Assembly (NCBI GenBank): GCA_039545335.1
Contig: BCIN01000004.1
Location: forward strand, 1 to 64,000
Source: Kondoa subrosea
Lineage: Eukaryota
Direction: 5' to 3'
Length of the DNA: 64,000 bases
The notes beneath the pieces were generated by a model. It had not been told where the DNA came from. It did no database searches and saw only the letters and a list, made by a program, of their open reading frames with translations. Both the position numbers and the translations under genes were made by a program. Positions 1 through 64,000 of the stretch are shown here, piece after piece. Position 1 is the stretch's first letter. The number at the start of each line of letters is the position of its first letter.

Positions 1-303
1 CAAGCTATCTGGAAGAAGTTGCTCTTATCAAACTTACAGCGTCCTGTCATTGGTCCTCTGCCTCTGAAGAATGACAACTATGGCAACATCTGTCTATGTC
101 ACAATCCTGGTATGCGCGATCGCACCAAGCACATCGCCATTCATCATCATTTTATTCGAGAGAAAATTGAAGCTGGTGACATGGACATCACTCATTGTCC
201 GGCAGCCGACATGATTGCCGACATTCTTACCAAAGCCTTGCCAAGAGAAACCGTTGTCAAACATCGCATGTCAATGGGTCTACGGAAGTTTGGTCAAGTC
301 TAA
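1..303 (+). mobile_element. Ty1/copia LTR retrotransposon pol 3' end (RNase H), partial and probably decayed
   Basis: Translation has DNYGNI..HNP..RDRTKHIAIHHHFIREKI..MIADILTKAL, the copia RNase H signature. A purine-rich tract (305-313) and an LTR start follow the stop. Confidence 0.9.
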
Positions 304-313
304 CGAATGGGAG

Positions 314-656
314 TGTTGTAAGTCAATGGTCGTCACAACTCTCACAAACTTCCTCTCTGCATCTTCTTTCCCACGCGTCATCTCAACACGTCGCGTCACT
401 TCAACGCGTCACGTCTTTTTCTACACGACTTCGCGTCACGTCATCCTACACGTCACGTACTTTACTTCATCAAGCGCGACGCGATTGGTCAGGACTCATT
501 TCGATATGAACGGTCGAGACTCATTCCAATATCAACGGTTGCCACATCGGGATGTACCGGGTCGTATGATTTCAATCTGGGCTGGTAGCTGTACATAAAA
601 CTCGAGTTTTCTCTTTCTTCTTGCTTTTCTTCTCGTTCTATACTTGTATTCCAACA
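314..656 (+). repeat. 3' LTR of the copia element
   Basis: Starts TGTTG (314) right after a PPT-like tract and ends CAACA (652-656), giving inverted termini. A homologous copy lies at 2255-2515. Confidence 0.8.
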
Positions 657-2254
657 AGTCTGAGAAGAAGTCTAGCAGCTCTGTTCATATTAGCAAAATG
701 TAGCGCAAATTCAGCTGAGTTTATAATAAGGCTTGACGCTGGTAGCGCTCGTCTTCGTTGGTAATAAATTTCTCCATCAAAAGCAAGGATGAATATTCTT
801 CCTAAAATCCTTGATATCCACCAAGCGGTAGAAGCAAATTGATCAAGACCACCTATCTTCTTCGCAAGTTTCTGAAAGGCAGCACACATGAAGTTCGGAT
901 CGCGAGCGCAAATCCAATAAAGCGGCTCGCCAGAAACGTTCTACAAACTCGGCACAGTCTCGGTAGAACGACAAAAGATGAAGCAGAGAGGACCAAGAAG
1001 ACTGGGCCTTGCGTTGCCGAGGCATCGTACGTATACTTGATCGCGATCTTTTGATTATGGCAAACAAGTCATAAACAAGTCATGAACTCTGTTCGAATAT
1101 GCTATTTCGGTACCATCAAGAGTGCTTCGGAGTACTTTTTGATCTATCGGTTTAGCCTAATTTTACTAGACTCATTCAGAGAATGATAGTGCTCTGCGAG
1201 ATACAGCTCTCTAAGCTATTGCTAAGAGAAGAAGAAGTGTCTCGCCCTAAAAGTTCTCGCTTCGACCTTCAACTCTGACCTCAACGTGCTGCTTTACATC
1301 CTGTAACTCAATGCAGATTTAATCGGCTGTAGAGAACGAGACAGAATGAGACGAGGTTTGCGGAAGTGATAGGGCTGTGCCGTTAATCACAGACATCTTT
1401 CGTGATCCCTCAATGGTTTGCGCCAAAAAGGAATACAATTTTGACTGATAAGGTTAAAATGCTTAACGGACTAGTGTAGTGAAGGATGATGGTTTTTGTA
1501 TGGTCCATCAGACGTCTGCAAATTCGAAGAAGAGCTTTTTGAGTTCAGCGTCCAAATGGATGTCTTCTTCCGAAAAGCAGGATCTATGCCAGAGGTATTT
1601 AGGTCGGGATCTTCGTCAGCAATCACAGATGCGATGCAAGCGATTTTTTAAAAAAAAAAAAAACTCAGCTAAATAAATCACTTTGATCCAATTCGGCAGG
1701 GGAAATAAAGGATAATTCAGCATAAGCAGAGAATATGCGCTCTTTGACGTTCTCAGGCATGACATCTTTGCAGAACCCGAGAGCAAGAAGTTCTTCAACA
1801 GAGCAAGTAGATGGCTCGACATCGAGAGCAGAGACAAGAGAAATAAGAGGAAGATTGGAGGACTCGAGCATCACGAAGAATAACAGTGCCTGGAATCACA
1901 TCTAAGATCACATCGTATTTAGTGACAAGATACACGTAAAAAGGACAAAGACTCAGTTTGATATCTCCAAAGTCGAAATCTTAAACAAACTAAAATAGGA
2001 CATAATAGGTATTGTTTTTGTTACCAAGTTTGCAGGGCAATGGCTTCTCTAATTTACCTCGATTCGAATTGTGCATGAATGTAGGTAGCAGGACCAGGAG
2101 AAGCTTGCGGACCAGTGACATCCATAGAGAAGACTTCAGCGTCGCAAGCAAGTCTCAACAGCGACTTCGGGATTTGAACATCAATCAAATCATGCTGAGG
2201 AGAAGGAGAGGGGATGTCTCAGTCTCCCCGGAATCATAGTTGACCAAGGAGGGG

Positions 2255-2515
2255 TCTTGGAAGTCGATGGTCGTTACAAGTCTCTCAAAACTGTTCCCCT
2301 CCATCTTCTTGCGTATGCGTCATCTACTCGTCGCGTCATTTCATCGCGTCACGACCTCTCCTATACGACTTCGAATCACGTCATCGTACGCGTCAGATAC
2401 TTCACTTCATCAAGCGCGATGCGATTGGTCCAGACTCGTTTCTCTAGTTGTACGTAGGACTCGAGTTTTCTCTTTTTTCCTGCTTTTCTTCTCATCCTAT
2501 ACTTGTATTCCAACA
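2255..2515 (+). repeat. Second, diverged LTR copy with an internal deletion
   Basis: Collinear with 314-656 (ACTTCATCAAGCGCGA, CTCGAGTTTTCTCTTT, CTATACTTGTATTCCAACA). Starts TCTTG after purine tract AAGGAGGGG and lacks about 80 bp of the middle. Confidence 0.75.
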
Positions 2516-2732
2516 AGTCTGAGAAATTTAGCAGCCCGATTTATCTTACTCTCACATATAGAATGTTAGCCAAGCTTGTTGCATACAGGCCCTTCAGCAG
2601 CATTTTCGTGTGTCGGGCAAATAGCAGAGTATCAAAGGGTTAGGTGACATTCCGATGACCGAGGACCTCTAGATGAATTTAGCCACCGATTTTAGCTGCC
2701 TGCTGATCGCATCGCCTGCTCATTCGGTATAG

Positions 2733-4738
2733 TCAATGCAGCGACAAAGTCCGGCCGAATGAGACCCAGATGCGCTTCAATACACTTCGCTTGGCTTTTG
2801 TCTCGATGGCATCTTCCAGCAATCGAACATCGTTGAACAGTTCTATGTTCAATGTCCTGTTGCGGAACGCGAGGTGCTTGCCTGCAAGAACGCGAAGTCG
2901 GGCGGTGTGCAGCAGAACATGACCCAATCGGGCGGCCTTGGTGGCCTGGGAATCGTTGTAATCATCTCGCCTCAGTAGCAGATCGAGTGAGCGGAAGGTC
3001 GACCACAGCTTGCGATGTTGATTACATAAACTCGAGTCGCGGTAGACAAGAGTGCGACACCATGATGCCAGACCATAGAGCACAAGTATAGAGGGCGCGA
3101 TGGACACAAACGCAAATGTCAGCGATTGCTTTTGGAATATTACGGATAAGCTTGTCCCGCAAAATTAAGACTGCCAAAGAACGTACGCTGCGGAGCAGTT
3201 TTTCCAAGCCGCTCATCGCCAAAGCCAAATCAACCTTGACCTTTTGAACTTGAATGAGCAGCACCCGGATGAGCGATCCAGCGACAGCAGACATCAAAGG
3301 AGACTGCGAAAAAGGCCATTAATTTCGTGTTTTCCCTCGACGAAATCTGGACGCACCTTGATTTCGCGCTCCCAGACTTGCATCACGGCCGTCATGTCTC
3401 CCTCTCGCACTCTTCTACCCATGGCCAGCACTTGCTCCTCGCTGCAGCCACACATGTCTCGACCAAATTCCGCAACCATGCGTTCCAAACTGGCCAGATC
3501 GCTATCAAGGCTTCCAGCACCCATAAGCGCCAAAGTATCATCCTGACCATAGCGTATTGTCTTGAGCACGTGTCGAAGTGGTTCTAGAACCCAGGCCAAA
3601 AAGAATCCCTTAAGAGTCTGTTGCGCATCTAACCACACTTGTTCAATCACATGCTGCCAGGAGAGAAATCTTGAGAACGCTAAGTAAGCGATGGATGGTA
3701 CCAATATACACGTAGGCCAGAAGCGGACGGGCATGGCCGGGCGCGAGAGCTCATCAATAGCGCTATCTATTGAACTCTTGAAATCGTTCCAACCACCTGA
3801 CAGAACTGCAGATAGCACCAGACCCATATCAGTGGGACGTTCTATTGTCATTCTACACCATGCACGAGGTCGTTTTTCAACAGCCATGAAGGTATCACGT
3901 AGGCGACAGACCAGACCGTCCAGAGCAGTGACAAAGACGCCATCCTCGACATTTTCCAACGAATCGAGTATTTTGGGCGCCTGCAGATGAACCGCCAAGA
4001 AACCTATTCGCTCCGTGATGTCTTCGAAAGCGATTTCAAGGGCTTTTCGTTTTTTGCGGGCTTCTTGACAGATGAAGAAGCGAGGGGAAAGAGAGAGGAG
4101 CATATATGATGGCGCCATATTACGCCGACTCAGGAGAAAGGGAAACATGAGAGCGACAATGTAGGAGGAATGGCGTCCTTTTGCTACCTTGGCATGGGCG
4201 TCGGGCTCAAATCCTCTGAGCATGACGTGATACCTCGTCAACGCTGCAGCACATAAGCGCTGAGGAAGAGCTACGTGCTTTCGATTCAGCTACACATAAA
4301 GATCAAGCACGGCCGCTTACTTTGCAAGAAGTACACATAACTAGATGTAGCCGAAACTTCGATCCTTTGCCAAAACTGGATCTCACTTTGCATACTTTCG
4401 GCTTGTGTGAATAGATCTTGGAATATGGACACATAGATCTCAATAGTCATGTTTGCGTAAAAAAGCCATTCGAGAGTAAGATGTTTGTCATGTTCTTCGT
4501 CGACACGAAAGTGTCTGAGTTGACGCAGATCCAGTGACACCGACATCAGCAGGTGCGAAACTTCTATGCTCGACAAAGGGCCCAGCTTGCTTCTGCTCTG
4601 TAGCTTTGCGAGCGTTTTGCGGACTCTTTCAATAGCAGTCGCTTCCTCATTTTCGTGCTGTTCATTGTATTCGCGGCGATTGACAGCAGACAGTAGTCTT
4701 TCTCGTTGGTCCAGACCGAATGTAGATAATAGCGCCAT
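2733..4738 (-). CDS. NCA2: Nuclear control of ATPase protein 2, spliced
   Basis: Motifs LEWLF, QSEIQFWQ, LASLERMVAEF, VREGDMTAVMQVWEREIK and LLIQVQKVKVDLALAMSGLEKLLRS across consecutive ORFs. Confidence 0.85.
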
Positions 4739-4792
4739 GTTGTAGGTGGTTGCAGTGAGAAACCACCTCACGCTGTAACAACCGCTCTAGAT

Positions 4793-7700
4793 ATGGCTGA
4801 TGCTTTGGACTTTGACATTCGCCGTGCAGTAGCAGCAGATCTGTCTGAGCTGGACCCTCAAAACCGTGTGCTTCATCGCGAGCTTCTTCAATCTGGTCGG
4901 AGCACTACCGTTATACATCAGGGTGATATAGTGAGTGTCGGCTCGTTATGTGTATGCAATGTTCCAATATATTATAGCTTCATACAGATGGTGTCCGATG
5001 GCTCCTCTTGCTCAAGACAAACAATGCAAGTCAAGATTACGCGGCGATACTCGAACAACTTCTTGAGATGCTACCTCATGCTTCAGTGTGGCTTGATCCT
5101 AGAGATCTAGAATCTAGTACGTCCTACGACGCAAAAACCCGAATGGCACTCAATGTGAACTGCTTCAGGTGGCCTGAACAATCTAGCAGCGCAATTGACG
5201 TCCGGTGTTGTTCTGAGTATGCTGCTTTCTTCATCTGCGTCTATATCTGCAAAAGACACGATCGCAACATTCATGCACCGAGTTCAGAACAATATCACGA
5301 TAAGTTCGGTGCATATGTGAATTATTGCAGAAACAAGTTTCCTGACCGAGACGTACAGACTCGGAGGTTCATTTCAGGTCGCTTCTGCAAGCAACCTGGC
5401 ATGCCATAGCTGCTGCGTGCCGTTTAAACTCTGCTAGCGCCCTCTCCCTTCTTGAAGAAGCCTACTTTTTCGGACCTGTATGCTCCAGTAGTCACAAAGA
5501 CTGTAATGTTGGTTACATTTGCTCGAACCGTCACATCGAGGCAATTGATGCAAGAGCAGGTGCAGTCTTCGCTACATGGCGATCATACCTATAAGACAAG
5601 TCTTTTCGAAAGCCTATGGACCAGCCAGAATGCTTTGGAGATCAGGAACTGTCTGTATACCGGTCAAAGGCTTGCATGTCCGTTTCGCTTCGCACCCCAA
5701 GACACTGCTCGCGTTTCTCGACAACTTGATCTATCTCTCGAAGCATTCTGCAATCACAGTCAGTGTGAGTGCCCATACGAGCTTATGGTGAGACTATCGA
5801 ATGTTGGGCTACCATTACGTTGATCCTTTCCTCCAGCGCATTGCTTTCCTTTGTACATTTTTGGAAAGTCAAGCTGTAGAAGGAGCTCTGCGGCAAGTAT
5901 TCTTAGCAGCTTTGAACCAATCCTGTGGGCTGGATGCTGTGGCGATAATACTCAATAGGTCTATTAGCACTTATTTTGCCTACTGGCCAGTCATTGAGAT
6001 TCTCGCCAGTCATCCACATCAGGCTAGCACAGCTTTGGCAATACTCAAGCTGGCTATTCTGACGCCTCATAGTCCTGCTTGGTCTTCTGTCGAAGTAGTT
6101 CACATAGCCAATATGGTGAAAATATGTGAAGCCGTAAGTTCATCATTTGTCTCGCAGCTTATACTGATCCGCGACCTAGTATCATTCGCCTGCGGATGAA
6201 GTATTGCAGGCATGTACTGAATTCATGGAACAGCAGTCGCATCATTTCATGTCCGCGACTACTAATTTGGACGAGCCGTTTTTTCGCAAGTTGGACATGA
6301 CTGCCCATATGGTATCTCTCATTGTTGTGCCGGATTCCAACAAGGTACCGTCGCTGTTATACTCAAAGTAGCGCAATTTTTTCACGTATTTGAGCAGACG
6401 TACGATTTCCTGAGCGTATATGTGGACGCACTTCAAGCCGAGATGACATACCAGCATCAGACATGTTTGGTTACGGTCATTACCAGATTGGCACCTTTTT
6501 TGTGCCCAGCATCTTTCGCTAAGTACCTCGCATTTCTATTGCCCGTGGATTCTTCAGATTTGCTCGTCGAAGAGGTAGGTAGGTCTCACTTCGTGCGACT
6601 GTGGGGTAACTTTGAATGTAAAGTTCTGTACAACCGCCTTACACCTCCTGGTCAGCAACCACAGCTTAGCAAGTACGCAAGTGTACCTGGTCCTCCACAG
6701 GCTGTTGGACAGCTTTGTCTCCTTTGCGGTAGCAATACTCACTACGCAAGGAGACGCACTGTTACCTGTGAGGATGATCCACGATACCGCCCATCAACTG
6801 ACGCCCTGCTTCAGAGTGACGAGGATCTCGTGCAGCTTCTGGTTGCTTTAGAATCGCTTGCATCTTCCTGGCTGCCCTTGTTGCAAGGGAAAATGGACGA
6901 CTTTAACCTAGTTCAAAAATTTCGAGCCTTTGTCATAACGCATGCCCTTGTCTACAGCCGGAATTCATCTCGACGCCTCGATAATTTCCCGAGTCTCCTT
7001 CGAATAATTCCCGATCTCCTCCCGCCCGATACTGACAAAGTGGATCTTTTACCTCAACCTTTGGCCTCTCTTTCTAATTATGCTATGAATGTATGTGTCT
7101 CAGTCGATCATGTTCTCTGTGAGCCAGCTGAGTGATGATAGCTGATGACTGATTTGGCCGGTGTCCGCCTGTCGCTCACAGAACGCTCTACAAGCTGGAC
7201 GACACTGCCCTCTGCAGAGCTTTTGATGCTATTGGCAATAGAACACCATCAAGATGCGGCTCTTAACCAAGGTTGCTTTGCTGCCTTGCCCGATTATCTG
7301 ATGCGTGCATCTGGTCATATAATCAGCAACGGGTTCTGCGAGTGTTTGCGCGGCATTATCGCCAAGGTACGGAGTGCATTTTCAACGCAGGCTAAATTTA
7401 ACATGGAACAGATTCAGCAACAAATAATACCGATTTGCCAAGGCCTAGCTGTGACTCCTCGTGGCTGGACGGTCATGCGTGCGCAGCTGCACAGCGTTCT
7501 AGGCTACACCTGCTCTCCAGATACCGCAGCGCGAAAAGCAGCCTGCGATATTGTGAAAGATCTCTGTGTGGACTTTCCTAACCTATTTTGCTGCTTTGCG
7601 ACTCTGCAGAAATTCTTCGAGCTGGTGAATCTTTTACAGCATGCGTGCGATGAAAACCTCACCGATCAGGTATGACTTCGATACATCGTTCTAAAGAAGC

Positions 7701-10700
7701 AGAACTAATTCGGCTGTGAAGTATACACCATCATTCGTTTTTGCTTCCGAGGAAGCGGACATTGCAATAACTTTGCCGTACAATACAAGTGCAAGACAGA
7801 TCTTATTCGGCGAAACTTACAAAAATTTCAAGACCTGGTTAAAGCGAGCCGTTTTCGCTGGTAGCCTGGAATACGTCGGACATCTCCAAGTAGGTCGCTG
7901 GTCTCGACCAGCCTGCGATTCATGTTGAGTGCCTAAGCAGAAATATATTGCCATCACGTCGCACAAGACAATGCGACGAGGAACACTATCCGGAGTTGCT
8001 CTTGCAATGGAATTGCTTGGTACTATCAGTCTGTCGGATGCCCCCTATGGTGCGCTACTCTCAGCCGTTTGCTTTTGCTAACATGCATTTCTAAATAGCG
8101 ACTCCTCGGTCCGGCCAGCATCCAATAGGCAATGGCGCTTATCAGCAAATGTACGCGGATCGCTGTAGCAACACAGCAGCAATACGAGTCCGAATGCAGT
8201 GTAAGCCAAATTCGGGAATCGTCAAGCTTTGCTAAATATCAGATCATAGCCTTGCCAGGGCCCCCACTAGAAAATCTACTGCACTGCCTACAAAAGGCGG
8301 ACCCTACAAAGCTTAAAGCGGCGCTCTATCAAGCTAGCGCCGCCATTATATGCAAGGATCAGGCGAGTCGATATCCTACCGAGCAGCTGAAACTGGTATT
8401 GATAGCCTTTGTCCGGCCAGTTCGGCTACGATCTGCTGCACCATACAGTCCAAACACCCCTCCAGCTTTTCGACGTATCATCTGTTTCGCTCGGTATAGA
8501 GAGCTGGTGCTGGATCATAGATCAGAAACCTTGGCTGGAAGCCAAGCTACTGGCGGAATTGTCTTATGGGTGGAACGCAACAATTAGAAGAAACCGTGGG
8601 CTTTTCAACGGAACAATAGAGTGCGTTCTATTGCCAAACCGATGATTGGGCATTGTTCAAGGCGTTCCCCCAGCGAGAAGCACCCGTTCATGCAGGAAAC
8701 ACAGTATACGCCTTCTGAACTGTCCCATTTCGATCGCAAGCGAGTGATGGCAGAACAGATCCTAATTCCCCATCTGTTACTAGTCAGGTTTCTATCCGGT
8801 CGCTTAATCGCAGACCGACATTGCCATGAGAGGCTGGCTGGATTAATTCGAAGATTGCTTTTCCGCACTTTGGAGTTCTGCAATCACTGGTGGTGTGTGC
8901 TTGATCCCGCTATCAGCGTTCCCTGACTCGGCTTTAGTGGTCATTCTTTAGCTATGACTCTTCGCCTGAATGTCCTTTCTTTGGCCTTCGAGTCAGTGCG
9001 ATACAGTCGGTATAGGTGGGGTTCGAACGCATTGTTGCATTCGTGCGCAAACAGTGCAGCCCTAAAGGCAACATGCCGAGAAGCCAAGTTGGTCCTTTGC
9101 GTTGTATGATATGATGATTAATTGTCACAATATAGCTGGCCGTATGGTGGGAGCAAAGTGCAATTTTGGCGGACTTCAGAAGCAACCGAGAATCTGTACA
9201 CTCTGGTGCGGCAAGAGACGGGTGGCACTGACTCTGATGGCACCGGCCGAGGGTGGTTAATCCTGCGTATGTTTCAATCGACTCAGTTTTGCGATGCTCT
9301 GAAACCGTACTCTCGCCCATTCAAGCCGAACCTGCGTCAAGCGAGAACACCAGCCTGTTAGCCTGTTTACTGGTTGCAGATACAGAAAGATATCGCATTT
9401 GGAGCAGCCCATTAGTGGAGACACCATCTGAACACTACACATCGGTCTGTAAACTTGCATATCAGCAGGCGCATCACGTGGCTAATTTGAAATCCATTAC
9501 TTTGGTGATCAGGACAACTCGCGGTACCTGCGCCTTGCCTGGCAGATTGATCCTGATCTTGCTTGTCGTATATGGCTTCAAAACCGAAGCAGCAGCAGAA
9601 GCGGGAGCGGGAGTTTCAGTTACGCATTTCCCCGCCTCGTTCGCGACGATCCGCGGCAAGCCTTGCACTGTCGTGAGGGCACGATGCTCTTGATGGACTG
9701 TCTTGGTGAAATGAACCTTCGCGTCGGTTCTGCCTTGACTAAGTACATCTTCACTGAATCATCGGCTTAGTATGTGGTCTACAATTCTGCCATACCACCG
9801 GTCACCGCCACCAAATATCTGCTCAACACCCTGTCCAGCAGTCTGTTGCTCCAATACGCCCTACGAGTATTGGAGCAGCGAAAAGTAGCCGAAACCTTTT
9901 TCTATGTGCCACAGATTGTTCAAGGTCTGCGTTGCGACAGCTCAGGTAAATTTGCCATAAGGTTTCATTGCTGAGATAACACCAAGTGAACAGCCTATGT
10001 TGAGCGATACATCTTCGAAGCAGCCTCGGTTTCGCAATTGTTCTGCCATCAATTGATCTGGAACATGAAGGCAAATTGCTATAAAGATGATAATGCAGAA
10101 GTCGTAGGTCATTGCACTGTCTTTGATTCGGCTCCAAGCTCGACGATATTCTGCTTCAGGCGGATCCGATGAAGGCGAAATTCGAAAGCATGATCAGTCT
10201 AATTCTTCAGTCCTTATCAGGCAATGCAAGGGACTTCTACGAGAAGGAGTTCTCATTCTTCACTGCTATAACTTCCATCTCACGAAAGTTACAACCTTTT
10301 ATCAAAAAGACTAAAGCAGAGAAAAAGGTGCCTTCCGGTTTATTTGTCCAACTCGGTGATGTTGAAACGTAATCCAACAGATCAAAATTGATGAAGAGAT
10401 GGCTAAGATCCAGCTCAATCCTGGTGTTTATCTGCCAAGCAACCCAGACGGAGTGGTTGTGGATATTGATCGTGAAGCAGGGCGGCCATTACAGAGTCAC
10501 GCGAAGGTAAGGCATGTTTCTACACCGCAGACGCGCAAGACTATAAATCTCCTAGGCTCCCTTCATGGCCAAATTTAAGGTGCGCAAAGACATTCAACAG
10601 ACACCGAACGGTGGCGAGCCGCTGGTCGCCGTCACCTCGCAAGATACTTGGGTCTCAGCCATATTCAAGGTGGGAGACGATTGCCGGCAAGACGTGTTGG

Positions 10701-11746
10701 CTCTACAGATCATTGCACAATTCAAGAACATATTCATGTATTGTGGTCTTGACCTCTATCTGAACCCGTACCGAGTGACAGCAACTGGACCAGGGGTGAG
10801 TTTAGAGATAAATTCAGCTTACTCTCTTGATTAAGTTCGGCAGATGGGCATTATCGATGTTGTGCCAGGCTCAACCTCCCGCGACGAAATGGGACGAAAT
10901 GGACATTCGGATTTGTCATCGTACTTCATCACGCTCTTTGGGCCTGTGCAAACGGCTGCGCATCAAGCGGCACGCTGGAATTTTGTCCGATCCATGGCGG
11001 CATACTCCTTGATCTGCTACATCGCACAAATTAAAGATCGCCATAACGGCAACATACTAATTGACGAGATGGGACACGTTGTGCATATAGGTGCGCCGCG
11101 CTTGCTCTACAAATCATTAACCAACCGCAATTGTAGATTTCGGGTTTCTGTTCGACATTGGTGAGCTCCGAGCACATTGACGTATTTTTGACAAAAGTGA
11201 GACCGGCTTCTAAAGGCCCAGGTGTACGTTTTGATTTTCCTGCAGCGAGTCACATTTGCTCAGTCTTACTTTGCGCGCTAAATCAGGGTATCAAGTTCGA
11301 ACCGAGTTCTTTCAAATGTCGGTCTACCAATCGTGCTGCAGATAACATGTTAATGGCTCCGGAATTCAGTAACGCATGAAATGGTCAATGTCATGGGCGG
11401 TATCGATAGTCAAGGATACACTGCTTTTAAAGAACTGGTCGTCAAGGCCTTTTTGGGATGCCGCCCCTTTGCCGAAGAGATTTGTGCGACTGCGGAGCTG
11501 ATGTTACCAACGGAGTTGCCGTCGCTCAAGGGCGACGAGACCATCGACAGATTACGCCAACGCTTCCGTCTGGATCTTAGCGAGCGAGAAGCAGCGCGTT
11601 ACATGCTTGGGGTAATAGAGGACGCTCAGTTCTCCTCGAGGAGCATTTTATACGAGTGAGGTACTGCTTACTTCGCCCCGTGAAGTTGCTGAAAACTTTG
11701 TAGTCGGTATCAGAAACAAACAAATTCTATTCCTTATGCTAAGTGA
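4793..11746 (+). CDS. STT4: Phosphatidylinositol 4-kinase type III alpha, many introns
   Basis: [31 protein letters not shown] and [11 protein letters not shown] kinase motifs. Predicted spliced end [15 protein letters not shown]. Confidence 0.92.
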
Positions 11747-11967
11747 GGGTCAGGAGCAGATTTTGACCCGGACACAGGTTGTTGGGATGTATTCGGATAT
11801 TTTGGATTCTAGGGCAATGACATCAATGGCTATTGTGTTTCAAGCCTTTGAAACGTTTGAAACAAGTTACAACATACCTATGATGCGCCGGCAACTGAAC
11901 GTGACTATGTAATTTGCAAATCCGGACATCACAAGCAAGACGACGAATCAGATTGGCCATGAACATC

Positions 11968-14949
11968 ATGTCCGGTCTCTCGTCTTCCCAAACAGTGAGC
12001 TCGTGTGTATGAGCCGTGGCCTATAGAATTAACACCGCCTTCACTGCCAGCAAATCTATGCACAACTTCAACATGTCTGGCACGAGTCGTTCGCTTCAGA
12101 GCCTGTGCTTCAACTGGCACCGCTCATACGTACGATACACACTGCTGAGCAAGAGCGCAATTGCCTGTCATTGATACAAGGCTTTAAAAGCCAGAAGGAA
12201 GGTGACATCGAGCAGACATGCAGCAGGAACTATCAGGTCAGTGCTCATTGGTTTCTGTGCGCTCTCGTGCTGAAGTGAGTTTTCGTCAGACATTCATTCA
12301 GTCCACGGACAAGCTATTGAATGTGCGCCAAGGGACTACCAGTTTGCGACATCGCGTAGGGGAATTGAACGATGAGATACAAGCCAAAGGAACAAACATG
12401 GCTGGCAAGGTTCATATTTACTGTTCGAAGTTGACAGCGGGCTAACTGGCTAGCAGAAGCGTTCCATGTTAGAAAATCGAAAGATGGGACACCATATAGA
12501 AGAAAGTCTTGCCGCATGCCAGGCCTCTTTGCAAGCTCTGGATCTTCTGGCACAGATAGCTATGCTGGTAAAGAAGCGAAGATCCTATCCAGCTTTACGA
12601 TTGCTCCGTGAGGTTCAGCAATTGCAATTGCACGAAGTTCTAACACTATCACTAACTCGGCACATCCAATCAATCATCCCTACTGCAATTCAATCAATAC
12701 GCGCCGCCGTGTTGAATGAGATGAGGAGTTGGCTCTTTTCGGCGAGAGAGGCGTCACCTGCTATCGGCATATTATTGCTGGAAGCCATCGAACTACGGAA
12801 TAGGAAGTGGTTAGCTCGTAAAACGAAAGCGACCGATATTGGCACCAGATCTTCGCATCTTAACAGCTGCGTCGAAATTACTTTCGCTGAGCGACATGAT
12901 ACCGTGCTCTTCGAACCGAGCGAGATACGCCTAGATTTTGCTCCTATACTCCAGTGCATCCTTGTCTACGATACACTGGGTGGTCGAGAAGATTTGCAGC
13001 AGCTTTATCTCCGGGATCGGCAAGCCCAAGCAGCTTTGTTGCTATCGTCGAGCAATTTGCGACCGCTCAGCGTTGCGGCGGTCAATATGTTACTGCAAGA
13101 GACTGCGGGCTTCTTCGTGATCGAAAATCATCTAGCGAAGGCGAATTTTGGTTTCGCACTGCACGAGCATCGACACGGGCTATGGGAAAGAATGATAACG
13201 AGCGTTGTCAATCTACTATCCGCGGGTCTTAATGCTTGCAAAGACCCAGGTGTATACACAGAAGCAGTCGGCAAAATAGCGATATTCTCACAAGCGATGT
13301 TCGTGAGCTTGGACATACTCATTGCGTGCTGCGGAAAATGCAATCTACTTACACTCAATCTACTTACAGAGTCTGGGCTACACGACTTTGCCTTTACAGA
13401 ACATGATGGATCAGTTGATACCTACATTTGCCTTATTGTTGGAGGAAAGCTACCGTGCTGATTTTGATCATGTACGCCATGGAGGCCGGATACGCGCGAG
13501 TGGCTGATGAGTCTGTAGGTCATACAGGAAGACGAACATCAGGCTATGGCTGTGGCCAGCAGCGAAGACCTCGAACGGATTATAAATGTCTGCTGGTTAC
13601 CTTTGGACGGGTCTTGGAACGAGCAAAGTTTGCAGGAGATGTTAGTCGCTTGTGCCTGCAACGCTTCGTTCCTGACTATTCGAAGATCTACCTTTCCTGT
13701 CCTCTTGCCGTTCTCCCCAATGTACCCGCTGTGTTGCATTAATATACGCAATTTTATTGATCAAACCGACCGAATCTCTGCCTGGTATGAAGAGATTACA
13801 GGCTCTATCGACGGCTATCGATTGCTGTTGGCGGTACGTCGTACATGTAAAATTCAGTTAGGGATTAAAGGTTCTGGCAGGTTTTGGATCGTCTGCTGAG
13901 TGACCGAATCAGCTTGAAGATCCGAAACATAATCAGTCGTGCCAGCAACCTTTCTCAGCTGACGCAACTCATGGTCGATTTATTGTTCTTCCAAATCGCT
14001 CTTGATGGCGTGAATCACCAGCCCGGACCATCAAGGCAAGTGGCTACTCTTGTATAAAGGTACAGCACTTATGAAGCTTCCGTCTGTCAGTCTTGCTGGT
14101 CTTTCGCATCCTGCAGTCGCATTGAAGTTCTCAGAAAGCTTATGCGAAACTCTGGCATTTGCTGGCCAGCGTATTGACAACGAAATCGCTTCCAAACTAG
14201 ATAGCTTCTTCGACATCAGCGAATATCAATGGATGGACTGTGAGTCAAGTAGGCTCTCGATGGATACAACCAGCACGTACATTGGAGAAATGATCAAATA
14301 CCTGAAGTTCATCATCGAATCCCTACTGATCAATTTGCCAATACAATATAAGGAGCAAATTTACTATAAAGCTTTGGAATATTGTGCCGATCGTTTGATG
14401 GTGGGCTCGAAGCGATACTATACCGCTTACTTCTAGCTAACATTCCCTTAGGATTACCTCACAGGGTCTGAACCAATAAGCATCGGCGAGGTTGGATTAA
14501 ACCAACTTTCGTCAGATCTGCGCTACCTCGTGCAACACGCCTCCAATGTTCAATTCGGGCGTATGGACGAGATTTTTGAAGAGTTATCGCAGGTATGGTC
14601 GCCTAAGATAGCTGTCGTCTGTTTTGATGTGCGTCGAAGATGGTCGGCCTCTTGCAAAGCGATACGTTGACCGATTTTCTGGACCCGGACTTTAGGATGT
14701 TGGTAAGTCTTATGACCGTAAGTCGAGAATTGTGTGCTTCCGATGCAGTAAAGGCTTTTCCTCGGGTGCAAGCACGGCGGCTTCACTTGGCGCTGATCAA
14801 GATTGCCTCTGGCATCGACAACAAGGGCTCTGTTCTCGATCAAAAACGCCGGGGAGATATTGTGAGCTTCTGTCAAGGCCGCAATGATTCTCTAAACTTG
14901 ATATCAGGATATCGTACTGTCGGAATTGAGGAGCTTGCTATGGGAGTAA
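11968..14949 (+). CDS. SEC15: Exocyst subunit Sec15, spliced; start approximate
   Basis: FIQSTDKLLNVR, YPALRLL, DFAPILQCILVY..LG, AGFFVIE, PFSPMYPLCC and KLDSFFDISEYQW. Confidence 0.85.
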
Positions 14950-15750
14950 AAGATAGGCATCTGACTGTCTCGGCTTCCAGCTATTTCACATAAGAACATG
15001 CCATTTACATACATACGCAGTAGTCCCTAAATCCAGCCTGACTATGCAGTAATTGGTAATTCGATTTTCTCATGAAGTTGAGACTTGATTAACAATGATC
15101 AGCTCCTTCATACCCTTGCTTGTTTCTAATTGCAAAATTGCCGGGATGCTCCGTGAGCAAGTGTTGAAGTTCACTGAATCCATGCTCAGAAATGAGCAGA
15201 GGAACTTTTCAAATAGCCCCTTTCTCGCCATGGTTTGTGATCACTGATCAACAAATTAGAAGATTCACAGCGGATACTGTTTAGCAAGATAATTCAACCT
15301 GCGAGCTACGATCAATGCATGCTTGGTCGATAGCATGATGGACGAAACGGGTATATGAGAGTCCAGATGTGCGACTGAAGGAAGACCAAAGTGACCAGAA
15401 GTTGGATTTCATAACCATACATACTTGCACACACTCAGGACATTTGTAAAGCTTTAGTATGCAACCGCTCGCGCGTCCGACGCTGAAGGGCTTGGACAAT
15501 AACGGCTTGAAAGGGAAGTCCCAATTCCGCTGATCCACCGAAGATACATGCTTCCAAAATTTTGCAAATTTTTGTAAGTTTGCCGTTGGCGAAATAACTT
15601 ACGAACTTTGCGGTGAAACAGTGTAATAACGATTCCGCTATCTTCACTTCCGCCCCTCAACTCTGTCAGGGGACAACATCACTAGGTCTGGCGAAGGAGA
15701 CTTCCCGCATGGCCAACACCATAAACCGAACCCTAGTTTCAATTGTTTGA

Positions 15751-16950
15751 ATGGCCGAACGCAGAGGCGATTCGTCTCTACATCAAACGTCTCGCCCCAG
15801 CCTGACATCCAGTACTCTACTATCTTCTAGTAAACGGCAATTGAATGGTCGGCTGCTCCTGAAGAATCTGCAAATCTCATCTGGCCCGGATGTATCAGCA
15901 AACTCTCAAGTATGGTTGCAGCAGCTGCTGGAAGGCTTCAACTTGATTTTTCACGGCGTTGGATCAAAACGTCGACTTCTGAACGCATTCGGTCGACATG
16001 TACTGGTCACTTATGGGCAAGTAGCGATTCTCAACGGCTTTTTGCCAACAGCATCAATAGCCGACTTATTACAGCTGATTGAAGGCCCGAATGGTGCAAG
16101 CGAAGAGTACAGTTCAGGCATGGTCGGGCGTAATATAAATTTTGCAACACAGCAGGAGCCTGACAGAACTACACAAGGAATTTCCACCTCCCAAAAGCTG
16201 TTCTTTCTGCTAATACACAATATCGACGAGTTGTTCTCGCGGTCTGTCCGACATCGAGACATACTCTTCGGGCTGGCTCAGCAACCTTCTGTTCGCATTT
16301 TGGCCTCTACAGATCACGTGCACGCTACTCTTCTCCTTCCCAAAGCCCTTCACAGGCATGTTCCCAATCAAGCATCCATTGCAAAGCGCAGTATGCCAGC
16401 GAGTGTCAATTGGCTGTATCATCATATAGCATCTCCAGACTCAGCCAAAGATGAGACCACTCTAGCAAGTCTTCCCGGCATTCTGTTCCCTGTTACGGTC
16501 TATCAAGCTTATCAGCCTGAAGAGACTAAAAAGCCCGCCAGGAGCTCTTTTCAAGCAACATTGTCTGTTTTGGCAAGCATGAATCGGAATGCGAAGACTT
16601 TGTTTGCCATCTTGGCCAAATCGCATCTGGGCGATGCTGGATCGACATTCACATCTGCACAAAGCGGGACTTCAGTACCACTCCACGCTCTAGCATACTC
16701 TTCGCTATATGGCAAGTGTCGTGAAGCGTTTATAGCGAATACATTTACGCAGTTCAATACCCTGTTGGCAGAATTCCGAGACCACAACATCATTCTGTCT
16801 AGTATCGACTCACTCTCAGCCATCTCAATAGTGCATACTGTTCAAGACGGTTGGTCGGAAACAGCTCGGTTGTGGATCAATCTGGACAAATCAGACCTGG
16901 TGAAACTATTGGCAGAGATTGAAACGGAGGACGGTGTGCAAAACATCTGA
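15751..16950 (+). CDS. ORC2: Origin recognition complex subunit 2, intronless, core domain only
   Basis: GFNLIFHGVGSKRRLL, LIHNID, ILASTDHVHA and LLAEFRDHNII. Confidence 0.88.
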   Translation: MAERRGDSSLHQTSRPSLTSSTLLSSSKRQLNGRLLLKNLQISSGPDVSANSQVWLQQLLEGFNLIFHGVGSKRRLLNAFGRHVLVTYGQVAILNGFLPTASIADLLQLIEGPNGASEEYSSGMVGRNINFATQQEPDRTTQGISTSQKLFFLLIHNIDELFSRSVRHRDILFGLAQQPSVRILASTDHVHATLLLPKALHRHVPNQASIAKRSMPASVNWLYHHIASPDSAKDETTLASLPGILFPVTVYQAYQPEETKKPARSSFQATLSVLASMNRNAKTLFAILAKSHLGDAGSTFTSAQSGTSVPLHALAYSSLYGKCREAFIANTFTQFNTLLAEFRDHNIILSSIDSLSAISIVHTVQDGWSETARLWINLDKSDLVKLLAEIETEDGVQNI

Positions 16951-17010
16951 AGTGACTGCACGTATGTTTTTTCATCATACCAGCAATACCATTTAATAGA
17001 TGAGCGTAGG

Positions 17011-17723
17011 CTACGCGTCACCAGCCAACTCTTCCACCCAGATTTCGTATTTCAGCCCTTCTGCTGTTGCCCCTGGCACCCGTAGCATTGTTTGCACTTC
17101 AGCAGATGGTAAAGGGTGTCCGCCGTTGTTCTGCATTGCGTGAGTGAATGCATCGGTGCTGATTTGGCCAGAATCGTTGATTTTCAAACTGACAGTTCAA
17201 ACGTGAGAATTGCGCTGCTAGAGTAGACAACGAAATGACTAATTGAAAGCTGTTTTGACTTCTTCGGCAGTGTCATCCTCGAATAGAGCTGCAAACCGCG
17301 AAAAGGGATTCCGAAAATTAGAAAATGCAAGTTCTTTGTTGCTACAGGCCGTACCAACCATCGTGTACATGAATTTGTCACGGGATATGTTGGCCATACT
17401 GTAAACGCTATTGATTACTCGATATTGATTTATAGCGTCCCCAAACTTACCTCTCGTCGAATACTCGCTTGATTTTGTCACAATCCTCTTTCTTTGCACC
17501 GAGAGATCTGGCAGCTATCGCCATATCGGCAGAGGAAATCTGACCCGAGCCTCTGTCGAACAATACAAACGCCTCCTCGATCTCTTTCCGCTTCAGGCAG
17601 AGCGAAACGTCAGCTTTTGCTACTTTCGAGAAGTACCAAACTTGCCTGGCTGTCGGTCTGGCTCTGCATTGGTCAGTTCTACGGCAGCGATTTTGGGGCA
17701 TCGCTGCTAACCAATGGAGGCAT
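17011..17723 (-). CDS. Divergent EF-hand protein (calmodulin, centrin or myosin light chain-like), spliced
   Basis: EIEEAFVLFDRGSGQISSADMAIAARSLG, EEVKTAF and NDSGQISTDAFTHAMQ. Boundaries inferred from GT-AG sites. Confidence 0.7.
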
Positions 17724-19955
17724 AATAGCAGTTGAATGTACTATCAAGCAGTCACTGCGGGGTCAGGAGTACTTCAATTTTCACTCGGAGACGCAATGTC
17801 TTTGGAGAAGAGGCTGTCGCGCGGCGAATGATTTCCGAGACGAAGTTACGCGTTTCGGCTTTCGGTGTTCGGGCGACTTGCGTCCTCTGTCGACCCTTTC
17901 CCTATGTCACCACATACTAGCGAACTTGGACGTGGGACACGCAGCAAGCTGTGGCGGGCTTGAGAAGCTAGGCTTTCGGGACAACACTTGAGGCCATTGG
18001 GAATGGCTCAATTTCCTCGGTCAGTCAACAGCTCAGGCTTAAGGTATACATGCGACCTGGCAACGAAGTCCGCGATCAAGGTAGCTGTAGCAATGCACCG
18101 TAAAGTCTCATCTTGCCGGATAGTCCTTCGTGAAAATGAGGTCAGCACACCAATACGGTTTAGATATTGCTGCCGGAACCTTTCCTGCTGAGGTAGCCTT
18201 CTTTTTCTGCCGATGGTTAGCAGATCGAGCAAACGGGATCCACCCGAAGTATACGTGATCGGGTTGATTACAACATCATCACTACATCATCCCTTCTGTT
18301 CATGGCAAACCATCCAGTATCGCTTCATGAGCCAGACGCAGCCTAAGTAACACCTCTGAGTGAAGCAATCCCAAAGGACCATCAAGGATTTGACGTTCGT
18401 TCAGTGCAACAAGCCATTGCCAAACAACTTGAGGTCAGGTGCTCGAAGCTCGGGCGAGAGTGATTTCTTGGTTGTGGTGCATATGTAAGGAAGCAGCCGC
18501 AGTGCACATAAGTTGATAGAGGCGGTCTGTTGTAGGATGTAATGCATGCGGTTCGAGATCTCTTCCTGCAAAACATATGCGATCGATGCACCTGGATCAA
18601 AGACGGCACACAAGTATACTTCCGATTGAACAATGATTCGAACAGCTGAGACACGACCTCCTAAGGGTTGGTTTGTGGAATAGCACTCTCGATTGCGAGA
18701 AAACGGAATCCCGTACTCGACAGAGCATTGTCAATTTGCGTAGGTGATTTTAGGCCCCGTCCGAAGAATAGAGATTTGGGTGTTCAGGTCACACAACATA
18801 CTATTAATCGACATTGCTGCGTTATCGTGACGAATGAAACGAAGGCCCTGGGCTGCAGCAACGAGAACAATAGAATAGTTGACACGAGGAGGGAAGGAAA
18901 CCGATTCTATTCTTTGACCAAGCTAGCGAAATGTCTGGCGTTGTTGGACCGCAAACGGAGTTTCGCTCCGAGCGAAGAGAAAGGCAGACGCACAAGTACC
19001 CGTCGGATAACCGTCTCAAACCAACAAGGACGATAGCCCTCTCAGTGCTTCCGAAAGGTTGACTTTCCAGATGAAGATACTAGTCCGGAAAGACACTTTA
19101 ACGCCAACAGGAGGCATATTCGAGAGACCTGTGATCATGCATAATTTTTTTGGTATGCAAAAGTCATGCAACCGAGATACTGGAGGAGAATTTATTTTGC
19201 GCACAGGCAAAACTATCCAGGAACGTAAGCGAAGCGAACAAGCGCTTCTTCATAGATGCGTTATACAGTCCGCTTTTTCATGCTGGTCGGTCACGAGCCA
19301 CATCAAAATTACTTTCAACATTTGGTCTCCATCGCATCTCACAGAGGCGACATGTATATGACAACGAATACTTGAGCGCAGATTGGCTTTGATTTTGGGT
19401 CAGCAGTGCACACAGAGAGAGTGACGAGAAGCGTGGAATGGCAATGTAACATTGAAGGCGAGCAGACTAGTAGACATGCAGAGCTGCACACTGTGAAGGT
19501 GCGGTTGGAACCAAGAGGAATTCAACTTGTCGAGGACTTTAGCTTAAAGTTCCGTTAAAGCTTCGACTGTGTGCGTAAAGGCAACAGACTCGTGGGATCT
19601 CCCGCTGCATGCGGCGAGCTTCTAGCAGAAAGAAAAACGCCCCTTCACAAGAGAAGCTGCCCGGGCAATCGGCAGGTTCCGAATGAAGTCGCTACTCCTG
19701 TTCCCTTCTCTCTTCTCTCCTACCTGCCCGGACCACTTCAACGACTGTAAGTTTCTCGTCTTGATGGACACATCTCGGATACCTATGAACGTCTCTGCTG
19801 GCTCTCACTTCGCGTTACCTTTCGTGTGCCAGGGCCGCTTGTTTTGCGGCCGGTGCCAGCTGCCAGCCATAGCGTAGAACGCTTCGTTGATTCATTGCGG
19901 GCGCAGGACACAAGCAAGATTTTCACATTACGCTCAGCAATCCAAGCACAGTAAC

Positions 19956-20843
<888 letters not shown>

Positions 20844-20993
20844 AAGCCGTGGCATGGTGTTGTTGGCTTCGAACATGGTATTAATGCAGCCTTTCTTCAC
20901 CTTTGTAGTATTTGTTTGTGTATCATATTTCATCTACCGCGAGACTTCATCTATCGTATCATCTCTCTCGTACATAGTGATCTCCGTCCGACC

Positions 20994-22464
20994 CTACCAC
21001 GACGCTATATCAGCATCACTGCCCATTTCGCCAAAAACAGTAGGTCTCCTCATGCGAGAAGCACTCGTATCGGCTGTGGTATTTGCAAATTTTGTACCAC
21101 GATTGTCGTATAGATGAGGAAGTCGCTCTTGCAGGTGATGATGGAGAATTGTATTGAGTCGGGTGAATTCAAGCAGAAATCCATCATGCCCTTCGGGGCT
21201 TTCCAGAATTTCCAGGCGAGATTTTGGAACGTGCATAGCAATTTCCTGCTGCTCTGAGATAGTGAACAATCCGTCAGAAGAGATAGCAACGAAAAGTGCT
21301 GCTTCGGGTAGAGATGCTAGAATTTCGGGCCAAGGGAGACGGCCACGGGAAAGATCATGTGTGTCCATCTTGCGAGTGATTGAGACATAACAATTGGCGT
21401 CAAATCGCGAGACAAATTTATTGCCTTGGTACCGTAGGTAAGACTGGGCCGAAAAAATGATCGGTGTCTCAATGGCTCGTGAGGGAGCTGCTCTACCAAA
21501 GGTTTGTCCTTCATATGAAAGCACGAATGAGACATGCGTACGTTGTAGGCCTTTAGCTTGTTCCTGGGTCAACGCATTTGCGGATGCAATGCCTTCTTGC
21601 ACATGTTCTTTGCGTCCGAATCGGCTTTGAAAACTGTCCCTTGTCCGATATGTGAGTAAAGCTGCCATTCTGGCTGCTGCGAGACCGGCAACTGGTGGAT
21701 CGTCCAGAGTATAATAGCCATTGTTGTACTTTGGGTCAGAGTATATTGATTGCCGCTGAGCTTCTCCCCATGATATACCCCACGCAGAGTGACGCCCTGA
21801 CGTTGCGATAGGAATAATGTTCTTCACGAAGCCTGCCGGAGTCGATAGTGGCCATTCCAGAACAGCCATTCCACCCATTGAGCCACCAATCACGGCTGCG
21901 ACTTCCTTGACTCCCAGCTTTTCGAGCACAAGCTTCTGCAAGCGAACATCATCTCGTATCGTCGTAGCCGGAAATTCTGGCCCCCACTGTATGTTCTTGT
22001 CTGGCCTGTCTGGGCGCTTGCTTACGGGCGAAGATGAGCCATACGGAGAGCCTAAAACGTTCGCGCAGAAGATGAAATATCGGGTCGGATCGAAGGCCTG
22101 CCCTGGTCCCAGCAGCGGGCCCCACCTTTGGCATGTTAGCTGTAGAAGCAATATCTCGCTAAAGATGACTCACCAATCTTCCACATCGCTACTGCCCGTC
22201 AAAGCGTGACAGATGACCATAGCATTACTACCTTGCTGATTCAAGCGTCCCCATGTCTTATACGCGAGTTCACAATCCTCCAGCACCGCGCCAGAATCCA
22301 GCTTGAAAGATGAAATCACGGCAATGAGTTGATTAGGCAGCAGAGATAGATATGGGTTGCACGTAGACGATGGACAGTTTGTAGGCGTGTGCATATTCAC
22401 ACCTAGAAAGTGCAGGTGAACTCTTTGCATCCTTTCTTAGCTCAGACTTACGAAGGTCGCCCAT
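20994..22464 (-). CDS. MET2: Homoserine O-acetyltransferase
   Basis: CHALTGSSDVEDW, GGSMGGM nucleophile elbow, RFDANCY and EGHDGFLLE. Confidence 0.93.
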
Positions 22465-22659
22465 GCTGAACCAGGTATGCAAAAGCGTGAAGTGAGACGT
22501 AATATCCAATTGTGAATGAAGGATTGGACAGTGATGGTTGTCTGTGCAAAGGGGAAAAAAAGCTAATATAATGCATTATTTGAGTCGAAAGCGAATGTTT
22601 GTGATTTTGATAAACAACAAGCTTTTATGTGGCCAGGCGGATGTGATGCTTTATTTGCT

Positions 22660-23633
22660 CTACACAGCTTGAAGGATCTTTCCCGACATAGCTTTGAGTT
22701 CAATCTCGCCAGCTCGCAGTGAATCACATTTCGATGGTAGCGCAAAGCCAGATCCACTCCTGATTCCTTTCTTGACACTGTCCCGTACCTTGACACAAGT
22801 GCCATCGGCTCCTGGTATGCATCCTTTCACATAAAGCAAATTTTGCTTATTATCGACACGTAGCAACAGCAGATTCTGAACAGTAGCCAAAGTATGGCCC
22901 ATACGACCCGCCATGAGTTTGCCTGGAAATACGCGACCAGGATCTTGATGCTGGCCAGTGGACCCGTGAGATCGATGGGAAATTGATACACCGTGAGAGG
23001 CCCGTAAACCACTGAAACTGTGACGTTTCATGACGCCTGCAAAGCCCTTCCCGATGCTAAAATTGCGAAGTTCAGTCAGTGATGAGGAATGTTGCGAACG
23101 CCGCATGTACCTGCGAGCCTGAACATCCAAATATTGTCCGGGCGCAAAATAACCTGCCTGCAAGTAAGTACCTGCATGAAGCATTCATACATCACTCTAA
23201 CGAATCGAGTCCAGGCAGCAGTGGACGTACCCACTGGCAACATGTGATTTTCCGCTACTTTGAATTCGACTGTTCTTGCTTTGGGCGCGATTTGCGCTTT
23301 GCGAAAATGACCTGCGCGAGCAGCGCTTATCCGATGGGTACTTTGAGATTTACAGCCAACCTCCACCGCCAGATAGGGCCGTAGTCGATGCGAGACGATC
23401 TGAACTTGTTCCAACTGAAAAGGAGAGGTTCTTAAAAAGCAGTATTGAGCCCTGTCGCAATTGCAACGAACCTTCAGGACCGTACAAGGTATTCTGTTGC
23501 CGGTTGCGTCCCAGAGGCCTGTCATACCTTTTTTGATGGCCAACACACCAGCTCGCCCGACACAACTCTACGCTCGGCTTCAGCTAGCTCTACAAACGAT
23601 TACGAAGGATACGCCAACCTTATACAGACTCAT
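22660..23633 (-). CDS. MRPL9: Mitochondrial ribosomal protein uL3m
   Basis: [48 protein letters not shown] and [12 protein letters not shown]. Confidence 0.9.
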
Positions 23634-23793
23634 TGATCGAATATACGGGCCAAATAGTGGTAGTAGATAGCAGCCAGATGGATTCAGTTTTATGATGGGT
23701 AGAGCGAAGCAAAATATAGAAGCATAGACAGTAGACCAAAAACGTCTCCTTGCGCGACTGTTTTCGCTATGCGCTGGTTCCAGGGTAAGAATA

Positions 23794-24620
23794 ATGTCAC
23801 TGCAGTTTCAAGGTTTATTTCAGCTGCCACCACAGGGCTCCTTTAGTCGCTACATATCATACAGCTATCGACACGCTCAATCTGAGCCTGCTCGAATAAG
23901 GGCCGCAATGACATCTCCTGTGCGGTCTCCGTCGGTCTTTTGGGAATTGACGTTTCAACATTTGGCCGCCGTTTCCCTCAGGCTGGCATCTGTCAATCGT
24001 GCACGTCTTGAGACTCCTTGCGTGCTTGTCCTTGCGAGTAATCCGCAGGCAATTGAAAGAGCACTGGTCCAAAGTCTCCCTGCCGACCTAGGCCAGTACG
24101 GAATTGGGGACAAGCAAGAACTTCTTGACATGATCAGCATTAGGTACATTACCAATTACCTAATGGCTGCGTTAATGACTTGTCAGGCTGTGTCCGAGTT
24201 TGGCACACTTTGAGTATCTCATGCAAAACGAAAGGTTATTGTGTGATGACAACTCACTGCTGACATTGGTTGTTGGAGTTAATCTTTCAGAAGCGATGGA
24301 CGTCTGCAGCGAGGCACCGTAAGCTTGCTGCTCTTTTGTTGCCGCGTCATTTCATAAGCACTAGGACTCTATTTGACTACTTGAGCATAACTGCAGCTCT
24401 TGTGGCTTTCTGCCGTAATCTGCCCATGACGTAAGCCTTTTCTTTTCAGATGCAACTTCGCGAGGCAGGCTAATTACGCCCATAGTCGATCGCAACTAAT
24501 ATTGCTCGAAATTCCCACTGGATCCGCCTGCGACGGCCATGAAGAGCCAATGACCCGGAGAGTAGCGATGGTGCGCGCTGCTGACCATTTCATTGTCAAT
24601 CGGTTATGTACTCAAGCAAG
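23794..24620 (+). CDS. Hypothetical spliced protein, unassigned
   Basis: 139-codon ATG ORF followed by short GT..AG-bounded segments of typical intron size. No family recognised and the 3' end is approximate. Confidence 0.4.
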
Positions 24621-25897
24621 TGTGTAGTTCATAATTTTCAACCCCGTTTGATTGAGCCATGCGCAGCGATAACAGGTCTATCGCAACATCAATCTGTTTC
24701 TCTCAGACAATCCGGTACATCACCATCCGGCTGTTACTATCGACGCATCACTTCCAAGAGCTTCAGCTCAGAGGAGCTAGCTGTTGCCCAAAGCGCAACC
24801 TGGTCATGTCACGTACTACAATTTTGAAAGGTCTCACAAGTAATATCGATTAAGCTGAGCGATCCTGACCCGTTCCCGACAGCCGATTGGATTTTCCTTC
24901 ATCTGCACCTCCAACCAGCAAAATTAATACTACTCCGATCGGAAGGAAATATGGAGCATCTGGCATGGATGGATATTTTGAGCTTCGAAAGAGTGCGGCA
25001 GTAATGAAACTTCACATTTGACCAAGAGCGACTTTTCAGGGCTCGTTTCGGTACCACCAAGGTGAATAACCGCGCGGCTTGAGATTGGCGGGCTGTGTAC
25101 GGAATCAGACCCCATTTAAGCAGCCGGATCACGTTTTAAGCAAAATAGTAGCAAAATATTCACCATGGAAGCCGATCAAATTGCTGTAGGCGGACGCTTA
25201 CATTGCCCAGAACAGGCATAGCCACTTTTGCGTCTACTTGAGAAATAGGCATCTTCGGCAAGCTGTTCGCAAGTAGTACATAAGATAGACCGACTGTAAG
25301 ATAGACCGACTGTATGCTTCAACTAGGAGTGCAAAAGTGCAGCTTTGACTGACTGGCTTCCTTATGTTGGCCAATTGCTACATTCAAGCTTCCTGATGGT
25401 GAGCCGGAATACTTAGGTAGAGCAGTCAGTGCCCTGCTACAAGATCCGCACAAAGGGCTGACCCAGGGGAACATAGTGATCAGGCAAGACGACGGATCGA
25501 AAGACTGAGCTGTACAGTTGGATGCATAGTGCCAACGCGCAACAAGAGGGTGCATGTGTTTCAGCGGTAACACATCTTGAAATTGAATTGCACTGTGAAA
25601 GGATTGCACTGTGTTTGGGTCGACGAACGACAGTGTAAAAGCGCTTGTGCAGACGATATTTGCTATATGAACCAGAAGGCTCGACCATTGCGCAATTCTC
25701 ATTATTGCGGAGGTTTCCAAACAAACCTGGAAAATATCATAAAGAACCCGGAATTCAGGAGGTCGCGCAGTGTACGTGAGAGTCAAGACTAGTTGATTCC
25801 ATGATCCCAATTGCTACACCGCGGGGACGAATATGTAACGGGGTTCTCTGTATCCGTGCAAGTCAACAGTTGGTGAGACAGGCATCGCTCATACACC

Positions 25898-28814
25898 CTA
25901 TGCTTGTGTCCCTGTCGCAGGAGTCGATATAGCGAGCCTTGGGTTCTCGCAACGGATCCCCATTGCAGTAGAAGCTTTCCTTTGACCGGAGCTCAGTTGT
26001 GGCTCGCGCTCTGCCGAAGGTCGCAGCAACTTACAAGCCTTGTCCTTGAACACTCCTGTTGAGTCTTTTGAGTCTTTGGCCGCCTTGCGAGCAAGCAGTT
26101 TTCCGATCCATTCTTTGGCGAAATGTCGAATCTTTCTCTCTTTTTCCATAGATAGGCTGTCGTATTCTGCATCCGCAAACGCAACAGACTTAGTCTCCTT
26201 GTCGACTAGCAACATGGTAAGCTAAAGCAAAACATCAGACCACTGCAGCTTCGTGTGAATGGCCGTACTTCTTGTGCCCGCCGCTTAAACTCGTCTTTGT
26301 TCAACTGATCTCTGGCATACTTTGTCATTGCCTTCACGACAAGAGGTGAGAATAACCTCATAGCCTTCTTCTCTTTGGACATGGGCAACTTCTCTTTCTT
26401 CGTTCGATTCACGACCTCACTCTGTGGTTTTGATCTCTCATGCTCTAAAATTGAATTGGCTGCATTTGTTTTCGAAAGACCTAGCGCCTCTGCTTCGGCT
26501 GAGGCCCTGGCGATTATGTCTTCGAGATCTAATCCTGGTTTGCGGAGCTTTGCAAGATAAGCTTGATGAATTGCTTCAGCTTCCTTCTGGGATGGCGGCG
26601 TCCAGGTCGTGGTCCCGGTACCAATATGATAGTAGTAACGAGCGCCGTGTGCCGTTTCCGCAGATTGCCATCCCTCGTAGATCGAGATTTCGCTCGCAGC
26701 TGCAGTTCTAGTCGGAGCCGCAGCAGCATAATTCGCGTTCGGAGATCTATGATAGTCATCCAACTTTGCTCTTTTGATCGAAAAGACAGGCGCTAAAGCA
26801 TCGGATCCATGTTTGCGTCCGTCGCTACCGAGTAAATTCTGTCGAAAGAAAATTGAGCACACGAGTAGCACGTTTCAGGGTACATAGAAGACCGACCTGC
26901 ACGTCGCACGGAATCCAATAAGCCAGACGGAGCTCGCTCCAATCTGCAATAAGTGCTCTGGCTAAGTCCTTCGTTTCGGTCTCGAATGGACCTTGCATAA
27001 TGCGCGCAACGATTGAATCTACAGATGTGCGTGATATCTTATTACAACTGATCAGCGGCCATTTTCGCATAATTTGTAGCACGGAAGCAACAACTTCGTT
27101 TGGATCGTCCATGTATTCTTCCAATAACATACTCATCAAACTGAAACCACGCAAACGCATAAGTTGACTATGCACTGTTGTGTCGATTGTGATGAGCAGC
27201 CGCATAAGTAGCTTAAGGAGGATGCGCTTTGTCGATGCCGGCTGACGCACGGCTGCAATGACTTTTGGTACTTCTTCCAATTGAATTGGTCGCATAACAG
27301 GCTAAAAGATTTGAGACACATGCATGCAGATCAGCCAGACTATTACTCACATTAAAGTCGTTATCATCAAGACTTCGGCTTTTCTTGCGCTTATTGCCTC
27401 AGAGCTCTAGCAGTTTCACTTCGTCCGTGATTCCCAATGCTATTCAGCTCCTTAGCAGAGCGAGCTGTCACTGAGTGAACACTAACCGTCAAGGTACGAA
27501 TTATCGAGAAAACCAACATCGGTCTGAGTCTTGCCGCCAATGAAGCCGACACAATTTGACTCTCCACAGTAGCATTCTTGCACATCGTGGCTTTGTTTGA
27601 CAACATGTCAGAGGCAGCGCGACTTGGGCAATATAATTCCTAGACATACCCATAGCGGTCAACGTTCTAATTGAAGGTCAGTTCTCTTCGCCGCGGTGGA
27701 TCTTGCGCTTAGTGAAGATGCCCATACGAAGTTTTCTGCCAACCACCCATTTCGCAACATAACAATTAGGATTACAAGAATGATTAAGAAAGCGACCCTT
27801 GCCGCCGCGTTTCGTTGCGTCAATGGACTGTCGAAGCTTCGGTTTAGCAAAATACGGTTCCTGATCAGGAGTTCCCACCTCATCCTTTTGTAAAGCCATG
27901 AAGTAGAAGTGGCGAATGCCCTCCTCGTAGTACTCAGTCATACGTTTGACATAGTTTTTGTGCCCAATGACTTCGCCAATATACTCATACACCAAAGTAT
28001 CGCTGTAATATATTCAATGAGTGAATATTTGATGGAAACGACTGATTGTGACCTACGCAGGTAAAGTCACTTCAGACATAACGCCGTAGCCTTTGCGAGG
28101 TGTTTGAACGATTCTTATGGGTGCGTATTGTTGCTGCTGGAGCCGTGCAACAGCGGCATTTCAAGTTCCGCACGCTTGAGAAGAATGCTGATACACTTAC
28201 CTTTGATTCTGACAATGTGTCTGACAGTTACATTCGTTCTGAAGGCATTCCACTTGAGTCAGCCGATTAATACAGCCGCTGTTTTAGCCGCAAGCAACAT
28301 TTGGACCAATTGTGATAGTTTAAGCCAATAACCAAGGGAACCGGCGTCGCAAGCTCATAGATTCAGTCGCATTGGAAGGAATCGTCTTTTTGCTTAGCTA
28401 GGCCAAGAAACTTGTTCTGGTAGGTGTTGAACTGTATTTCAATAAACTCACTCATTGCCTGAGCAGATCTCTTAGTCAAAACCCTGATCTGGGAAGTATA
28501 TAGCACACTTCTGTTCCCGCATCGGGAAGCTCCAGTATTGTTCGAACACCGGCCCACGACTTCATGTCATCTTCGGACGATTGCACTTCCTTTTGCACTT
28601 GATCTATTTTGTTTTGGGCGGTCTTTTGCTCTCTAGCACTATGGTCCTGACTTGTTCGTGGGCGAGTCAGAATGACACGTTGGGATCTTCTAGGTGCAGG
28701 TGTATTCGCTACTGCCTCATTAGTCTCTAAAACACCAGAAAAGGCATCTTCGGCAGCAGGCGTGCAGACCGGCAAGAGGGTAACACTTTGTGGTACATTA
28801 TAAGCCGCAGACAT
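25898..28814 (-). CDS. SET2: Histone H3K36 methyltransferase (AWS-SET-postSET, WW, SRI)
   Basis: [39 protein letters not shown] motif GWQSA..YYYH..TTWTPP and an SRI-like end ([13 protein letters not shown]). Confidence 0.93.
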
Positions 28815-29580
28815 GGTCGTTGGTTGACCCTAAATAACAAATATCGTCAATACTCGATGGTTTAGAATGGCGATACGAATTGAACGAACGGACATTCAAA
28901 TAATGATTTGCCCGTACTGTATCTCAGGCCGGCACAGATGTGTAATATCGGATCCAGTTGAAGTTTGGGATCAAATTCCAGATTGGCGCTAAGAGTTGTA
29001 GGGAGGCAGAGTGCAGACGCCTGAATGTTGCGCTGATGGTATCGCACAAGGTGGATCGCTACAGCAGATATTTCTTGTTGTTGTTGTCCTGTTCTCAGGC
29101 TGTAAAGCTCGTGATTTGGTCAGGTTCCAGTGGTGGTGGTCAAATGCATCGAAGCGATGTTTATGGATTCGCGAGTTTTCATGACTCATGAGTACATAAG
29201 GCTGCATAAGGCTCTGGGCCAGAGGGAAAGAATCGTTTCTGATTACCACAGCCTGAGCACTCTAGTAGCGATCAGACAAATGCCACCTACAGCCTGAGCT
29301 ATGTGGTTCTATGATGTGTCTTTTAGAATCATTCTTGTGTCAAGCTCGGATCTAGCATCTGATAGAGTACGTGGCTGACTTCCGTGACATGTTCCTGCAT
29401 TACACCGCATGCCATTCCCGTCCCATCATTCCGGGCAGGGATGTAATATTACAGAGATGAAGGTTCCACCCCAACTATCAATAGTAGCACTCTCAATAAC
29501 GCCAACCTGACCTCTTGAGCCTCCATTATATGTAGTTACATGTGCCTGTAGCGGGCTTGAGCTGACGAAAGCCCTCTATG

Positions 29581-29656
29581 TTCCTTTGTCAAAGTCTGTC
29601 ACGGTTTTGCCTTTTGATTTGTGCAACAAAAGGCCTATTGTCCGAAAATGTATAAG
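29581..29656 (+). promoter_or_regulatory. Pheromone gene promoter with HMG-box-like ACAAA/ACAAT sites and a TATA element
   Basis: TTCCTTTGTC (29581-29590), inverted pair GCCTTTTG (29609-29616) / CAAAAGGC (29627-29634), CCTATTGT (29634-29641) and TATAAG (29651-29656), about 100 bp upstream of the ATG. Confidence 0.5.
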
Positions 29657-29750
29657 GCTTGGGAATTCCTACCTTCTTGCTTGCTTTCATCCACATATTC
29701 TCACGCTTCACCTAACCGCCCCTTCACATTCCTTTTGAATTCGGCTGAAC

Positions 29751-29990
29751 ATGCCTTCCGCTATTACTTGCACCGTCGACCCTAGAAANACTCCAGGTCC
29801 ACCAGGCGGTATTGGTACAGTCTGTGTCGTCTCTCGTAACACTCCAGGTCCACCAGGCGGTATTGGTACAGTCTGTGTCGTCTCTCGTAATACACCAGGG
29901 CCCCCAGGTGGCATTGGCACAGTTTGCGTCGTCTCTCGTAACACTCCAGGACCTCCGGGTGGCATTGGCACAGTCTGTGTGATTGCTTGA
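29751..29990 (+). CDS. Mating pheromone precursor with four tandem CAAX-type peptide units (RHA/rhodotorucine-like)
   Basis: MPSAITCTVDPR-[xTPGPPGGIGTVCVVSR]x3-NTPGPPGGIGTVCVIA*. Terminal CAAX (CVIA), internal CVVS-R, 51-bp repeat with synonymous differences in the peptide moiety, and STE3 in the same window. Confidence 0.9.
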   Translation: MPSAITCTVDPRXTPGPPGGIGTVCVVSRNTPGPPGGIGTVCVVSRNTPGPPGGIGTVCVVSRNTPGPPGGIGTVCVIA

Positions 29991-30272
29991 TTCGGCAAAA
30001 CCACGGTCAGCTCATCTGCAGTTGCAAATATTTCGAGGCTCACGCATGTCTGCTGCCGCAGCCAGTACAATAGGGTGATGGCGAACTACGGTGTTTCCGG
30101 TTTCGCACGGTTGTAATCGAGAATTTGTAGTAGTGCAATGTGTGAATGTAAATACTGATCTCGCGAGATCAATGTTTCCGCATCGAAGTATCATCCTTTG
30201 ACCCCCAGTCTTCGAAAATCTGTCCTTCCAAACTTCACGTTCCAAAGTTTACCTGATGCGCTCAGTCTATCC

Positions 30273-30980
30273 TCAAAACCACAGACTAACCGAAAAAGAT
30301 GGGTCGAGGCTTTGCATACCATGCCACCATAAAGGTGGCATGAGCAGCAGGTCCCCAGGCTGCAAGACCGTCTCTTGAGCTCCAGCCTCGCGCATACCGT
30401 AAGCTCTACGCTCGCGTCGTCGGAGAAGACGTCTATGTTCGAAGTATTACCGAAGACACTGGCATTTGGTGCATTCAATAAATCTCCCGATTCATTGTTT
30501 GCAGCTTTGTTGCGCATGTCCACTTCCGGCGGGGCTAGCCAGACCCGTTTGCGGCCAACTACTTGTGCTATTCCTTCAAAATGAGATCTCTACTGCCGGA
30601 CAGCGCATATCGGGAGAAATATACCGTAGGCATTATAGTACGGATCGGTATGCGCTGGACTAACGGTCCCTTTAGGCCCAAGCCATGCATTAACGGCAAC
30701 ACCTGTATTGGTCGCGGGCGAAACATAGACGGCGCTTTGAGGTCGAATGGTGAAGACGCAGTCCGGAATCAGCATATCCTTCATCAGCTGCGGAAATTGC
30801 AGAAAAAGATCGTGCTGGGCTAGGTATTGTACTTCTTGCTTGCTAGATGCAGAACCATTGCAAAGAGAAGATAAGGATTCGATGAAAGGCCTCATTTCTT
30901 GCGACCATCCGTCCTTTGTGTAATCGCGACCAATTTCGACCGGTACCATTCGATCTGGACCAGCTGCACGCGAGAGTAGG
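30273..30980 (-). pseudogene. JMJD5/KDM8-like JmjC oxygenase, 3' part only, cut off by the adjacent retroelement
   Basis: LLSRAAGPDRMVPVEIG, YLAQHDLF, NAWLGPKGTVSPAHTDPY and DLLLMPPLWWHGMQSL..SFSVSLWF*. The frame runs into retroelement sequence at about 30985. Confidence 0.7.
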
Positions 30981-30984
30981 CAAG

Positions 30985-32228
30985 ATACCTCCCCCTTCCA
31001 GGCTCCGGCCAGTGTGCAACACCTCCCCGGGCGTGCGAGTTGCCTAGTGGGGGAAACACATGCTTAGGGAGGGGGTTAAAGAGATTATATTCCTGTCTAC
31101 AACGACCTTTCTACTGACACATAACTGAACCCAAATACTTGATACTTGATCCCATACTTCCGATGCTTTTCTCCGATACTGATACTGATACTGAATCCAT
31201 GCTTTCCTGACTGTTCTCTGTCTACTCTTGAGATATCCATCACTTGTCTTCTTCTGCTCAGCGTTTGCTTCTTTTGACCTTCTTCATATGCCTTTCAATT
31301 GAGCCTCCCAATCTCGCAATGCCACCAAGACCTTCCGCCCAGCGTCTTCATCTTTCCCATTTGCTAGATTTCTATCTACCCATGTCTTTACTCTGAAATC
31401 CTTCAAATCCTCGGTGTACTGGTAAGAAGGGAACTTGATTTCTATTCTAGTGAAGTGAACCAAGCAAATAGCATGATACTGATGAAATTGACGACCACAG
31501 ACGCAGGTGAGCCGGTTACAGAACTTCATTCCACGCCATTTGAGAGCTCGGTCTCTGTCGAATCGATCTGGTATTCTGAAGACGAGATCGGACAGATCAG
31601 GTCCTCGAGATTCGGGGTGAACAGCTTTGCCCATATCGCGCGTCTTCGTCTCTAGATACTGCAGTCTTTTCATTTTAAGGAAGAATTTGAGCTTAGCTTT
31701 AATTTCTTCCACTCCATCTTCCGCACAATCTTCCTCGAATCGGTGGTACAGCTCGAACCCAATCAAGTTATTGATGAGAATAGATTCCGTTTGATTGGAC
31801 GTCATATCTAGGTACATCAAGGCAGGATTAGTAGAGTCCAACCGATTCAGATGAAAAGCGAGAGAGCAAGCCATATGCTCCAATCGCACGAATGGCGGAA
31901 TGAGGCCAGTCATGGATTCGGATAGAAGCCATCGCTTGTCGGACTGATGGGCGATCCAGGTCACTGCTTTTCGATGAAGTTCAATGTATCGATTCATCAC
32001 TTGCGATGATTTGCGTTTTGGTACTTCTTGTAGCCGATGATGCAGGAACCCGCTGCCATAATCGATGAGCGAGCCACAGAATGAACGATATATGGTGAGG
32101 CGAATTCGAGGCGACCATGTTCCTCCTTTCGCACAAAGAAATCGAAAAACTCTTTCCATCTTCGACAGGGGAACAGAAGCGGAGAACTCTGACCGGAAGC
32201 TGAGTGTCCATAATTGGAGCGTTTTCAC
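30985..32228 (-). mobile_element. 5'-truncated non-LTR (LINE-like) retrotransposon: post-RT region, Cys/His motif and 3' UTR
   Basis: Intronless 314-aa ORF (31284-32228) with LTIYRSF..SLIDYG, HRKAVTWI, TGLIPPFVR and CVCGRQFHQYHAIC. No YADD RT core is present. The UTR has low-complexity GATACT repeats at about 31135-31195. Confidence 0.75.
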
Positions 32229-33729
32229 TACTGAGAGCTAGATGCATGCTCAGCGGACGTATGATTTTGTCTATTGCTGGAAAGTGATTGCTTGATAGAG
32301 TCACCCGCAAGACATAGCCTTCGCCGCTAACAGCCGAATCGGTATGAATGCCTTGCTGTACTATAAGGAACCAAGCAGAACCTTGCGTCCGCGGAAAGAA
32401 AAGAGAAGTGGATGATGCGCTGGCAAGCAAGCAAATCAGATTGACTTTGTTGAGCGACCATTTGGGAGAGTATCGTGCGAGAGCAAATAGACTCGCGAAG
32501 TGCAGGCAAGTCCAAAGAGACGGGTCCTGGAGAGCAGCAAGATGTATAGCAGTGGAATTGACGGTGGCTGTTCAATCTTAACAAGATTCTTATTAGCCTG
32601 TGCGTCTGTGTTCACCTGTGTTGCTCAATTACCAGCATGGGAGTAGGGGTATAGCTGTCAAACTTCGTATACAACTTTTGCTGGACCTCAAGTCAAACAA
32701 ATCGACTCTTTGTTCCACTTTCGAGTTCCTATTCGTTTAGTCAATCGTGGCTGTGGAGCTTTGCGGGCGCGGAAAGCTATCATACCTCGTCCTTCTGAGC
32801 CCGAAAATTCACGCGCTACTAAGCAAATGCTGCCGCGGTTTCCAGTTTGCGTAACGCGATACCGCATTGGAAATGCCAAATCGTCCAGCATTCCGAGCTT
32901 CTGCTCTTTTGAGCGAAACAGCTGCTCAAGGCTGGGCGGCAGAGCTGTTCTCGTTCAAGACTCGGTATAAAAAAATACACAGCAAAGCCAGCATGTCGAA
33001 ATTGGCGCCGAAAGGCGGAACTCTCTCGGCTGCAGTAAGTTGTCCGAAACAAGGTCTTCAAGCCAAAAGGAACTTGAGCAGTATTCGATATTAATCAATC
33101 AGGAGTCTTGTAATGAGGAATAATTGGCCACATCTATAGCGTGGAAGGAAACGAGAAGTGAGCTGATTTGTATGGAGAAGCTTTGCAACAGAGTCATGAT
33201 GAGATAAAGCAGGGGAACGGACCTTGCTAAACGATTTACAATTAGCATAGGAATATTGGGAATCTACACGCTCAAGCAAAGTGGCACATGTTCAAATATA
33301 CGATTTCGACAAATCAGGCAACAAATTGCTCGAAGTAACGATAAGAAGGTTGCGAGAAGATGTTGGGCTCTGTCGCTTCACTTTTGCCAGATCTGTGTTC
33401 AACTGTATCAGATACATTTTCTCCGGGTTGTCACTCACGGTACATGTCGGTCGGTGTCTTTGAAGGGCTACTTCCCCTTGGCCGTAGAATGTACGATTGC
33501 TGGGCACTTGTAAAATATGTAGGCTCTGCCTTGGTATCTTGTTTCGTCCCTTTATTACCATGCCTGTGTTTCCGATGCGTACTATTCACTGGAAGGATGG
33601 TAGAGCTGACAATTTCTCTGCACCTATCAGATCTCTTTTGATGAATTACAGAACTTAACTTAAGGTTACCTTTGTAATTCACTTAAAAAATGTCACTTGA
33701 GGGGAAGCCTTTCTCTCCTACCATCCTGC

Positions 33730-34356
33730 ATGGCTCGCTTTGTGGAATACCAAATCATCGGGCGCAAGCTTCCGTCCGAGAACGATGAACAGCCAAAGCT
33801 CTATAGAATGCGGATTTTTGCACCAAACGAAGTGGTAGCCAAATCCAGATTCTGGTATTTCTTGCGCAAGCTACGTAAAGTGAAGAAGGCGGCTGGTGAA
33901 TTGGTTGCTATCAATGTGGTACGTATGCTGACTGCGAGGTTCGAGTGGCCTTGCTGACCCATTTGCGCTCAGATTTCTGAAAAGAAGCCATTGAAGGTCA
34001 AGAACTTCGGCGTTTGGCTCAGATACGACTCTCGTTCGGGCACGCACAACATGTACAAAGAATACAGAGAACTTTCGAGGGTAGAGGCTGTACATGCTTG
34101 CTATCAAGACATGGCAGCTAGACATCGTGCTCGGTTCCGTTCAATCCACGTTAGTTCCTCAACCAAATGTCGGCATAGGCTAATGTTTTGTTTTCAAATA
34201 CAGATCTTACGAGTGGCAGAAATCCAGAAAACTGCCGACGTCCGTCGCTCAAACATTAAGCAGCTGTTGACACCCGGACTACGTTTCCCTCTGCCACATC
34301 GCGTCATCAAGTCACGCTCAAAATTCTTGGCCAGTCGACCATCCACCTTCTATTAG
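33730..34356 (+). CDS. RPL20: 60S ribosomal protein eL20 (L18ae/L20)
   Basis: [42 protein letters not shown] and C-terminal RPSTFY*. Two introns. Confidence 0.96.
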
Positions 34357-34990
34357 TTGCGCAGATTGCTGCAAGTTGACATGAATGATTAGGAGATGAT
34401 AGACGCATGTAAGATTGCATAGACACTGCGTAGCGTTCCATCCAGCTCGATATCTTGTAGTAGAGCCATTGCGATCGGCGGTATTAAAGGACCTCGTTGA
34501 TCGCCTATCGTGCATCTCTTTCGTAAAGATTTACCTTTCTGTGTTTGCAGTTTCAGACACGTTCTCATTCTGTCCCATATCTCAGTCTCTTGCGTCTATA
34601 TTACACTTTTCTGACAAGGTTCCGAGTCCAATTGTGTGCGCAGCAACAGTTTTCTTTCTCTTGCCTCGCATCTTTATCAATTTTGTCAGCACCTGCCAGT
34701 GATGGTGTTGCAGGTACGCTGGAGAGTCTTTGCAAAGTCGTGCAATGATTAACTGGGCTTCAGAGCTACCACAAACGCCTAGCATCAAAAAAACATCAGG
34801 AGCGACAAAACTCGGTAGGGGTTTCCAAGGAAGCTCCCCATTGCGCAAGCGGTCAGGCTTCGAAGGCTGTAACGTCTCATCCTGCCAATTGTCATGAGAG
34901 CGAGAGCACCACTCGACACCCAAACCTGCCAGCGGATCAAGGTATTTAAGGGTATGCTTCGCTTCAGTACACGCTGCTAAATCTGCCTCC

Positions 34991-34994
<4 letters not shown>

Positions 34995-35050
<56 letters not shown>

Positions 35051-35070
35051 CGTGTGTGTCTGTGTGTATG
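34995..35070. repeat. Compound (TC)n(TG)n microsatellite
   Basis: About 21 TC units followed by an imperfect TG run. Confidence 0.95.
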
Positions 35071-35679
35071 TGGAAAAGAGGCTTTGTCGGATGCTAGTCC
35101 GGGAACGCTGGAAGAGGAAGATATTCAATTGGCTGGCTTCACTGAAAGGTGTAAACGCTTGTTCCAGGATGGCGCTCATTCGCAGCTGCACCCCATTTGT
35201 ACTGACGGCTACAGTCTCAAGCGGTCAAATGATCTATATATTTGCTGCGACGAGTATGAGCGAGATTCTTCCGCCGGACAAATAGGCAATGGTATGTCAG
35301 CATCTCTGCAGTCGCATGGTACGTGGCTTATGTCTTTTAGTCATACAAAATCAGCAAAAGCTACCGTCTGGTCTGAGCATTCCGCCGGTTGAATCGTTAA
35401 TTTTCCAACAACCTGAAAATGACAGTTCAGGCATTGCGGACCACGGTAGGTTGGCCCAAAGCACTGGCTCCTTTCGTCATCACTGAATGCCTCTGAACTC
35501 AGGGCAAGAACAGAGAGCAAAGTGTCCCGGTGAAGCATTTCTGGATGAGCTATTGTTGTAGAGTCTTCCGCAGATGACGCATTGTCTTAAAGCTCTTCAG
35601 AACATGTAGCTTTTGCCATTAGAAGATCTCTCTCTACATTGTAAGATCTCAATTCGAAGTACGCTTGGAGCGGTTCGCG

Positions 35680-36411
35680 ATGTTCGCCGATATACGAAGT
35701 TTTGGTCAGAACCAAACCTTGCCCTTTCCTGCTCGACCAGCGGAACCTCGCTCAATGGGATTGCCTCGAATCATAAAGCTCGCGTGGCAGACCAGCCATA
35801 CATCCCGTGCGCCAGTGTCATTCGAACATGTCAAGCAAGCATCTTACACGACACAGTCTAACTTGCTTCCGATCAAAGCCGGCCTGTCATACTCGCATGT
35901 GCGTTTGGTGGATCCAGTTACTGGTCGCTTGGACTCGCCACGGAGGCTAACGAATATACTCGCTGAGTTGGACTGCACGAAATCTTCACTGGTGGTCGTC
36001 AACCCGCTGCACGATCCACCTATCTGTAAAATCGTGGATAAGGCGGCAGAATTACAGAACGGGATACGCGCGAGGGCAAATTTTCAACGTAGTCAAAAAA
36101 ACAATGTTGTCAAAGAGATACATCTCACCTGGTCTGTCACGGCGCATGACCTTCGACACAAGCTTAAAGCTGCAGAAGACGTTATCGCGAAGGGTGGTAG
36201 GGTGAAAGTGCAATTCTCGGCGAAGCGGGACAGTAGTACAGAAAACACCTCACAACATCAGAAAGAGCAAATCATAGGTAGCGTTAAACAACACCTGAAA
36301 TCGCGGGCTCAAGAGTTGAAGGCGAAAAGCATCGAATGGAAGAAGGCAGAATGGAGGGAAGCCAAGGCGAACTTGTACATGCAATTCTCACCAATCACTG
36401 CGCCTGTTTAG
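35680..36411 (+). CDS. Mitochondrial translation initiation factor IF-3
   Basis: VRLVDP, PPICKIVDK and KEIHLTW.VTAHDLRHKLKAA..KGGRVKV, with a basic N-terminal extension. Confidence 0.8.
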   Translation: MFADIRSFGQNQTLPFPARPAEPRSMGLPRIIKLAWQTSHTSRAPVSFEHVKQASYTTQSNLLPIKAGLSYSHVRLVDPVTGRLDSPRRLTNILAELDCTKSSLVVVNPLHDPPICKIVDKAAELQNGIRARANFQRSQKNNVVKEIHLTWSVTAHDLRHKLKAAEDVIAKGGRVKVQFSAKRDSSTENTSQHQKEQIIGSVKQHLKSRAQELKAKSIEWKKAEWREAKANLYMQFSPITAPV

Positions 36412-36417
36412 ACTTAG

Positions 36418-37899
36418 CTAGACTGTCATGATATTCCCAGGGGCATTCTAGCGATCATCGTTATCAGCATTGACCGACGCCTTTGCCCGAATCAACGACT
36501 CTAGAATGCCAAGTAGATAATCCAGTCTCTAGGGTCTTGATTTGTGCGTTGTCCAAAACTCGGGGTTGCACCCATTCAACATAAACCATGTTGTCTGGCT
36601 GATCAATACAGCCACCTATGAGCTTCAATCTAAGCGCGAAGTACTCAATAGATATTAGAGCAGTGAATGTATGAAGAATGCTTACGATAAAGCCCTCATG
36701 ATTAGATGTTCAACTTCGACGGTGGGAAGTTGTGTTTCTTGAGCAATAGAAGTGAATGGGAGCTTGCGCACACCTGCTGCGCGCTTGAAGACAGCTTCAA
36801 TTAGAGCCATTAGGCAGATCTTTTCCCGTAGGAAAGCGATGTTGTCTTCAAGAAGAGGCTATCTCGGTGTCAACTCGGTTAGTAAAAGCAGATGTCGGTA
36901 GGCGAAGCTTACCTCGCGCGGCAAATCGGTAATCATGGCCTCAAATTTACCAATAGCACCAGCATTAAAAGCTAGCACCAATTTTCTGACCCAATCATGC
37001 TCAGAAGTCTTCAAGGCGTCAAGTATAGGATGTAAAAGCTTTGCCTAAATTCAGCCTCGCCCGGCGATCCAACATAAATGGCGCACCAGTTCTCCGAAAT
37101 TGTAAGTAGTACCACTTAGCAAAGCAGCCAGAGCTAGGTCGCGAGCACGCGAGGAACGTTGCTCAGGTTCGAGATCCACATTCAGATCAATGCATGCGAG
37201 AAACATGAGCGAATGCTTGTAGTAATTGCCATAATCCGCTTTCGCCTATGGCATTGCGAATATCCGTAATCAATAATTGTTTTTGTGAAATGTATGAACT
37301 TACCTTGTAGTAGTCGCCAGATACTCGATAGAACGAAGCATTCACCGATGCCTCAACTCGGTCTAGTTCAGCTAGAACGCTGGCACATTTCGTCATCGCG
37401 GCAAAGGTCTCCTCAACGCGGCCCGACAGGAGCCTTCGATGGGCAGCCTCCATGGTCACCACCACAAAAGCATCCTGTGACTGCGGTTTGTCGAGCCTTT
37501 CAACAATACTGTCGAGAAATCGAATGGCTTGATTTGGCTCTAGAAACAAACTTTCAGTGCGCTATGACGGCTGTAGGGCCAAATTTACCTGTATATTGCG
37601 TTGATACTGCAGTACCTATGTGCGCCAAGTCCAAGGGCGCCAGATTAGCGGCAAAGCCAGTGATGAATTCAGTGTAGAGGTCAATCAGAAGCGGCGCCGC
37701 GGAAGGATTTGAAGTGATAGAAAGTAGCTGTCTTGATAGCTGATGCCAGAGTCTACGGAAGGAACGGATGTGTAAGTGTTCCGTAAAACGAAGATAGCCA
37801 ACCGCTTGACCTTTTGTCGTGAAGAGGCTGCAATTGTGCCAGCGAATAGCTCAGCAGGGAGTCCGTAGTGCTCAGCTGTAGCGTTCTGATGTTCATCAT
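36418..37899 (-). CDS. RPN9: 26S proteasome lid subunit Rpn9 (PSMD13), spliced
   Basis: LWHQLS, NASFYRVSGDYYK, YNFGEL, EKICLMALIEAVF, VEHLIMRALS and WVQPRVLD. The last exon is approximate. Confidence 0.9.
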
Positions 37900-40800
37900 G
37901 GAACAGACAGTCTGTTTCTTCCGAACTAGCAGGAGTGACAGTTTGAAATCAAGCACGGTCTAATTATACCGGCTTCAGATTGTACGCAGGCAGCCGATAC
38001 AGCATGAGATTTGATAGACATTGCAACCTCGCTTCACATTATAGCATTTTAAATTGAGGCTTGCTCAATTACACATACTATACTGTAATGCGCTTCTTCT
38101 ACATTCGCGCCGCACTCACTCTCTTCCCGTTCGAGCACACGGCTTACAGTCTTCTCCACCCAGACCGTTGCGTGTCCAACAAAAGAGGTACAAATCAATC
38201 AAGAAATGACTATAGCATTGCTTCGCCAAATTGTTTATGAGCATGCAGTGAGAGACATCCAGCAAGCAGTAGCCAGGTCAGATGGCCAGAAGCAAGAGAG
38301 CTACATTGCTTCAGGGCCGTACCCATCGGCTAACGCAAATTCAGCTGCCAATTAGGGGAGCAAGAAGACCTCAAAACCATCCATCGTCGCGCACTGACAC
38401 ACATTTACCTGAATGGCAGCTATTCAAAATAAGAGGAGGTGCGTGCAAGTACACATAAACCACAGTTCTGTAATAGTCGGAGGATTTGATCCGTAGACCT
38501 GTGCTCGCAATCCATGCATCGGACAATGCCACACATGTGCCCAAAAGGTGAAGATGAGCCTCCGCCTCCTGCTGGTAGCCGTAAGATGACGGTCGATCGG
38601 CGAGTAAGACTAATTCAGCTCTTCATATATTATCGCACAGATGCACGATTTGACTGAAGTCGGGAAGAGGTGTTCAGCAAGGTGCTATGCTGCCAAAGTA
38701 ATCGGCAGGCGTGTTCACGGATGATGCCCTTGAAGCGTTTATGGGAAGCCAGTGCAAACCACGCAAGTCGTCCAAAGAAGTGCATTACTCGAATAGAAAG
38801 TCCCAGCTCATACACAGATCACACATCGTCGGTCCTTGCCGAATACTTACGCGCTGCTACATCAAACCATTTTGAAAACAGCAAGCGCCAATCCCAATGC
38901 ATCTTAATGGCGCGCATAAATCTTGATATAGCGCATTGGGAACAGGTGGCTACGGATATCTTGACGGATTTATTTGTCATCACAGCCTCGAGTCCTCAAT
39001 TCCGCCAATTGGGTCATACGCAGATTCAACATTGCAAATACAGATATTGCCTTGAGCAGATGACAGCGCTATGTAGATGTGCGAGAGCAGACTTTGCGTC
39101 CATCAACGAAGAAGATTCGCTCGAGCTGCACATGACTATAGCAAACATTTCGATTAGATCAGTCGATGACCATTAAGGCTTGCTGAGCCTTGCTTGACAT
39201 GATGACATTTTCGGGATATTGACAGTGTCTGCTTCACTTGTCCGATCATTTGATACCCAGGGAGCTTTAACAGGGGCAACGAACAGAGTACTCTGACGCA
39301 TCCATCTTGACCAAAAATGCGAAGAAGAAGGAAGGACTGCTAGCTTCGCCAATCTCTATGGCATGACAATCTTGAGTGGATGAGCTGATTGCAAGTGCAT
39401 TAGTTTTGCGTGGTCTATCGGCTGCATTCTAAGAAAGCGCAGCTCTTATAATGAGCTTCATGCTGCGAGCGCTTGCACTACGGAAGCTTCTATTAACGGG
39501 ATGGACGTTCGCAAATATTTGACTGACTTCTTTAGGCCCTGTACGGCGATCCCTGCGCAGCCTCATCTTCTTAAAGAAGCAGGATGACATTCTTGCTTTG
39601 AGGTAAATAACTCAATAGCCCGCTTACGTGCTCTTTCTCCGCCAAAACTTGCTTGCGCAGCAGTTCTGTAAGGTTGTTGTTCTGGAAAGTTCCAGCATGT
39701 GAAGTCACTGCGGCAGTCCCGCGTCGGCGTGAGCCAGAAGCATGACTATAATGACTGGTTAGGCGAACCTTTGGCCAACCCGCAAAGCGGTCTTTAGGCA
39801 AGGCATAGTATCGACAGACTGGCAAGGACAGTGAGTAGCTACCGTTTATTGCAAGCTTGAAGAGAGGAACTCGAGGCGGCAGAAGGATTCCTCAAATCTT
39901 CAGAGCAGCACACAGACTAAGAGACCTTAATAGAGACCTGTATGAACAGATCGCTAGACCCGCGGCCGGCTAAAGCGTAATAGTGATCGCCAGCAGGAGC
40001 GGAACTGGCCCGCGCTCCTGGCAGATAAGCGCAGAGCCAAATGGACTGAAATTTGAAAGAGGAGTTATCTGGAAAGGAGGAAACAGAAGCGACCAATGCA
40101 GTCACGCAGAATGTGGATGCGAGCAGCTGATCGTTGTCTAAAGTTAACGACGCGAGTACGAAGCACAGTAGCCAAGCTTACTTAATCAGCATAGCCGGTA
40201 TTACCGAACTTCGAAATTACTTTCATCTCATCTCATGAAGACACAACGGTAGCTGCGGACTGGAGAGCAAGCTATATCGATAGCCCAGAATCATAGCTCT
40301 GATACGCAACCGCTCGCAAGCTCTGAAGCCACCTGGCAGGGGTCAAACACGGCTCGAAATTTGGAGCTGTCGAGTGCTCGTTAGTATATTTAGAAGAACT
40401 CTTCCACTACAAAGATTGGTTGTGGTGGCGATGCGACGATGCCACGATGCCACGATTTATCCTTGTCAGCTGCAGCGTGAGATCTGTCCTTTTGAGGGTG
40501 AACAGCTACAGTACTATCTGGCATGGCCTCGCAAACTTAGGTGTAGCTGTAGTTAGATCGGAGATCAGCGAGCTGCATGGGAAGACTTGGCGTGGCACAA
40601 AGGAGAATCTCGCTAGTCATTCAACTTGTGATCTGAAAGACCAGTTGCGTAATCCCAATACTATCTCCACTAGTCTATCGCTTTGATATGGATTATGTAG
40701 TGATGAACATTCATTCTCCAAATGTAGACAGTACATAATTTACTAGATATTGGAATTGCTCCATAAGAACAGCATGCAGACCAAATTTGCAACAGATTAT

Positions 40801-41078
40801 AATATCCAGACCGCACAATAAGTGGCAGTTTGTAACTGCTTAGTTTTCATGTCTGACTCGGACCCGCTGCTGTACACATGCGCCCTTACTCGAAAGGAAC
40901 ATCGCGCCAGTGCGATTTGCGTGGTGCTTTAGCCCTGGCTTGAGTCTTTACCACTACTACATCTCTTCTCCCCCTTGCCCATTACAAAGTTTCTTAATCT
41001 TAATCAAGAGTCTACGTTGCACTGGCGGAGGATACTGATTCCGCAAGCAATCCCGATGTCTGCATCGCTTGGTTGGAT

Positions 41079-42147
<1,069 letters not shown>

Positions 42148-42457
42148 GCTTCTCCGTTTCTCGAGACTCAGGTCGATCCAAGCTCGTTGCAAAAGAAGCC
42201 CGAAATTGCATTGGTAACAAAATCGGGGCAAGTAGACGCAGGCTTTTTCAGGCTACCCCTCCTGCAAAACGAGTTTTATGAATGCGTAAAATTAATTCGA
42301 TGCAGACCTCATCAGGACGGCTCGTCTAGAGTACTTTAAACCCTGCTCTTGCGTACTGCTTGCCATTTGCCCGACTAAGCTCGCTGTCATTGCCCTTTAG
42401 GCCTCTTCGCGTGTTCCTTAGAGTGCTTTGTTGCAACTGTAGCGCTAGCTGAGCCCG

Positions 42458-45400
42458 TTACTGAGTAGCCTTCCGAATCATCTATTGCCAATGTCAGCAA
42501 CGATTCGCATGGGGTTGAGCCAGCCCGAACTTCTTTAGCCCATTTGGCAAGAGCTTTGCTTTCTGAATCACTTGGTCTCGTTCTGGCAGCCTTGAGAGCT
42601 TCATTCACCCAATCGTTTTGTAAAAGTGGTTTCACTTGCCCCTGAGGGAAAGCATCGGCCAGGTCGCCTAGTAGTCCGATCGAAGAACGAAGAATGCTCT
42701 CTGTACGTTCTGAGGCGGACAACACAAGCTGCAGAAAGGTGAAGATGGCGCCGACGTGAGGGAGCAGCAATGTACCTGCAAACAACTATTGGTGGGAGTA
42801 TGTCGAGGGCCGATGACTTACTTTGTGAGCTACTTTTCAAGCCAGCAACTATACCGATGTATGCCTCCAGAATACTTTCACGAAGACAGATGATGTAGTC
42901 CACCATGTCGTAATCCAGCTGTAAGTAAGTCTCATGAATTTGCAGGGCAGTATAGAAAGAGCAAACTCACAGGATCTGCACGCATAGAGCCAGCCTGTTG
43001 CAATACGCTCAAAGTCGTGGCCAAAAAAGGTTCGAATGAACCACCAATGGCAAGTGCAATATCACCGAAACAGCTGAGAATGGGAGGCTTCACGTTTCGA
43101 TGCAGTATGTTGCTCTGAAGATTGGCAAGCAGAACTTCCATGAAACCTTGGCAGTAAGGCAGACTGCCATCGCCAAGCCCTCGACAAATATCGCCAATCA
43201 GACCTACAGCAATTGAGCATAGCTGATAGTCTTGATGTGATTGAAGTGCATCTATCAGTGAAGGTAGAAAGGCTGGTAGGTAGATAGAAAAGCTCGTTTC
43301 CAGAGCTTCGGAACCGTCAATTCCAAATATATACAGCACAATTACACATACTGGAGATGGCGGCACCAACGCATAGAAATGCGTCTTCCAGTACGGGTGA
43401 TTGCTTAGGTGCAGTCTGAATAATTTGAAGCAACAGAGTCATAATTCTGTCAGCAAAAGGAGAGATGGCCTCCTTCCTAAAGCGTCGGATGATGCTCTAG
43501 CATTCCGACTGAGCTAACGGAAGATGCAAGAAGAGATCAAATTTACCGTCAAAGCGTTGCAGATGTTCATTTGGATCTCGTTGTAATTGTTGCGGTCATC
43601 TGAACCGACGATTTGTGTCTGCATGCCAAGCATATGCTCTGATCGATGTAGAAGTGCTGTCGTTAGCCCGTTGATCGTGACCGAGCAGTCGTTTGGAGCA
43701 TGTGCGATCAGAGCAGCGAGAGCCTCGTACCCGGATGTACGGGAATTTGATTCGTTGGTGCTTCTAGCATTTCGTCTTAGCTTCTATCTGCCAAAAATTT
43801 GCGCCCACGCACGCTTCGGTCATACGCAATAAAGCAGATGTAATCCCGTCGAAAAAGGGACTGAGCAGACCAGTCTCGGCTGAAGAGTCCCCTAGTTGCT
43901 CTCCCAAATTCATCAAGCCCCAGCAGCAGTTACTGATTACTCGAGGGCTCTCCCCCAGGCCTCGCACTAGCGCTGTGACCAAGCTTGCCAGATGAAGTTC
44001 TGTATTTACAGTCGAGATGAGGACATCACATATTCTGCCTAGTGTCCAGGCAGTAGTGTCCTTGACATGAGCATTCGGGTCTTGCATCATTTCGATAATG
44101 GTCGGTAGAGCTTGCGAAACAAGAGGCAACAATAGCTTTTCTTCTGGGCCATCTAAAATTGAGCCGAATGCCATGATAGCCGCCTCACGATGATGCCAAT
44201 CAGTGCTCTTGATGTGATCTTCGACAAAGGGGATGATAGGTGTTACAATACTATCACCGACCGCTTGCGCCAGGAGCGCAAGACAAGTTCCAGCTGCCAT
44301 GCTAAGGTTCCATTCATCTTCTGCGGCGTCTTCTTCTTGGCGGGTCAATTGCAATAAGATTACTGGCAAAATTTCGGGCAAAGCAACACGCGCAAAATGA
44401 TGAGATTCGCGGTCGGAAACTTCATCATAGGCAGCGGCTTCTTCTGATTGCAAGGCCAGCTCTATCTCTTCATCACATACTGTGGACCAGAATTCGACAG
44501 CTTGAAGTGCGACTCGTTCCTCTTCGTGTTTCATGCCCATGATGGTCAACTGCGCTCTCATGTGAAGCCGGACTTGATAAAAGATCAATGATCTCCACTA
44601 ACCCCGAATAAAGCTTTCTCCATGTAGAATTGCATCTTGTCGTAAAAGAGTTGCATTATCTTGACCAAGCACTCAAATGCGGCAACTTGTACGTCCGGTG
44701 ACTGTGATTGAGTCGCTTCGCAGACAACTTGCATAATGTAATTGCGCTCGCCCTGTGCAACATACGTATACACGCATCGCTCAGCCTCTGAGCAAGAATA
44801 AAATAATACGTTGCTCACCTCCCTCTCGAAATTGTCACGTATAAATTCAAGCGAGTTCACCAAAGCGACGATAGCCGCCAATCGGACCTCCACATTTGGC
44901 TCTTCCTGTCGGGCGCCTTGAATGACAGCAGTCAGAATCTGGTTCGATTGGGCCAACAAGATTTCTGGACGCTACATGGTCGAGCATGAGGGAAATCCGT
45001 CCAAAAGCCAAAAGTACTGACAATTTGCTCGCAAATATACCCAATCGCTTGTAAACTCGCTTGCCGTAGCCCTGCGTTGTCTGCTCGGGCACCAAACGAT
45101 AGAAGCTGATCCACAAGGTCTGGCCAAAGACCAGCGGGCAGTTCAATGCATGCAATAGCAGCAATGACTTGACCAGCAACATTTCTCGCTCCCCTGTCAC
45201 TACTAGCAAGAGTGCTGAGGGCACCGCTCTTGACGTCTTCGCGGGTAGCAATTTCAAGGCTCAGCCAACGCTGAGCATGAAGGTCTTTCGTAAGATTTTC
45301 GCGAGCTGAGAGGGTGTTCTTGATAGCCAGACCTGCGGCATTCCTGAGATGAGGCTGCGCGCCGTCGTCGCGCGCAAGAGTTTGAGTTAGAGCTCGAACA

Positions 45401-45513
45401 TAGTCGCCATACGCAGATGAAGCCAGCTGTTCAAGCTGCGCCGTGGCTGTCTGTCGAAGACTCGCGTCTGGGGATAGAGACGCAGATAAGAGGTCTGCTA
45501 CAGTCTGCGACAT
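42458..45513 (-). CDS. KAP95: Importin subunit beta-1
   Basis: IBN_N motif LRNAAGLAIKN, ERNYIMQVVCEATQ, LQAVEFWSTVCDEE, AAIMAFGSILDGP and KPPILSCFGDIALA. Confidence 0.95.
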
Positions 45514-45667
45514 CGGCAAGTCGTTCAAGGCTTTATGGTGGAAATGGATGAAGCTCGAGCTTTTGAAATTTGGCCGAAGGCAAAGCAAAGTCGACCAACT
45601 CGCAATTGTAGCGAAGCCTCTCGCGACTTGCAGCCGGCCTTAGCCAAGCACTCGTGTCAGTCAATAA

Positions 45668-46272
45668 ATGGCCCGTAGAACGTCTGCAGTGAGCAGCAGG
45701 CAAGTCTCGTTTAATCAAGCTCACGCCATGCCTCAATAGGTTAGAGGCGGCCCGCGTGATGTTGCAGCCTCTCGAGGAGGCCGTACAGCCATTCAAGGAG
45801 GTCGTGACGTTCGAGCTCCGATTCTGGACCTGTCAATCTACCTCGACAAACAAGGTGCGCGCCTCATTTGTACCTCACACTCTGGCTTGCTCATTGAGCG
45901 CAGTCAGAGTCAAGTTTTCTGGAGGACGAGAAGGTACTGTCTTGGGTGGTTTGGCAGGCATTTAATGAGACCTCCCCCTTAGTCACAGGAACCCTCAAAG
46001 GATACGACGCCCTCTTGAACCTGGTGCTTGACGACGTAGAAGAAGATACGATAGGTAGGCTTTTGGCATTGCTTGTAAAGCGGTAGCTGATATGCGTTCC
46101 CTGTAGGGGAAGCTCTTACAGAAACCCGTTCGCTAGGTCTAGTAATTTTAAGAGGTACGGCTGTGGTGGTGATTAGCCCAATGAATGGGTACGTCGGCTC
46201 GCGCCGTAGCGCGCAAGACGTGCTGATGTTTGTTAAAGCATGGAGGAAATTCCAAATCCTTTTGCCCAATAA
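45668..46272 (+). CDS. LSM7: U6 snRNA-associated Sm-like protein Lsm7 (five short exons; not captured in the ORF track)
   Basis: Spliced by eye to ILDLSIYLDKQVRVKFSGGREVTGTLKGYDALLNLVLDDVEE..TRSLGLVILRGTAVVVISP..MEEIPNPFAQ*. Confidence 0.9.
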
Positions 46273-46335
46273 CGCCTAAGCATGAAACAACAGTACAACG
46301 AGATGTATTCGAGAAACATCCGGACGAGCTTGCAT

Positions 46336-47843
46336 CTATAATTTAGACTGAACGAAAGAGATGCCCTGGGAACAATAGATGAGCATTACTAATCGAAAAT
46401 GTTATCACGTAGACAACTTTTACCTTGGAGATGTTGCCTTGTAATTCAGGAATAGCGGCTGCCAACAGCTCTTTCTCATAAGGAGAGCTACAATATATAC
46501 GATCAGCGCATTAAGCCTAACAAAGTGAGGTACCTCACATGTCACCGATCGAAATCAATCGCTCTATACCAGATGGCTATGCACGTCATGAGTATGAGAC
46601 TACAGTCATCGTGAAAACAAAACATACACCTAATTCCACTGGAACGCTAAAGTAATCGCTTTCGGCCCCGATTGCCGATCGAATCTTTGCGGCGTCTTCT
46701 GGCATGGCCTGCAAGAGCACATCTGATTCAATAGCAGCAATAAGCGTCATGTACGAGATCGCAGGACAGATGTAATTTAGACCCACAGCTCATCTCAACA
46801 ATCCCTGTCTTTCCACCCCATTTGGCCGACAACAGACTTGAAACAAAGCGGTAGCCAGCTGCAGCCATGGACAATGTAGCAGAGCCGGCGCCTACGCTGA
46901 CATGAATTGACCGCATTTTTGTACAAGCCAAACAAATGACTGACCGTCTTTAGCTTTGACCACTTCGTCGCCACCAAACTGAATACGGTTGGTAATTTGA
47001 CGCAGTTGTTCTTCATTCAATCCCTCCAGAGATGGCCGAGCTTGCGACAATAGAGGCAAGATGGTGACGCCGCTGTGGCCGCCAATGACGGGTACCTGGA
47101 AGTCCGGAGCTGCTCGAGGGTTGCCCATTGCTTCAGCGCAGAAAGTCTCGGCTCGCACAACATCCAATGTGGTGACGCCAAAGAGTCTGCGGGCAAATTG
47201 TATCAGAAATAGGAGCGCGTCTTGCAATACAATCGTACCTCTTTGGATCGAAGACCCCGGCTTGCTTGAGAACTTCTGCCACAATCGGTACAGTAGAATT
47301 GACTGGGTTGGATATAACGCAAATGAAAGCTTTCGGGCAGAATTGACCGATAGCGACTGCTAGATCTCGCACTATGCCGGCGTTGATCTACATCATCATA
47401 CACGATATAAATACGATGGACTGAACATATGGAAGTCAGCCGCACCTTGAACAAATCATCCCTGGTCATGCCAGGCTTTTGTGAATTGCATCAGTACTTG
47501 AAGCGGCGAATATCACATGAGATACCTTGCGAGGGACACCAGCAGGGATTACTACTACATCTGAGCCGGTCAGAGCTTTTTCTAGGCCGCCATCGTCCTT
47601 AGTATGGCCGGTGACGATACTGGGCGTCGAGATGTGACTGATATCAACGGCAACACCCTTTACAACTGGCACAATATCGAAGAGTGCTAATTCAGTGATA
47701 ACGGTAGATTGCTTGAGTAGCAGAGCCAAAGGCTGGCCAATTCCTAAGAAATCGACATGAACCAATAAAACGCCGTTTCAAAATAAGACAACAGTACCAC
47801 CAGCGGCGCCGAGCAGAGCAACTTTGCATGAAGATTGTGACAT
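46336..47843 (-). CDS. NAD-dependent malate dehydrogenase, no mitochondrial presequence, C-terminal PTS1 (SKL)
   Basis: [42 protein letters not shown] and [14 protein letters not shown]. The last exon encodes GISFVQSKL*. Confidence 0.92.
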
Positions 47844-48013
47844 CTGGTGTGATATTGATCTAGATGGTAGTCGCTCGGAAAGGTTGTGCAAGGTTGGATT
47901 TCGAAGTCTATGTATCTCCGCCTGGACCCGCGTGCCTGGGCGGGGCAAAGACCAGTCGAGCAATCATTGAATCATCCCAGGTGTATTACTGGTGAGACAG
48001 TATTATGCGATCC

Positions 48014-49092
48014 TTATCTATACAGTAACAGCCGGAAGGGGAGTTGCCAATCGCGCTGATGCAGTCGAGGCGCGAACAGATTGTACTTCTCTTTGCTCAA
48101 GCGAGCCAACCATCTCTTTTCAGTCAGCTGACGTGACGATTGAGAAAGTGACAGGGGAGAGAGGTAAGTTGCACAAACCGTTATCATGCGTAGCGGCCGC
48201 AGCGAGCTCGATTCCGCAAGTATGGCTCTTGCCTCTATGAAATCAGCAGTCGCCATGTTTGCGACTTGCACTACCAGAGCGCGCAGCCCTTCATCCGTGT
48301 CATTATCCATTTTGTAAAGCTGCCGTTCCGACAAGCCTAGGCCATGTATCAGATCTAAAGGCAGGCCCAAACGTCGCCGTGATAGCTCTTGAGGTGTATT
48401 GCGTAAAGCGTAGACCAATGACTGACCACGGGCAAGGTGCATCAAACTACTCTTCAACTTCTTGGTGTCTTGCATTAGCAGTTTTGCTTGCGCTGACAGA
48501 AGTTGCATGTTGGAATCTTTTGACTGCGCGTCGAACTCCACTAGTGTTGCTACCGTGGTCCTCCCGCTAGCAAAATTTTGGGACTAAGGAGTTCCGGTCA
48601 GTGGCCACGACTGAATGGATTTGGTGATCCGAACTTTCATATCCAAGAATCTTTCGAGATGATGTCGGCTGTGTACGAACAGATGCAAGTTGCGCCTGAT
48701 AGCCAGAGCCGTGGGATGTTGAGGTACAGCTTGGCTCTATCGCGCTGTCATCAGCCTTGTCAAAAGCAATTCATTGTCCACCTTCAACCAACCTCGAAGC
48801 ACTCTGCTAGGGCATTCCTCCACCACTCGAAGCGCAACATACCCAGGTGCCGATTTGTGACAGAAAGAGGAATGCGCTGCAACTCCAGTTGGAAGCTACG
48901 AAGCGCCAGATAGGCGTCCCTTGTGACAGCGGGATAGAAGAAAGATAACAGGAAAGCATCATAATCATTGAGCTTGACAAGGTTTGCGTTTTCTACCGAG
49001 ACTTTCGCCGCTGAGGTCTGAATACAGCTTTGCTGCTGAACCCGTTGTAGCCGTAGTTGTCGAAGCTGCCGTCCAGAAGATCTAGCGAACAT
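48014..49092 (-). CDS. NDUFAF6-like complex I assembly factor (squalene/phytoene synthase fold)
   Basis: LVKLNDYDAFL, AYLALRSFQLEL and GMLRFEWWR, with an Arg-rich presequence-like N-terminus. Confidence 0.8.
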
Positions 49093-49200
49093 CGCGGCAG
49101 GCTACAGAGACTTTCGGAAAGAGAGTCTACAAATCTACAAATGTCAAATGTTGTCTAAAACTTCCACAACTTTTCACACCAGTATCTATAAGGAAGAATA

Positions 49201-49740
49201 ATGCGTCTTTCAACAGTCGTGGCATCCCTGACTACTAAGGCCTCACTATCTTCCGTCGCAAAAGGTACTCTATTTGAAAATGAATGTATAGCAATACTGC
49301 TCAAGCTTTATGGCAATCGAATGCGTTTGAAGCGGGTCGGAGGTAGAGGCGACAAAGGTGTCGACTTTCAAGGGTGGTGCTGCTTTTCGGAACAACAGCT
49401 GTCGTGTCGTTCAGGGAATTCGGTTACCTCACAACCAGCCAGCTTTCGGATAGTCGGTCAATGCAAGGCTTTCAAATCAGCAATGGGTCCTGCACACGTA
49501 CGAGAGTTTGATGCAGTTTGTGTCCGTGCTCAAGCTACAAGTCATCACTCCGTCATCGGCATTTTGTGTGCGAAAAACGGATTATCGACAGCAGCTCATG
49601 CTACCTTGCAGAACTCTTCCGCTCCTATACTCCTATATACTCCTTCTTCAGCAGCTACCCCAAAATTATTTCCAAACAAGGTTGCTCTGACACACACTTG
49701 GGTGAGCATTTGTGGCGGGACAGAACCGGTTGCAATCTAA
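49201..49740 (+). CDS. RRG7: RRG7/DUF2034 family mitochondrial restriction-endonuclease-like protein
   Basis: GTLFE, RVGGRGDKGVD, GQCKA and GPAHVREF (Mrr-like D..QxK motif). Confidence 0.75.
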   Translation: MRLSTVVASLTTKASLSSVAKGTLFENECIAILLKLYGNRMRLKRVGGRGDKGVDFQGWCCFSEQQLSCRSGNSVTSQPASFRIVGQCKAFKSAMGPAHVREFDAVCVRAQATSHHSVIGILCAKNGLSTAAHATLQNSSAPILLYTPSSAATPKLFPNKVALTHTWVSICGGTEPVAI

Positions 49741-50631
49741 TCCACCAGGGATAGATACATTGATCCTTCAAAGGGGACACAGCCAAACTACTCCTGTACT
49801 TTGCTGCCCGATAATGCTTTCAATAAAGACCCAGATCATTGAACATGCACCCGGCGTTGCCAACTTCCGATCGCACGAGCCACCGACTGCAAGCTCCACC
49901 ACAACAAGCTTGTCACTAACCGCGCGCCTGAATAATCATCAGTGACGTGAGCAGAACAATAGTAATAATATAAATGGCCCAGCTTACACATCAATATCAC
50001 GCCCTTTGCGAGGAGCCAACATGCTAAACGTCGGCGTGGATCGTTGAAGTCGATGTGCTTTGATTCGTAGCCTTCCGAAACATCCATCACGCAAACTGTA
50101 CCATTCTGCCGATTGAGTATATCAGCAGCGGATGTGAATCGAAACCTGACCATCAGAACATTCGCTTCCGTCTTCGTTCGGACTTCCTTGAGTATTTCCG
50201 ATCATATCTGGGTCTTCTGCTTCCATTTTGGTATCGCGTTCGCCTTCAGACAAGTCAGCATTGACTAGTGCTCAGAGGCACCCGAGGAAGCCGTACGAGC
50301 CGCTTTCGCAGAAGAACGAGTGCCATAAACAGCAACAGTGGCTATCATTGCAGCAGTAAGGGGCCAGCCCAGAAATTGCATAGCAGTCCAGCCTCGAATG
50401 GGAGTGATACGGTATGAGATGCAACGGCCGAGGCATCTTGAGACTGCCTGTCTCTCATGGGCAGCAACATTCGAGGCTACAAAGCCTACGTTTGCTGCAT
50501 GGTGATACCGTAGATGAGCTGTCGAGAGACCTATGTTTATAATGTATGACCTGAACATTGTTTGAAGTATGTGGCTGGGGCCAACAATTGACGAGGTGGT
50601 AGCTAAACCATAACACATGGACCTTTCGAGA

Positions 50632-50659
50632 GTCTTTTGTTCGAAGGTCTTTTTGTTCT
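50632..50659 (-). promoter_or_regulatory. Tandem pheromone-response-element-like HMG sites upstream of STE3
   Basis: GTCTTTTGTTC (50632-50642) and GTCTTTTTGTTCT (50647-50659; reverse complement AGAACAAAAAGAC), 50-80 bp before the ATG. Confidence 0.55.
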
Positions 50660-50709
50660 CACCAAAAATATCATCTCAGAGTATTTCCCCTTTCGTTCCT
50701 TTTATCACA

Positions 50710-52121
50710 ATGGACTTCCCTTACGTAGTGTTTAGTGGTCTTTGCGTCTTGCTCAATTTGATTCCTTTCGCCTGGCAAATCGAGCACCGCAATGGCGGTA
50801 CTATTTGCCTGGTATTTTGGGTATTGATAATCAATCTGTCCAACATGGTAGGAAGATCTCTGTTACTGCCGATCCGGACTGATCAATTAGTACGCAGGTG
50901 AACAGTATCATTTGGAGAAATGATGCTATAGACCGTGTCCCTGTTCTCTGCGATATAGCAGCGAAGGTAGTGTTGCTTGTGCTATTGTTGTCTGGCGCGT
51001 CTCAGACTCGATTCTTTAGATCAACCTCGCTGGACCATTTGGTATCTTATGTTCGACGATATGCATTGTGCATTTCTTGGCCAGAGTAATGACGCCGTCC
51101 GCCGGCATGTTGACAAGAAATGATAAACGTCGTCGCGCCGTTTTGGATTATTCGTTATCTTTGGGCTTTCCGTTGTTGATAATGGCATCGCACATTATAT
51201 ATCAACCCACTCGGTATGGTATCTCACAGACAACTGGCTGTACCTACACTCTGGTCAAAACGTGGCCTACCTATATACTTCTGTGGGTATGGCCTCCGGT
51301 ATTGGCGTTCATTGGCGGGTCTCTGGGTGGTACGATTCGTGTTACACGCTGATGAGCGAAGTATTCTGATACCTACTATTAGTCTACGTAGTGTACCGTC
51401 TGTTGCAACATCGCCGGGATTTCGGAAAGCTCGTCGCCAACTCAAACTCAGCTCTGACTGCTTCACGTTTCATTCGTCTGGGTCTACTTTCTTTGAGCTG
51501 GTTGGGCATCAATGTACCGTTCTCGATTTACAATTTCATACACATTCAACGGAACGGTGTTTATGAAGATTATGATTGGCAGTATGTTCACAGCTATGTA
51601 AGCACGTCAGGTGCATGAATCTACCCACTTGTTTCATAATAGATCGTGAAATAGTTTCAAGCACCTTTACAGCGACCGCTCTATCCGAAAACAACATTCT
51701 ACGACTGGCAATCCATTATAGCAGGCATCCTCGTCATTATTTTCTTTGGCTTCAGTCAAGAAACATTTGCCTACTATGGGCGCGTCGGACGAAAGGTCGG
51801 ATTGGCTCCGCTACTTGCCTTTCGCAAGCGCGCGAGACTTGAGGCCTCCAGCGAACGGGGCGTCGACTCCCCTTACATTGGTCTGCAGTCAATCAGGTGA
51901 ATGTCTCTTGTTTATTGATGTTCGTCGGAATTTACACAGCTCTCAGACTCGACAAGACCTTCGGAACGTCGTCTTCAGAGCAGGATCTCACCAAGACCTT
52001 ACACATGCACCGAGTTGAAAGTCAAAAAAGAAATCATTCGAACGGTCTACCAGGCGGTGCTAAATTCAACTCGACAGCGGTGCTCAAAGTAAACGTTGTA
52101 CGGGAGGAGCAAATAGTTTGA
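50710..52121 (+). CDS. STE3: STE3-type lipopeptide pheromone receptor (7-TM GPCR), spliced
   Basis: LIPFAWQIEHRNGGT..VNSIIW..PVLCDI, KRRRAVLD..GFPLLIMASHIIYQPTRY..GC, WPPVL, SALTASRFIRL and IFFGFSQE. Confidence 0.95.
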
Positions 52122-52159
52122 GGCGGGCTGCAGGGCTTCGTTGTAGATATACAAGGGAT

Positions 52160-52840
52160 TTACCATGGAATATTATACCTAGTCACCCTTGGCTTCTCAG
52201 TCAACACCGATCTGACGAGCTTGTCCAGTCGAGGAGGGTCAGGTGGCACTTCACAGTTCCGCAACTCTTCCGTTTCGTAATCCGTGTGCACGTAATAGCC
52301 GATCCGAACAAACTCTTTTTCCTTGTACGAAGCAGTCAACAACAGCACAGTGACGCCTAGTAAATCTTCGGGCTTTATTGTTGACACCAACGGTGCCGCG
52401 GCCTGTATGCGTCAGAGACTGTATTTTAGAACTTATCTATGAATTCATGTAATTCAATCATAGAAGAATCAGCTGGCCAGTAGCCCACAAGCTGCGCTGA
52501 CAACTCAGTTGAGCCAGATGGAAAGGCTTGAGAAGAGGGTAAAGTGCAACAAGAATAGTCACCTCGAATTCGAACGAATTGACGCCCAGCGGTACAGGCC
52601 CAACCATGCAGGAATCGAGCTCTTGATCATAAGAAGAGCTTTCCGCGGAACCAACGTAAATCAGTTTCCATTCAATGTCTATATGCAATCAATCATCTGA
52701 AGCCAAAAGTCCTAGGTCACATTCAGCTTACCATCTTGCAGCTCTGATACACATTCAAACGTTATCCGAAAGACATATGGGTCACCGAACCGAGCTGGAT
52801 TATTGAGTACAGTGATATCTGAAATAGAGACCAGCGTCAT
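52160..52840 (-). CDS. ASF1: Histone chaperone Asf1
   Basis: [47 protein letters not shown] and [10 protein letters not shown]. Confidence 0.95.
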
Positions 52841-53056
52841 CGGCGCCAATGTCTGCATTGTGGAACGTGGTCTCAGCTTGCTACTTGAACGACAGGCAGA
52901 CTAACCTACATGCAGCGACTGGTTGATGCGTGAAGCGCAACTGCAGAGCGGAAAAACTTCTTGACTCGTCAGGGAGCAATTGTTTTGGACTGAACACCTC
53001 AATATAGGATGACCTTCAGTCTTTGGCAGAATATCATGTGATTTAGTCATTGTTTC

Positions 53057-53899
53057 TTAATCTTGTTTTGGGTCTGCTACAGTACTACTGCTCAAACCGC
53101 CCTGCAGATCCCGCATTTTAAGACCGCTCTTGGCTTGTACCAAGTCCCCAGTGTACCCTATACCGCGACTTAGACTAAAATACATGCTTTTGAGCTCGTC
53201 CGCCAGGCGCTCCAGGGCCGATCGAGAATGGGTGACAGCAGTCATATGCAAGCTTGCGACCGACGGTGCATAACGATTCTCCATGGTCCATATTAGCGAG
53301 CGCAGATTTGAGGCGGTTTCCGGTAGCGCATAGTAGGTGGTGAAGCAAACAACGACCGAAGGTACGAGATAGCGCAGGAGAACAGTGCCTGCAGGTACTC
53401 ATCAAGACGAAGACTCTGTCAGCGGGCATGGACAAGGAGGGACTTGCGATTGCGAGTCAAAATCGAAGCAGATAGGCCCGCTGTTCCAACGCTAAAAGTA
53501 CATCGATCAGCAGCCTAAACTCTGTATTCGAACAGGAAACTGACTATAACAGCCCAGGATTAAGAGGCTCATGCTGAGCTCTGATGCTGGTCAAGACATC
53601 TACGACAACATCAGCTGTGCGAAAGAATCTCGCGCAATGGGTACCGAACCGCGAGTTGTGCTTTCTGCTTCAACACATTTCGTTATAGCCTCGTCGGCAA
53701 CTGACTTAGCTTGTCCAAAGGACTGCTTGGCACCGAGGCGAAGCAAGCCAAGTCGTGCTTGGAGATTGGTTCGAGGTGCCGGTATAAGCAGATTTGGGGA
53801 CTGCGTATCATCGTAAATAGGTAGCTAATCGACTGATAAGTACGGCATTGTTTAGCGGCGCAAGCGAACAAGTATGTCTACCTTTGGAGCGATTTCCAT
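53057..53899 (-). CDS. MICOS subunit Mic26/Mic27 (apolipoprotein O family), spliced
   Basis: Spliced by eye to KLPIYD, EPLNPGLLYVGTAGLSASILTRNR and YYALPETASNL..ENRYAP. Confidence 0.75.
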
Positions 53900-53941
53900 T
53901 GGTTAACAGAAACCAACCAACGAATTCCATTCAAAATTAAA

Positions 53942-55844
53942 ATGCCTAATCCTCACGACTCGTACCAGACACCGTCAGTGCCACCCGCTGCTGCTTGTCA
54001 CAGCACCGAATGAATGCTTCATATGCAACAGACTGTCGAGCCGCTACGCTTCAGCCGAGATGTCAAAGCTTTTTTCTGCTAGTGTAGGTGCCGTGCCGTT
54101 GCTTTCAAAGCCATGTAGCCCTCAAAGGGAATCAACATCTTATTTCTCTTCTTCTAGACTCGATGTGGTACTTGGAGACAGCTCTGGTTGAATTTGGCTA
54201 TTGCTCAGAAAGAGCTTGGGCTGCCTATCCCAGAGCAAGCTATCGCTCAAATGAGATCAAATCTGGTGCGGTGGTCCTAGACTTCGCCCTTTCGTGTCGG
54301 TGATCTCATCCTGTGACAGATACTCGACACCAAGCAGATGGAGCAGGCCGCGGTAGAGGAAAAGAAGAGGCGTCACGATGTTATGGCCCACGTTCATGTT
54401 TTTGGTACTGTCTGCCCTGCCGCCGCGCCGATAATTCACCTTGGTGCGACTTCGTGCTACGTAACCGAGTGCGCGAATATCATTCTTGAGACATCTGCCT
54501 AACTAAATCAAATAGCTATGTTTCTCAGCAATGCAGATCTTATCTTTCTCCAGCGGGGAATGCATCTGCTCACTAACAAACTTGCTGTGGTCATTCATCG
54601 ATTGACCACCTGGTCAGAACGCTACAAAGACGTGGCCTGCTTAGGTTGGACGCATTTTCAGCCTGCACAGCTTGTCACTGTAGGAAAGAGAGGATGTCTT
54701 TGGCTCCAAGTATCTGCACATCGCTCAGTTCATAAGTTCTGGCTCACGTCGTTTAATCCGTTCAGGAATTGCTTTGGGATCTGCGAAATTTTCAAAGAGT
54801 TCGGGATGACATTGGGTTTCGTGGGGTGAAAGGGACTACTGGTACCCAAGCATCTTTTCTTGCTCTTTTTGAAGGTGATCATTCGAAGGTAGATTTCTCG
54901 TTATTGTGATACTGGTCAACACATCTGACATTTCGTAGGTGGAATTGCTAGACAAGCGTGTCTCTGAACTATGTGGATTCAAATATACCTATCCCGTTAC
55001 TGGCCAGACGTACTCCCGCAAAGTAGATATTGACGTGCTACAACCTTTGGCTTCATTTGCAGCAACAGCTCACAAGATGGCAACGGATATAAGACTTCTT
55101 GCCAACATGAAAGAAGTGGAAGAGCCATTTGAAAAGGATCAGATTGGCTCGAGCGCTGTACGTGATCTTAAGAGCTACTTCGGTCCCTGACCATTCGGCG
55201 GCAGATGGCTTACAAGCGCAATCCTATGCGTTCAGAGCGCGTCTGCAGTCTGGCCCGCCATTTGATGGTGCTACAACAGGATGCTCTGATGACTTCAAGC
55301 GTCCAGTGGCTGGAGAGAACACTGGACGATTCGTAAGCATCACCGTATGCAACAATGTACCTAATTGATTTTTTCTTTCTAAAGGGCGAACCGCAGGATC
55401 TCCATCCCTGAAGCCTTTCTGGCAGCGGACATCATTCTATCCCTCTTACAGAATATCTGCGAAGGACTTGTCGTGTACCCTGCCATCATTCAAAGGCATA
55501 TAGATCAGGAACTACCTTTTATGGCCACCGAAAATATCATTATGGCTATGGTTAAAGCTGGTGGAGACCGACAGGTTGTGCACGAGAAAATCCGCGTCCT
55601 CTCGCATGAAGCGGGAAGAATCGTCAAGGAGGAAGGGGGAGAGAACGATCTGTTGGAGCGAGTGAGGTCGGATCCTTTCTTTGCTCCCATCGTACCAGTT
55701 CTGCCGGAATTGCTGAACCCATCAAGCTTCGTCGGCCGAGCACCTGAACAGGTTTCAGTCTTTGTCGAAGAATGGGTGAAACCGGCTTTACAGCCGTACG
55801 CAGATCTCATCCATTCAGCTACCATGGCGGATTTACATGTATGA
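53942..55844 (+). CDS. ADE13: Adenylosuccinate lyase
   Basis: [52 protein letters not shown] and [10 protein letters not shown]. Confidence 0.96.
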
Positions 55845-55945
55845 AGGAGAATGAACTTTCCTTCCTTTCCTTGTAGAATACCAGAGCAACCCGAACAATG
55901 CATGAAAGCAGGACTTAGTACTTCAATTGTTACAATCCCTTACTA

Positions 55946-56815
55946 TCATAGATTTGTTCCCCGTTCGAAACTATCCCGAGTTTCTTGCGTATATTTATCG
56001 AAATATCTACCATCAGCAATTAGAATGATGTTCTTACGTCTTGTAGTCAACGACTAGCTACCTCTCCAACTTCTTGTTGAAATGCTGGTACAAAATGTCA
56101 GTGAGCTCGGCAGCTCAATTCAGAAAAAGATACACGCACCTTGTTCTTGTCGTTGATATACGTGACGTCGTGATCACTTTCCTTCCTTTTGCGCGAGAAT
56201 TTGTTCCGCTTGTCCATGCTGTAGGATGCATGATGTCAGAGTTCAGCTATCTAGAGGGGGAAATACATCATACTCGATATTGAGTTTCCGCACCACCTTG
56301 TCAATAGCCTCGTCCGTTGGTTTGTGATCTGCATAGACAAAGCTGTTGGCATCCCGATAGAGTAAGCTTGTAGCATCATGCTGTGCACTGCGTGCCAAAG
56401 CTTCGTCGGTCGGTCCTGTAAAATGCATTGCCCGCTGAGCGTTGTATGATTTCCAGTCCACATTTAGTTCGTCGATATCTCTTTCGTACTTGCGCCGCGC
56501 GACATCGTCGAAGTCCGTAAATTCATATTGACTGCGTTCATCCTTCTTGGCCAGTTTTTCTTCCCATCTTGTATTGTCTTCGATGGTATAAGCCCAAGCG
56601 CGTCTTCTTTCCGAATCGAGACCAAGCGCTTCCCCTTCAACCTGCTCACCCAGAGCCTCTGCAATCTTGCGTTTTCGCTCTAATCTCATTGTTTCCTGAG
56701 CGGACACCTGTCGGGTTGTTGACTCTTTGATCGCATCCGTACGATTCGCCTGAGCCGAGTCTCGCATTCGATTCCTCAGTACCTGCAGTCTGTTATCTCT
56801 TTGATCGCTGTTCAT
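55946..56815 (-). CDS. SYF2: Pre-mRNA splicing factor Syf2
   Basis: ERRRAWAYTIED..WE, YADHKPTDEAID and VTYINDKNK..FNKKL.R..DSFERGTNL*. Confidence 0.9.
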
Positions 56816-57004
56816 GTTTCAGGAAAAGAGTCGAGTCTGGTAGTTGTAACTGAAGAGTTATCGCGAGAACTGTGGCTGACTTGGGCTGATGGCCAATAAT
56901 TCGAGACACAGCACAGCAAACACCAAATGGACGTCGGCACAGTAGAACATTTACTATCCGAAGTACAACAAGGAATCTAAGCAGTTCGTATTGCGCACGG
57001 ACAA

Positions 57005-58264
57005 TCAATCCTCCCTTATATCCTGAGCGATTTGTGCTTGTCCGTTACTTTCATCTGCTTCGTCCAATTTTTGTATTTCAGTGTAATATTCTTCGTAGCG
57101 ATCGCACAGAGGCCGGTACTCGACTGGAGTCTGTGGTGGATAGCGAAATAAAGGGCCTGGGTTCAGTTGAGCGACACCTCCGCCGTACACTGACACGAAA
57201 GGATAATAACCAAGTGTCCCATCGTCGTGATGGCTGACACCTGCACTTTGGCGGAACTTTGGCGGGCTCTTGCTGTTGAAAGTTACATTACCGGGCAATC
57301 TGCTGGCAAGAGGAAGCCAATCGTACAGCTCAGTAAAAGCCGGTTCTCCATCCATCCCAAGATTCTCGCCATTCTTGTAAAAGTACAGGGAGGAGTTACT
57401 TAGTGTCGGCAGTGAACGTGAGTCCGATCTGTGATGAGCGCCAGCAGATCTACAGCCCGGAACAGTGGCTTTCTGTCGTACTTGCTTTTGCTGCGCATCA
57501 ATGTTGCTTCTGGCTTGTATAAGATCTTCCATCTCTTGTGCCACCACATATTCTGTGCTTTCAAAATACAGCGAGCCTTTATATCTTATGGGAATGCGAT
57601 TGCGTTCTATCCGAGCTGGGTCATTTGAATCAAGATCGAGCTGATGAGGTCGTTGTGGTAAATTCAGCAGTACGCCAATCACGTCCCCGCTGCGTATCGG
57701 AGTACCGTACGCCATCGGTTGCGACAAGGTTACTTTCTCTCCAGTCTTGTCGCGAAGGCCATATGAGTAGCCATCAAAACCAACAGGTGCTCCCAGAGCG
57801 GCTTCCCTTCTTCCGATTCCCAGACGTACATGGGCCTGTCGCCCCGGTTGCGTTTCTTCTCCGCCGCCCCTTTCCACTATTACCTCAAAGTACCAGCAAC
57901 CTTCTCTAATAGGACAAACAGCTCGCGCTGCCCGATAACCTTTATCGGTGGTAATGCTCAGAGCATCGGCTGACATGTATACGTAAGGCGATCTGTCTTC
58001 CCAACTGAAGGTGACAATATTGGTAGAGTTGGGCCTGATTGTTCGATACATAGGGCACATGGCACTGAAATTTGGTGATGGCCCGCAAGGCATGTAGCGA
58101 AACCCAGTTTTGTTGGTAGGATGGTTTCGCGTGCTGTAGAAGTGCTGTTCTGGCTTTAGTCCAAGACATTGAGAAATGACGAGCAATGGCTTTTGGGCAA
58201 CAGGCGATGATGAAGAGTGCGTTACGGTCTGAGGAGAATTCTGTTTGAGTTGAATAGAAGCCAT
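57005..58264 (-). CDS. ASH2: COMPASS subunit Ash2/Bre2 (SPRY domain); start codon uncertain
   Basis: KGYRAARA..EGCWYFEV, HVRLGIGRREA.LGAPVGFDGYSYGLRD and LGYYPFVSVYGG..NPGP.F. Confidence 0.88.
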   Translation of the reverse strand: MASIQLKQNSPQTVTHSSSSPVAQKPLLVISQCLGLKPEQHFYSTRNHPTNKTGFRYMPCGPSPNFSAMCPMYRTIRPNSTNIVTFSWEDRSPYVYMSADALSITTDKGYRAARAVCPIREGCWYFEVIVERGGGEETQPGRQAHVRLGIGRREAALGAPVGFDGYSYGLRDKTGEKVTLSQPMAYGTPIRSGDVIGVLLNLPQRPHQLDLDSNDPARIERNRIPIRYKGSLYFESTEYVVAQEMEDLIQARSNIDAQQKQVRQKATVPGCRSAGAHHRSDSRSLPTLSNSSLYFYKNGENLGMDGEPAFTELYDWLPLASRLPGNVTFNSKSPPKFRQSAGVSHHDDGTLGYYPFVSVYGGGVAQLNPGPLFRYPPQTPVEYRPLCDRYEEYYTEIQKLDEADESNGQAQIAQDIRED

Positions 58265-58538
58265 TGTAATTCGTCGGAGCTGCATACATATGCTTTCAGC
58301 ATAGCGACAGCACCTGCACACAACAGACCAACCGCATGTAGAGCCCAGCGAGGTATTGCGAGGTATTGCGAACACAACGAAATTGAAAGCCAAGGTTACA
58401 GCTTCTCCTTGGCGGCCACCACCACAACACAACCATCTTTCGCAAATACTAAATATTCAGATTACTACGTGATCTGTCAGGGATGCCCCCAACAGTGCGG
58501 CGCCATTTGCAGCGTCTCTGTCCAGGCATATCCCTTCC

Positions 58539-61500
58539 ATGTTCATATGCACAAGCCTTCTGGTGGCCAATTGTTAGCTTTCATTTGGCAATGCGAATGC
58601 TGCATTCTGACTGTGCCAACAGCACCAAAATCCAATTACAATCACAAACTTCAGAAAGTTTTATTCGAACAAGGTCCCGTGCGTTCCTCAGGTCAACTAT
58701 CTGTCGACCACAGCAGCAGCAGAAGTCGCAAAACAAAGATTAGAAGTACTAGTTCCGCCGACCGTGTTCGCGCAATATGCGCATTACAAATGTACCGCGC
58801 CAGAGCACGAGGATCATGTCGTTCTGTTTGAAGTGGGCAAGTTCTACGAAGTATCACTATTGTTATGAAGCACGAGTCTGTCTAACTCTTGATTCACAGA
58901 CATATGGGCAGACGGCCAAGCATCTGGCCGAGAGACTCAATCTGTCTTTGATCGAAGCTAAGGGCGAAAAACAGCAGGTCAAATGCGGTTTTCCTACTGG
59001 TCAGCTTGTTCGCCAGATGAAGTTGCTTGTTGGTCAGAAGAAGGAGAAGGTCGCTTTGTACGAATCTTACCAAAGTAGTCCGATGGAATCTGCAAGCCTT
59101 GAACGTCGCCTACATCGCATTTTCACACCTGGTACCCTCTTCGAAACTCACTTCGCAGAACCCGATAATAACAACTACCTAATGGCAATTACTGAGATTA
59201 AAGAGGACTCCAACGATATGCTGTCGATCCTCTGCTATGATGTCTCAACAGCCGAATTGCACAAAATTGTTTGCACAATGTCTCAACTAGAAGAACAATT
59301 GGATCTATGGCAGCCAACAGAGATTGTAATGGAGCCATCAGTCTATCGAAGTCCTGATCACTCGCTTCATGCCATCATTAAGCGGCTTCAAACAGTTACA
59401 TCCAGCCCGAAGAAATATTCGCCAGGAAAGGAACAGTCTAGTCTACATTTAATGCAAGCGTACCTGAATGAAACTCTGCTTCTCCAAGCGCCGACGCTAC
59501 CTGATCAAATTGTCAATGAAAACTTGTCAAGTAAAGTCATGCGATTAGACCCTACAGCTTTGGCAACACTCGAAGTTCGCAAGCGGAGTTCTACCGGTCA
59601 AGCGACTGGCTCTTTAATCTCTACAATACGTCGCACGTGTACGCCTGGAGGAACACGTTTGCTGAAACAACGCATTTGTCGGTCTTTCTATCTATCGGAA
59701 AAGCTTTCGTCTGACCTTCAGCAGCTTTCCCTAGCATGGATACCGAGGAGATTCATCGTAGACTGGATCTCGTAGCAGCCTTCGTACACTTCGCCGATCT
59801 GCGGTCTGATGTACGCTCAGTCTTGCGTTCGATGCCCGATGCCTCTCGCCTGGTAGCCGGAATGCTGCGTCGTAAAACATTCCAGGAATTGTGGAAGCTG
59901 CAGCAGATGCTTGATCTCGCTTGCGAAGTTCGATACTCGATCGATTCATACTTGACCGGTCTACCTCGTCTGGCGACTACTTCAGCAGATAGAAGATCTG
60001 TTCTCGCTATGCTTTCTGGATTACCACATCTAGAAGGGGTCTCTGCGGCTATCTCCAGCTTGCGTTGTGAGCGAAGCATAGTCAGCAATACTACGCCAAC
60101 GATCGAACTTCAAACGGAGAGCGAAGATATGCCGCTCTCTGTGTCCGATCATGATGAGATGGAGCTGCTTGACGATCAATGGCTTGTCAGAACAGAGTCG
60201 GTGCAATTTGGCTCACTGTTGGCTCTTGTTGATTATGCGACATAGTTTCGATGAAGAACTGGCCACCTTGCATGCAAATCATCGAAAAAAGCAGACTGAT
60301 CTGGAGAATCTTCTCAATCAAATAGAAACACAACTAAGTTCGTCACTACATTCTTCACCTCCGCTTGTTAATATGAGGGTCTTGTCAGAATTGTCTAAAC
60401 CCCTAACCGTGGTTTACGACAGAAGAAAAAGGATTGCGCACGTAAAAGCATCAAGCAAGCAAGGAGCCCGCATTAGTGCCGATCCACGCTATGGTGCAAA
60501 TGTAGTCTCCCGAACCAAAACATATGTGTTGTTTTTCATCGCGGTACGAAGGATACGGATAGTCGACGCGTCTGATCGTTACCATAGGATATCAATAATG
60601 CCTATCACGACCAGTCCGCAACGAGAGAAGCCATCAAGATCAAAGAAAAAAAGCTGTTGGATGCCTGTTATCAAATCGTAAGGTCTATGTAGGCACTGAG
60701 GTTCATTATTCAGATCATAACCAGATCTCGACGCATACCGCCGATCTCGATAAGCTTAGCGACGGTCTGTCTGAATTAGACGTGTCCATGGCTCTTGCGG
60801 AACTTGCGTCGGAGCAGAATTATGTTCGGCCTACTTTCGTAGCAGGGTAGAATACGATTTCAATTTGCCTGCCGCAGCCGCTAATGATTCGCACAGCAAC
60901 TCACTGGAAATAATCGGCGGGCGTCATCCAGTCATCGAAATCGCACTCCTGCGGCATAATCGCCATTTCGTCAGCAATGATCTGATTTTGAGCCCAGAGG
61001 CTGGTCAATTCGTCCTACTTACTGGTCCCAACATGTACTTGATGAACCTCTTTTGCTATTGCGTGCATATTCTGAAGAATCGTCTAGGGGCGGCAAAAGT
61101 ACAATGTTGAGACAGACAGCAATCATTGTGCTTTTAGCTCATGCAGGTTCCTTTGTACCGGCAACAAGTGCTACAATGTCTCTCGTTGATGGAATATATA
61201 CACGCATCGGCGCGCAAGATGACCTGTTTCGAAACAAGTCAACCTTTATGCAAGAGATGTCTGAAGCAAGCTCGATCATCGATCGTGCCACATCGAATTC
61301 CTTAGTATGTACACTTCTTCATCATGTTCGTCTGCGAGCTGATCTTTTACTATAGGTCCTGTTGGATGAGCTCGGGCGCGGTACTTCGATTGTGGATGGT
61401 TTGGCACTTTCATATGCAATATCACAATATCTTATCAACAGAAATGGGTCAAAAGTTCTCTTCGCCACCCACCTTCATGAATTGGGCACATATCTTCGCC

Positions 61501-61758
61501 ATAGCAATCAAGCGATTCCCGTGAACTATATGTGCACAGACGTAGTCAGAGCGCCGGTCAGTGGAAAAGGCGGGCTTCATTAAGACGTCGCTGAAAACAT
61601 GACAGGACGGCCAACTATCCTTCAGCTATTCTTTGCGTACAGGTATCAACTGCGATTCTCGAGGACTCATGACGGCCAAAATGGCTGGCATGCCGCAGGA
61701 GGTATTGGACATAGCGCAGAGGACGTGCGATATGTTGCAGGCCAACAGGAAACCTTAA
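58539..61758 (+). CDS. MSH1: MutS homolog, most likely mitochondrial Msh1, spliced
   Basis: Mismatch-binding [52 protein letters not shown] and FATHLHEL, with a presequence-like N-terminus. Confidence 0.8.
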
Positions 61759-61951
61759 TGGTTCGCGGGTCACCCCAGGCTGGCCAGTGTAATCAACCAC
61801 GTCGTTGCAGTACAGTGCAGTACAATTCCCCACAGTCTAGCTTAGACAGTTCCTGCTAGCGAGCGCTCACAAATCTGCGCAACACACATATGAACTACTG
61901 AGTAAAAGAGATGCAGAGGAGGGCTCCTTTTCATTTTGAGAACCACCAGAG

Positions 61952-63509
61952 ATGGTTCGAGTACCCTTGCGCTTCACAACAGATTATCCCGTGTATTCCA
62001 CATCGTTCGTTGCGCCAACAGCGTCCAGCAGCCAGTTGCAGGTGGTTGTTGGCGGGGGCGGAGGCTCGTCGAAATCAGGCATACCGAACAAGTTATGTCT
62101 GTACTCAATATCTGAGGACAGCTTGGATCTTGTTAGCGAGCTTCTACTGTCAACTGGCGAAGATGCTCCTATGTCCGTTGCTACACATCCCAAGGTAAGT
62201 TGGTCTTTGACAGCTAAGGGAGTCCAGTTCTGATCTTTAAAGCCCTTCTTAGCTCCCAGAGCTTGTTGCAGGTATCAATGCTGATGCCAGCAGTATACAA
62301 AAACTCGGCCTGAACCTCAACTTGCGGTCCTTCTCATTTTCCAGCGGGCAAGTTTGGCGAAATCTCATTGTGTTGACATGACACATTTATTTAGTTTTCG
62401 AAACCTTACCGCTGTTCAAGCGAGTCAATCGTCCAACGCAGAACACTTCCAGGTTCGGGACGCTGGCTCTGTCTTTCGGACCCTGTGTTGAGAAGTATTG
62501 ATGTAGAGGGTTGTTGGATTTTCACCATCTGGGGACTGGGTAGCTGCCGGAAGCTCAGATGGTACAGTACATCGCGTTGCGGACAAGTGACAGGTCATCG
62601 CTCATGCTGTACGCGCAGGTCCAGCTACTGACGTATCCGGAACTGGCGGTCAAGGGGCAAAGACAATTACAACCGGATGATGAGCTTTTCGACATTGATT
62701 TCCACGATGAAGACCATATGGTAATTCTGATACGCTTTTACTGAATCCTCCAATGACGAGATATAGTTTTTGGTAACTTCGTCGCACAGCGTTGCTATTT
62801 GGCAGTTATCGGACTTTGCAAAGCCCTCCGGTAAACCATTGCAGATTATCAGCGCCCCGACCGCGCAGTCCTTCAACTCCTCTTCTTTTCGGAGTGCCAG
62901 GTCTGCCCCCTTTCTCTCAAGCTATGCGTAACCTCCTGATGATACGAGCGCCAGATTCGGACATGTGAAAATGTCCAACCATATCATTACCGTATGCAAT
63001 GTTGTCAGTACGGGATCACGTAACAAGAGGTCAAGACCGGCGTATATCAATTTATGGGATGCGATATCTGGGCGCCTGCTTAGATCAGAAGAAATCAGCC
63101 AGAAACCTATCACGGCTATGGATGTGTCTCCTGACGGACAGATGATTGGTTACGCGTCGGCGGATTTGAGTGTCGGGATTTTGGATGCCTTCACAATTCA
63201 GGTATCTCGTCGTCAGACAGGTTTTATATGGAGCCCTGACAGGTCGACCAGATGCTCTTAAAAATTCCAGCAGTTCATACCTTTCCAGTCACTACTCTCC
63301 GGTTCAGTCCCGAAAATTCGCTTCTGCTATCTGGCAGTGTCGATAACTCAATCAGCCTCATTAGGGTGAATAAGATACAACACGGCAGAGATGGTTCAGC
63401 AGGCACTTGGATATGGGCGCTGGCGGTGTGTGTACTGGCTATGCTGGCTATCTATATAGAGCTTGAATTGCCTCAAGTACGGGATTATCTGGGCGCTATA
63501 CATCTGTAG
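61952..63509 (+). CDS. SEC12: Sec12/PREB-like WD40 guanine nucleotide exchange factor with a C-terminal TM helix
   Basis: VVGGGGGSSKSGIPNKL, EDAPMSVA, HTFPVTTLRFSP..LSGSVD and a hydrophobic C-terminus. Confidence 0.88.
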
Positions 63510-63590
63510 TAGCAGTGATGGTAGCTGCTAATACGCCTTCCAATTCGCTTTCCAATGCGCTATATGCTCTGATTGCGCTATCGTCGAACA

Positions 63591-64000
63591 TTACACTGGC
63601 AATAACGTTGCGGCCCCTCGGAGTACGATTCGACTACCAAACTGCAGCGATGCTAGACCGCCGCTAAAGCTTGCCGTCAGTCAAAAGAATGTAGAGGGCT
63701 TGACGCGAAAACGAACGGAAAGTATGCCAGCAGGTAAGACATTAATGCGACGACCTGCATGATAGAGCTGCACATGGTGCCCAAATATGACCGCAGCTGA
63801 CTGTGGATTTCAGCACGACGATCCACAATCGCGTAAACTATCCTACAACTATGGCGCAATACAGCGTCAGGGAAAGACTAGCCAAATACGTCAGGGTGAA
63901 GAGAATACGATCTCTTGCGATCAAGTGCCGCAGGTGAGAAACAGGACCTTGCAAGACTGCAAAGCTTGGCACCTTCGCGTGAGATCTCCATAACTGTCAG
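63591..64000 (-). CDS. SFT2: Sft2 family vesicle transport protein, 3' part (runs off the window)
   Basis: [44 protein letters not shown] and spliced end [23 protein letters not shown]. Confidence 0.8.

Follow-up and report, generated by a model that had tools for sequence, protein, structure and literature searches.

A probable A1/RHA1-type pheromone precursor of four CAAX-tailed units, 21 kb from a STE3-type receptor gene in a basidiomycete yeast

The window analysed here, i.e. the whole 64-kb stretch of DNA, carries on its plus strand a short open reading frame (ORF) at 29751..29990, which runs over 79 codons from an ATG start to a TGA stop and encodes MPSAITCTVDPR followed by four units of the form (X/N)TPGPPGGIGTVC. 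The 12-residue leader MPSAITCTVDPR (29751..29786, plus strand) ends in the Arg that precedes the first unit. On the same strand, unit 1 (29787..29837) reads (N/K)TPGPPGGIGTVC with VVS and R behind it, unit 2 (29838..29888) and unit 3 (29889..29939) both read NTPGPPGGIGTVC with VVS and R, and unit 4 (29940..29990) reads NTPGPPGGIGTVC with VIA and the stop codon, i.e. it ends in a canonical terminal CAAX box. In order, the tails of units 1-4 are VVS-R, VVS-R, VVS-R and VIA-stop; each of the four 13-residue peptides ends in a Cys that is followed by a CAAX-type tail, and a single Arg stands between units. The initial annotation had described just this layout, i.e. a 79-codon ORF with a 12-residue leader ending in R, three units ending in CVVS-R and a last one ending in CVIA-stop, and re-reading of 29751-29990 confirmed it. 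A stop codon lies in frame four codons 5' of the ATG (the stop-to-stop ORF spans 29739-29987), and the 79-residue product, with its polar 12-residue leader and its CVIA-stop end, is, as judged by eye, without a hydrophobic signal sequence.

The sole N of the entire 64-kb window falls into this gene, at base 29789 in the third position of codon 13 (AAN, Asn or Lys); the remaining 50 bases of unit 1 equal those of unit 2, i.e. the two units have the same DNA at all called bases, and the metagenomic orthologue described below reads AAC at this codon. Tandem Repeats Finder reports the repeat with a period of 51, 3.7 copies and 88% matches. The back-translated unit has four matches in the window, all within the precursor ORF, against 0.00 expected from 100 shuffles, and a second copy of the gene is absent from the 64-kb window in that the unit pattern occurs nowhere else in it; neither inverted repeats of at least 40 nt nor a second copy of the gene's flanks were found in the same 64 kb. 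Altogether 45 ATG-started ORFs of 15-150 residues in the window end in C-x-x-x, and ten of these, including the precursor ORF, have aliphatic-type boxes; repeated units were seen in none of the other nine.

The upstream neighbour of this gene is a Set2-like gene (SET/WW/SRI; 26206..28013, minus strand), from which it diverges, and downstream it converges with a Cupin_8/JmjC-like gene (30590..31063, minus strand). At a distance of 21 kb downstream there is a STE3-type pheromone receptor gene (50711..51897, plus strand, with an approximate 3' end), which looks intact and consists of five exon pieces. Four ordered ORF pieces cover positions 1-245 of PF02076 with E values from 6.8e-8 to 5.1e-29, and a fifth piece matches positions 264-292 weakly (E 0.0059); from an ATG at 50711 onwards, the pieces can be joined through frame-consistent GT-AG introns of 50-57 nt (50848-50897, 50967-51019, 51330-51382 and 51598-51654). 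A protein search with exon 3 of STE3 found no match among 101 candidates, and the Atlas search with STE3 returned weak rows only, the best at 0.87.

Between the pheromone gene and STE3, the window contains RibL18ae (ribosomal protein L18Ae/L20; exon at 33958..34353, plus strand, PF01775 E 1.6e-15), an mIF3-like gene, Rpn9/PSD13, a Trm8-type methyltransferase and KAP95 (importin beta; 42390..45639, minus strand, Pfam TPR_IMB1, HEAT and IBN_N). Beyond KAP95 and still before STE3 follow an LSM-domain gene that is divergent from KAP95 (45898..46276, plus strand, PF01423 E 5.1e-6 and 0.0099 in two adjacent ORF pieces), malate dehydrogenase, an SQS/PSY-family gene and an RRG7-like gene; after STE3 come ASF1 and an ApoO-family gene. 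[quoted passage not shown] The LSM-domain gene beside KAP95 matches this module, with its identity as LSM7 being putative.

The neighbourhood is not a copy of the red-yeast arrangement. In Sporidiobolales, STE3.A1 has RibL18ae beside it and STE3.A2 has LSm7, and RHA2 was amplified between STE20 and KAP95 (PMC3236058; 10.1101/2025.09.11.675505). Here, by contrast, STE3 is flanked by the RRG7-like gene and ASF1 rather than by RibL18ae/RibL6, and no STE20 was seen nearby. Gene content was assigned by Pfam profile scans of the window's stop-to-stop ORFs, in which ORFs shorter than 60-66 residues were covered only at 38.0-41.0 kb and 45.7-46.9 kb, and in which 100 of the 112 ORFs of at least 66 residues that start to the right of 42.6 kb were scanned, the other 12 lying at 42852-45640, over KAP95. 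Among the ORFs scanned in the 64-kb window, no STE20-type kinase, no STE12 or STE12-like gene and no homeodomain (HD) gene was seen.

An important question is whether the short ORF is a gene at all, and if so, on which strand. A first answer comes from the repeats themselves. Units 2 and 3 differ by nine bases, all of them at synonymous third positions; units 2 and 4 differ by seven synonymous changes over their first 14 codons and by five further changes in the tail (V>I, S>A, R>stop). The counts of nine and seven synonymous differences given in the initial annotation proved exact on recount. Of all single-base changes to a unit, about 30% are expected to be synonymous; in simulations, seven random changes in 42 nt were all synonymous with P = 6.5e-5, and with nine changes in 51 nt, none of 200,000 trials gave synonymous changes only. 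Taken pairwise, units 2-4 show 22 codon differences in the plus frame and not a single residue change. However, this pattern alone does not fix the strand, because an antisense ORF (29708-29965, 85 residues), which consists of MPPGGPGVLRETTQTVP-type repeats, shares its wobble positions with the plus frame and shows a single I/M change among its repeats in the window. The four frames other than these two show a change at nearly every differing codon.

The strand was resolved by comparison with a second taxon. A scan of public metagenome contigs with a degenerate unit pattern matched two contigs, L001 and L002, the former being a partial copy of nearly the same gene as the latter. L002 carries at 823-1062 (plus strand) a 79-codon ORF of the same layout, with MPSAATRTVDPR in front of four NTPGPPGGIGTVC units and with the tails TVS-R, TVS-R, VVS-R and VIA-stop. 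The two ORFs differ at 48 of 239 called bases (80% identity). These differences affect 42 codons, of which 38, including TGA>TAA, are changed synonymously, and the four replacements consist of two in the leader (2 of 12 residues in MPSAATRTVDPR, I5A and C7R) and two V>T changes at the tolerant first tail position in units 1 and 2. Among the 52 codons of the peptides (51 comparable), 27 are changed and none of these changes is nonsynonymous. The alignable conservation runs from the ATG to the stop codon; the flanks do not align, with a forced global alignment giving 129 and 122 identical positions out of 200 each, and the gene on the metagenome contig adjoins a Got1/Sft2 gene and not the neighbours found in the window. 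The comparison also disposes of an idea about the leader, i.e. that its C-T-V-D could be a decayed fifth CAAX unit, which was dropped since the Cys is an Arg in the orthologue.

This between-taxa comparison settles the coding strand as plus as far as sequence can tell. Coding from the minus strand, or a non-coding minisatellite in which open frames occur by chance, would have to account for the same data, and the former could draw on the shared wobble positions, on the antisense ORF being open in both taxa and on the single I/M change in the window. In the antisense frame, however, 12 of 79 residues are changed between the taxa, in comparison to four in the plus frame; its extension beyond the plus-strand ATG is not conserved at all, and the frame owes its start Met to a single synonymous variant in the plus one. 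If the repeat were evolving as a neutral minisatellite, 38 of the 42 changed codons would not be synonymous. Moreover, under neither explanation is there a reason why every unit should be followed by a CAAX box, and the last box directly by a stop codon. We therefore consider both to be extremely improbable and, on the between-taxa comparison, excluded for practical purposes. By all of these comparisons, strong purifying selection acts on the plus frame, as seen among the units of the gene as well as against its orthologue, and it is strict on the peptide, the Arg and the box type; the suggestion in the initial annotation that selection acts on the peptide thus holds, on the strength of 22 pairwise codon differences without residue change, of the simulations and of the orthologue.

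Upstream of the coding region, a TATA-like TATAAGG (29651..29657, plus strand) lies about 100 nt before the ATG as a putative promoter element, and in the metagenomic orthologue TATAAAGG is found about 107 nt upstream of the ATG. Two HMG-box-core-like motifs, ACAAAGG at 29583..29589 (minus strand) and ACAAAAG at 29626..29632, are also found in this region. The upstream 300 nt contain two such motifs (ACAAAG/ACAAAAG) in the window's gene and four in the orthologue, with only 4.1% of 300-nt windows having two or more. ACAAAGG as such is not specific, as it occurs 15 times in the window (7.95 expected), with one site located 165 nt upstream of the gene. The upstream motifs may serve as a pheromone-response element; this reading is exploratory, because the motif definition was loosened after the data had been seen.

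Within the species, the gene was also found in another strain. DNA contigs of this strain show 14 differences in 961 flanking nt, whereas the difference table lists none inside the 240-nt ORF, which is covered by short repeat contigs only; one low-depth contig (depth 7.6) has a single differing letter in the ORF. The Poisson chance of zero differences in the ORF is about 0.02-0.03. That the single other strain carries the same gene, so that one P/R haplotype is all that has been seen, would also fit a pheromone-type gene that no longer defines mating type, i.e. a homothallic or asexual lineage in which the gene provides a signal to the cell's own receptor or is a conserved relic, and MAT genes are indeed described as persisting in red yeasts for which no sexual stage is known (PMC3236058). 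The strict purifying selection on the peptide argues against a relic, although not against self-signalling. Overall, we regard a gene with no role in defining mating type as very unlikely.

Where does the organism belong? A search with the KAP95 exon gave 18 best matches that all belong to Microbotryomycetes (Pseudohyphozyma, Meredithblackwellia, Rhodosporidiobolus, Sporobolomyces, Rhodotorula, Microbotryum and two further Microbotryomycetes) at 70-74% identity, followed by rusts (64-65%) and Mixia (63%). A 27-row maximum-likelihood tree of KAP95 places the window with the 15 Microbotryomycetes rows on a long branch (0.41); the support of 92/87 is below the star threshold of the tool. The nearest Atlas clusters of the ORC2 exon are basidiomycete. 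Both public runs found to contain this stretch are DNA assemblies of one sample, with no RNA run among them, and their size of about 19 million letters each, along with the density of genes, agrees with a small yeast genome rather than with that of a rust. Because the best KAP95-exon match is at 74%, the lineage appears to be without annotated proteins in the large public collections.

The precursor itself cannot be placed in this way. A word-index protein search found no precursor homologue among 2321 candidates. Exhaustive phmmer with the precursor produced nine matches at E <= 1e-3 and none at 1e-10, and the four of the nine that were inspected were rejected as relatives, being unrelated repeat proteins matched on periodicity. 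No Pfam family matched the precursor at E <= 0.001; at E <= 10 the sole match was Candida_ALS (E 0.19), whose 12.6 bits fall short of the cut-off of 25. Searchable paper text did not contain a stretch of 12 residues from the peptide; the string was absent from a body of literature exclusive of figures and bioRxiv supplements. As the protein databases, two very large collections, gave no homologue of the precursor, its kinship with RHA1 rests on design and genomic context rather than on alignment.

In design, a close parallel is the precursor of rhodotorucine A. The spacer residue in Rhodotorula is Lys, whereas in the gene described here it is Arg, and the protein-database searches brought up no sequence relationship of the peptide to rhodotorucine A. 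The likeness drawn in the initial annotation is nevertheless apt, since the rhodotorucine A precursors (RHA1-3 of Rhodotorula (Rhodosporidium) toruloides, and RHA.A1 of other Sporidiobolales) likewise consist of tandem Cys-ended peptides with CAAX-like spacers and a true C-terminal CAAX box (PMC3068285). The P/R region of Sporidiobolales with RHA.A1 also holds STE3, KAP95, LSM7 and RibL18ae (PMC3236058; 10.1101/2025.09.11.675505), and differences between strains in RHA are synonymous only (PMC3236058). In contrast to the one gene copy without inverted repeats in the 64 kb analysed here, red yeasts are described as usually having several copies near STE3. Sporidiobolales precursors have four or five repeats in one mating type and two in the other (PMC4675872), and the four-unit form found here suggests, purely by analogy, an A1-type allele.

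The initial annotation had set this multi-unit design, as a Rhodotorula trait, apart from the single-unit pheromones of most basidiomycetes. Its occurrence in Rhodotorula stands, but it is not special to that genus and has also been published for Microbotryum, other Sporidiobolales, Aimea and rust MFA1; tandem-unit CAAX precursors are a design typical of the A1/a1 type, already known since rhodotorucine A and reported in four groups of Pucciniomycotina. In Microbotryum, a1 consists of three tandem identical repeats and a2 of a single unit; the a1 peptide is kept across species under purifying selection, and synthetic peptides induce conjugation structures (PMC4675872). As described there, a1 resembles the present gene in its tandem identical repeats, with three in a1 and four here. 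Aimea cardamina, with a genome of about 19 Mb and about 50% GC, carries RHA1 as five identical genes, each with four units, in its P/R a1 allele (PMC13082103). It shares the number of units with the gene in the window, albeit with five genes instead of one, and its KAP95 is 71% identical to that of the window over the exon compared, i.e. it is a different organism. Cereal-rust MFA1 encodes 74-76 residues with three repeats and a CAAX end and is located 10 kb-0.54 Mb from its STE3 allele (PMC10977897); according to the same account, its repeats differ among themselves, in contrast to the four identical ones here, and the rusts belong to a different order with much larger genomes.

Outside the basidiomycetes, HPP1 of Trichoderma reesei, an ascomycete h-type precursor, also has several CAAX units, and its authors compare it with rhodotorucine A (PMC3068285). 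The sites discussed for HPP1 are Kex2-type or acid-basic ones (PMC3068285), whereas here there is a single Arg. An h-type precursor of Hypocreales was ruled out for the gene described here, as the window comes from a basidiomycete that groups with Microbotryomycetes. Taken together, we hold that the ORF is very probably the precursor of an A1/RHA1-type, i.e. a-factor-like, lipopeptide pheromone in the P/R region of a basidiomycete yeast related to Microbotryomycetes. The original proposal of a multi-unit CAAX pheromone precursor is supported by the selection on the peptide, the CAAX boxes, the junctions between units, the STE3 gene 21 kb away and the presence of both LSM-KAP95 and RibL18ae.

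How could such a precursor be processed? A CAAX box in which X is Ser or Ala specifies farnesylation rather than geranylgeranylation (PMC9141697). In both taxa, X is Ser in all internal boxes and Ala in the terminal one, so that by this rule the boxes are predicted to direct farnesylation. The terminal CVIA would be farnesylated by the CAAX farnesyltransferase, its last three residues would be removed and the Cys would probably be carboxymethylated. An endoprotease that cuts at each Arg-Asn junction would free the N-terminus of the downstream unit. This junction is kept at eight of eight unit boundaries across the window and the metagenomic orthologue, including Arg codons that are related by two-base synonymous steps (AGA/CGC, CGT/AGA). 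The initial annotation had assumed that cleavage after Arg exposes each CAAX box. This passes over a trimming step, because a cut after Arg leaves C-V-V-S-R and not a four-residue CAAX end. For CVVS to be prenylated in turn, the terminal Arg of C-V-V-S-R may be lost to a carboxypeptidase, the cut may occur before the Arg, or the five-residue box may be accepted as it is; yeast and mammalian farnesyltransferase can both take C(x)3X ends (PMC9141697).

If so, each precursor would give rise to up to four farnesyl-NTPGPPGGIGTVC molecules, which would be exported by a Ste6-type ABC exporter and would act on cells of the opposite mating type by activating their STE3 allele, upon which conjugation would start. 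As a mature form, nothing longer than the 13-mer is plausible; its calculated [M+H]+ is 1373.75 for the farnesylated peptide and 1387.77 for the methyl ester. This proposed pathway is drawn by analogy with rhodotorucine A and with the a-factor of Saccharomyces cerevisiae, the latter involving CAAX prenylation, C-terminal trimming, methylation, N-terminal proteolysis and non-classical export (PMC2134810). The a-factor precursor, however, is a single-unit one with a long N-terminal extension, unlike the four-unit ORF described here.

Alternatively, the precursor could be real but only its C-terminal CVIA unit be matured, with the internal CVVS-R units representing mere spacer or leader material. 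In terms of a true C-terminal CAAX, the last box is indeed the only one, and the enzymes maturing the internal units of rhodotorucine A are described as unknown (PMC3068285). But all four units, with their Cys, the Ser in the X position of the internal boxes and the Arg-Asn junctions, are kept in two diverged taxa, and the peptides have remained constant although more than half of their comparable codons have changed synonymously. Mere leader material would not be held so tightly; the true leader has changed at two of its 12 residues. Maturation of the last unit alone is therefore improbable, because the four units and the spacers are all equally constrained. The reading we prefer remains that of a precursor from which up to four units would be released.

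A further-reaching interpretation, to which we would give slightly less than even chances, is that NTPGPPGGIGTVC is an undescribed pheromone of a deep, unannotated lineage grouping with Microbotryomycetes, that it serves as an A1-type signal shared across species and that its precursor provides a clean substrate for the steps by which internal units are matured. It would act as a cross-species signal because it is identical in at least two taxa between which synonymous sites have changed heavily and the flanks of the gene have become unalignable.

Pheromone genes of this kind usually escape automatic annotation (PMC8545103), and the present analysis places a missed gene, along with a P/R mating-type region, in the genome of a basidiomycete yeast. 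It also provides a concrete peptide that can be synthesized and tried in mating tests of this lineage, the sexual cycle of which has probably not been studied so far. If the proposed processing is true, the spacer of a single Arg and the invariant Arg-Asn junction make this precursor a substrate for finding the protease that acts on internal CAAX units as well as the trimming steps. The mature peptide has been constant while about half of its codons have changed, which fits the pattern of Microbotryum a1, and this constancy bears on the extent to which pheromones can account for pre-mating isolation in these fungi.

Public runs matching the stretch around the four-unit CAAX pheromone precursor gene (window 29300–30500) are limited to X1 and X2, which are represented by DNA contigs from a single sample. 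Compared with the window, the flanks in these contigs show substitutions at 14 places and several small indels; X1 and X2 therefore come from a second strain, in which this pheromone gene is also present. In the metagenome contig L002, the orthologous pheromone gene is followed on its 3' side by a Got1/Sft2-family gene (L002:1450–2023, + strand), whereas the 3' neighbour in the window is a JmjC-like gene. Either the pheromone gene has been relocated between the two taxa, or the L002 copy is a different paralogue.

Between the JmjC-like gene and RibL18ae, i.e. inside the putative pheromone/receptor (P/R) mating-type interval, an ORF scan revealed two overlapping long ORFs of 317 and 196 residues (31284–32571, − strand), for which Pfam returned no match except a sub-threshold one to CLLAC (E 0.004) on the second ORF. 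The two ORFs are read as one unassigned gene of this putative interval. At the pheromone-receptor gene STE3, scanning for ORFs with C-x-x-x ends yielded a 23-codon ORF that terminates in a CAAX-type box, CVMV (50603–50674, − strand), and lies immediately 5' of STE3 in divergent orientation. Its sequence is basic, unlike that of a pheromone, and without repeated units; it is probably a chance ORF. A site adjoining the receptor is the expected place for a second pheromone gene.

The HMG-box-core-like motif ACAAAGG occurs at 15 sites on both strands of the whole window, as against 7.95 expected (a count of 15 was reached in 1 of 100 shuffles), and these sites are dispersed, with no clustering at the pheromone gene or STE3. 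An exon of the importin beta gene KAP95 (gene at 42390–45639, − strand) has a terminal branch of 0.41 compared with a median of 0.077 in a 27-row tree, which may reflect a deep lineage or else faster evolution of this gene within a recombination-poor mating-type region.

Finally, the window opens with a 5'-open ORF (1–303, + strand), whose terminal sequence resembles the typical C-terminus of Ty1/copia-type retrotransposon polymerases; a Pfam search with its product gave zero matches. Two direct-repeat families follow at 383–666 and 2323–2525, spaced by about 1.9 kb and with identities of 83% and 90%, and these could be LTRs. A transposon bordering a P/R region would fit the literature (10.1101/2025.09.11.675505).

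Follow-up and report, generated by a model that had tools for sequence, protein, structure and literature searches.

A probable pheromone/receptor mating-type region from a Pucciniomycotina fungus outside the sampled Microbotryomycetes

The window, by which we mean the whole 64,000-nucleotide stretch of DNA that was analysed, contains a mating-type region of a known kind, with pheromone and receptor genes, from a poorly sampled lineage. It is probably the pheromone/receptor (P/R) mating-type region of a yeast-like Pucciniomycotina fungus, either haploid or homozygous, that falls outside the sampled Microbotryomycetes, the rusts and Mixia. The identities, order and intactness of the genes were established directly. 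The pheromone precursor gene and the STE3-type receptor gene are both encoded on the plus strand, with STE3 downstream, and 20,719 bp separate the pheromone stop codon from the STE3 ATG. An earlier note on this DNA had placed the two genes about 20.7 kb apart, in agreement with this measurement, and all the elements that it named were recovered at or near where it had put them. The interval holds 12-13 housekeeping genes, among them RPL20/L18Ae, which is intact, and KAP95 and LSM7, which form a divergent pair; the location of these genes inside the interval, also proposed earlier, is borne out by Pfam matches and gene models.

The pheromone precursor and its receptor

Open reading frame and tandem-repeat analysis identified the pheromone precursor gene at 29751..29990 (+), a single exon of 79 codons and a stop. 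The predicted protein has a 12-residue leader followed by four tandem units, each composed of an Arg and a 13-residue peptide ending in Cys. The AAX tail that follows is VVS in three units and VIA at the C-terminus, giving internal CAAX-like motifs in addition to the terminal one. Because of an N at position 29789, the first peptide copy has an ambiguous initial residue, directly after its Arg. Tandem Repeats Finder reported 3.7 copies of a repeat with a 51-nt period at 29790-29980, at 88% matches. All four units specify an identical Arg and 13-residue peptide and differ from one another by 2-10 nt per pair within the peptide; all of these differences are synonymous, and the sole amino-acid change is that of the last CAAX tail from VVS to VIA. 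Such synonymous-only divergence reflects purifying selection on the peptide and not chance. This is the only pheromone-like gene in the window. The 13-residue sequence was new to every search made, and its likeness to known tandem pheromones rests on their described architecture. One PRE-like HMG motif lies 162 bp upstream of the pheromone ATG, not usefully above chance, and none was found upstream of STE3.

We infer that the precursor would be prenylated at the Cys of its C-terminal CAAX motif and then trimmed, and that cutting at the Arg spacers would release four copies of one 13-residue lipopeptide per precursor molecule. The same release route is proposed for other tandem precursors, those of red yeasts, Microbotryum a1 and rust MFA1, the last of which shares the tandem architecture seen here. 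The precursors of Microbotryum a1, Aimea cardamina RHA1 and red-yeast RHA.A1 likewise carry several identical peptides, each with a CAAX-like motif, and red-yeast A1 alleles encode tandem peptide copies. The number of copies per precursor in A. cardamina RHA1, four, is the same as in the window. Microbotryum, Aimea and red yeasts have multiple pheromone loci, whereas the window has a single one.

The STE3-type receptor gene, at 50710..52121 (+), is intact and encodes 383 aa in six exons (50710-50847, 50898-50966, 51020-51329, 51383-51597, 51655-51896 and 51947-52121) separated by five GT-AG introns of 50-57 nt. The least certain part of the model is the last splice acceptor, and hence the C-terminal tail. 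Four exon ORFs match Pfam STE3 (best E 5e-29), and the model is collinear with the STE3 protein of Mixia, with 45% identity over 302 aa (E 1e-101). A HMMER search with the window receptor returned 429 library proteins at E<=1e-3, and the best named matches were Pucciniomycotina STE3 proteins. In a tree of 31 rows, the window receptor grouped with an unnamed Logan environmental sequence (97/88), then with Mixia (95/89), within a 20-row Pucciniomycotina clade (100/99). It fell outside the Microbotryomycetes (red-yeast) STE3.A2 clade (100/98) and was excluded from the clade to which the Puccinia triticina chromosome-1A receptor belongs (100/100).

We infer that the chromosome-1A receptor is the rust paralogue STE3.2-1, which is reported to be non-allelic and is probably non-mating. 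The window STE3 could in principle be a non-mating paralogue of this kind, its linkage to a pheromone gene incidental, given that rusts have such a paralogue and that the STE3 count here covers the window. We regard this as very improbable: the receptor groups with Pucciniomycotina receptors, among them that of Mixia, and apart from the chromosome-1A clade, the pheromone gene is 20.7 kb away, and STE3 sits in a conserved KAP95-LSM7 neighbourhood, like the mating receptors of seven Microbotryomycetes genomes.

As a mating receptor, the STE3 G-protein-coupled receptor at 50710 would sense a different pheromone, from a compatible partner. Another possibility is that the window's own pheromone serves as ligand for its receptor, making the fungus self-compatible by primary homothallism, or that the region is an asexual relic with one fixed P/R haplotype. 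The window has one pheromone gene and one receptor, the only sample has no second haplotype, and mosaic haplotypes in which an A1-type pheromone gene accompanies an A2 receptor are reported in red yeasts. The window could be read in the same way, as its tandem, A1-style precursor lies beside a receptor of the ancient STE3 clade that also includes STE3.A2. However, all three rust receptors belong to this ancient clade too, including STE3.2-3, which is linked to a repeat-bearing pheromone; membership of the clade therefore says nothing about the fitting ligand. The intactness of both genes and the purifying selection on the peptide repeats argue against a relic, although not against homothallism. 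Taken together, we think either form of this reading unlikely, and the data are compatible with heterothallism.

Genes of the interval and its flanks

To the left of the pheromone gene is a SET2-like histone methyltransferase gene (26209..29119, -; SET, WW and SRI domains). The interval begins with a Cupin_8/JmjC-like gene of approximate extent 30194..32611 (-), recognised by PF13621 (E 2.8e-8) on the ORF at 30593-31063. It is followed by RPL20 (ribosomal protein L18Ae/L20, RibL18ae) at 33730..34356 (+), which is intact, with three exons (33730-33918, 33973-34149 and 34204-34356) encoding 172 aa (Pfam Ribosomal_L18A, E 1.6e-15). Next are the main exon of a mitochondrial translation initiation factor 3-like gene (35623..36408, +; Pfam mIF3, IF3_C and IF3_N) and a proteasome lid subunit RPN9/PSMD13-like gene (36685..37850, -; PSD13_N on three exon ORFs and PCI on one). 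One or more unnamed genes occupy 38658..40683 on both strands, where the long ORFs at 38658-39173 (+), 39574-40177 (-) and 40284-40683 (+) match no Pfam family. A TRM8-like tRNA (m7G) methyltransferase gene (41082..41946, -) has Methyltransf_4 on three exon ORFs.

KAP95 (importin beta-1) extends from an ATG at 45513 to an approximate 3' end (~42387..45513, -). It was identified by Pfam and by tblastn, which covered residues 6-851 of an 857-aa homologue. LSM7 (45668..46272, +) has six exons encoding 117 aa, GT-AG introns of 49-52 nt and a Pfam LSM match (E 5e-6), and LSm7 chains account for the best five of its six PDB matches. The two genes are transcribed divergently, with 154 bp between their start codons. 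Beyond LSM7 are genes for malate dehydrogenase (46731..47777, -; Ldh_1_N and Ldh_1_C), a SQS_PSY-family protein with a squalene/phytoene-synthase fold (48017..49101, -; Pfam) and an RRG7-like protein (required for respiratory growth 7/Mrr_cat; 49192..49737, +; Pfam). Two ORFs of 121 and 136 aa at 49839..50675 (-), which have no family match, may represent a further gene lying between RRG7 and STE3, making STE3 the fifth or sixth gene counting from KAP95. Directly 3' of STE3 on the right flank is an ASF1 histone chaperone gene (52163..52900, -; Pfam), followed by an ApoO/MICOS-like gene (53060..53398, -; Pfam) that may correspond to the 'APO' gene named for the flank of Rhodotorula P/R loci.

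A Pfam scan of 489 stop-to-stop ORFs in the window gave no match to a STE20-like kinase, STE12 or a homeodomain, as the earlier note had also found. ORFs of 45-74 aa were scanned in selected zones only, so a homeodomain spread over short exons could escape.

Linkage of pheromone and receptor

A MAT locus is defined by allelic dimorphism, and the region is presumed to be biallelic. The present data represent one haplotype only, and no second form of the region at a likeness of at least 80% was found in two runs of one sample. A haplotype must keep its own pheromone together with a non-matching receptor, and both genes and the 12-13 genes between them would therefore be expected to be inherited approximately as a unit. 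The earlier note had inferred an expanded multigene P/R locus, a reading that would imply a non-recombining, allele-specific block; the interval lacks the usual marks of long-term recombination suppression. Its genes are densely packed, its GC content is even (0.465-0.504) with no GC shift, and apart from the pheromone repeat and a TC/TG run it contains no tandem arrays; no transposon-like repeats, inverted repeats or inverted pheromone copies were found in it.

These features fit an arrangement in which the pheromone and receptor genes are two small, allele-specific mating-type islands in recombining DNA, and the 12-13 intervening genes are collinear and near-identical between mating types, a case of plain conserved synteny. 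RPL20, LSM7 and STE3 are intact, there are no pseudogenes among the modelled genes, and a block is not defined by distance alone: the separation of mfa1 from STE3.2-3 in rusts ranges from 10 kb to 0.54 Mb (P. striiformis, 10-13 kb; P. graminis, 30-96 kb). On the other hand, crossovers in the 20.7-kb gap would produce mismatched or self-matching pheromone/receptor haplotypes that selection should purge, and LSm7, KAP95 and RibL18ae of red yeasts show mating-type-specific divergence or rearrangement. We give the two-island arrangement a substantial chance, somewhat short of even.

The P/R locus of cereal rusts, STE3.2-3 with mfa1, also places a repeat-bearing CAAX precursor tens of kilobases from a linked receptor of the same ancient clade. 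Rust P/R loci are transposon-rich, gene-poor and degenerate, in contrast to the gene-dense, clean interval seen here. KAP95 and STE3 are on separate contigs in Austropuccinia and Phakopsora.

Organism placement and conserved synteny

A KAP95 phylogeny, as proposed earlier, placed the organism within Pucciniomycotina (SH-aLRT 99) and outside a 16-row Microbotryomycetes clade (100), the rusts and Mixia; the exact position is uncertain because this whole-length tree takes its window row from a tblastn projection, which sits on a long branch. Over the clean 246-column exon of KAP95, the window shows 70-74% identity to nine Microbotryomycetes, which are mutually 77-91% identical. KAP95 identity to Mixia is 61-66%, and the organism is therefore no close relative of Mixia. 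As it falls outside every sampled Microbotryomycete, rust and Mixia, the earlier suggestion that the mating system of this lineage is undescribed is plausible. The fungus is represented by ~19 Mb of contigs.

Published work on Sporidiobolales/Rhodotorula supports the earlier statement that KAP95, LSM7 and RibL18ae are P/R-linked in this group. The red yeasts Rhodotorula, Sporobolomyces and Rhodosporidiobolus likewise have STE3 and a CAAX pheromone in one neighbourhood with these three genes, and KAP95 and LSM7 form a module, as in the window. The same linkage is reportedly present in Leucosporidium (Leucosporidium scottii), which the red-yeast literature attributes to Maia 2015.

The synteny with red yeasts, which the earlier note had emphasised, is partial. 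Five of the 12 Rhodotorula P/R core items are present (STE3, pheromone, KAP95, LSM7 and RIBL18AE), but the other seven, STE20, STE12-like, RIBL6, RPAC1, DDOST, RPS19 and RRM, were not found in the window. Here LSM7 is 4-5 genes, and RPL20 16 kb, away from STE3, whereas red-yeast STE3 is described as adjoining these genes; red-yeast loci have several pheromone genes in inverted repeats, against one gene without them here. The interval also differs from red-yeast P/R loci in having no transposons and in being filled with other genes (JmjC-like, mIF3, RPN9, TRM8, MDH, SQS_PSY and RRG7). The receptor and the organism themselves lie outside the red-yeast STE3.A2 clade and the sampled Microbotryomycetes, respectively.

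RPL20 and the KAP95-LSM7 pair would be non-mating genes, old neighbours of STE3 kept from before the split of this lineage from the Microbotryomycetes. By locus tags and accessions, STE3 and KAP95 are two gene models apart in seven Microbotryomycetes genomes and 18 apart in Microbotryum intermedium. In Mixia osmundae (GAA95900/GAA95894), the source of the closest named receptor, KAP95 is six gene models from STE3 on one 843-kb scaffold in two annotations, compared with five or six genes in the window; the order in Mixia is known from accession offsets. The linkage in Mixia suggests that the association of KAP95 with STE3 is older than the Microbotryomycetes.

The pheromone and receptor genes

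The pheromone gene is an open reading frame on the forward strand, with its ATG at 29751 and its stop codon ending at 29990. It encodes a leader of 12 residues followed by four units, each consisting of an arginine, the 13-residue peptide NTPGPPGGIGTVC and an AAX tail. The tail reads VVS in three units and VIA at the C-terminal end, so that Cys-Val-Val-Ser occurs three times internally and Cys-Val-Ile-Ala closes the precursor, with arginines as spacers. Tandem Repeats Finder resolved the repeat as 3.7 copies of a 51-nt period with 88% matches. Pairs of units differ by 2–10 nucleotides, and within the arginine and peptide these differences are 100% synonymous, which rules out a chance repeat and indicates a pheromone gene under selection. 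The final tail is the sole place where the units differ in amino-acid sequence. At 29789 the window has its single N, which leaves the opening residue of peptide copy one, directly after the arginine, ambiguous; the 51-nt repeat may have led to this ambiguity during assembly.

The precursor ends in a C-terminal CAAX motif and is linked to STE3 on the same strand, as is characteristic of a pheromone of a pheromone/receptor (P/R) locus. Its four peptide copies, each with a CAAX-like motif, place it with the tandem precursors of the RHA.A1, Microbotryum a1 and rust MFA1 type. Published work describes tandem A1/a1 precursors for the red yeasts (Sporidiobolales), Microbotryum, Aimea (four copies) and rust MFA1. 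The resemblance to these is one of layout: a peptide ending in cysteine, an AAX tail and a basic residue, repeated. Red yeasts have several pheromone genes, often in inverted repeats, whereas the window holds one gene and no pair of inverted repeats of at least 40 nt anywhere. Searching all six frames of the window for small CAAX-ending ORFs and for segments of the peptide revealed no further pheromone-like gene, in keeping with the single pheromone type reported in the earlier note. The PRE-like motif ACAAAGG occurs at 15 sites against 7.95 expected, a count reached in one of 100 shuffles. The pheromone ATG has one such site 162 bp upstream and STE3 has no upstream site; we judge this distribution uninformative.

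Four exon ORFs in the range 50614–51897 match the Pfam STE3 family (best E value 5e-29). Our gene model (50710–52121, forward strand) has six exons separated by five GT-AG introns of 50–57 nt and encodes 383 aa; the last acceptor site, and hence the C-terminal tail, is its least certain part. The product is collinear with STE3 of Mixia osmundae (45% identity over 302 aa, E value 1e-101) and shows 42% identity to the receptor of Atractiella and 41% to that of Rhodosporidiobolus lusitaniae. A word-based homology search with the largest exon (exon 3) returned 58 candidates, none of which scored. HMMER, run exhaustively with a STE3 exon against 1.84 billion cluster representatives, retrieved 429 proteins at E ≤ 1e-3, 68 of them at E ≤ 1e-10, with no full-length match above 51% identity. 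The best named matches were from Mixia, Atractiella, Rhodosporidiobolus, Meredithblackwellia and rusts, followed by ascomycete a-factor receptors. The Pfam matches, the collinearity with Mixia and a position in the Pucciniomycotina STE3 clade identify a STE3-type seven-helix receptor.

That position comes from a carefully built 31-row tree with four ascomycete receptors as its root, in which the basidiomycete receptors form two clades, each with branch supports of 100/99. The first contains Agaricomycotina receptors and a second receptor of Sporobolomyces johnsonii, presumed to be STE3.A1 and the single such sequence sampled. The other contains 20 Pucciniomycotina rows, the window receptor among them. 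Its sister is P0007 (97/88), a 307-aa STE3 fragment with 48% identity from a 1037-nt Logan contig of environmental or unassigned origin, and Mixia is next (95/89). The placement of P0007 means that public data include at least one further member of this receptor lineage. The window receptor falls in neither allele class as sampled here. It is excluded from an eight-row clade (100/98), which we identify as STE3.A2 because relatives of the Rhodosporidiobolus match are named in their sources, for example, as "Pheromone receptor mating-type A2", and it does not group with the presumed A1 receptor of S. johnsonii on the Agaricomycotina side. A broader, quick tree of 78 rows placed it alike. The earlier note had named a grouping with non-mating receptors as evidence against its own reading. 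The window receptor lies outside the clade of the Puccinia triticina chromosome-1A receptor (100/100), presumably the rust paralogue STE3.2-1, a chromosome-1 gene that the rust papers describe as non-allelic; no grouping with non-mating receptors is therefore seen.

By analogy with related systems, the precursor would be prenylated, trimmed and cut to yield four identical lipopeptides. Once exported, these would be detected by a compatible partner through its own STE3, and the resident STE3 would sense the partner's peptide. Tandem layouts are associated with A1 in Microbotryomycetes; the window receptor belongs to the ancient clade that holds A2, although its precursor is tandem. We considered whether this combination represents a mosaic, self-compatible haplotype and dropped the idea. 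The rust papers place all three rust receptors in one of the two ancient clades, the same as that of the window receptor, and one of the three has a pheromone with repeats linked to it. Because rust alleles of both kinds fall in the A2-holding clade, the pairing seen here is no sign of a mosaic or self-compatible haplotype.

Gene order and comparison with red yeasts

The window is intron-rich fungal DNA of even GC content (0.43–0.50 in 2-kb bins), with coding sequence split into many short frames (the stretch from 28 to 54 kb has 194 stop-to-stop frames of 60 aa or more). Our Pfam scans covered 489 stop-to-stop ORFs: 140 and 141 of at least 75 aa across the whole window, and 100 and 108, mostly of 45–74 aa, from unannotated zones. 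A SET2-like gene (−) forms the left flank of the pheromone gene (+). Rightward from the latter follow a JmjC/cupin-like gene (−), RPL20 (+, the ribosomal protein L18Ae/L20 gene, also written RIBL18AE), mitochondrial IF3 (+), RPN9 (−), unnamed ORFs on both strands at 38.6–40.7 kb, TRM8 (−), KAP95 (−), LSM7 (+), malate dehydrogenase (−), a SQS_PSY-family gene (−), RRG7 (+), possibly one unnamed gene (−) and STE3 (+). Beyond STE3 lie ASF1 (−) and then an ApoO-like gene (−). RPL20 (three exons, 172 aa) and LSM7 (six exons, 117 aa) are intact. The ATG codons of LSM7 (45668) and of KAP95 on the opposite strand (45513) are 154 bp apart, and the five best PDB matches of the LSM exon are all LSm7 chains.

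From the pheromone stop to the STE3 ATG the distance is 20,719 bp. The observation in the earlier note is thus borne out on every point: its spacing of about 20.7 kb stands, as do its placement of RPL20 and a divergent KAP95-LSM7 pair within this interval (Pfam, gene models and PDB matches) and its mention of other housekeeping genes there, among them mitochondrial IF3, RPN9, TRM8 and malate dehydrogenase, recognized by Pfam. The note's statement that STE20, STE12 and homeodomain genes are missing agrees with the absence of any protein-kinase, STE12 or homeodomain Pfam match among the 489 ORFs of the 64-kb window; the small ORFs came from selected zones and a split homeodomain may escape such a scan, and STE20 and a STE12-like gene possibly lie outside the window. 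An unnamed ORF at 50268–50675 gave no usable match in the Protein Atlas, and a tRNA scan found no tRNA genes.

The preprint 10.1101/2025.09.11.675505 lists as the Rhodotorula P/R core STE3, RHA, STE20, a STE12-like gene, KAP95, LSM7, RIBL6, RPAC1, DDOST, RPS19, RRM and RIBL18AE. It gives APO and MITCARR1 as flanks, with APO the left flank of the compact locus, and cites Maia 2015 for the same P/R genes in Leucosporidium. The red-yeast-like synteny proposed in the earlier note was upheld in part. Five of the 12 core items are present in the window, including the KAP95-LSM7 module and RIBL18AE inside the locus, and seven were not found; for RIBL6, RPAC1, DDOST, RPS19 and RRM, no matching Pfam family appeared among the ORFs scanned. 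The receptor flanks also differ. Coelho 2011 gives RibL18ae and RibL6/RNAPOL as the flanks of STE3.A1, and LSm7 and RibL6/RNAPOL as those of STE3.A2, whereas the window STE3 adjoins neither LSM7 nor RPL20: malate dehydrogenase, the SQS_PSY-family gene, RRG7 and perhaps one more gene separate it from LSM7, and ASF1 lies on its other side. It is very unlikely that RPL20 and KAP95-LSM7 were retained as neighbours by chance, since two independent units would both have to fall within a specified 21-kb interval out of some 19 Mb of genome, for which a rough estimate is of the order of one in a million. Two genes beyond STE3, the ApoO/MICOS-like gene (53060–53398, −) is a candidate counterpart of APO; if it is indeed Rhodotorula APO, it would add one more shared neighbour.

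Placement of the organism and KAP95-STE3 linkage

A KAP95 phylogeny, proposed in the earlier note as a means of placing the organism, located it within Pucciniomycotina. The KAP95 exon (277 aa) is 70–74% identical to Microbotryomycetes, 64–65% to rusts and 63% to Mixia. Over 246 clean columns, nine Microbotryomycetes are 77–91% identical to one another (median 83%), the window is 70–74% identical to these nine, and Mixia 64–67%. In the whole-length KAP95 tree, where the window row is a tblastn projection of 803 residues on a long branch, the window is within Pucciniomycotina (SH-aLRT 99) and outside a 16-row Microbotryomycetes clade (100), with no resolved order against Mixia and rusts. The exon-only tree makes it sister to Microbotryomycetes with weak support (83). 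Two protein collections that we searched contained no proteins from the window's own genome. Together, the identities and trees point to a fungus of the Pucciniomycotina that falls outside Mixia and all the Microbotryomycetes and rusts that were sampled; on this sequence comparison it would represent a sister class or else a lineage that branched off very early.

Gene-model offsets, read from locus tags or accessions, give independent support for linkage of KAP95 and STE3. The two are two gene models apart in R. lusitaniae, R. azoricus, R. nylandii, R. poonsookiae, R. odoratus, R. graminis and Meredithblackwellia, and 18 apart in Microbotryum intermedium. In Mixia they are six apart on one 843-kb scaffold in both annotations, a spacing similar, by gene-model offset, to that in the window, where counting from KAP95 reaches STE3 at the fifth or sixth gene. 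KAP95 and STE3 are on different contigs in Austropuccinia and Phakopsora.

The P/R gene pair of the window is genuine and comes from a Pucciniomycotina lineage that is otherwise unsampled, and its neighbourhood is evidently ancient and partly conserved. P/R loci in Pucciniomycotina have been mapped mainly in Microbotryomycetes and rusts. Our literature search found no paper combining pheromone receptor with Cystobasidiomycetes and Agaricostilbomycetes, and none combining KAP95 with Mixia. A clean, gene-dense P/R region outside Microbotryomycetes and rusts helps to date the neighbourhood, because it has KAP95-LSM7 and RPL20 in common with red yeasts and the KAP95-STE3 spacing with Mixia.

Mating-type block or ordinary interval

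A two-allele system requires that pheromone and receptor genes 20.7 kb apart co-segregate. Such spacing has precedent in rusts, whose repeat-bearing mfa1 genes lie 10 kb to 0.54 Mb from STE3.2-3 according to the rust papers, and red-yeast LSm7 is described as having mating-type-specific sequence near STE3. The interval in the window, examined in one haplotype, bears no marks of old recombination suppression in the form of transposon-like repeats or inverted repeats; it has even GC content, dense genes and one pheromone gene, and its modelled genes are intact. Public data containing the region comprise two runs of one sample in one study, with full identity and contigs totalling about 19 million letters; no RNA runs are listed among them. 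No alternative haplotype of at least 80% likeness was found in the contigs of these two runs over 32500–52400, a range that leaves the pheromone gene outside. We consider it possible that the interval is a mating-type-specific block, with chances somewhat short of even.

More broadly, and with no greater confidence, we tentatively propose that the linkage of STE3 and the pheromone gene to KAP95-LSM7 and RPL20 might predate the split of Microbotryomycetes, the Mixia lineage and the window lineage, as a Pucciniomycotina-wide P/R neighbourhood. In the window lineage the two genes would bound some 21 kb with a dozen essential housekeeping genes, a block inherited as one mating-type haplotype and still undegenerated in appearance; taken as a whole, we would lean against this proposal. 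If true, the block would be a mating-type supergene at an early, clean stage, or one that has stayed stable for long, in a class with no described mating system. The region of the window also offers a case for studying how recombination suppression around a mating locus begins, or persists over long periods, without the confounding decay of rusts and anther smuts; all that this requires is one more mating type from the same species.

The window also yielded several minor observations. Public contigs break at 34985–35076, which is exactly the position of a (TC)21.5 run followed directly by (TG)18 (34995–35072) between RPL20 and mitochondrial IF3. Inside the malate dehydrogenase gene, 42 nt (46943–46984) match another contig of the same runs with eight differences; that contig probably carries the genome's second MDH gene, a paralogue. 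In its left part, the window contains NCA2 (2700–4300, −), STT4 (PI4-kinase; 5000–11300, +), SEC15 (12200–14500, +) and ORC2 (15751–16947, +), ordinary housekeeping genes, none of which is to our knowledge P/R-linked. A direct repeat pair at 383–666 and 2323–2525, about 1.9 kb apart, aligns over 120 nt at 83% and 81 nt at 90% identity. The copy at 383–666 is dense in ACGCGT and CGCGTCAC-like motifs that resemble cell-cycle (MluI-box) promoter elements, and the pair may be a duplicated promoter beside NCA2.
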